From Scenedesmus sp. PABB004 (lineage: Eukaryota): 64,000 nt of DNA. The stretch lies in the NCBI GenBank assembly GCA_014905635.1, contig JABVCE010000005.1, positions 1,054,001 to 1,118,000 of the forward strand. Direction: 5' to 3'. Under the pieces are notes generated by a model that was not told the origin of the DNA, did not search any database, and saw only the letters and a program-made list of their open reading frames with translations. How positions within the stretch are numbered: the stretch's first letter is position 1; every line of letters starts with the position of its first letter. Position numbers and translations under genes: made by a program. Shown here one piece after another: positions 1-64,000 of this stretch.

Positions 1-138
1 GTCGACGGCGAGCACGAGCGCGGTCCACTGGCTGAACACGAGGCCGACGCCCTCCTCGAAGCCCGCCCGCGCGGCGGGCGTGAGGACGGGCGCAGGGGCG
101 CCCGCCGCGCCCGTGCGGGCGCCACTGCGCAGGTCCAT
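1..138 (-). CDS. TSR2: Pre-rRNA-processing protein TSR2, 5' part (runs off window start)
   Basis: Minus-strand ATG at 138 reads MDLRSGARTGAAGAPAPVLTPAARAGFEEGVGLVFSQWTALVLAVD, resembling the TSR2/WGG-domain N-terminal helix (F.EG..L....WTAL..AV). Confidence 0.7.
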   Translation of the reverse strand, partial: MDLRSGARTGAAGAPAPVLTPAARAGFEEGVGLVFSQWTALVLAVD

Positions 139-533
139 GGCGGCGCGGTGCCGGGCGGAAGCGGCGGCGGCGGCTGCTGCCGGCGGCCGCTGCTGCTGCT
201 GGCGCGCGGGCGCGCAGGCGCTGTGCAGGAGGTCTCCGAGGGCGGCGCGCGTGAGTGCGGAGCGGGGTCGAGGGCGGCGGCGGCGGTGCGCTGCGCACCT
301 AGGGAGCAGCGCCGAGCGGCCGCTGCTGCCTAAGCCCTCGCGCGCCCCTGTCACGCGCCGCTTGGCCCTCCCGCCCGCCGTGCGCCGTCCCCAGACCACG
401 CTCGTACCGGTGGGAGCGCGGCACGCGGATCCAGGCGCGGCGGCGGCGGCGGCGTCAGCGGCAGCAGCGGCGCGCGCAGAACAGTCCATGCTGTGAGCCC
501 CGCCCGGCCCGCGGGGGCCGGTTTCGGACTTCC

Positions 534-3500
534 ATGAGCGACAGCGACAGCGAGGGTGGGGGGCTGGGCCTGGGAGGCATCCTCTGGGGCAACCTGGGCG
601 CCGGCGATGAGGTCGAAGCGGACTACCTGGACAGGGTGAGCCCGCAGACGCGCCCCGAGCCTGAGCCGGCGGCCCGGTCCCGCGGCACGCGTCCAGCAGC
701 GCCGCGCAGGCCCGCGCGCCGCCGCCGGCGCTGCCGCGCTGCCGCCGCTGCTGCTGCTGCGTTGCCGGCGCCGGCATGAGCAGGGGCTGGGGGCGCCGCC
801 GCGCGCACGGCGCTCACGGCCGCCGCTGTGTCCGCCGGTGCGGCACGGCTTTGCAGGACGCGCTCAAGGCGCTGGGCAAGGTCAAGCAGATCATCAACGC
901 CGATGGCGGCGACCTGCTGGTGCGCGGTGCAGTGGGGGCCAGGGCTGCGCCGCCGCCCGTGCGCCACAGCGGCGCGTGGCAGCAGCAGCGCACCACAGCC
1001 TGCGCCCCGCCTCACGCAGGCCTCCGCCGCGAGCGGCGCCGCGGCGCCGGCGCCGGCGCCGCCGTCGTCGGCCGCGGCGGCCGGCGCGGGCGGCGCCGAC
1101 GCGTCCGCGCTGGACTACGCTGACGAGCCCACGCTGCCGGAGGACCTGGAGGACATCCCCGAGCTGCGCCCCGGCCGGCCCGGCGCCGCTCCCATGCCCG
1201 CGGGCCCGGGGTGAGCCAGCAGCTCGCTGCGCGCCGCGCGGCGCGGCGCCCGCGCTCGCACGAGCACCAAGCCGCCGCCGCCGGTGGCGCGCTGCGCGCA
1301 GGGGCCTCGTGGCGGGCGAAGATGACTATGACGATGACGAGCCGCCAGCAGCAGCACCAGCAGCAGCACCAGCAGCACCAGCAGCACCAGCAGCAGTGGC
1401 AGCACGGCCAGAGGTGATCGCCGCGGCGGCCGCGGCGGCGGCGGCGGTCCGGCGCGGCGCCGTGGCCCTGCCCTCGGGCGCGGCCGGCTCGTACGACGCG
1501 GCAGCGGCAGCGGCGGCGACGGCGGTGGCGTCCACGCCCCCGGCGCGCTCGCGCTGGCGGGGCTCGGCGCTGGCGCGCTCGCCGCGTCACCGTCGCAGCA
1601 GGCGCTGCTGGCGGGCCCCAGCGGCGCGGCGCTCATCTCGCCCGGCAGCTACCTCGCCGCGCTGCAGGGCCACCAGGCGCTCGCGGCGCCCGGCGGTTTC
1701 GCCGCGGCACCCGGTGCGCCGGCGCCCGCACCGGCGGCGCCGGCGCTGACGCCCGCGCAGGCGGCGGCGGGCGCGGCGCGGCTCGCGCTCGTGCGCGCGA
1801 CGCCGGCGCAGGAGGCGCGGCAGGGGGAGCTGGCGTTTGTTTACCTGGACATCCAGGACGGCGGCGAGGACGTGGTGCACTTCAGCGAGCTCTTTGCGCC
1901 CTCCGAGACGGCGCTGCGGGTGCGTGCGGCGCAGCGTGGGAGGGAGGGGCCGCCCGCCGCGGCCGCGCGCGGCGCGTGCGCCACCGTGGACGGCGGCCCA
2001 CGCGCGGCGCGCCCCGCCCCGCCTGGCCGCCGCCGCCGCCGCCGCCGCTGCCGCAGAGCTCGCTGATTGAGGCAATGGGCAAGAGCGCGGAGAGCCACGA
2101 GCAGGCGCTGGACCGCGCCCGCGCGCGCGCCGAGCGCTTGCGCCACCGCCAGCAGGCCGCGCTCGCGCAGGCGGCGGCGGCCGCCGAGGCGGCGGTCGCG
2201 GCGGCCGCGCCGGCCGACGACGACGACGACGACGCCGGCAGCCCGCGCGCCGACGGCGGCGGCGTGCCGCATGGCGGGCCGCGGCTGCTGCCGAGCGGCG
2301 ACTACGCGCCGGAGGCGGCTGAGAGCGACGCGGCGCTGTTCGGCGCCGCGGCCGCGGGCGAGGGCGAGGGCGGCCTGCTCGGCCGCCGCGCCGCGGGCCC
2401 CGGCGGCGGCGAGGTTGACGAGCTGAGTGACGCCGAGGAGGAGCTGTTCATAAACAACTCAGGTGCGCCACGCCGGCCGGGTCGCTGCCCACACACGGCC
2501 TGCCGCGCCGCCGCACGGCGGGCCGGGCGCGCCGGCTCCCGGCAGCCAGGCGCAGGGGCGCCGCGGAACGCGGCCGCGCTGCGCGGTCGCTCACGCCGCG
2601 CCGCCGCCCGGCGCCGCAGGGCTGGGGCGTGCGATGCTCGAGGCGGCCAAGGTCAACGCGGCGGCGGCCGCGGCGGCGGCGGCGGCCGAGGCGGCGGCCG
2701 CGGCCGCCAAGCGCGCGGCCGACGCGGACGCAGGCGGCGGCAGCGAGGACGGCGGCGCCGCTGGCAGCGGGGCGGGCCAGGGTGCTGCGCGGTCGGGCCT
2801 GTGCGCCAACCCGCATGGCCTGGACTCGCTGGACGCCGGCATGCTGCCGGAGTGGGAGTCGGGCATCGTGTGGGGAGCCACCCGGCCGGGCCGCGCTGCT
2901 GCAGAGGCCGGCGGCGGCGCCGGTTCAGCGGAGGCCGCCGGCGGCGGTGGCGGCCCAGACGCGGCGGCGGCGGCGGCGGCTGCGGCGGCTGCAGCGGCTG
3001 CGGCGGCGGCAGCCGCCCTGCACTCACAGCACCCGCAGCACCCGCAGCAGCAGCAGCAGCAGCCCGGGCTGCCCGGCGCGTCGGGCTTTGCGCAAGCACA
3101 CCAGCAGCAGCTGCTGCCGGGTGCGGGCTCGGTGCTGCCGGGCGCGCCGTCGGGCCTGCCCGGTGCGGGCAGCGTGCTGCCTGGCGGCATGCCGCCGCCG
3201 ACGGGGCTGCCGCCGGGCGGCTCGGTGCTGGGAGCACCGGGCATGTCGGACGGCTCCCTGTTGCCGGGCGGCAGCATGCTGCCGGGTGCCAGCATGCTGC
3301 CGGGCGGCGGGGGCAGCATGCTGCCCGGCGGCTCCCTCATGCCTCAGCCGTCCGGCCTGCCGGGGGCGGACGCGGCGGCGGCCGCTGCCGGCGACACCGG
3401 CGCGGCGGCAGCTGCAGCGGCAGCCGCGGCGGCCGGCGCTGCCGCGCCGGCGGGCGGCGGCGCCTCTGGCCGGGGCAGGGGCGGCCGGGGGCGGGCGGCG

Positions 3501-6500
3501 CGGCACGCGCCGGGCGCGCAGCTGGGCAAGCCGCGGCGGCCGCTGGAGGCGGCGCTGAACGAGCTGAAGACCCACAAGCACATGCTGCGACTCATGCCGC
3601 CCCTCTCGGCCGCGGCGGGCGCCGACGGCGGCCACGCCGGCGGCGGTGGCGACGCGGCGGCCGCGGCCGCCGCCGCGGCGACGGGCGACCGCGCCGCGGT
3701 CGCCGCGCTCGCGCCTGCGCGGTCCTGGGGCGCCGCCGCCGCGGCCGGCGGCCGGCAGCAGTCGCTGCTTGACCCTGCCGCGCTCGCGGCGGCGGGGGCG
3801 GCGGAGCAGCTGCGCCTGAAGCACGTCCCCGAGCTGCTGGCCAGGGAGTTCCGGCCCGCGCTGCCCGACGACGACGCGTGGCTGGACGAGGTGGTGTGGG
3901 ACCGCGACCAGGAGGCGCAGCGCGGCGTCGTCGCCCGCGCCGCCGCGGGCGACGACGCCGCGTCGGCGGCGCAGCCGCAGCCGCCGCCGGCGCAGCAGCA
4001 GCAGCCGCAGCAGCAGCAGGAGCAGCAGCAGCAGCAGACGCAGCAGACGCAGCAGCAGCAGCACGGCGGCGCGGCGGGCCAGCAGGTGCTGGCGCTCGTG
4101 CCGTCGTCCGCGCGCGGCGCGCGGCTGGGCGGGCGGCGTCGTCGGCGCCGGCGGGCGTGGGCGCGTGCTATGGGACCTGAACGACCCGCTCATGGTCTTT
4201 GAGGCGGCGCAGCCGGGCGCGTTTGCCGCCGCCGCGGCGGTGGTGCAGCAGGCGCCGCCCAAGGTGCGCGCGCGGGGGCGGCCGCGCGCGCGCGCGCGTC
4301 CTCGCGCGCGCGCGCCGCGCGCTCCCGCCCTCACCCCGCCGCCGCGCGCCCTGCCGCGCCCGCGCCCGCACCGCGCTCCCAGGCGGTGGTGCACCTCCCG
4401 CCGCACCTGCTGTCGGAGAGCGACCCGCTGCTGCGCGCGCTCGCGCCGCTGCACATCAGCGGCGACCACCTCTACGCGCTCAGCGAGCGCGGCGGCGGCC
4501 GCGCGACGGGCACGGGCAAGCACACGCGCATGGCGACCGACTTCCAGTTCAGCCTCATGCCAACCTTCCCCAAGGACGCCTTCACGCCGCAGTGGCACCG
4601 CCCGCGCGCGCGCCGCGCCGCGCGCCGCGCGCGCGCCGGCGCCGCGCGCGCGCGCGCCGGCCGCGCCGCGCCGCGCGCGCGCGCGCGCGCGCGCGCGCCG
4701 GCGCGCGGCGCCGCCCGCCGCCGCCGCGCCGCCGGCGCGCGGCGCAGGTACTGGTGGAGCGCGCCCAACCTCCTCTTCGCGCTCATGGGCCGCCAGGCGG
4801 AGCGCGACGCCAAGGGCGCGGGCCGGCCGCGCGGCGGGCCGCTCAAGTTTGAGGCGGTCAGCCTCACGCTGCGCCGCGGCAAGACCGCGACCGCGCCCGA
4901 CGGCAACGCAGACCTGGCGGAGGTCTGGCAGGTGCGGCACCGCCGCGCGCGCGCGCGCGCTGGGCCGCAGCCGCCGCCGCGGCGCCCGGCACGCCCCCGG
5001 CTCGCGCGGCGCGCGGCGCGTCCGCGCACGCGGCGGCGTGACGTGCGCCCGCCCGCCGTCCGGTCCAGGTCGTGTCGTCGAGCCGCACGTTCAAGGACGC
5101 CGCCGCGGCCGAAATGCCGCGCCTGTTTGGGCCGGGCCCCACCTACGAGCTCATGGGCGGCTTCGGGACCTGGCTGGAGCTCGACAGGCGCGCAGGGCCG
5201 CCCCCTCCCGCCGCGCGCCGCCGCGCGTAGCACACGCGCTGCCCCTGCGGCGGCTGTGGCGCCGCGCGGCCGCGCGCGCCGCCGCGCACGTGCCGGGCCT
5301 GACTGCCCGCGCCGCCCGCCGGCGTGGCGTCCGCGCAGCCCGCTGGCGTCGCTGGGGTTCAGCCCGGGCGCCAACTTCATGGTCCCCGTGTGGAGCGCGG
5401 TCGCGCCGCTGCGCACGGCCGCCGTCGGCGGCCTGCTGCCCGCGGACCTGCCCTGCCGGTGCGCGCCCGCGCGCTGCGCTGCGCCGCGCCGCGCCGCTCC
5501 GCGCGCCGCGCCGCTGCCCTGCCCCTTCTCCTGCGCCTCCTGCTGCATCCAACGCCTCCCGCCCGCTGCCCCCTCGCCCCGCCCGTCCGCGCCGGCCAGG
5601 CCGCCGGCGGCGTTCAAGACGCTCAAGTCGCTCAGCGCGGCGAGCCCGGGGCACGTGCTGCTGCTGGAGTACCTCGAGGAGCGCCCGATGCTGCTCCTGC
5701 AGCCCGGCATGGGCGTGCGGCTGACGACGTACTACCGGTGCGCGCGCCCCGCCGCGGCGGCACCGGCGGCACCTGCGGCACTCAGGGGGCCGCGGGGCTT
5801 GGCCTGACGCGCGCGTGCGCGCGCGGCGCAGGCGCAAGAACGAGGCCGACATGCACTACCAGGCGCTGCAGGCGGAGTACAGCGAGGGCCTCCTCGCGCG
5901 CCAGGCGCGGCGCCGCGGCACAGCACGTGCAGCCGCGCGCGCTGCGCCGTGCCGGCCCAGCAGCGCCCGCCCGCCGACGCCGCACCGCGCCTGACACCCC
6001 GCCGCCCCGCCGCGCGCCGCCGCAGGCGCTGCCGCTGACGAGCGCGGACCGCTTTGACGCGCGGCCGCCGTGGATGGTGGGCACGCCGCAGCTGCTCACG
6101 CCGGACGACCCCTCGCCCTTCTACGAGCTCGCGCCCATCCCGCCCGGGGAGATGCAGTTTGCCGTCGACACGCCCTGCTTCAGGCCCGGCGCCGCGCCCG
6201 CGCCCGCGCCCGCGCGCCGCCCCGTCCCGTGCCCGCGCCGACCCGCGCCCGACCACCGCGGCGCGCGTCCGGCAGCCGCGGCCGCCGCTGACACCGCGCG
6301 CGCGCGTCGCGCCCGCGCCCGCGGCGCGCAGGGCGCCCGCGGTGCCGCACGTGGGCAGCGCGAGCGACTTCCTGCTCGTGCGCATGCCCGCGGGCCAGCA
6401 CGCGCTGCGCGAGCTCACCGGCGCCGTGGCGGTGGGGCAGCAGCACCCCAGCCTCGCAGTCTGGCCGCCCATGAGCGCCGAGGCGCAGAACTACGAGCGC

Positions 6501-9500
6501 GCGCGCTTCAAGGCACGCGGCGCCGCGCCGCCCGACCGCACGCCCGCCGCGCCGCCGCGCCCCGGGCCCTCCTCCCCGCTCCCCGCCCGACCGCCGCGTC
6601 CGCCCCGCCCCCGCCCGCGCCGCGCGCGCCGTCGCCGCGCAGGCGCACGTCGTGCGCACGCTGCGGGCGCGCATGGACAAGCCCAACGTGAAGGCCGGCA
6701 AGGCCGTGGCGAGCGTGAGCCTCGCCGAGCTGCTGGCCGCGTTTGAGGGCATGTCCATCGCGACGCGCGAGGGCCTCAGCCGCCTGCTGCGCGAGGAGTG
6801 AGCCGCCGCGCCGCCGCGCCGCCGCGCGGGCGCGCGCGCGCGGCGGCCTGCCGCCCGGCCGCCGCGCCGACGCTGCCGCCGTCGCCTGCCGCCGCCGCGC
6901 CGCGCCGCAGCTGCGCGTGCATGCCGCTGCCGGACAAGCCCGACCACTGGGTGCTGTCGCCGGGCGCGAAGCTGCCGCTGGAGACGGACCTGCGCAAGGA
7001 GGTGCGGCCGCGCCGCGCTGCTCGAGCAGCCCCGCCCCGCGCCCAGCCCCGGCAGGCCCAGCACGTGCTGCAGCATGTGCCACGCGCGCCCCGACCGCCG
7101 CCCCTGCCCGGCGCGCGCACGCGCCGCCGCCGCTGCCCCTGCGCCCGCAGCTGTCGCCGGACCAGGCCATTCAATACGAGGCGCTGCTCGCGGGGCTGGG
7201 CCAGCGCATCGTGTGGGGCGTGGAGGCGGACCGTGTCGCCTCCGCGCTCGAGGCCGCGGGCGGGCCGACCTCGGCCGTGCTGCGCCTCGCGCTGGACATG
7301 CTGCTGCCAGACGAGGCCGGCCGCCAGGCCGCGGCCGCGATCGAGCAGTGCGTCCTGGTGCGTCGCCTCGCTCGGCTGCTCGAACACAGGCTTTGCGCGC
7401 CCGGGTCCCCCCCCCCGCCCACCCGTCTGCCACCGCCGCTGCGCCGCCGCCGCGCCCGCCGCAGAACCCGCCGTGGGCGCAGTCGGCCGCGTACCACGGC
7501 GCGCTGCGCGAGGGCCGCGCGCCGACGCCGCTCGTGGTCAAGGGCCGCGCCGACCCCACGGGCCGGGGGCGCGGCTTTGCGTACACGCGGGAGGACCCCA
7601 AGAAGAGCAAGGACGAGGCCGCGCCGCCGTCGGGGCTCAAGGCCGCCGCAGACGGCCAGATCACGGGTGCGTGCCTCTCTGCGCGCGCGCGTCCGCGCGC
7701 GCTCGTGGGCCCGGCGGCCGGGCCCGAGGGGCGGCCCGCGTGACGGCCGCCGCGGCCGCCGCGCAGGCACGGACGCGGACCTGCGGCGCCTGCCGTACAA
7801 GCGCGCGGGCGAGCTGCTCGTCACGCGGTTCAACATGGACCCCGTGGCCGTCACCAACCTCGCGCGCTGGGACCGCATCGACGCCATCCGCCGGTGCGCG
7901 CCCGCCGCCCGCGCCCGCGCCGCCGCCCGCGCCCGCGCCCGCCGCGCGCCTCCCTCGCTCCTCCCTCATCCGCCCCGGTCCGACCTCGCCCGCCGCCCGC
8001 GTCCGCCCCGCCCGGCCAGCGCGGTGCGCGACCCGCAGTTTGCTGCGATGGTCAACGCCGACCCCGAGCTGCGCGCGTACGTGCGCAACGTCAAGCTCAG
8101 CGTGGAGGACCAGAAGGCCAAGATGCGCGTCGCGGCGGCGCCCATCTTTGCGGCCCAGGCGCGCGCGCGCGCGCGCTGCTGGCGCGGTTTCAGCGTCGAC
8201 CCGCGGCACCCGCCGTTGCGGGGCCGGGTCGTCCCTGACACGCTGCGGGCGCGCGCCGCCGCCGCGTGCCGCAGATGAACGCGCTGCACGAGCCCTGGGG
8301 CGACGACGCGCTGAGCGAGGAGGCGTCCTGGGGCGCGAGCCCCGCGCTCGCGGCCGCCGCGGCGGCCGAGGCGGTCGCCGACACCGCGGCGTCGGGCGGC
8401 GTGGCCGCGCCGGCGGGCCTCGCGCGGCTGCTGCCCGGGCAGGAGATCGACCTGGGCGTCGCCTACCGCGGCACGGCCAAGGTGACGCGCGGCGGGCAGG
8501 GGGAGGGGCGGGCTGCCCGCTGCCCGCGCGCCGCCGCTGTGCCGCGCGCCCGCCCGCGCCTCGCTGACCGCGCCGCCGCCCCGCGCTCCGCGCCGCGCTG
8601 CACGCCGCGCCGCGCAGCCGCCTGTGCGCGGGCGCCAGGCGGTTGCGCTGCCGGGCGAGCGGCGCGTGCGGCGCGTGATCACGTACCGCACCGCCGGCGG
8701 CGGCATCGTGCGGCGCGAGCTCATCATCGGCGGGCGCGAGGACCTCACCGCGCTCAACGCGATGGCCCGCCGCAGCGACGGCTTCGGCGAGCAGCACAAC
8801 CCGCCCAAGTCTGGTGCGGCGCAGCTGCTGCCGCCGCCGCAGCCGCGCCGCGCGCGCGCGCGGTGCGGGCCGCGCCCGCCGCGCCCGCACGCCCGCCCAC
8901 GCGCCCGCCCGCCCGCCCACCCGCCGGCCGCGGCGCAGGCCAGCGCGCCCGCTACGCGCGCTCCGTGCCGCTGGGCGCGTCGTTCGTGCCCGTCGTGCGC
9001 AGCCAGGACGCGGAGCTGCCGCCGGAGCCGTCGGCCGCGCCGCCGCCGTCGGCGCGCGCGTGGGCGGCGTCGGGCAGCTACCCCACGCTGCAGGACGTCA
9101 CCGCCGCGGCCGCGGCGGCGGCGGGCGGCGGCTACGCGCCCGCGCCCGACGGCGCCTACGCCGCGCCGCCGGTGCCGCGCGCGCCCGGCCGGCCGGGGCG
9201 GCGGGCGCGGGCGCGGGCGCGGCCGCGCCGCCGACCCGGCCGCCGCGGCGGCGCGCGCGGCCGCGGCCGCCGCCGCGCGCGCCGCGGCGCTCGCCGCGGC
9301 GGCGGCCAAGAAGCGCAAGCGCGGCGGGCGGCGCCGCGCGGACGACTTTGACGGCAGCGACGAGGACTTTGACGTGCGCGCCGCGCCGCGCCGCGCCGCG
9401 CCACGCCGCGCGCTGGCCTCGCTGCCGCGCTCTCAAGACGCAGCCGGCCCGGCTGCTGCTCCGACGCCCCCTCTTCACCTCACCCCCCCCCCCCCCCCTT

Positions 9501-10838
9501 TCCCCGGCGCCGCTTGCTCCCCGCGCCGCCGCAGATGTCCGACCTGACCGACAGCGAGGCCGAGGCCGCAGCAATGGGCGAGAGTGACGACGACAGCCCC
9601 ACCGCCGCGCGCGCGCCGCGCGTCAAGCGCCCGCGCGCCGCGGCGGCGGGCGGCGGCGCCGACGGCGGCGGCGCGGCCGCGCCCGCCGCCGGCGCCGCGG
9701 CGGGCCCGCCCGACACGGCCCCCGGCGCGGCGGCCGACGCGTCGGCGCGCATGCGGGGCGCGCTGGAGGAGCTCAACTTCAGGCGCGGCGCACCGGCGCG
9801 GCGCGGGCGGCCTCCCTTCGCCCTCCCACCCCGGCCCGCCCCGCGCGCGCCGCCCGCGCTCACGCGCCGCCGCCGACCGGTCGTCGCCGCGCTCCGCCAG
9901 GTTTGCGCGCGCGCTGGAGGTGGTGATCCGGCACCAGGCGTCGCGCGCGCGGTTTGGCATGCTGAAGCACATCTTTGAGCGCCCCGTCAGCCTGCTGGTC
10001 GTGCCCGACTACGAGGCCTTCGTCCCGCCCGACCGCCAGATGTGGCTGCTGCGCATCAAGGAGCGGGTGAGGCGCCAGGCGTGCCTGCTGCGCTCGCACG
10101 CGGGCCGCGCGCGAGCCCTGCGCTGTGCGGCTGTACGCGCCGCAGCGGCCGACGCTGCGGCTCGCCCGCCGCCCGCCCACGACGCTCCCCCTCCCCCGCC
10201 CTGCCACGTGTCACCCCCGCCCGCCAGGTGCAGCGCTGCTTCTACGCCAGCTCGGCCGAGTTCCTGGCGGACGTGCAGGCCGTGGCCGACGCGGCGGCCG
10301 CATACAACACGCCCGGCGTCGGCGGGCGGCAGGCGACGCCGGCGCTCATCCCGCTCGCGGCCAGCCTGGTCGACGAGGCGCGCAAGGGCCTCGCTCAGCA
10401 GGCCGACCTCGCCTACTGGGAGCAGCGCGTCGCGGTGCGCTCGCGCGCGCCGCGCGCGCCGGCGGCGCCGGGGCCGCGGCGCACGCGCCGACCGCCCGGC
10501 GCCGCGCCGCGCCGCCGCCGCAGATCGAGCGCGTGCGGCAGAGCGGGCCCGAGGCGTTCGCGGGGCTGCTCGCGCGCGCGCTGCGCGACGCCGCGGCGCT
10601 CGGCGACGCGCCGCCGTGCTGGCGCTGGGTCGGGTGCGAGGCGTGCGCGCAGTGGCGCCTGCTGAGCGACGCGGCGGTGTACGAGATGGGCCTGCTGGCC
10701 GAGGACTCCAAGTTCTACTGCGAGGCCAACGCCGACCGCCCCGGCGGCGCGGGCTGCGCGGAGGCGCCCGAGTGGACCGACGCCGCCGGCGGCGGCGATG
10801 GCGGCGGCGGGGGGGAGGCGGAGGAGGCGGCGGGCTGA
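534..10838 (+). CDS. TAF1: Transcription initiation factor TFIID subunit 1 (about 25 exons): N-terminal TBP-binding motif, central TAF1 domain with ubiquitin-like insert, one bromodomain, C-terminal CW-type zinc finger
   Basis: Spliced peptides: GGILWGNL...EADYLD (534-635), LWDLNDPLMVFE (~4168), WHRPRA, VLLLEYLEERPMLLLQPGMGVRLTTYYR (5655-5737), DFLLVR, ADPTGRGRGFAY (~7550), GTDADLRRL, RWDRIDAIR, bromodomain (9900-10430, ...PDY...AYN), WVGCEACAQWR (~10626). Stop TGA ends at 10838. A few frameshifts occur in low-complexity parts. Confidence 0.92.
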
Positions 10839-11319
10839 GCGGCCGCGCTCGGGGTCGCGCGGGGGGGGGGGGGGGTGCTGCTCGGGGCGCGGCGGCGCGC
10901 TGAAACAACGCGCGCTCGCTGGTTGCAAGAACTCGCACCGGCAACGCCCCGACGGCCCCGGGCGTGGGCTCCCGAGCACGCGCAGCCGCCGCCCAGCCGC
11001 AGGCGCTGGCCGCCCTTCCCGTACGCCCCGCCCCTCTCGCCTGCGCGCGCGGCGCTGCGCAATCCGGTCCCAGCCCGCCCGCGGCCTGCACGGGGTCCGC
11101 GGCAGCAGTGCGCCCCGCCCCCTGCCCCGCCTGCCTAGCGCCCCGCCCCGCCCCGGCCCCGCCAATGCGCCCCAAAAAAACGAGCCGCCGCGCCGCGCCC
11201 GCGCTGCCGCTGCAGCGCGCGCTGCGCCGGCGCCGCCCCCGCCGCGCCGCGCCGCCGCCCGCCGCCCGCCGCCGGCGCCGCGCCGCCGCCGGCGCGGCGG
11301 CGGCGCCGGCGGCGGACAC

Positions 11320-14300
11320 TCAGAACCTGAAGCTCGACTCGACCTCCATGGCCCAGTGGAACTTGGTGAGGAGGGACTTGTTGAAGATCTTCTCCATGGG
11401 CACCTCGTTGCGCTTGCACCACGCGATGGTGATGCGCGGGTCCATGTAGTTGATCTTGCTCGTTCCCAGCGCGACCGTCTTGAGCTCCTCGCGCGACGCC
11501 GCCGAGATCTCGGCCTTGGCCAGCGCGAGGCGCTTGCGCTCGAGCTTGGCCGACACGCTGCGCCGCGCGTCGGCGCGGGAGGCGGGCGCGCGGGAGGCGG
11601 CGCGCGGTGGGCGGCGGGCGCGCGGCAGCGCGGGCGCGTGTGCGCGGCCCGCGGGCGGGCCTCACCTGTCTGTGTTGCCCTTGCCGCTCTTGAACTCCTT
11701 CTCGAGCGCCTTGATGTCGTCCCGCATGGCCGACAGCTTCTCCTCGACCTTGGCCATCGACGCCTCGTGCGTCTTGGGCACGCTGCGCTGGTGGTTGCAC
11801 AGGATCGCGACCTGCGGCGCGGCGCGCGGCGCGCGCGGGGGCTCGCACCGCGCCCTCTCCGCCCCGTGTGCCACGCGCCCTCCGCGCCCCGCCGCCGCCG
11901 CGCGCCCCGCCGCGCCCTCCACCGAGACCCGCCGCGACCCGCCGCGCCGCGCCCCGCCGCCTCGCACCTCCTTGTTGGCGCGGTCGTAGTCTGCCTTCTT
12001 CTCCTCCAGCGTGCGCTCCGCGTAGGCGGGGCCGTCGCGGGCCTCCATCTCGGCGAGCAGCCGGTCGAGCGTGATGGACGCGTTGTACGTGCGGAACACC
12101 TGCCGGCGGCGGCGGTGGTGGCGGGAAGGGGGGGGGGGGCGGCGCGGCGCGTGTGTTGATTGTGTGCGCGTGTTTGGTGTGTGTGCGTGCATTTGCTGCG
12201 TGCGTGCGTGGCTGTGCGGGTGCGGGCGCTGGTGCGGGTGTGAACGGGAGGTGCTGTTCGGTGCTCGCGCGCGGGCAGAGGGGCAGGCGACGGGCGCGCG
12301 GCGGCGCGGCGGGGCGCCACACGCTGGCGGCTGGGCGCCCCCGCACCTTGACGCTGAGTCCGTCCATGAGGCTTTTGAGCTCCTTGTTGAGGTCGGTCGC
12401 GTCAAAGGTGTCAAACAGCATGTCGCGCGGGCCCTTGCCTGACCCGCGGCGGCGGCAGCGGCACACGCGGTGAGTGCGGGCCGCGCGACCGCCGCGCGCC
12501 GTCGCCTCCACCCCGCGCGCCCGCCCCGCGCCGCCCGCGCCCGCGTGTGCGCCTGCCGCACTCACGCTTGCCCTTGGCGTCGGTGCGCACAAAGGTCGCG
12601 ACCGCGCGATAGACCTTGGGCTCCACGTCGACCGTGTTCTCGTACTTGATGCTGTCCTTGCCCAGGAAGTCAAAGCGGATGTGGTTGGGCGGCACGCACT
12701 CGACGTTCTCGACCTGGCCGTGTGGGGCGCGGCGGCGTGGACGAACGTGGGCGGGGCAGGGCAGAGGCGGCGGCAGAGGCGCCGGCAGAGGCGGCGGCAG
12801 CGGCGGCGGCGGCGGCGGAGGCGCGGCAGCGGACCTTGAGCGTGCAGCAGCCCACGGTGTCGGCCTCGTCCTCGTCCTTCTCGTGCCCCGCGCGCAGCGC
12901 GAGCTTGTCCAGGAAGTACACGGCGACAGCCATCTGGCGGGCCGGCGCGCAGGCGGGCGGCCAGGCGGGCGGGTCAGCGGGCGGGTGAGCTGCGCGGCGC
13001 GGCGCGGGAGGGCGTGCGCTGCGGCGGCGCGCGCTCGCCCCGCGGGCGCGCTCGCCTGCTGGCGGCGCAGGTCCTTGGAGTCCCAGTCGCGCGTGTAGTT
13101 GGCCCGGATCTTGTCGATGTGCAGCTTGAGCTTGCGCGCCTTTTCGTACTTCTGGAGGTCGCTGCTGCTCTTGAACGCGCTGTTCGCGCTCAGCCACACG
13201 TACCTGCGCCACGCGCGCGAGCGCGCGCGCGCGCAGTGAGCTCGCGCAGCGCGCGGGCGCAGCGGGCGGGCGCGCGGGCGGGCGCCGCCGCGCCGCCGCG
13301 CCGCCGCCGGTGGGCGCTGCCGGCGCACTTGTACTCCTTGGGGTTGACTGTGTCCTTCCAGAACGCGAGCCACGTGACCGTGTTGTCGTGCCGCACCTCC
13401 TTCCAGCGCTGCCCCGGGTACGGGTGCTCCGGCACGGGCGCGCCGGGGCCTGCGCGCGCGCGCGCGCGCGGGGGCACGCGCGCGTGAGCGGCGCCGCGCG
13501 GCGCGGCGCCGGCCGCCTGCCTCGCCGCGCTGCCGCCGCGCCGCTGCCGCGCTGCCGCTGCGTACGCGCGTATCGCGCACCGATGTTGATGGTGATGTCC
13601 CGCGGGAAGACCCGCGACTTGACGCGGCCCATCTTGGGGTGCTCGCCGCGCCCCCGGAACAGGCTCGGCGGCTCCACCCGGAAGTTGCCCACCTGGCGTT
13701 GCGCAGCGGCGGCGGCGGCGCGTGGGCGCCGCCCGCCGGCCCAGCACTGCGCGCCGCGCGCGGCAGCCGCCGCCCCCCCCCCCCCCCCCGCGCTGCCGGC
13801 GCCGCGGCCTGCGCGCCTGCTCCTGGCGGCCGTCGACCATGGCGTACTTAAACTTGGCCTCCGCCGCGTCCTTCTCGGCCTTCAGCGCCGCCTTGGCCTG
13901 AGGCGCGGCGCGCCGCCGGCAGCGCGCGCGCGGCTCAGCGCGCGGCACGGCGCCGCTGGCTCCGCCGCGCCGCCGCCGCCGCCGCGGGCTCGCCGCTGGG
14001 CTCGCCGCTGCCGCGACGCCGCCAGGCTGGCTGCCGCCGCTGGGCTCGCAGCGGCGCGCGCCAACCGCCGCGGCCAACCGCCGCAACCGCCGCGCCGCGC
14101 CGCGCCGCACCTCCTTGCTGAGCGCCTTCTTGGCCTCGCGCTCTGCGATGAGGTGGTCGTAGATGGGCGTGAAGTCGCACTTGTCGAGCGACTTGATGGC
14201 GTGGCCCTTGCCGAGCACGTCGCGGAAGCCCTCCCAGAAGTTGGCCAGGAACGTGGGCTTGGCCATGTAGTCGGTCTCCTTCATGATCGCAAACATGCTC

Positions 14301-14432
14301 GCGACCTCCTCCTGCTCCGGCGTCAGCTCCACGGGCTTGCCGTCGTAGAGCATCTTGACGCCGTGCGGCGCGTACTCGGGCGGGAAGAGCACGCCCGCGT
14401 GCTCGAGCGTGCGCCACTTCTGCTCGCCGCGC

Positions 14433-14469
<37 letters not shown>

Positions 14470-14839
14470 GGCTGCGCGACGCCGACTCGCCTCGCTGCCG
14501 CTTGGGCGTGGAGCGGCGCGCGGCGGGGGCGGCCTTGCGCTTCTGGCCCGGCCGCGCCCGCTGGCTCAGCGGCACGTCGTCCTCGCTGTCGCTGCTGCCC
14601 CCGCTGGCGCTGGAGTCGTCGTCCTCGTCGTCCTCGTCGTCGCCGAGGCCGCTGCTGCTCCGCCCGCTGCGCCCAGCGCTGCTGGGCGTGGCCGCGCTGC
14701 GCGGCCGAGCTGCTGCCGGCCGCGCGCCGGCCGCCCGAGGCGCGCCGTTGGCCGAGGCCGGCGCGGCGGGAGGCTTGGCTGCCACCGCCGTCGCGCGCTG
14801 GGCCAGCGGGACGTCATCGTCGCTGTCGCTGCTCGACAT
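11320..14839 (-). CDS. TOP1: DNA topoisomerase I (type IB), 11 exons
   Basis: [115 protein letters not shown] and the catalytic [11 protein letters not shown]. Ten introns with clean donors and acceptors. Confidence 0.97.
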
Positions 14840-15395
14840 TCTCGCCGGTTGATGGGCCCCCGCCCACGCCCCGGCAGGCCACGGTCGCGGCCCGGGCTGC
14901 TCGGCCCCAGCTCGGCAGGGGCGCGGCGCAGGCGCGAGGCGCGCAGGAGTGGCGGGGCGGAGCCGCGGCGGCGCGTGCAAGGGCGGCGCAGCAGCGGCCG
15001 CGGCCCCGTCACGCCGAGCGGCGGTTCTGCGGACGCGTGCGACGTCGGTCACCCGAGGCGCGTCCCAGGCGGCCGCCTCGCCCAGTGCGAGGGGCCTGTC
15101 GTCGCGGTCTCGCGCGCGCACGCCGGCAGCTCCCGCGCGACCGCCCGCCGGCCCGCACCGCGCTGCGCGGGCGCTGCTGCCCGCCCTCGCCGCGCGGGGC
15201 GCGCCCCGCTCTCTCGTGCACCCTCCCCAACCAGCAGTCCCGTCCCCCAACCGCTGCCGTCGCCTGCCGCTCGCGGGGCGCGCCGAATGTGCGCCGCGCC
15301 GCCGCCGCGCCTGCCGCTGCTGCCGCCGCTGCTGCCGCCGCTGCTGCCGCTGCAGGAGCGCCGCATGTGCTGCTGCTGCGTCACTCTCTGGTGCG

Positions 15396-16033
15396 TCACT
15401 CGGTGAGGATGCCCAGGATGTCCTCGTCCCGGAAGAGGAAGACCCTGCGCCCGGCGGCAGGCAGCGGGCAGGGGCAGCAGCGGGACAGCAGCGGAGGGCG
15501 GAGGCGGCGGGGCGGTCGGTCGGTGCCGCGGCGGGGGCTGCGGCTGCCCTGCGGCTGCGGCACCGCATGCGGCGCGGCCGCGCCGGCGGCGCGTGCCGTG
15601 CGCCGCGCCGTGGCCGCCGGCGCCGCCGCTGCTGCTGCTCGCCGCGCGTTTGGGGCCGGCGCGCGCTGCCGCCCGCCCGGCGCGCGGCGCGCTCACTCCT
15701 TGTTGTCCAGCTTCACTAGGGCGCCGCCGTACTCGGGCAGCAGCACCTTGTCGCCCTCCTTGACGCTCACGGGGACGAGGTCTCCGTCCTTGGTGCGCCT
15801 GCCCGGCCCCACCGCGAGCACCACGCCCTCGTTCACCTGCCGCGGGCGCCCGCGTCAGGCGAACCGAACGCGGGCCGAGCCGACGCGCAGGGGCGCGCGG
15901 GGGCGGTGCATCGCGACCGCACCTTGGGCGCCGCGCTCTCCGGCAGCAGCACGCCGCCCGCGCTCTTGGTGGGCGCGACGACCTTCTCGATCAGCACCCG
16001 GTCCAGCAGCGGGATCAGGCGCCGCACGGCCAT
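15396..16033 (-). CDS. CPN10: 10 kDa chaperonin (GroES/HSP10), 3 exons
   Basis: [37 protein letters not shown] | [47 protein letters not shown] | [15 protein letters not shown]. Two GT-AG introns. Confidence 0.95.
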
Positions 16034-16768
16034 GGTGCAGGCGCGGGCAGCAGCAGCCGGCAGCAGCGGGGTGCGGTCGGGCGGCGTGGCGGGGTGCGGG
16101 CGCGCGGGGTGGCGGTGGGGACGCCTGTGAATGCGGAGGGCGGCCTGCGAGGGCGAGGGGCTGGGCGTGGCGCGGGGCCGGCGCGCGTCTCCAGGCCCTT
16201 CTGCTGCGCCGCCGCGGTCGCGGGGTGTGCGCGGTCCGCGGCGAAGCGGCGCTGCGAGCGGGCGGTGCACCATGCGCACGCCGGCAGAGGGAGAGCGGCG
16301 GGTGATGCACGCGCGCCGCGCGCCCGGCGAGCAGCGGCGCGGCCGGTGCCGCCGCGCGCGACACACCGAGCCGCGTGCGCCAGTCGCGGAGATCGCGTCA
16401 CAGCTGCACGTGGCTCAGCGAAGCAGGCCGGCCCGCCGAGCGCCGAGCGACCAGCCCCGAGCAGGCGCCGAGCCCCCGGCGCGCCGCGGCGGTGTCGGCG
16501 CGCGCTGCTGAACTCCGGCTGGCGCCGTCGCTACCGGCCGTGACGCGCCCCCGAAACTCGGGGAGTCACCGGTGGCAGCAGCAGCCGGCGGCTCAAAACC
16601 GCCGCTGCCATTCCCGCCGCCGATCTCGCTGCTGCTGTCGACCAGCTGCTCGACGAACGTCGACACCATCGCGCGCAGCATCACCGAGATATCTCGGGCG
16701 TTCAAGCGCCCACACCAGCAGCAGCAGCAGCAAAAAGTGACTGCCGCCAATCGCTGCGATCGGCCACG

Positions 16769-17490
16769 ATGGCGCCCTCCCCGACCGCGCCAGCAGCTCC
16801 CGGGATGCTCCTGCTCCTGCTGCTGATGGCGGCGGCGGCCCCGGCCCGCGCCTGCTCGCTCACCGGCCGGGTCACGGTCGGCGCCAACCAAAACTCCTTT
16901 GTCACACCGCAGCTCGGCAATGCTACCATGGGCTACCGCCTTTACGGGGTGAGTCGGGGCTGTCAGAGCCCGTCCTGCGCGATCGCCGCCGCGCTCCCGG
17001 CTTGCGCACCCGGGCGCCGGCCAGCCGCTGCTGCCGCGCACGCACGACACCGCCGCGCGCGCCCCCGGCCAGCGCGGCCTGCGCGCCGGCCGCCGCCGCC
17101 GCCGCCGCGGCCGACCCGTCTCGCACGGCCCCCGACCCCGTGCGCAGGCGGAGCAGGTGAAGGCGCACTTTGCCAACCAGGCGAACGTGCAGCTCCTGGA
17201 TCCTCTGAAGGTGAGCGGGCAAAAGGCAGCGCCTGCCAGCAAGCGAGCGCCGCGCTGGCTGGGCGCGCGCCGGCCGCGGCCGCCCGCCGCCGCCTCCGCG
17301 GCCGACCCCTCCCGCACGCCCCTCGACCCGGGCCCGCCGCAGACGTACTTTGCCTGCGTGGACGCGCGGGGCAACACCGACGTGCTCGGCACGCCCGGCG
17401 GCGACCTGGCCGAGGTCGTGGCCGCGGCGATGGCCTACCTCAAGCTCGAGTGAGCGGGAACATAGACATGAACAGGCGCTCGCTAGCTAG

Positions 17491-17550
<60 letters not shown>

Positions 17551-19039
17551 GCATTCATCTCCCCGCGCCGCGCCGCGCGCAGGAAGCTGCCCCCGACCGC
17601 GGAGCACGTTGGCCGCGTGTTCCAGGCCTTTATCGACCACGTCGCGACACCGACGCGGCCGATCTACTTCCACACCGACGACACCAAGGTGCGAGGGGGG
17701 GGGGGGGTAACTCGTTGGCGGTGCTAGGGTTTCGGGCTGCTTGCCCTGAACCCTAGCTGGTCTGCGGCGCGCCCCGCCCCGCCCCCGCGCTGAGCCGCCG
17801 CCGCCGCCGCCGCTGCCTCCAGCTGCGCGTGCTCTTCAGCAAGGTCGCCGCGGGCGGCGTCGAGCCCAAGCCCTCCATCACGCCGTACGAGTGCGTGGCA
17901 GCGCCCGCGCTGCTTGCGCGCCCCCGCGCGCAAGCAGCCGTCGGTGGCCTGGCCCGACGCGCGCGCGCGTGCGTGCAGCCGTCCGCGGCCGGGGCCCGAC
18001 GCACGCGCTGCCGTGGGCGCCACAGGGCGCCCAAGGACCCGGCCGTGAAGGACCTGTGGCTGCGCGAGGCGATCAAGCCCGAGGCGCAGGTGCGAGGCGC
18101 CCGCGTCCGCGGCGCGCGTGGGGTGGCTGCCGCCGCCGCCGCCGGCGCGCGCCGCGCGCGCGCGGCCGCGTGCGAGCGCGCCGTTCCCCTGCTGCCGACG
18201 CCACGCCGCGCCGCGGCGCCAGGGCTGCGGTCACTTCCGGCTCATGCTCGCCCCGGCCACGGCCGGCCAGTACAGCGTGCGCGCGAGCGGCGATGACGTC
18301 GCGCCGTGCAACAACACCGCGGTCGACTGCATCGACTCTGCCGCCGTCGCGCGTGAGGTGCTCTCCGCGTATTTCAAGTGAGCCCGGCGGCCCCCGCGCG
18401 CCGCGCCCCGAGCCGCCGCGCCCGCCGCAGTGCTGACGCTCCCCGCGCTGACGAGCCGCGCCGACGCGCCCCGCCGCCCGCGGCGCGCAGCTACTTTTGG
18501 TCGACGCCGGCGGGCAGCAAGGAGCGGCAGAAGGTCAAGCTGGTCGTCGACCTCGGCCCCCTAACCGGCCGCGCGGTCGCGGTCATCGGCCTGTCCAACC
18601 GTGCGCGCGCCGCACGCACGCCGCGCCACGCCACATGCACGCCGCGCCGCACCGCGCCCCCCCCTTTTGCGGCCCACGTGCGCGCCCCGCCCGCCCCCGC
18701 GGCCGCTGCGCGCGCGTGCGCGCAGCCAACGGCTCCTGCTCCGACGTCGCGCCGGCGATCGAGCCCTCCTACCTCGGTTCCACGCTCTTCGTCTACCACG
18801 ACCAGGCGGTCAAGGCCTGGCGCAGCCACGCCGCGCCGACGCTGGGCCTGCTGCCGTCGGCCAAGCGCTCCGCGCTCGCGCCGCTCTGGACGAGCGTCGC
18901 GGGCCAGCAGCTCGGCGCGACGCTGCAGCTGCTCAACCCCGCCAACGCGGTCGGCCTCTTCCCCGTGACGCTCGAGTCGGACGCGCGCCCGCAGCCGCTG
19001 CGCAGCGTGGGGCAGTTTGTGCGCGGCCTGCGCCCGTGA
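16769..19039 (+). CDS. Secreted protein with beta/zeta-class carbonic-anhydrase-like metal-binding motifs, 9 exons
   Basis: Hydrophobic signal peptide [16 protein letters not shown]. Spliced exons give YFACVDARGNTDVLGTPGGDLAE (17343-17450), IYFHTDD (~17663-17685) and GCGHFRLML (18223-18250). Eight GT-AG introns keep the frame to TGA at 19039. Function is inferred from motifs only. Confidence 0.6.
17492..17548 (+). repeat. (AGC)n microsatellite, about 19 units, intronic
   Basis: Pure AGC run inside the intron spanning 17450-17582. Confidence 0.9.
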
Positions 19040-19499
19040 GGCGCGCGCGTGCGTCTGGACCACCAGCTGGGCACAAGCGAGCCATCCAACTGAGTCAACT
19101 TCTGGCGGCATTGCCTGAGACCCCGGCCGCTCGAGCTCCAGCAGCTCGCCAGGGCGGCGGACCCTCAGCGGCGGCGAGGGCTGTCCTTTTGGTTGTGGGA
19201 GCTGGCCTGCCAGAATTAAGGGTCGGCAGGGCGATATAGAAATGTTGAAATCTTCGACTGACGCGACGGGGCACGGCGCTGCGGCGCGCGGCGCCTTGAA
19301 ATGGCGGCGGTTCACCGCGGCCGCGCCGCTGCCCCGCGCGCCCGGCAATCCGCACTCCGGCTGAGACACGCCACAGGCATCGCGCAGCAGCAGCACCGCC
19401 AGCCCCTGTGCGCGCTGCGCAGCGGCGGCCACCTGCGTCGCCGGCGCTGCTCTCCTGCTGCTGCTGCCGCGGCGGCAATGGGCCCCTCAGGCGGCCACC

Positions 19500-32399
<12,900 letters not shown>

Positions 32400-32602
32400 G
32401 GGAGCGAGGGGGCCGCCGCCGCCGCCGCTGAGAGACGCGAGCGCGGGCGCGCCGCCGGGCGTCTGCAATCGACGCCGTCACCTCGCTCGGCGCACGCGCG
32501 CCGGCCTGCCCGCCCTCCCCTAGCATGCCACACCGCCGCCCCGCCCGCTACGCCGCGCCCGCCCCCCGCCCCGCGGCCGCGCCCCCGCTCGGCTGCTGCT
32601 GC

Positions 32603-33796
32603 TCAGTGCGCAGTGCGCCAGTCCTCGGAGTAGTACCTGCACGGCGGAGCAGCGGCAGGGCGCGTCAGCTCGCCGCCCCCGCAGCCGCCCTGCAGCCGCC
32701 CCGCGGCCCCCGCAGCCGCCCGTGGCCGCAGCCGCGGCCGCAGCCGCAGCCGCAGCCGCAGCCGCAGCCGCAGCCGCAGCCGCCCGCCGCGGCGCACTTG
32801 TTGCCGGTGTACTTGCAGACCTTGGGGTTGTCGTAGCTGCTGCCGCGGAGGTTGATGTACTCCACCTGCGCGCGGCGCGCAGGCAGGCAGGCCCCCGCGG
32901 CGGCGACAGGCGCACGCGGGTGGGCGGGCCGGCGGGCCGGCGGCGTGCGCGCGGCCGCGCCGCGCCGCGCCGGGGGCGCCGCGCACCGGGCAGCCCAGCG
33001 CGGGGTCGTCGCCTGCGGGGCGGGGGCGCCGGGCGGCGGTGAGGTGAGCGGGCCGCCGCGCGCCGCCCGCGGCCAGTGCTGCTGCCGGCCTGCCACTGCC
33101 CCCCCCCCTTCCCGCCCCGGCGCTGCACTCACTGCCGTAGCTGGCGACCACCGCGCCGTGGACCTTGATTGGCTCCGTGGACTGAATGTACTCCATGGGG
33201 GTCTTGCCGCCGCCCTGGCGAGCGCGGCGGCGCGCAGCGGCGTGGGCGCCCCGCGCGCCACACGCACGCCCGCCGCCGCAGCCAGCGGCCCCCGCCGCTG
33301 CCGCCGCCGCCTCCACCCGCTGCCGCCCGCCGCCCGCCGCCCCCGCCCCCGCCGTCCCCGCCCCCGGCGCCGCCGCACCTGCAGCCACTTGTCGGTGTGG
33401 TTGTTGATGCCGTCGCCCTTGCCCAGGCCGCTCGTCGACCTGCGCGCGGCGCGGGCCGCGGGCAGGCGGGCTCGTAAGCAGCGCCACACGGTGCGCCGCG
33501 CGCCGGCGGTGGCTGCAGGCCGCGCGCGGCGCGCACCGGAGGTCGCCGACGAACGCCTGCCCCGGCGTCGTCGTCTCGGGCATGTCGCGCGCCGTCGCCG
33601 GCGGCAGCTTCACGGCCGCCCAGTCCTGCGCCACCACCAGGTCCTCGCTGGACGCCTTGCCGCCCGCCGCGGCGGCCTTGGCGGCGCCGCCGGCCTTGGT
33701 CGCGAACGCCGCCGCTGCTGCTGCTGCCGCCGCCGGCGCCGGCGCGCCGCCGCAGCAGAGGCGTGGCAGCAGGGCCAGCGCGCCCGCGCGCAGCAT
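32603..33796 (-). CDS. NDUFS6: Mitochondrial complex I 13 kDa subunit (NDUFS6/NUOS6), 6 exons
   Basis: Presequence [13 protein letters not shown], then [49 protein letters not shown]...[16 protein letters not shown]. This aligns with the plant pattern HT.KW..SPMELI..VPPI.V..R.VAC.G...PALGHP.E.I.L....CKYCG. Confidence 0.85.
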
Positions 33797-34162
33797 GCTG
33801 GCGCGGCCGCCGGGGGCGCCGGGGCGCGGCCTGGGGCGGGGGAGGGGCTGGAGATTGCTGGGGGGGGGGGGGGCAGGCGCGGGCGGGTCCGGCGAGAAGG
33901 GCGCCTGCTTGGAGGCTGCGACGTTGGATCGTGGCCGGGAGCGACAGTGGAAGGGCACCGGGGCGGCCTGACGGGCGCCAGGGCTCGCAGCAGGGCGCAA
34001 GGGCCTTTAGGCCCTCGTGGCGCGCGCGCCCGGCCGCCCGCGCGCGCCGGCGCGCTCACACCGCTCCACCCCGCCCCCTCCCGCCCGCGCCGCGCCGTCC
34101 CGCGCCTCCCGCCGGCCTGCTCCCCTCGCCTGCTCGCCCCCCCCCCCCCCCCGCCCGCAGCC

Positions 34163-35115
<953 letters not shown>

Positions 35116-35327
35116 GCGCGCCCAGGGGGCGCGGCGCGCGCCGGCCGGCCGGCGGCGCCGCGCGGCGCGGCGCGGCGCCCGTGATCCCCGCGGCGGCGGC
35201 GGCGGCGCCGCGCGCGCCGGGGGGCCGGACCCGGACGCAACCGGGGCGGGGCGGGCGGCAGGGCGGTTCGTTCTCTCTGGGCGGGGGTTTCTTTCCATCA
35301 TCGCAGTGCACTGTTCGCGGCGGCGGC

Positions 35328-35332
35328 TGTAA
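35328..35332 (+). promoter_or_regulatory. TGTAA chlorophyte polyadenylation signal of calmodulin
   Basis: TGTAA about 210 nt after the calmodulin stop. UGUAA is the established poly(A) signal in Chlamydomonas and relatives. Confidence 0.7.
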
Positions 35333-35627
35333 CTCGTTCGCTTGCGTGCGGGTCTTGCGGCCTTGCACCGCCCGGCGGCGGCGCGCGTTCAAACCTCGCG
35401 CCCGCCACCCTGCGCATCGCCCGCTGGCCCCTTCGCGTCGCATTGCCGCGCTCGCCACACCGCCGCGCGCGCCACACCACGGGCCGCCCCCGCCGCCCGG
35501 CAGCGCCGCGGCCGCGCGACGCCCATCTGCTGCGGCGCGTCCCGGCCTGCCCGCGGCGCTTGGGCCCGCGCTGCTTCGCCCAGCTGCGCTCCATACACAC
35601 ACCACCTAGCCAGTGGGGGCGCGCACC

Positions 35628-37310
35628 ATGCAGCTGAAGCGGCCGCGGCCAGGCAGCAGCTCTGCTGCTGCGCCGCTCGACGCCGCAGGCGACGTCTCGG
35701 CCTCGCAGCTGCTGCGCAACGTGGAAAACCTGCTGGCCGGCGGCAGCGGCGGCGGTGGCGCCGACGCCGGCGGCCCCGCCGACGCCACGCCGGCGTGCGC
35801 GGGCGGCAGCGGCAGCGCGAAGCGGCGGCGGCGCTCGGCGATGCCGGTGGCGTCGCTGTTCGGCGAGGCCGGCGCCAGCCAGGCGCAGCAGCAGGAGGAG
35901 CAGCAACCAGCGCAGGACGACGGCGTGGACCTCGACACGCTGCCCTGGCTGCAGCAGGAGCGCACGCCGCCGGCGATCGGCTGCGTGCTGGCGGGCGTGG
36001 ACCCGCGCCCCGGCGCCGCGCCGGCGCCGCCGGCGGGGCTGCGCCGCACGCCCGCCAGCGGCGGCGCGCTGCAGCGCCCGGCGCCCGGGCGGCAGCGGCA
36101 GCGGCAGCAGCAGCAGGCGGTGGGCGGCGAGGAGGAGGATGAGGACGTCATCGACGGCGGCAGCAGCAGCGAGGATGACTTCTTGCCCTCCGCGCCCTCG
36201 CGCCGCGGCCGCGGCGGCAGCGCCGGCGCGCCCGCAGCAGCGGCGGCGCTGCGCGCCGCGGCGCCGCCCGGCGGCGCCGCGCCCACGCCGCTGCGGCTCG
36301 CCGCGCCGGGCGGCGCCGCGCGCGCGCGGCAGCAGCTCACGCCGCCGGGCGCGGCGGGCGGCCTGCAGCCGCTGCGGGCGCCCGCGAGCGCGGGCAGCAG
36401 GGGCACGCCCGGCGCCGCCGGGCAGGGGGAGACCGACTGGCAGCCGCCCAAGCACCGCGCGGCGCCGGCGGCGGCGCAGGCGCAGACCGCGGCGCAGCAG
36501 CTGCGGCACCTGCTGGGCCAGGCGCCGGCCGCGCCGCCGCCGCGCGGCGACGGCGGCGGCGGCTGTCCGGGCGGCGCCCCCGCCGCAGCGGCGCCGCCGG
36601 GGCCGGGCCCCGCCGGCGGCGCCGCGCCGTGGTGGCTGGTGCTGGACGATTTTGTCCCAGTGGAGGTGCTGGTCGAGCGCCTGGTCAACCCGCGGTGCGC
36701 GCCCGCGGCCCCGCTCGCTCGGGGTGCAGGGCAGCGCGCGCGCCAGACCCTGCCCTGCCAACTCCGCGGCCCCGCCCGCCCGCCCGCCCGCCCGGCTGCC
36801 AGGGACAATGCGATCGTTCACATTAACTACAAGAGCCAGTTCAAGGACGGCGGCGCAACGGGCACGCCCGCCGGCGGCGCGCGCGCGGGCGGCGCGGGCC
36901 GCGCGCGCGGCAAGGGCAGCGCCGCCGCGGCGGGCGGCGGCGCAGGCCGCGCGCGCGGCAAGGGCGGCGCCGCAGCCGCCGCCGCCGCCGCGGCCGGGGG
37001 CGGCGGCTTCGTGTCGGCCGCCGTGCTGGCGCAGCTCACGGGCGCCGGTGGCAAGGGCGGCCGCAAGGGCCAGGGCAAGGCCAAGGCCGGCAGCAGCGGC
37101 GGCGCCAAGGCCAAGGGCGGGCGGCGGCGCAAGGCGCGCGCGAGCAGCGCCGGCAGCGCCGGCGGCGGCGGCGCCGGCGGCGGCGCGGACCTCGGCCGCT
37201 GGCGCCACGTCAACGGCGAGCGGGTCTACACCGACCCGCAGGGCACGCAGCACCGCGGCTTCGCGGCGAGCGCCGCGTGGAAGAAGGCCAAGGCGGCGGC
37301 GGGGCGGTAG
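35628..37310 (+). CDS. Hypothetical protein, mostly disordered, with a structured C-terminal patch
   Basis: Long ORF with coding-like composition and a probable intron at ~36695-36802. Patches WWLVLDDFVPVEVL..NPR|DNAIVHINYKSQF and GRWRHVNGERVYTDPQG, plus a Lys/Gly-rich basic tail. Confidence 0.6.
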   Translation: MQLKRPRPGSSSAAAPLDAAGDVSASQLLRNVENLLAGGSGGGGADAGGPADATPACAGGSGSAKRRRRSAMPVASLFGEAGASQAQQQEEQQPAQDDGVDLDTLPWLQQERTPPAIGCVLAGVDPRPGAAPAPPAGLRRTPASGGALQRPAPGRQRQRQQQQAVGGEEEDEDVIDGGSSSEDDFLPSAPSRRGRGGSAGAPAAAAALRAAAPPGGAAPTPLRLAAPGGAARARQQLTPPGAAGGLQPLRAPASAGSRGTPGAAGQGETDWQPPKHRAAPAAAQAQTAAQQLRHLLGQAPAAPPPRGDGGGGCPGGAPAAAAPPGPGPAGGAAPWWLVLDDFVPVEVLVERLVNPRCAPAAPLARGAGQRARQTLPCQLRGPARPPARPAARDNAIVHINYKSQFKDGGATGTPAGGARAGGAGRARGKGSAAAAGGGAGRARGKGGAAAAAAAAAGGGGFVSAAVLAQLTGAGGKGGRKGQGKAKAGSSGGAKAKGGRRRKARASSAGSAGGGGAGGGADLGRWRHVNGERVYTDPQGTQHRGFAASAAWKKAKAAAGR

Positions 37311-37694
37311 CGCACGCGGCGCGCGGCGGCCGCGTGTTCAGCGCGGGGTTCAGCGGCGCAGGCCCCGCGGTTCACTGCCGGCGCAGCCTGTGTGACCTCT
37401 GCGCCTGAAGCTCCGCAGGGCAGCACGCACCGGTCGCTGAGCCCACCGCGACGCCGTCCGCGCGCCCCGACAGCCACAGCAGCGCGAGCGCTCGCTGCCG
37501 CCGCCCCAGCGCCCGCCGCCGCTCGTTCCCGTGCTGGCCGTGTGAGGAGCTCCAACCGCTGCACCCCGCGTGAGCAGCGGGGTCGGGCCTGGTCCCCCAG
37601 GGACTGGTGGACCGCAGAGATGGATTGCGCTGTCCAGCTACAGCCCCGCTGAGATCGCCAACAGCAGCAGCACCAGCAACGGCTTCACAAAGTC

Positions 37695-39093
37695 ATGGCG
37701 GCGTGGCGCGCCGGAGCGTTCCTGCTCAAAGGCCTGAACGCCTTCACGGCCGCGGGCTACGAGCGAGCGGCTGCGCGCTTTGACAACTCTTGCATGCAGT
37801 CGTCCCTGGCGGGCCGCGTCTGCATCGTTACGGGCGCCAACAGCGGGTGGGCTGCGCTGCCTGCCAGGCGCTGGCGCCGCCGCCGGCCCGCCGACCTGCC
37901 GCCCGCCCACCCGCCCTCGTGCAGGCTGGGCCTGACCACCAGCCACGAGCTGGCGCGGCGGGGCGCGACGCTGTGGATGTTGTGCCGAGATGAGGCGCGC
38001 GGCGCGGCGGCGGTCGCGGCGGTCGTCGCGGAGAGCGGCAACCAGGACGTCCATCTGGCGGTGTGCGACATCAGCAGCCTCGCCTCGATCGCGGCGTTTG
38101 CGGCGCGCTGGGGCGACCGGCCCTGCCACGTCCTGGTCAACAATGCGGGCGTGCTCGTGAGACGCGCCCGCGCGGCGGCCGGCCCGCAGGGCGGCGCGCC
38201 CCGACGCGGCCGGCGGCAGCTCACACGCGCGCGCCGCGCGCGCGCCGCAGCTCAACGAGCGCGGCACGACGGCGGAGGGCTTTGAGGCGTCGTTTGCGAC
38301 CAACAGCCTCGGCACCGCCGCGCTGACGGCGCGGCTGCTGCCCGCGCTGCGCGCCGGCGCGCCGTCGCGCGTCATCACCGTCTCCTCTGGCGGCATGTAC
38401 ACCGGTGTGGGCACGGCGCGCGCGGGCGGCGGCTGGCTGCAGCGCGCGCGCCCCTGACCCCGGCACTCACATGCGCGCGCGTGCGCCGCCGCCGCCGCCG
38501 CGGCCGCCGCCGGCGCAGCCAAGCTGCACCCCGACGACTTTGACGGCGCCGGCATCACGCCCTGGGATGGGTCTGTCGCGTACGCGCGCGACAAGCGGCG
38601 CCAGGTGGCATTGACGGAACACCTCGCCGCGGCGGAGGCCGCGCAGGGCGTGCTGTTCGTGTCGATGCACCCCGGCTGGGCCGACACGGAGGGCGTGCGC
38701 ACCAGCATCCCCGCCTTCCACAAGGCGCTCGAGGGCCGGCTGCGCAGCCCAGCGCAGGGGGCCGACACCATCGTGTGGCTCGCGCTCGAGGCGCGCGCCG
38801 CGCGCCGCCGCCGGTCGTCGCGCGCTCGCGTCGTCCGGCTGCACTCCTCTCACACGCACCCGATGCACCCGCAGGACGCGGCCAAGCTGCAGCCGGGCGC
38901 CTTCTACCTCGACCGGGCTCCCCAGGCAAAGCACCTGCTGCTCGGGGGCACGGGCTACAGCGCAGCGGACGCAGCGGAGCTCTGGAAGAGGCTGACGCAG
39001 CTGGCGGGGCTCGACGAGCGCGGAGGCGCCGAGGCAGCCGCGGCCGGCGGCGGCGGCGTGACGGCTGGCGCGGACAGGGTCGCCGCCTCATGA
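37695..39093 (+). CDS. Short-chain dehydrogenase/reductase, DHRS12-like, 5 exons
   Basis: GRVCIVTGANSG|LGL (TGxxxGxG), VLVNNAGVL, RVITVSSGGMYT, AYARDKRRQV (YxxxK) and SMHPGWADTEGVRTS. Confidence 0.88.
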
Positions 39094-39147
39094 GCTGTGT
39101 GCTGGGGCGCGCGCGTGCTGGGGCGTGAGTAACACCGCGCCCGCCAG

Positions 39148-42100
39148 CTACCGCCCCACCGGCGCGGCTGCTGCCGGCTCCGCCGCCGCCGCGGCCGCGG
39201 GCTGCGCGGCCTCGGCCTCCCCCGCCGGCGGCCACGCCGCCCCGCCCAGCGCGGCCTGCACGTCGGGCGACATCGCGCCGGGGATGCTGTGCTGGCGCAG
39301 CACGTCGGCCGTGCCGGCGACCGCCTGGCGGCGGTCAAGAATGATTGTTTCGCTGCGGCGGCGGGCGTGCGCAGCCGTGAGCAGGGTGTGCGCGTCCGCG
39401 GCTGCAGCGCGGCGCGCAGCCCGCCCCCCGCGAGGCCTGCGAGCGTCCCCTCCCTCACCACCACACACACATACCTGTACTCGCAATCGAAGCGCATGTG
39501 CTCGTCGCCGCAGGCCGCCACAAGCTGCGCGAGGTGCGCCAGGTTGAGGAGCGGCGTGCCGTTGAACGCTATCACCTGGCGACGCGCGGCGCGCGGACGT
39601 GCGGACACGCGTGAGCCGCTCCTCGGCGGCACTCCCCCGGGGGGGGGGGGGGGGGGGGCGCGGCGCGGCCGGCAGCAGTTCAGATTGCCCCGCGCCGCGG
39701 TGCGCCGCCGCGCCTGGACGTTTGACCAGTCCTCGTATCCGAGCGTCGCGTCGTGCGCGAGCACCTGGCCGAGCAGCACCACCTCCTGCCCCGCCGAGTC
39801 GGGCAGGCCGTGGTAGAGGCGCTCGAGCAGCTTGACCGGCGCGTCGCTCATCCACTCCGCCCCAAACTCGCTCTCCAGGTAGGGCTCGCACAGGCTGGTG
39901 AAGACCAGCCCGCTGACCACGAGGTACGAGGGGTCGCGGTTGCTCAGGTGCGGCGGCACGAGCACGCCCGGGCGCGAGAGCCTGCGCCGCGCGACCGGCC
40001 GGCGGCGGCGGCGGCGTGGGGAGAGAGCGCGCGGGGCGGCGGCCGCGCGCGCGCTGCTGCAGGCGGCGTGAGGGCCAGCGCGCGGCACGCGGCGCGGTGC
40101 GGCGTGTGGTGCGCTCACGTGACGTCGAGCGCGCGCAGCTCGCCGGCGCGCAGCACCTCGAGCCGCGCGCTGTCGCCGACAAACTTGTTGCTAATGAGGT
40201 AGCTGAAGGAGATGCGCTCGCCGGTGCTGCGCGCGGGTTCAATCACACGCAGCGCAGCAGGGGGCAGGCGGCGGGCGCGGCGGCGGCCGCGGTGCGGGGT
40301 CGGGGCGCGCGCGCGCACGTGGCGGCGCGGCGCTGCGCCCGCGGAGGCGTGCGGGCGGTGCGCGGGGCGCGCACCGGAACGGCACGGTGCCGTCGCAGGC
40401 GATGGCCTGGCCGTCAAAGCTGAGCAGCACGTCGTCCGCCGCGAGCGCCGCGGCGGCCGCGGAAGTCGGGTTGACGCGGCGGATGAGCACGCCTGGCGGG
40501 GAGGGAGCAACGGGGGGCGGCACACGCGCGCGCGTGTGGGCCGCCCCGCGCGCCGCGCGCCGCGCGCCGCCGCTTGCACACCGCGCGCGCCGCGCGCACC
40601 CTTCTGCCCCGGCGCCATGCCGTACGCGGCGCGCAGCGGCGCGCTCTCCATGCGCTGCCACTGGATGCCGAGCGCCGGGAAGCCGGTGAAGGCGCCGTGG
40701 GTCATGTAGTCCTTGAGGAAGTGGCTCACCACGCTCGTGGGGATGACGTAGCCCACGTTCTCGACGTCGCTCCCGCTCAGGCCCTGGAACGCGATGCCCA
40801 CGCACTGCCCGCGCTTGTTGAACACGGGGCCGCCAGAGTTGCCGCCGTTGATCGCTGCACGCGGCGCGGCGCGGCGCGGCACCATGGCGGGCGGCGCGGC
40901 GCGGCGCGGCACCATGGCGGGTGAGGGCTCAGCGCGGCGGCGGCGCGGCGGCGGCGGCGCGGCGGCCCGGCGGAGTGGGGCGCGGCGCGGCGCGGCAAAC
41001 CCACCGGCGTCGATCTGCACGCCCAGCAGGTCCATCGCGCCGTGGCTGTACTCGGTGACCTCGATGCGGCTCACCACGCCCACGGTCACGCTGATGGTGT
41101 CACCGCCTGCGCGGCCGGGCGGCGCGGGGCGGCGGCGGCGTCGGCGCGCTGCGCGGAAGCTCGCCGGCCCGCCCAGCGCCGCGCGCCGCGGCGCGCACCG
41201 ATCGGGTAGCCGACGACCGCGACCGTGTCCTGCAGCCTGCAGGACGGGCGGCGGCGGCGGCGGCGGCGCGCACTCAGCCCGCCGCGCCGCCGCGCGCGGC
41301 CCCCTCGCGCCGGCGCGGCCGCGGGCCCGCCCCGGCCGGCGCCCGCGCGCGCGCGCGCACGCGCACCGCGGCAGCGGGCCGAACTCGAGCGGCGCGACGC
41401 CCTCCCAGAACGCGGCGTCGTCGACGGTCAGCAGCGCGATGTCGCAGTCCACGCCGAGCGCGAGCACGCGGGCCAGGAACTTCTGGTCGTCCCCGCGGCG
41501 CTTGACCTTGATCTGCAGCCCGGGCGCGCGGGGGGGGGGGGGTGGAGGGCAGGGCAGGGCGCGCGGGGCGGCAGGTGGTGGCGGCGGTGAGCGCTGGCGC
41601 CCGGGCGCGCCGGGCGGCGGGTGCCCTGCCGCTGCCTCGGCCTGTCTGCCTGGCACGCTGCGGCGCGGGTTCCCCCCCCCCCCTTGCCCCTCGCGCCGCG
41701 CCGCGCCGCGCCTGCGTGTGGTAGTCGACGCTGTGCGCGTTGGTGAGCAGCCAGCGCTCGCCGCGCGCGCCGGCGACGATGAAGCCGGTGCTGGTGGACG
41801 TGAACTGGCGCTTGCGCTGCCACGGCAGGCTGTAGTTGGGCTCCGTGTGCACGCAGTGCACCTTGACGACTGCGTCCATGTACGGCGCCTGTGGCGGGGC
41901 CCCCAGCGGCGAACGTCGCGGCCGCGGCAGGCGCCGGGCAGCCCGCGCGCGCTGGCGGCAGGCGCAGCGGCCGGTCAGCTGGCGCGGCCGGGCAGCGGCC
42001 GGGCGCGGGAGGCGCACCAGGAAGTTGTCCTCGTCATCGTCGTCGTCGCCAAACTCCTCGTCCTCCAGCAGGTGCACCGCCGCCGGCGCGGCCGCGGCCT

Positions 42101-42480
42101 GCTTCGCCGCCGCGGCCTGCTTCGCCGCCGCGTGCTTGGCCGCCGCCGCGGCCGCCGCCTTGCTCTGCTTGAGCTTGCCCTTGCCGCCGGCCGCGGGGCG
42201 CGCGCCCGCCAGGCGCGGCGGCCGCGCCGCGGCGCCCGCCGGGCTGCGGAGCGCGCCGCCGGCGACGCGCGGCGCCGCGGCGCGGCCGCTGCTGCTGCTC
42301 GGGACCAGCGCCTGCATCAGTCCGCGACCACTGCGGTGGCCGGCGGCGCCGGCGGCAGCGGGCGCGTGAGCGGCGGCCAGCGGCGAGCGCCCGCGCTGCC
42401 GCCGCGGGTGACGCTGCGGCCGGTGCGGCCGCTGGCGACCTCCCGGCGCACCCTAGTGACCCCATCCAGCACGCGGCCAT
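39148..42480 (-). CDS. Deg/HtrA serine protease with PDZ domains, Deg9-like; start uncertain
   Basis: [25 protein letters not shown], catalytic triad LTNAHSV / DCDIALL / INGGNSGGP, then [24 protein letters not shown] and [12 protein letters not shown]. Stop TAG at 39148. Confidence 0.9.
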
Positions 42481-42902
42481 GGCGCCGCGCAGCCCCCGCG
42501 CAGCCGGCGCGAGTGGCCGCCGGGCTGCTGCCGCCGCTGCTGCTGCTGCCGCTGGGGGCCTGCCTGGATGTCGCTCGGCAACTCCAGCGAGTACGTGGAC
42601 TGCCTGCCAGGCCGGCGCGGGGCTGGCGTGGTCCCCCCCTGCGCAGGGAGAGGGCGAGGCTGCCGGCGGCGCTGAGCCCTCTGCCGTCCACAGCCCTGCG
42701 CCCGCCTTTGGCGCTGCCCCTCGCGCGCCGCACTGCGCGGCGTGCGGCGCTCCAGCTCAATTGCCGTCAGCGAGCGCTCGATCACGCGCCCAATCAGCGC
42801 TGCCGCTCCGCCGCTCGCCGCTGCTGCCTCGCCCCGCGCCGCAGTCCCATGCGAGGCGCCCTGGGCCCCGCGCGGGGGTCGGCCTGCAAAGTGCCCGGCA
42901 GG

Positions 42903-44506
42903 ATGCAGCCCGCCAGCGGCCGCGCGTGTGCGCTGGGCGCCGGCGGCGGCGGCGGCGCCGCGGCCGCTGTCGGCACCGCGGACGCCGCGGCGCGCATCCA
43001 GGAGCTGGAGCAGGCGGCCATGGCGGCGCACCGGGAGGCGCAGGAGCTGAACAAGGCGGGCCGCTTCGAGGAGGCGGCTGCCAAGTACGCTGAGATGCGG
43101 GCGCTCGACGCGGAGGCGCTCGACGCCACGCAGTCCCTCGGCTGCCCGAGCTGCCGCGTGGCGGCGGAGCCCGCCGGCGCCGCGCCCGAGGCGCCCGCCG
43201 ACGCCGCGCTGTACGGGCAGCTTCACGCGCTCGCGCCCTGGCCCGGCGCGCGCGCCGGCGGCGACGGCGGGCTGACCGTGGCGCAGCGCGCGCTCGGCGC
43301 GATGCTCGGCAGCTGCGTCGCGGACGCGGCCGCGACGCCGGTGCAGTGGATCTACGACACCGAGCGGCTGCAGCAGCTGCTGCAGCAGCGCCAGCAGCAG
43401 GACGGCGGCGGCGGGGCGGGGCTGGAGTTTTATGACCCCGTACAGAGCCCTTTTTTGGAGAATTACGCGACCGGCCGCAGCAGCCCGTACGGCGAGCAGA
43501 CAGCGCTGCTCGCGCGGTCGCTCGCCGAGGCGGGCGGCCTCGACGCGCGCGCCTACGCCGCGCTGTACGAGGCGAGCTTCGCCGCGCCCGGCTACGACGG
43601 CTACAGGAACGCCAGCACGGTGGTGCGCGCGGCGCGCCGGCGGCCGGCCCGCGCCACGCCTGGCCGGGGGGCCCCGCGCCGTACCAGCCTGCGCGCGCCC
43701 GCCCCGCGGCGCCGCGCCGCAGGCGGTCCTGCGCAACGCTGCGCGCGGCGCCGTGCCGCCGGCCACGGGCGCGGACGACCAGCAGGCCGACTGCGTGGCG
43801 CGGCTGGCGCCTCTCGTCGCGGCGTTTGGGGGCGACGGCGCGCCCCTGATGCGGATGGTCGAGGTGGCGACGCGCGTGACGCAAAACACAGATGCGGCGG
43901 TCGCGTGGGCGTGCGCGGGCGCGGCCGTGCTCGAGCGGCTGCTGCTCGGCGCGAGCGCGGCAGACGCGGTCGCCGACACGGTCGCGGAGCTGCAGGCAGG
44001 CGGCCCGGGTGCGCGGCGCCGGCGGCCGATGCCGCGCCGCGCCGCGCCACGTGCGCGCGCGCGCGCACTGAGCCGCCGCCGCTGCCGCTGCAGGCCGCAT
44101 GCCGGAGCCCGAGCTCGGGGCGGCCGTCGGCGGCCACCTCGCGGCCGCCGCCGCGCTGGCCGAGCAGCCGCACGCCGCGGTGGTCGACCAGCTCGGGCGC
44201 TCGTGCCACATGCCCAACGCCCTCCAGACGCCGCTCCACGCCGTGCTTCACCACGAGCGCCTGGCCCGCGCGCGAGGCCCGCTCGACGAGCTGGACGCCG
44301 CGGCGCGGCAGGAGCTGTTCACGGCGGCCGTGCGAGGCGCCATGGCCGCGGGCGGCTGCTCGGCCAGCCGCTGCAGCGTCGTCGGCGCGTGCCTCGGCGC
44401 GCTGCTCGGCCCCGACGCGGTGCCCCAGGCCTGGCTGGCGCGCACCGCGGTGGCGGCCGACCTGCGCGGCTGGGCGGGCGCGATCGTCGCGGCGCGTGGC
44501 GCGTGA
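42903..44506 (+). CDS. ADP-ribosylglycohydrolase family protein, selenoprotein J/crystallin J1-like (Cys form), 3 exons; start uncertain
   Basis: RALGAMLGSCVADAAATPVQWIYD, GRSSPYGEQ, GADDQQAD, ATRVTQN, GRSCHMPNAL and AGGCSASR...GACLGA..G..AVPQAWL. Confidence 0.8.
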
Positions 44507-44755
44507 CGGGGGCTTGGCGGCGGCCAGCGCCGTGCCGGCGCGCGAGCACGCCGCAGCGGCCCACCTCGAGCGCGCCGAGCCGGTGGTCGCTCTGAGTGGA
44601 GCTGGAGCTGCCGGAGCCTCTCGCGAGCTGCGCGGGCGCTCTGGGTGCGCGGCCAGGCCCCGCGCGCTCGCGCCCAGCTCGGCCAGGGCGCGCGCGACCT
44701 AGCCGGCTGGCCTGAGGTCGCGAGCGGGCCCCTCTCACCACTGGAGGCAGCGGCC

Positions 44756-46611
44756 ATGCCGGCCGCGGTGCCGGCGGAGCAGCGGCGGCCGCGCGCAGCG
44801 GTCCCGCGCTGCTCGTGCGCGCGGTCGCCGGCGTCGCAGCTGGCCGGCGTGTTCGCGCGGTTTGAGGCACTGTTAGAGCAGGAGCAGGAGCCACGGCTGG
44901 GCAGCCTGGGCGTGCAGAGCGGCACGGCGCTGAGCGAAGCGGCGCGCGGGCAGCTCGCGGCGCTGGCGGCGCGTCTGCACACGCTCGCGGTGGACGACGT
45001 GGGGGCCGCGGACGCGCTGCTGGCCGCCGCGCGCGCCCTCGCTCCGCGGCAGTTCCAACGTCTGCAGGTGCGCCGCGCGTGCGGGAGGCCCGCGCGGCCG
45101 GGAGCCGGGCGCGGGGCGGCGCCGCCACCGCCGCTCGTCGCGCCGCGTGCCGCAGACGCTGCTCGACACGCTGGGGCACGAGGAGCTGACGGACTACCTC
45201 CGCCTGCTCGTGAGCACCACCCCCGCCGGCGGCCACGGCCGCAGGCGCCGCGCCGGCGCCACGACGGCGGCGCGGGGCGGCGCGGCGGCGCGGGGAGGCG
45301 CGGCGGCGCCGGGCGGCGCCGGCCGCCGCGCGGTCGGCGCCGCCTGGCAGGGCCGCGCGCGCGCGGCGGCGGTGGTGCTCCACGCCGGGGACGACGGCGA
45401 CGACGGCGGCGGGGGCCCGCGACGCGCGGAGCGGCGGAGCTGCTGCGGCGCCGCGCGCGCGCCAGGTGCGGGCGCGCCGCCGTCACGGGGCGGGCGCATC
45501 GCGCGGCGGCCAAACTATCCAGCAGCGGCCCCGCCCGTGCCGCTGCTGGCTGACGGCCGCCGCACAGCAGCCACCGCGCGGAGTTCTGCACCGCAGCCGC
45601 CCGCCAGGGCTGCGGGGCTTTGAAGCCGCGCGACAGCCCCGCGCTCCTCGCTGTGCCCGCTTCAACCCTGCCCGGCGGCCGCCGCGCCAGAGTCGTCGCT
45701 CACGCCCGCCGCCGCCCCCGCGCCGCCGACCAGGCCTGCGCTTTGCGTCGCTGCTGCCGCCCGGCGCGCTGCTCACGAAGACGGCGGAGAATCTTCAGCG
45801 GCGGCGGGAGTTTGCGGCCGCGCTCGCGCAGGCTGCGGCGGCGGCGCAGGCGGCGGCGACGGCCGCGCCCGCGTGCGCCCTGGAGCCGGCGCGCCAACAG
45901 CAGCCCGGCGCGCAGCTCGACGGGCAGCGCCCGCTGTCGCCCCGGGCGCCGCCGCCTCCGTGCGGCCGCGGCAGCGCGCAGCCGGGCGACCCGGGGCGGC
46001 CCAGCTCGCCGTTCAAGTGGTCTGCCGGCGGCGACGGCGAGGCCTGGGGCTGGGCGCCGGGCAGCGCGGCGGCGAAGCAGCGACCGGGCGCATGTGCCGC
46101 GCGGTCGGCGTTTGTGGCGCCGCCGCGCGGCGTCGAGCAGCTCTGGCGCGACGGGCAGCACGGGGGCGCCCGCTCGGAGGAGCCCTCCACCGTGCTGCTG
46201 CTCACGTCGGGCGCGCTGCTGGTCACGCCGCGCGCGCCGCGGCCGCCAGCGCCCGCTGACGCCGCGGCGGCGGGTCCCGGCGGCGGCGGCGGCAGCGCCG
46301 CGAGCAGCAGGCGCGCCTCCACGACGGCCGCGAGCCGGCCAGGCAGCGCCCGCGCCGGTGGCGGCGGCGGCAGCAGGCGATGCAGCCGGCCGAGCAGCAG
46401 CGGCGGCGCGGCGGAACCAGGAGGCGGGGCCGCGCCGCCACGCCCGCCGTCGCCGCCCGGCAGGCGCGCGGCCGCGGTCGGCGTCGCCGGCCTGGGGCTG
46501 GGCGGGCTGCCGGCGGGCGGCGCGCGGCCGGGCAGCGCGATGAGCGCGCGCTCGCGCCCGGCCAGCCCCGCGAGCCGGCTGCGCGCGTCGGTGCGGGGCG
46601 AGCTGGCGTGA
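44756..46611 (+). CDS. Hypothetical protein; exon structure uncertain
   Basis: Coding-like segments LAGVFARFEALLEQE...QFQRLQ|TLLDTLGHEELTDYLRLL (intron ~45068-45155) and an Ala/Pro/Ser-rich 3' ORF ending at TGA 46611. Family not recognised. Confidence 0.45.
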
Positions 46612-47185
46612 TCCTGGCGTCGAGTGCGTAGATGATGCAACCGAGCTGCGCGATCGCCGCCAAGAGAGCACTCTCAGCGCCGGCCGGCGGCAGCTCGCGG
46701 CGGTCGGCGGCCAGCCGCGGCGCGGCGCGGCGCAGCGGGCCCGCGTGCCCCGACGCGAGCTTGGCCGATCGTTGAGAGGACTAACGCCCTGGCGCGGCCG
46801 GCGGGTCGGCACCCGCCCGCGCCAAAGACCCGCCGCCGCCCGCGCGGATAAAGCCCCCGCGCCCTCGCCGGCCGCACACCGCCTCCTCTTACCCTCACGC
46901 GCCCGATCAGAGCCAACAGGCGCGTCATCGACGCGCGCCTCGCGCGCCCGCGGCCCGACCTCGCACGGCCGATCCCCGCAGGTGGGCGCGCGCGGGCCGC
47001 CCTCAGCGCACGCGTGTTCCCGTGGCCGTGCCGGTCGCGCGCCGCTGCGGCAGCGCGCCGCGCGGCCGCGCGGCCGCGCCAGCGCGCGCGCGGCAGCACC
47101 CGCCGCCAGCCGCCGTCCGCGCCCGCGGCGCCCCGCAACCCGCCTCTCGCGCCCACATTGGCACCTCCCGCCACGCGGCAGGCCC

Positions 47186-49845
47186 ATGGCGGCCGCACGC
47201 GCGCGCCGAGGCGCCGCCGCGCCCGCGGCGGCCGGCCTCCTCGCCGCGCTGCTCCTCGCCGCGCTCGCGCCGCCCGCGGCCGCCCAGCTGGGCGCGCCCT
47301 CCGCCTTCCTGGCGGGCCTGGCCGCTCCTAACGCGACCACCGCGCCGGCGGTGCGTGTGCCGCGCGCGCGCGGGTGCGGCTGCGCGCACCTGCCGACCGA
47401 GCTCAACGCCCGCGCGCGCAGGCCCCCGCCACCTGCAACGGCACCACGCCGCCCAAGCTGGTCGTGGAGAGCGTCACGCCCCTGCCCGCGGCGGGCGGCG
47501 TCGCCGAGGTGCGGCGCGCCACGCCGCGCGCCGCCGCCGCCGGCGCCGCGCGAGCGCGCGCGAGCCGCCGCCCGCTCGCCCCCGCCGCAGGTCGTGGTCC
47601 GCAACACCGGCGGCCAGCCCGCCAACGTGACGGGCTACCGGCTGACGTCCTCGGGCGGCGGCGGCAACGGCACGGGCGGCGGCAGCACGCTGTACATCGC
47701 CGACACGCGGGCGTGCCGCGAGAACGGGACGATCGCCCCCGGCGCGGCGCTCGTCTTCCAGCCGCGCAGCGACGACAGCCCCTGCGGCTTCCCCTTCAAG
47801 CTCGGCGCCAGGCGCGTCTCTGCGCACGCGCGCGCGCGCCGGGGCTCGGGCGCGCCGCGTGCCGCCGCCGCGCGCGCCCGCGGCCCGTGCGGCCCAGTGC
47901 GCCCCGACCCCCGCCCCGCGCGCGGCGCGCAGCGGCACCGTGACGCTGGCCGACTTCAACGACAAGCCCCTGAGCGCGATCAGTTGGACCAACGCGAGCG
48001 AGGCCACCCAGATCCACGTCACGCCCGACGGCGGCGCCGCGGTGCGCGTCCCCGCGGGGCGCAACGTGGTCGAGGTCCTGCGCGCCCTCGGGGACTACCA
48101 GACCCTCCTGCTCGCCCTGGAGGCGCGGCGCGCGCGCGCGCGCAGGCGCTGCGTGCGGCACGCGACGGCCACGCCGCGGCGCGCGACCTGTCGCGCGGAC
48201 GGTGCTGCCGCCGCCGCGGCGGAACGCCGACGACGGCCGGCGCGCGCGCCGCCCGCCGGCCGCGCCGCGCCCGCGCAGGCCGCGGGCCTGGAGCAGGGGC
48301 TCACCGCCGCGCGGGACCCCAACTACACGGCCCCGCAGCTCCCGCAGCAGGCCTTCGCCATCGACCTGCCCTGGTGGTTTGGCGGCGCGCGCAACGCGAG
48401 CGCGCCGCCGCCGCCGCCCCCGCCGCCCGCGGCGCCGCCGGCGGTCGGCGTGCCGCCGGCGGGGCCCTACACGGTGCGGCGCCGGCGCGGCGCTCCGCCG
48501 TGCCGCCTGCCTGCCTGCCCCCGCGCCCGCCCGCCCACCCCACGCCGACGCCTGACCCGCGGCGCCTCAGATCCTGGCGCCGACGGACGCCGCGTTTGAC
48601 GCGCTGCTGGTCAACATGGGCGGCGCGCAGGGCAAGCTGCCGCTGGACGTCTTCCTGAAGCTCCCGCAGCTGCGCGACATCCTCTTGTACCACATCATCC
48701 CCGGCGAGTACACCAGCGGTGAGCCTGCGAACGAGGGAGGGAGGGAGAGAGGGAGGGGAGGGAGGGGCCGGCGAGGCCGGGAGGGGGCCGCCCGGCCGCG
48801 CGCCCGCCCGCCGACGCGGCCGCCGCGCCCGCGCGTCCGCGCCGCGCAGCGTTCCTGCGCAACAACACGCCCGTGTTCACCGCCAAGGGCGTCGAGGTCA
48901 CGCCCTTTGCCGACGGCTGCATGACCGAGGGCAAGCTCATGCTGCACGGTGCGGGCCCGGCGCGGCGGCGCGCTGTGCTGCGCCGCGTGTGCGCGCGCCC
49001 AACGGCCGCCCGCGCCGCCGCAGACTCGTGCATCGACAAGCCCACCGGCGACAACTACACCTGCGAGGAGCAGAAGTCGTTCGGCAAGGTCTGGGCGCGC
49101 GCGCGCGCGGCGCCCGCGCGGCACACAACCCCGCGGCGCTGCCGCCGCCGCCGCCGCGGGCCGCGCTCACCCTGCGCCGCGCCGCCCGCGTCCGCCCCTC
49201 CCTCGCCCCTGCGTCAGTGCGACTTCCCCTTCCTCACCTCGGCCCTCGCGGCGCAGTGGCAGGGCGGCTTCTGCCAGCGCACGTGCCAGCGCTGCGACTG
49301 CTCGCCCGGGTCGGGCATCGTGTGCGCGACCGTCGAGAGCGTGGACATCGCGGCCAGCAACGGCGCCATCCAGGGCATCTCCCGCGTGCTCTTCCCGCCC
49401 CCCGTCTTCAGCAAGGACCAGGCGCTCGCCGAGGCGGTCGCGTACAACGAGGCGCGCGCTGCGGGCGTTGCGCGCGCTGCGTGGGCGGGCGCGCCTCGAC
49501 GCGCGCGCTCCCCGGCGCCCGCCGACTGCCGCCCTGCCGCCGCGCTGCGCAGAGCCTGGCGCGCAACCAGTCCATGGGCATCGCCACCGCGCCGGGCATG
49601 ACCGGACTCAACGAGCTCCCCGGCGCCGCGCCGCCGAGCGCGCCTGGCGCGCCCGCCGGCGGGGCTGGCGCGTCGCCCGCGCCCGCCGCCGGCGGCGGCG
49701 GCGGGGGGCCAACGGCACGGGCGCGGCGGGCGCGCCGGGCGGGGGCGCGCCCGGCAACGGGACCGGCGGCGGCGACGCCGGCCCGCCCGCGGGGCGCAGG
49801 CGGCTGCGGTGGGGCTGGGTCGGCGCGCCGCGGCGCTGGCGCTGA
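47186..49845 (+). CDS. Secreted fasciclin (FAS1) protein with an N-terminal lamin-tail-like domain and a Cys-rich insert
   Basis: Signal peptide LLAALLLAALAPPAAA; EV|VVRNTGGQPANVTGYRLT (lamin-tail-like); FAS1 motifs NVVEVLRALGDYQTLLLALE|AAGL, YT|ILAPTDAAF, LRDILLYHII and DIAASNGAIQGISRVLFP. Many NxT/S sequons. Probable 1-nt error near 49705. Confidence 0.8.
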
Positions 49846-50096
49846 GTGAGCCGGGGGGAGCGGGCTGGGGGCTGCGGGGGCTGCGGGGGCTGCGGGCCGC
49901 GGGGCGAACGCCCCCGAGGGGCTGACCGCGCCCGAGCCTGGGGACGCGCGCGTGCTGCGTGCTGCATGTTGTTGCGCGCGCGGCGCTGGGAGAGCCGCGC
50001 CGACCGAGCGCTCCGTGCCGCTCGCGGGCTGCGCTGGGGAGCACTGACAGACTGCGTGCGTGCGCGGGAGTAAACTGTCGCGTTGCCTGCCGCTGC

Positions 50097-51799
50097 TCAC
50101 GTCGTCAGCCGCGCCGGCCGCGCTTCTGCACCGCCGCCTAGCGCGTCCGCGCGCAACGGCCGCGAGCTCCTGCCCACCGCCGCGCAGCGCGCCGCCAGCT
50201 CCGCCGCCTGGGCCGCCTCGCCCATGCGCAGCTCGCCCGCCCGCAGCACCAGCGCCCGCGCGAGCCGCTCCGTGACGGCCGCGCCCGCGTCGCTGCCGCC
50301 GCCAGCATGCTGCATGGCTGTCCGCGCGTCAGCCGGGCAGCGCCAGACCAGCGGGCGAGCGAGCTGGTCGGCTGCGCGGCTGCCGTGCACGACAGGCGAG
50401 CCAGGCTCGGCGTCCCTCCTGCCGCCCTCCGCGCTGCTGCTGCTGCTGCTGGCCCAGCTGCCGCCCGCGCTGCTGCCCCGGCTGCTGGTGCTGCTGCTGC
50501 CGGGCCGGCGCTGGCTGCCGCACCGAGGTGGCGCGAGTAGCTCGCCCTCCGCGTCTGCCGCGACGACTGCGGCGCCAGCCAGAGCCTGGCGCACTGCAGC
50601 TGGCAGCTCAGCTGGCTCGCGCGCTGCTCCGCCCTGGCACAGCGCAGCACCGCCCGTCGCCGCCGCAGCCTCGGCGGCGGCCTTGCCCCGCTGCCACGCC
50701 GGCTGCTGCGCCGTGCGCCGCGCGCGCCAGCCCCGCACGCAGGCCTGGAGCACCAGCGCTGCCTGCCGCCGCGCGCGGCGCTCCGCGTCCAGCAGCTGCT
50801 GCGCCTCGAGCCTGCGCGCGCGCTCCTGCCGCGCCGCGGCCAGCGGGCCGCCGCGCCGCGCCAGCCAGCCGCGCGCCGCCGCCTGCAGCGCCACCGCGGC
50901 TTCGGTCAGCTGCGCCGCCCGCCGGCGCGCCGCGTGCGCTCGCCAGGCGCGCTGGATGGTGAGCGCAGCTGCCTGGCCGGCTGGTGAGGCGAAGTAGCCC
51001 AGCCACGCGCGCGCCGCGCCCCCGCGTGCGGCGCGCAGCCGCGCCAGCTGCGACCACGCCGCGGCGCAGCGCGCCGCGCGCTGCAGGCAGCAGGCGGCCA
51101 CGGTCCGCTGCGCGCGCGCGCGGCGGCGCGCAAGCAGGCCGCGCGCGTGCCGCTGGATGGCGACTGCGGCGCGCTGCTGCGCCAGCAGCACGCGGAAGTC
51201 GTCGGCCGCCGGGGCTGAACGGCTGGGGTTCAGCAGCCCCAGCACTGCCAGCTCGTCGCCGTCCGCCTCGCGCGCCGCGCACGCTGTGGTCGCGCCGGCC
51301 GGCGGCGGCGGCGGTGGCTGAGGTGGCGGCTCGACCGCCTCCCCCGCCAGGAGCTCCAGCAGCGCCGCCGACTCCTTGGGCGTGATGCGGCTGGTCAGGC
51401 GCTGCCGCGGCGCGGCGGCGCGGCCGCCGCCAGGCGGCGCCGGAGCTGGCGGCTGCGGCGGAGGCCGGCTGCGCGCCGCAGCGTGGCCTGCTGGCTGTCG
51501 CTTAGTGGCGAGCTCTGCAGCCGGCTCCTCGTCGGCCACGTCCCCGAGCAGCCCCTGCGCGCCGCGGCGGGCGGTCAGCGGCAAAGAGCCGACCGCACGC
51601 TGCGGCTACTGCTTGCGCGGGAAGAGCCGCGCGCAGAGCTCGCCTGGGCGAGCGCGTTGAGCCGGCGCACGCGCGTGAGCGCGTCGGCCGCTGCGCCGGC
51701 GGTCGCGAGCTCCGCCGCCGCGCGCCGCAGCGCCGCCTCGGTGTTGACGGCCTTACGAACGCCCGCGTTAGCTCGACCGGAGGGCGGAGGGCCGGTCAT
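50097..51799 (-). CDS. IQ calmodulin-binding motif protein
   Basis: Four to five IQ motifs: AVAIQRHARGLLARR, ALTIQRAWRAHAARR, AVALQAAARGWLARR, ALVLQACVRGWRARR. One short intron near 51555-51598. Confidence 0.72.
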
Positions 51800-52178
51800 T
51801 CGCGCGGCGGCAGGCGGCGGGCGGGCGGGCGCCGCCGCGCAGCTCGCACGGTGCCGGCTGCAGAGGCCGTGGGCCCCTGGCTGCGAGCTGGCGGGGGCGA
51901 AGGCCGCTTTCTGCCGCGACTGGGATGCCCGGGGGGCTGCGCCGCGACCGGGGCCGGGGTTCCGCTGAGCCCTGAGCGCGCGACGCACGCCGGCGTTGGC
52001 CTCACTTTCCGAAGCCAACTCTCTCGCACGCAGGGCCGACGGATTCACGCGGGGCGCACACAACGACAGCCACCGGGGGCGGGCAAAAAACACACGCGAT
52101 GCCGGGCGCGCGCGCGCGCAGGCAGCGGCGCCAGCCGCTGCGGGCGCTGCTGGTACGCGTGCGCGCGCTGCCAGCGCT

Positions 52179-56071
<3,893 letters not shown>

Positions 56072-56361
56072 GGTGGCGACCAGGGGGGCGGGGAAGTGGC
56101 GTCGGGACTGACGTCGGACGCGGCGGCCCGCATGTGGTGGCGCAGCGACGAGCGACGCTGACGCTGACGAACGACGGTCGTCGCCGCTCATGTCACCCGG
56201 CCCGCCCGCCGGCGCCCCACACGACCGGCTGCACCGCATCTGACGCACCCCAACGCGGTCGCGCCCGCAGGAAGCAGAAGCGGCAGCAGCACAGCAGCAG
56301 CAGCGGCGCGCGAGCAGCGGCGCGCGGCGTGGTGCCCGTGGCGCGCCGGGAAGGCGCCGCC

Positions 56362-61108
<4,747 letters not shown>

Positions 61109-61216
61109 CGATGTCAGCGCCGGGCAGCGCCCGGCAGCTGCACTGGCGCGGCGCGGCGCGGTGTGCGCGCCAGGCGCCAGGGGCGGCGAGCGGCGGCGGC
61201 GGGTCGCGCGCGTGCG

Positions 61217-61221
61217 TTACA
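61217..61221 (-). promoter_or_regulatory. TGTAA polyadenylation signal for the minus-strand gene ending at 61473
   Basis: TTACA on the plus strand, about 250 nt downstream of that gene's stop. Confidence 0.55.
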
Positions 61222-61472
61222 GAGGCGCTGCGATGATGCGCCCGGCGCACGGCGGCGCCGGCGCGCGCTAGCTAGCGAGGGAAACAATGACGCGCGCGCG
61301 AGCGCGCGGCCGCTGGGACGGCCGGCGCGGCCGCTGGGACGGCCGGCGCGCTCGCGCCGCGCCCGCCGGGCGCGCGGTGCGGCGCGGTGTGTTGGTACAG
61401 CCGCCGCCAGCAGGACAGAGTGCACGCCTTCACACCCTGATTCAGCCCTCGGGAGGCGCCCCGCCGGGCGCG

Positions 61473-62772
61473 TCAGATCTCCAGCACGCCGTCGAGCTGC
61501 GTGATTTCAAACGACACGCCGCCGTAGTCGACGTCGACCGCGGTGCTGCCGCCGCCGCCGGCGGGGCCGCCGAGGTGCCTGCGCGCGCGGCGGGGGGCGC
61601 CCGCGGCGTGAGCGCCCGCGGCGCACGCGCCCGCGGCGCACGCCTTGCGGCCTCCTGCGCCTGACCGGCCCCGCGCCTGCCTGGCCCGCGGCGCCGCCGG
61701 TCTCACCCCTCGAGGTCAGGGAAGTGGGCTTCCATGTTCCACTTTGCCCGCAGCTGGAACGCGTCCGACACCTGCGCCTGCGCACGTGCGGCGCGCCGGC
61801 GGCGGCGCGCGTGGGCGCGGGCGGCGCAGCGGAGCAGCGGGGACGCGGCTGCCCGCCGCCGCCGCGGCGCGCACCCGCTCCTTGCGCTTCAGCCGCGGCC
61901 CGTCGCCCCACTTGGTCGTCAGCCTGCGCGCGGCGACGGCGGCGCGCTACCTCGGCGGCCGCCCCGCCGCCGCGCCCCGTCGCCGCCGCGCGCGCGCGCG
62001 CCCCGCCCCGCGCCGCGGCGGTCACCGGTAGTCGAGGCTCGGCGCGCCGCGGCGCCAGTTGTAGCCGAGCACAAACTGCAGGCGGAAGACGCTGAAGAAG
62101 ATCTTTGACGAATACAGCGCCGCCTGCCCCTGCTCCGGCACGACCAGCAGGCTGCGCACGTAGCGGTCCGCGCCGCGCAGCGCGCCCGGCTGCGGCTTGG
62201 CCTGCCGCGCGCCGCGGAGACGGGCGCGAGTCGGGGGCAGCCGTGGAGCGGCGGCCGTGCGAGCGAGCGGGGAGGGGGGGGGGGGGCGGCGGCGCCCGCG
62301 CCGCACCGTGAAGCGCCAGCGCGGCTGCGCGTGCCAGGGCCGGCTGTAGCAGGCGCACAGCGCGAGGCTGGGCAGCCTGCGCTCGGCGGCCGGCGGCGGC
62401 GGCGGCGCTCAGCGCACAGCGCGGGCGCTTTGCCCGCACGCGCGCGCGCCGCCGCCGCCGCCGCCCGCGCGCTGCCGCGCGTCATCGTGCTCACTTGTGC
62501 TTGAGCTTGAGCCGCAGCTCCGGCTCGCATTTGAACTGGTAGTTCTCCAGGATGCGCTCGATCAGCTCGTCTGCGGTTGGGAGGCGGCCGGCGGTTGAGG
62601 CAGCGCGGCGGCAGTCGGCGGACAGGCGAGCGGGAGCGCTGCGGCAGCGGCCGGCCGCGGCGGCGCCACGGTGGTGGTGGTGGCGGCGGCGGCGGCGTGC
62701 CTGTGTAGGCCTCGTCGCTGTACGGCTCGCCCTCGGACGACGGCGGCGCCTGCGAGCCCGCGAGCGCCAGCA

Positions 62773-62810
<38 letters not shown>

Positions 62811-62833
62811 GGCGGCGGCGTCGTGCGGCTCAT
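61473..62833 (-). CDS. Hypothetical protein rich in amphipathic beta strands, multi-exon
   Basis: Exons MSRTTPP..EPYSDEAYT | DELIERILENYQFKCEPELRLKLKHK | ..RYVRSLLVVPE..FFSVFRLQFVLGYNWRRGAPSLDYR | LTTKWGDGPRLKRKER | VQVSDAFQLRAKWNMEAHFPDLEG | ..VDVDYGGVSFEITQLDGVLEI*, separated by GT-AG introns. Confidence 0.65.
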
Positions 62834-63236
62834 GGCCCTGCCTGCCTGCCTGCGTCTGGGCGCTGGCTCAAAGGGCTGGCAGCGGCGGCGCGCGCAGCGG
62901 CGCGGCGACGGCGCGTGCGCAGCAGCGGCTGCGGCGGCGGCGCGCGCGCGGCGGCGATGCCTGGTGACTGGCGGGCTCGGTGCCTGGCGTCACGGGCAGG
63001 GGGGGGGAGTGGTGGGGCGGTGGGCGCAGCAGCAGCACGCTTGTTGTGTCGCAGGCCCAGGGCGCCGAAACTGAGCCGGTCGAGCTGCCGCAGCCCGATC
63101 AGCCCGATCAGCGCACGCCCACTCCGACGGCGTCACGCTGCGCCTCCGGGACCGCTGCCTGGATCCCTGCGCGCTCGCCGACGGCCGCAACCATCACCTC
63201 GACGGCCCGCGACCCGCGGAGCGGGCGCCCGCCGGG

Positions 63237-64000
63237 ATGAGCCACTCGGCGGAGGGCACCAGCGGGCGCGAGGACGCCGCGGCGGGAGCGACGGGCGGCG
63301 CGATGGCGGTGGACGCGGGGCACGCCCCGGCGCCCGGCACCACCCGCGTGCTGGCGCTCTACTGCGAGGCCCCGGACGAGGACGACATGGGGTTCGACCC
63401 CCCGGACGCCGCCAACATCAGCCACCTGATGCGGCGCCCCGATATGGAGGCACGGCGCGCCGCCGCCGCCGGCGCTGCTGCCCGCCAGCGCTGCTGCTCT
63501 GCCCGCCCGCGCGCAGCGGGGGCGGCGCCGCCCCGCCGCCGACGCCTGCCGCCCGCCCGGTCCCCCCAGGTTGAGGTGATGCGCGCGCCGACGCTGGAGG
63601 AGTTCTCGGCGCGCTGCGAGGCGTTCAAGCCGAGCTTTGTCTACGTCTGCGGCCCCGTGAGCAGCGCGGTCGACTCCATCAAGGGCACCGTGGGCCCCCT
63701 CACGCTCAGCGGTGCGCGCTGCCGCCGCCGCGCCGCCGCCGCCACCCTCACAGCGCGGGCGGCAGCGCGGGCGGCAGCCCGCGAGCTCGCGATCACGCCG
63801 CGCCGCGCCACGCCGCGCCGCGCCAGGCAACGTCGTGACGCCGGGCGAGCTGCTGACCGCGCTGGAGGGCTGCCCGCTGACCACGATCTACCTCGATGCG
63901 GCGGGCCAGGAGAAGGGTGCGCGGGGGACGCGCGCGCGCGCCGCGCAGCAGCAGGAGCGGCGGCAGGAGCGGCGGGGCAGCGCCAGGGGGCAGCGGCGGC
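63237..64000 (+). CDS. ARID4-like (AT-rich interactive domain protein) N-terminus, runs off window end
   Basis: TRVLALYC...PDME|VEVMRAPTLEEFSARCEAFKPSFVYVCGP and TTIYLDA resemble the N-terminal domain of plant ARID4 proteins. The ARID domain itself is not in the window. Confidence 0.5.
   Translation, partial: MSHSAEGTSGREDAAAGATGGAMAVDAGHAPAPGTTRVLALYCEAPDEDDMGFDPPDAANISHLMRRPDMEARRAAAAGAAARQRCCSARPRAAGAAPPRRRRLPPARSPQVEVMRAPTLEEFSARCEAFKPSFVYVCGPVSSAVDSIKGTVGPLTLSGARCRRRAAAATLTARAAARAAARELAITPRRATPRRARQRRDAGRAADRAGGLPADHDLPRCGGPGEGCAGDARARRAAAGAAAGAAGQRQGAAA

Follow-up and report, generated by a model that had tools for sequence, protein, structure and literature searches.

GC-AG introns form a major intron class in the 64-kb window analyzed here, a stretch of 64,000 nucleotides from the genome of the green alga Scenedesmus sp. 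PABB004. In four genes of this window (VPS34, TOP1, TAF1, and POLQ), 64 introns were modelled by a spliced aligner with a flank motif; 38 have GT donors, 17 have GC donors, and 9 were assigned to decoy dinucleotides at junctions where conservation is poor. The GC-AG share in these four genes of one window is 17 of the 55 resolved introns, or 31% (95% confidence interval, 19 to 45%), and it would be 17 of 64 (27%) if all nine decoy junctions were GT. Thus, the statement of the initial annotation that GC-AG introns are a major class, at about 20 to 35%, is borne out. At the level of genomic sequence, our analysis has shown the intron positions, the GC..AG ends, the flank motif common to both donor classes, and the dependence on a preceding exonic AG, and the introns are presumably spliced in the RNA of Scenedesmus sp. 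PABB004. We consider them to be, quite probably, ordinary U2-type introns in which position +2 drifted from T to C under extreme GC pressure, a change tolerated after an exonic (C/A)AG.

GC-AG introns in VPS34 and TOP1

The G+C content is 80% across the window and 76 to 82% in each 4-kb bin; for the assembly of Scenedesmus sp. PABB004, 78.5% is listed in a published table (PMC12571836). Counted by position, GC makes up 21.8% of the dinucleotides and GT 3.2%, so that GC is seven times more common and may well be fitted by chance, a risk for which we controlled. Over-fitted gene models, or T-to-C assembly errors at +2, might imitate a GC-AG class even if its true share were about 1 to 2%. The spliced aligner used profiles made from the proteins of other species and was free to choose among all 16 donor dinucleotides. 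The flank motif that was added for the 64-intron tally ignores positions +1 and +2 and rewards an exonic AG.

The VPS34 (class III PI3-kinase) gene, at 56362..61108 on the forward strand, has 18 exons and 17 introns, 11 of them GT-AG and 6 GC-AG, as judged by exact protein mapping and the profile aligner. The deposited Scenedesmus sp. PABB004 VPS34 protein (P0002, 876 amino acids) gave a 100% match to one exon of the window and maps exactly in 18 exons. Each of the 17 junctions in this mapping has one solution ending in AG (11 GT and 6 GC), and at each of the 6 GC junctions the GC..AG solution is unique among three to eight equivalent shifts. The chance of finding a GC..AG pair in all six of these families is about 5e-8. 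Independently, the profile aligner recovered the same 17 introns from the proteins of other species and, with all 16 dinucleotides allowed, chose 11 GT, 6 GC, and no other donor. With GC allowed, the profile alignment scored 2425.1 instead of 2010.8, a gain of 414 units, of which decoy donor classes recovered up to 346. When only GT was allowed, VPS34 was split into four pieces and TOP1 into two.

All six GC junctions of VPS34 are gap-free against homologues, including the transcript-derived P0012 and P0066 of other species, and all six introns were called by the aligner with and without the flank motif. They lie on the forward strand at 56422..56514 (cag|GCGCGG, 93 nt), 56725..56847 (aag|GCGCGC, 123 nt, junction FCVK|YRDL), 56992..57103 (cag|GCGCGG, 112 nt), 58331..58440 (cag|GCGCGT, 110 nt), 60566..60675 (cag|GCGCGC, 110 nt), and 60835..60976 (cag|GCGCGC, 142 nt, junction MLKLQ|EKLRLD). 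The 6 GC donors among 17 that had been proposed for this gene are therefore all real, with 60567 corrected to 60566, and the two junctions singled out as clear cases (FCVK|YRDL and LKLQ|EKLRLD) are both GC-AG. The deposited VPS34 models of two relatives carry insertions exactly at intron sites. Among metagenomic relatives, L003 to L005 are partial, and one shared intron position bears on a GC donor: in locus L003, a GT-AG intron occupies the profile column and phase of the GC-AG intron 60835. L001 and L002 were discarded as intron comparisons, as they gave decoy "introns" only and look intron-poor.

In TOP1, the unrestricted choice of donors gave 8 GT, 2 GC, and no other dinucleotide, and allowing GC raised the profile-alignment score from 1959.0 to 2124.3. 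Both GC-AG introns, which are on the reverse strand at 13693..13816 (donor 13816, cag|GCGCGC) and 12934..13055 (donor 13055, cag|GCGAGC), were found with and without the flank motif, in agreement with the 2 of 10 counted initially. Over VPS34 and TOP1 together, all 27 introns were thus placed on 19 GT donors, 8 GC donors, and no other dinucleotide, which argues against an artefact, as does the presence of the same junctions in the deposited VPS34 annotation.

POLQ, TAF1, and further genes

Protein searches for deposited TOP1, TAF1, and POLQ proteins, two of them by word index and limited to sequences of at most 2000 residues, found none. For POLQ and TAF1, homology alone was rejected as a basis, because the unrestricted run took decoy dinucleotides at weak junctions. 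With the flank motif, which disregards +1 and +2, all five GC donors proposed for POLQ were recovered, one of them corrected from 31826 to 31825. Four of these introns, on the forward strand at 24089..24246 (cag|GCGCGC), 26679..26798 (cag|GCACGA), 30053..30178 (cag|GCGCGC), and 31825..31939 (cag|GCGCGC), were also called without the motif. The fifth, at 32057..32183 (forward strand, cag|GCGCGC), carries the motif C junction LLQ|VHDE that had been put forward as a clear case; it was recovered with the flank motif, whereas the aligner chose a CG decoy without it. Without the motif, 4 of 9 calls were stable in the polymerase part of POLQ and 12 of 16 in the helicase part, and two stable GC calls looked spurious.

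The TAF1 alignment depended on the single useful homologue found (P0391). Four GC-AG introns on the forward strand were stable in every aligner run and also appeared in the ab initio parse: 5188..5338 (cag|GCGCGC), 5905..6025 (cag|GCGCGG, initially placed at 5906), 6184..6331 (cag|GCCCGG), and 6513..6642 (aag|GCACGC). Two others, at 8159..8274 (cag|GCGCGC, with a length of 116 nt that is not divisible by three) and 9783..9900 (cag|GCGCGG, 118 nt), both on the forward strand, are candidates from the ab initio parse. The seventh GC donor proposed for this gene, 10079, is doubtful. It shares its reading frame and its acceptor (10227) with a GT donor at 10067 (GTGAGG), which the ab initio parse prefers (10067..10227, forward strand) and which is also favored by what we take to be the usual bromodomain spacing. 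Pfam and PDB searches with the flanking exon pieces gave no relevant match that could anchor either donor.

GC donors were also claimed for several further genes, and two of these are anchored by Pfam profiles. In a DBP2-like DEAD-box gene on the reverse strand, the exons on either side of the GC-AG intron 54515..54702 (donor 54702, cag|GCGCGC) meet at DEAD positions 137|138, one ending at 137 and the next starting at 138. In the Deg protease gene, also on the reverse strand, PDZ_3 is continuous (81 | 82-84) across the intron 39576..39713 (donor 39713, cag|GCGCGG). A second DBP2-like GC-AG intron (55334..55416, reverse strand) follows CCG instead of AG; no GT donor in frame is present in the sequence there, and the junction reads as gap-free under what we assume to be the conservation of the family. 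Introns suggested by the ab initio parse are candidates: 41513..41711 of the Deg protease (reverse strand, donor 41711, cag|GCGCGG), where no Pfam profile anchors the junction; 38791..38874 of an SDR gene (forward strand, gag|GCGCGC, 84 nt); and 63450..63569 of an ARID4-like gene (forward strand, gag|GCACGG, 120 nt). The last two have lengths divisible by three and are open when read in frame. Two readings compete at the C-terminal junction of the Deg protease: a GTATGT donor near 39472, or coding sequence that is read through, with a later GC donor without AG. Taken over all genes, about 19 coordinates had been listed initially, of which 15 are supported by homology (3 of them off by one base) and 3 or 4 come from the ab initio parse, while 10079 faces its in-frame GT rival.

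Several observations could still be read as signs of an artefact. At weak homology the aligner takes CG, CC, GG, and other decoys, and a whole-window ab initio parse clearly over-fits: with GC allowed, it joined each strand into one "gene" (245 and 270 introns), and with GT only, it still placed 238 introns in one model. These whole-window parses were rejected. Region-limited parses were used instead, in which several GC calls without an exonic AG look false and are unreliable. In these parses, no second donor class served any of the four genes better than GC, whose gain was 468 nats, versus 347 for the strongest of the 14 decoys. Counts of the heptamer AGGTGCG were 17 in sense and 4 in antisense orientation, and those of AGGCGCG were 33 and 20, the latter a marginal excess (p = 0.098); no other NN variant of AGNNGCG showed a significant sense excess. 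Removal of the GC introns restores a continuous conserved frame, as seen in gap-free junctions, higher profile scores, and Pfam continuity. Moreover, 13 of the 17 GC introns have lengths that are not multiples of three, and these cannot be coding sequence that is read through. At a rate of 2%, at least 17 GC donors among 55 introns would arise with a probability of about 4e-16. Together with the single VPS34 solutions described above, these results leave an artefact as a highly improbable explanation.

Donor signal and exon context

Both donor classes carry the signal G[T/C]GCG, and their positions +3 to +6 read GCG[CG]. Among the GT donors (n = 34), +3 is G in 31, +4 is C in 28, and +5 is G in 33; among the GC donors (n = 16), the corresponding counts are 13, 15, and 16. 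The GC donors read GC[G/A/C]CG[C/G] and share the flank profile of the GT donors, and they belong to the major (U2) type and not to the U12 type, whose donors are marked by an ATCCTT-like box. The initial remark that they lack GCAAGT is correct. The canonical donor 9-mer is CAG|GTAAGT, to which GC donors have on average 5.12 matches of 9 and GT donors 5.21; average intron lengths are likewise equal (125 nt for GC and 126 nt for GT).

The two classes differ in the exon. An exonic AG precedes all 17 GC donors (15 CAG and 2 AAG) but only 17 of the 38 GT donors (Fisher's exact test, p = 4.5e-5), in a tally in which the rule is partly circular because the flank motif rewards AG. Without the flank motif, and with the two dubious calls retained, the counts are 16 of 18 GC versus 19 of 34 GT donors (p = 0.028), and for VPS34 and TOP1 alone they are 8 of 8 versus 13 of 19 (p = 0.14). 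It had been noted that nearly all GC donors follow an exonic AG; the exception outside the set of 17 is the DBP2-like donor 55416 after CCG. Expressed by the base at +2, there are 17 C and 17 T after an exonic AG, and 0 C and 21 T elsewhere. If the GC donors were random T-to-C errors at GT sites, the probability of an AG before all 17 would be about 1e-6, and assembly error would not favor an exonic CAG.

These results suggest how the GC donors may have arisen. The normal donor of the alga would be CAG|GTGCG, and the GC class would be that signal with its T at +2 replaced by C (CAG|GCGCG). The likeliest origin is a GC-biased T-to-C change at +2; in intron interiors, C outnumbers T by a factor of 8.9. 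Compensation was found at the exon end (AG), and the intronic positions +3 to +6 of the GC donors are no closer to the consensus. Because the GC donors persist only behind exons with a terminal (C/A)AG, and because the canonical match is equal in both donor classes, the lost pair at +2 may be offset by pairing of the U1 snRNA 5' end, assuming a canonical U1, with the exon end. Selection for T at +2 would then still be visible, weak after an exonic AG and strong otherwise.

The initial annotation had proposed a relaxed or retuned recognition of the 5' splice site, through variant snRNAs or more reliance on the exonic AG, and it is the latter part that is supported by our counts. The former would require changed machinery, for example a U1 5' end in which the base opposite +2 pairs with both C and U, or an altered U6, U1-C, LUC7, or PRP8, so that GC is recognized like GT. 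The GC share, far above the plant average of 1.2% (PMC6310983), the poor match of both donor classes to the canonical +3 to +6, and the suggestion of snRNA change made for the GTGCGTG donors of Ostreococcus in the available part of that paper (PMC2483917) are in line with such a change. However, full acceptance of C predicts GC donors in any exon context and a C:T ratio near 8.9, and what is seen is 0 of 21 without AG and 17 of 34 with it. Equal canonical complementarity of both classes is, furthermore, a prediction of an unchanged U1. An Rfam search of the 64-kb window gave no matches, to snRNA genes or otherwise. Changed machinery is an unlikely explanation, and an altered U1 is not needed to explain the GC donors.

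Alternatively, GC donors could be weak, regulated sites that persist not through neutral GC drift but because intron retention or alternative splicing is selected for. Selection for alternative splicing has been proposed for mammalian GC donors (PMC2490688), and noncanonical donors of Emiliania huxleyi have been linked with frequent intron retention (PMC4028052), as far as the accessible portions of both papers show. Here, however, the GC introns lie in housekeeping genes at conserved junctions, their retention would shift the frame in 13 of 17 cases, and they resemble GT introns in length and canonical match. We therefore regard regulated retention as very unlikely, and drift at +2 buffered by the exon end as the better account.

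Comparison with known systems and significance

The background figure of about 1% GC-AG introns, cited in the initial annotation, is right for plants (1.2% on average; PMC6310983) but incomplete, since large shares have been published for GC-rich protists. In the available text, 56 to 60% GC donors are given for E. huxleyi (PMC4028052) and about 14 to 17% GC-AG introns for Aureococcus and Pelagomonas (bioRxiv 10.1101/2024.10.30.620910), both attributed to GC content. The window shares the very high G+C content of these genomes, the large share of U2-type GC donors with the acceptor AG kept, and the mis-modelling of such genes by predictors that expect GT. Unlike E. huxleyi, a haptophyte, and the pelagophytes, which are stramenopiles, the host here is a chlorophycean green alga. 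Its window exceeds the 65% G+C quoted for E. huxleyi, yet its GC-AG share is lower (about 30%, in one 64-kb window). The strict requirement for an exonic (C/A)AG, measured here, does not appear in the portions of text available on E. huxleyi and the pelagophytes.

In GC-AG introns generally, the other donor positions follow the consensus more closely and so make up for the weak +2 position. The introns described here resemble those of plants and animals in their GC..AG ends and U2-type context, but they are 20 to 30 times more common, and compensation is exonic (CAG) and not intronic (AAGT). Within the green algae, the GTGCGTG donor consensus of Ostreococcus lucimarinus has already been published (Irimia & Roy 2008, PMC2483917), and its GT donors likewise carry GCG at +3 to +5 and not the usual RAG. 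In contrast to Scenedesmus, O. lucimarinus is described in the accessible part of that paper as intron-poor, with GT-AG introns and strong signals, and a large GC-AG class is not mentioned there. Dinoflagellate G(C/A)-AG introns, according to the text available (PMC5029490), are similar in their frequent non-GT donors and their AG acceptor, but GA and other donors are used as well, whereas here GT and GC alone are found wherever homology is strong.

In the literature searched, we found no paper that links GC-AG introns with Scenedesmus (the 2 papers with both terms concern cyanobacteria), and the accessible text of PMC12571836, which names strain PABB004, contains neither "GC-AG" nor "splice". 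Abundant GC-AG introns thus seem to be unreported for a green alga, while they are known in other GC-rich microbes. A bolder view, that this is the first member of the Viridiplantae with nearly a third GC-AG introns and that it gained them via a changed U1 snRNA/U1-C contact accepting C at +2, is in our opinion rather improbable.

Gene finders that expect GT-AG would break or distort about one-third of the junctions in this genome. After an exonic AG, GC accounts for half of all donors in the four-gene set, and the clean split offers a quantitative handle on how pairing at the exon end buffers +2. It amounts to a natural titration of the amount of exon-end pairing that the spliceosome would require before T at +2 becomes dispensable. 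The introns, whose interiors have a ninefold excess of C over T, also illustrate how far GC-biased evolution can reach into a core splicing signal. Scenedesmus sp. PABB004 may thus provide a green-lineage counterpart of Emiliania and the pelagophytes, and it raises the question of whether the same rule arose in them independently.

Composition and gene content of the window

The G+C content is 76-82% across the whole 64-kb window, in which the dinucleotide GC is more frequent than any other (21.8%) and GT is scarce (3.2%). The source is a chlorophycean green alga (Sphaeropleales), and the PABB004 assembly is listed in a comparative table with 39.8 Mb, 78.5% GC, and 7,092 genes (PMC12571836). 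Its relatives Tetradesmus obliquus and Scenedesmus sp. NREL 46B-D3 are at 56.5-57.5% GC. The gene map is based on Pfam scans of stop-free frames and on our own parses, with approximate spans. The forward strand carries TAF1 (4.2-10.8 kb), POLQ (22.8-32.4 kb), a calmodulin-like EF-hand gene (34.2-35.1 kb), an SDR gene (37.7-39.1 kb), an ADP-ribosylglycohydrolase gene (43-44.6 kb), a fasciclin-domain gene (about 48.6 kb), and VPS34 (56,362-61,108); the reverse strand carries TOP1 (11.3-15 kb), Cpn10 (15.7-16.4 kb), a Deg protease gene (39-42 kb), an IQ-motif gene (50-51.6 kb), and a DEAD-box DBP2-like gene (52.7-55.9 kb). All parsed introns of the calmodulin-like gene (34161-35115, +) have GT donors, one of them being probably a spurious split, and the single intron in the coding part of Cpn10 (15693-16124, -) also has a GT donor. 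The best TAF1 homologue, P0391, and a TOP1 homologue, P0127, belong to one EukProt set and have near-adjacent numbers (gene11322 and gene11328); gene order around TAF1 and TOP1 may be conserved in another alga.

GC donors in VPS34 and TOP1

One VPS34 exon, when translated, is a 100% match to P0002 (876 aa), which is deposited under the name phosphatidylinositol 3-kinase for Scenedesmus sp. PABB004, and the whole protein is reproduced without mismatch by 18 exons. All donor/acceptor shifts yielding the identical protein were enumerated at the 17 junctions (3-9 per junction). A single shift at each junction gives an intron ending in AG, and this intron starts with GT in 11 cases and with GC in 6. 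The six are the same that the initial annotation had listed, with 60567 amended to 60566. On the basis of dinucleotide frequencies, the chance of finding a GC..AG pair in all six shift families is ~5e-8, and that of finding G[T/C]..AG in all 17 is ~3e-21. All six GC junctions align without gaps to homologues, including the transcript-built P0012 and P0066 of other algae, and the deposited PABB004 annotation already has these junctions. The VPS34 introns (56362-61108) are 88% GC, above the exons, in which codon positions 1/2/3 are 72/47.5/96% GC and A/T is almost restricted to positions 1 and 2.

Donor usage was also assessed with our own profile-to-genome spliced aligner, in which the donor dinucleotides are selectable and the acceptor is AG. 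The VPS34 profile was built from ten homologues, with P0002 left out, and the TOP1 profile likewise from ten. Permitting GC besides GT raised the score from 2010.8 to 2425.1 for VPS34, with all 17 introns recovered, and from 1959.0 to 2124.3 for TOP1. The VPS34 gain of 414 units has to be read against the 0 to 346 units regained by GT plus any one decoy class (a donor dinucleotide other than GT or GC). Since single decoys regain much and introns can also be skipped by way of false sites nearby, it is the unrestricted run that serves as the informative control. With all 16 donor dinucleotides open, the aligner chose 11 GT, 6 GC, and no other donor in VPS34, and 8 GT and 2 GC in TOP1, in agreement with the 2 of 10 GC donors claimed for that gene.

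Intron sites of VPS34 were also inspected in relatives. The deposited protein of Scenedesmus sp. NREL 46B-D3 (P0007) has a 12-residue insertion precisely at the first intron site (56421|56515), and that of Chlamydomonas schloesseri (P0011) has a 15-residue insertion precisely at the last (60834|60977). These insertions look like mis-modelled donors, possibly unrecognised non-GT donors. Two 74%-GC metagenome contigs carry VPS34 relatives (L001:7387-10794 and L002:4437-8114, with best-segment identities of 54% and 71%), which are seemingly intron-poor or intronless, since the unrestricted aligner gave solely decoy "introns." In another metagenome relative, of 60% GC, a GT-AG intron (L003:1273-1355, cag|GTGAGG) shares its profile column (833) and its phase with the GC-AG intron 60835-60976 of the window.

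GC-AG share and the remaining candidate sites

Homology is weaker for POLQ, with distant homologues, and for TAF1, with one useful homologue (P0391). The unrestricted aligner took decoys at poorly conserved junctions of both genes, which shows that in this genome GC, or any common dinucleotide, is easily fitted where homology is weak. We added flank motifs for donors and acceptors, trained on GT introns alone and blind to the first two intron bases (+1/+2). The results for VPS34 and TOP1 stayed the same, while TAF1 (4,194-7,891) gave 6 GT, 4 GC, and 2 other donors and POLQ gave 13 GT, 5 GC, and 7 other. The motif-aided aligner recovered all five GC donors proposed for POLQ and four of the seven proposed for TAF1; three of the proposed GC-donor coordinates were shifted by one base. 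Altogether, the 64 modelled introns of the four genes comprise 38 GT, 17 GC, and 9 without GT/GC assignment. The GC-AG share is thus 31% of the assigned introns (CI, 19-45%), or 27% if the other nine are counted as GT, and the initial view of GC-AG as a major intron class holds, with small corrections, for the modelled introns of these genes.

Further sites were examined with a region-limited ab initio parser, trained partly on VPS34 and TOP1. With GC permitted, it recovered 17/17 VPS34 and 10/10 TOP1 introns; with GT only, it split VPS34 into four models and TOP1 into two. On the whole window the parser over-fits badly, several of its GC calls without an exonic AG look false, and it is untrustworthy alone. 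The TAF1 donors claimed at 8159 and 9783 were also chosen by the parser and stand as ab initio candidates, as do the AG|GC donors at 38791 (SDR) and 63450 (ARID4-like), whose introns read open and have lengths divisible by three. At 10079 in TAF1, the parser instead prefers a GTGAGG donor at 10067 with identical frame and acceptor; searches with both flanking exon pieces yielded no anchoring family, and 10079 is therefore doubtful. Two other GC junctions are anchored by continuous Pfam profiles: 54702 in DBP2 (DEAD, 137|138) and 39713 in Deg (PDZ_3, 81|82-84). The Deg C-terminus (39250-39480, -) has two readings, one with a GTATGT donor, rare and AT-rich, near 39472 and one with read-through of a (GT)n-like stretch, to which PDZ_3 aligns in part, and then a GC donor not preceded by AG.

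Exonic AG and the base at +2

The donor consensus is (C)AG|GTGCG[C/G] for the GT class and CAG|GCGCG[C/G] for the GC class. The proposed reliance on the exonic AG is supported: AG precedes 17/17 GC donors (15 CAG and 2 AAG) versus 17/38 GT donors (p = 4.5e-5). Because the flank motif rewards AG, the count was repeated on the motif-free set, giving 16/18 versus 19/34 (p = 0.028), or 16/16 for GC (p = 0.0009) once two short odd GC calls are removed; in VPS34 and TOP1 alone, it is 8/8 versus 13/19 (p = 0.14). The rule is strong but not absolute, since one well-placed GC-AG intron, in the DBP2-like gene (55334-55416, -), is preceded by CCG, the sole such exception. Mean matches to the canonical donor 9-mer do not differ between the classes, at 5.12 (GC) and 5.21 (GT), and neither does intron length, at 125 and 126 nt, respectively.

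A model-free heptamer count over the oriented genes (34,954 nt) agrees in direction: AGGTGCG occurs 17 times in sense versus 4 in antisense (p = 0.007) and AGGCGCG 33 versus 20 (p = 0.098), and the other 14 NN variants show no significant sense excess there. About half of the sense-strand AGGCGCG in all oriented genes are not donors. A closer count covered VPS34 (56362-61108) and TOP1 (11400-14422). On the VPS34 sense strand, AG|GCGCG occurs seven times (six donors, one intronic, and none exonic); for GCGCG alone, the exon count is 34.

Intron interiors are 88-90% GC with a C:T ratio of 8.9, and therefore an unconstrained +2 would be mostly C. The observed base is 17 C:17 T after an exonic AG and 0 C:21 T elsewhere, which speaks against free acceptance of C by U1 at this position. 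It also argues against T-to-C assembly errors, as random errors would not favor AG contexts (p ~1e-6). The split agrees with an ordinary spliceosome acting in a genome whose substitutions are strongly GC-biased; this bias would be the mutational cause of C at +2. If the U1 sequence is as we infer, T at +2 would be almost dispensable for splicing where the exon end is fully paired with U1 and indispensable where it is not. A changed snRNA would not be required for the GC donors.

In plants, the mean GC-AG share is given as 1.2% (PMC6310983), and the donor consensus published for Ostreococcus is GTGCGTG (PMC2483917). For Emiliania huxleyi, GC donors are reported at 56-60%, partly verified by RT-PCR, and are credited by the authors to its 65% GC genome (PMC4028052); the share of about 14-17% in Aureococcus and Pelagomonas is likewise credited to GC content (bioRxiv 10.1101/2024.10.30.620910). 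Our literature search found no paper tying GC-AG introns to Scenedesmus or strain PABB004. A high GC-AG share is already known in E. huxleyi, Aureococcus, and Pelagomonas, and Scenedesmus sp. PABB004, judged from this window, would be a further case.
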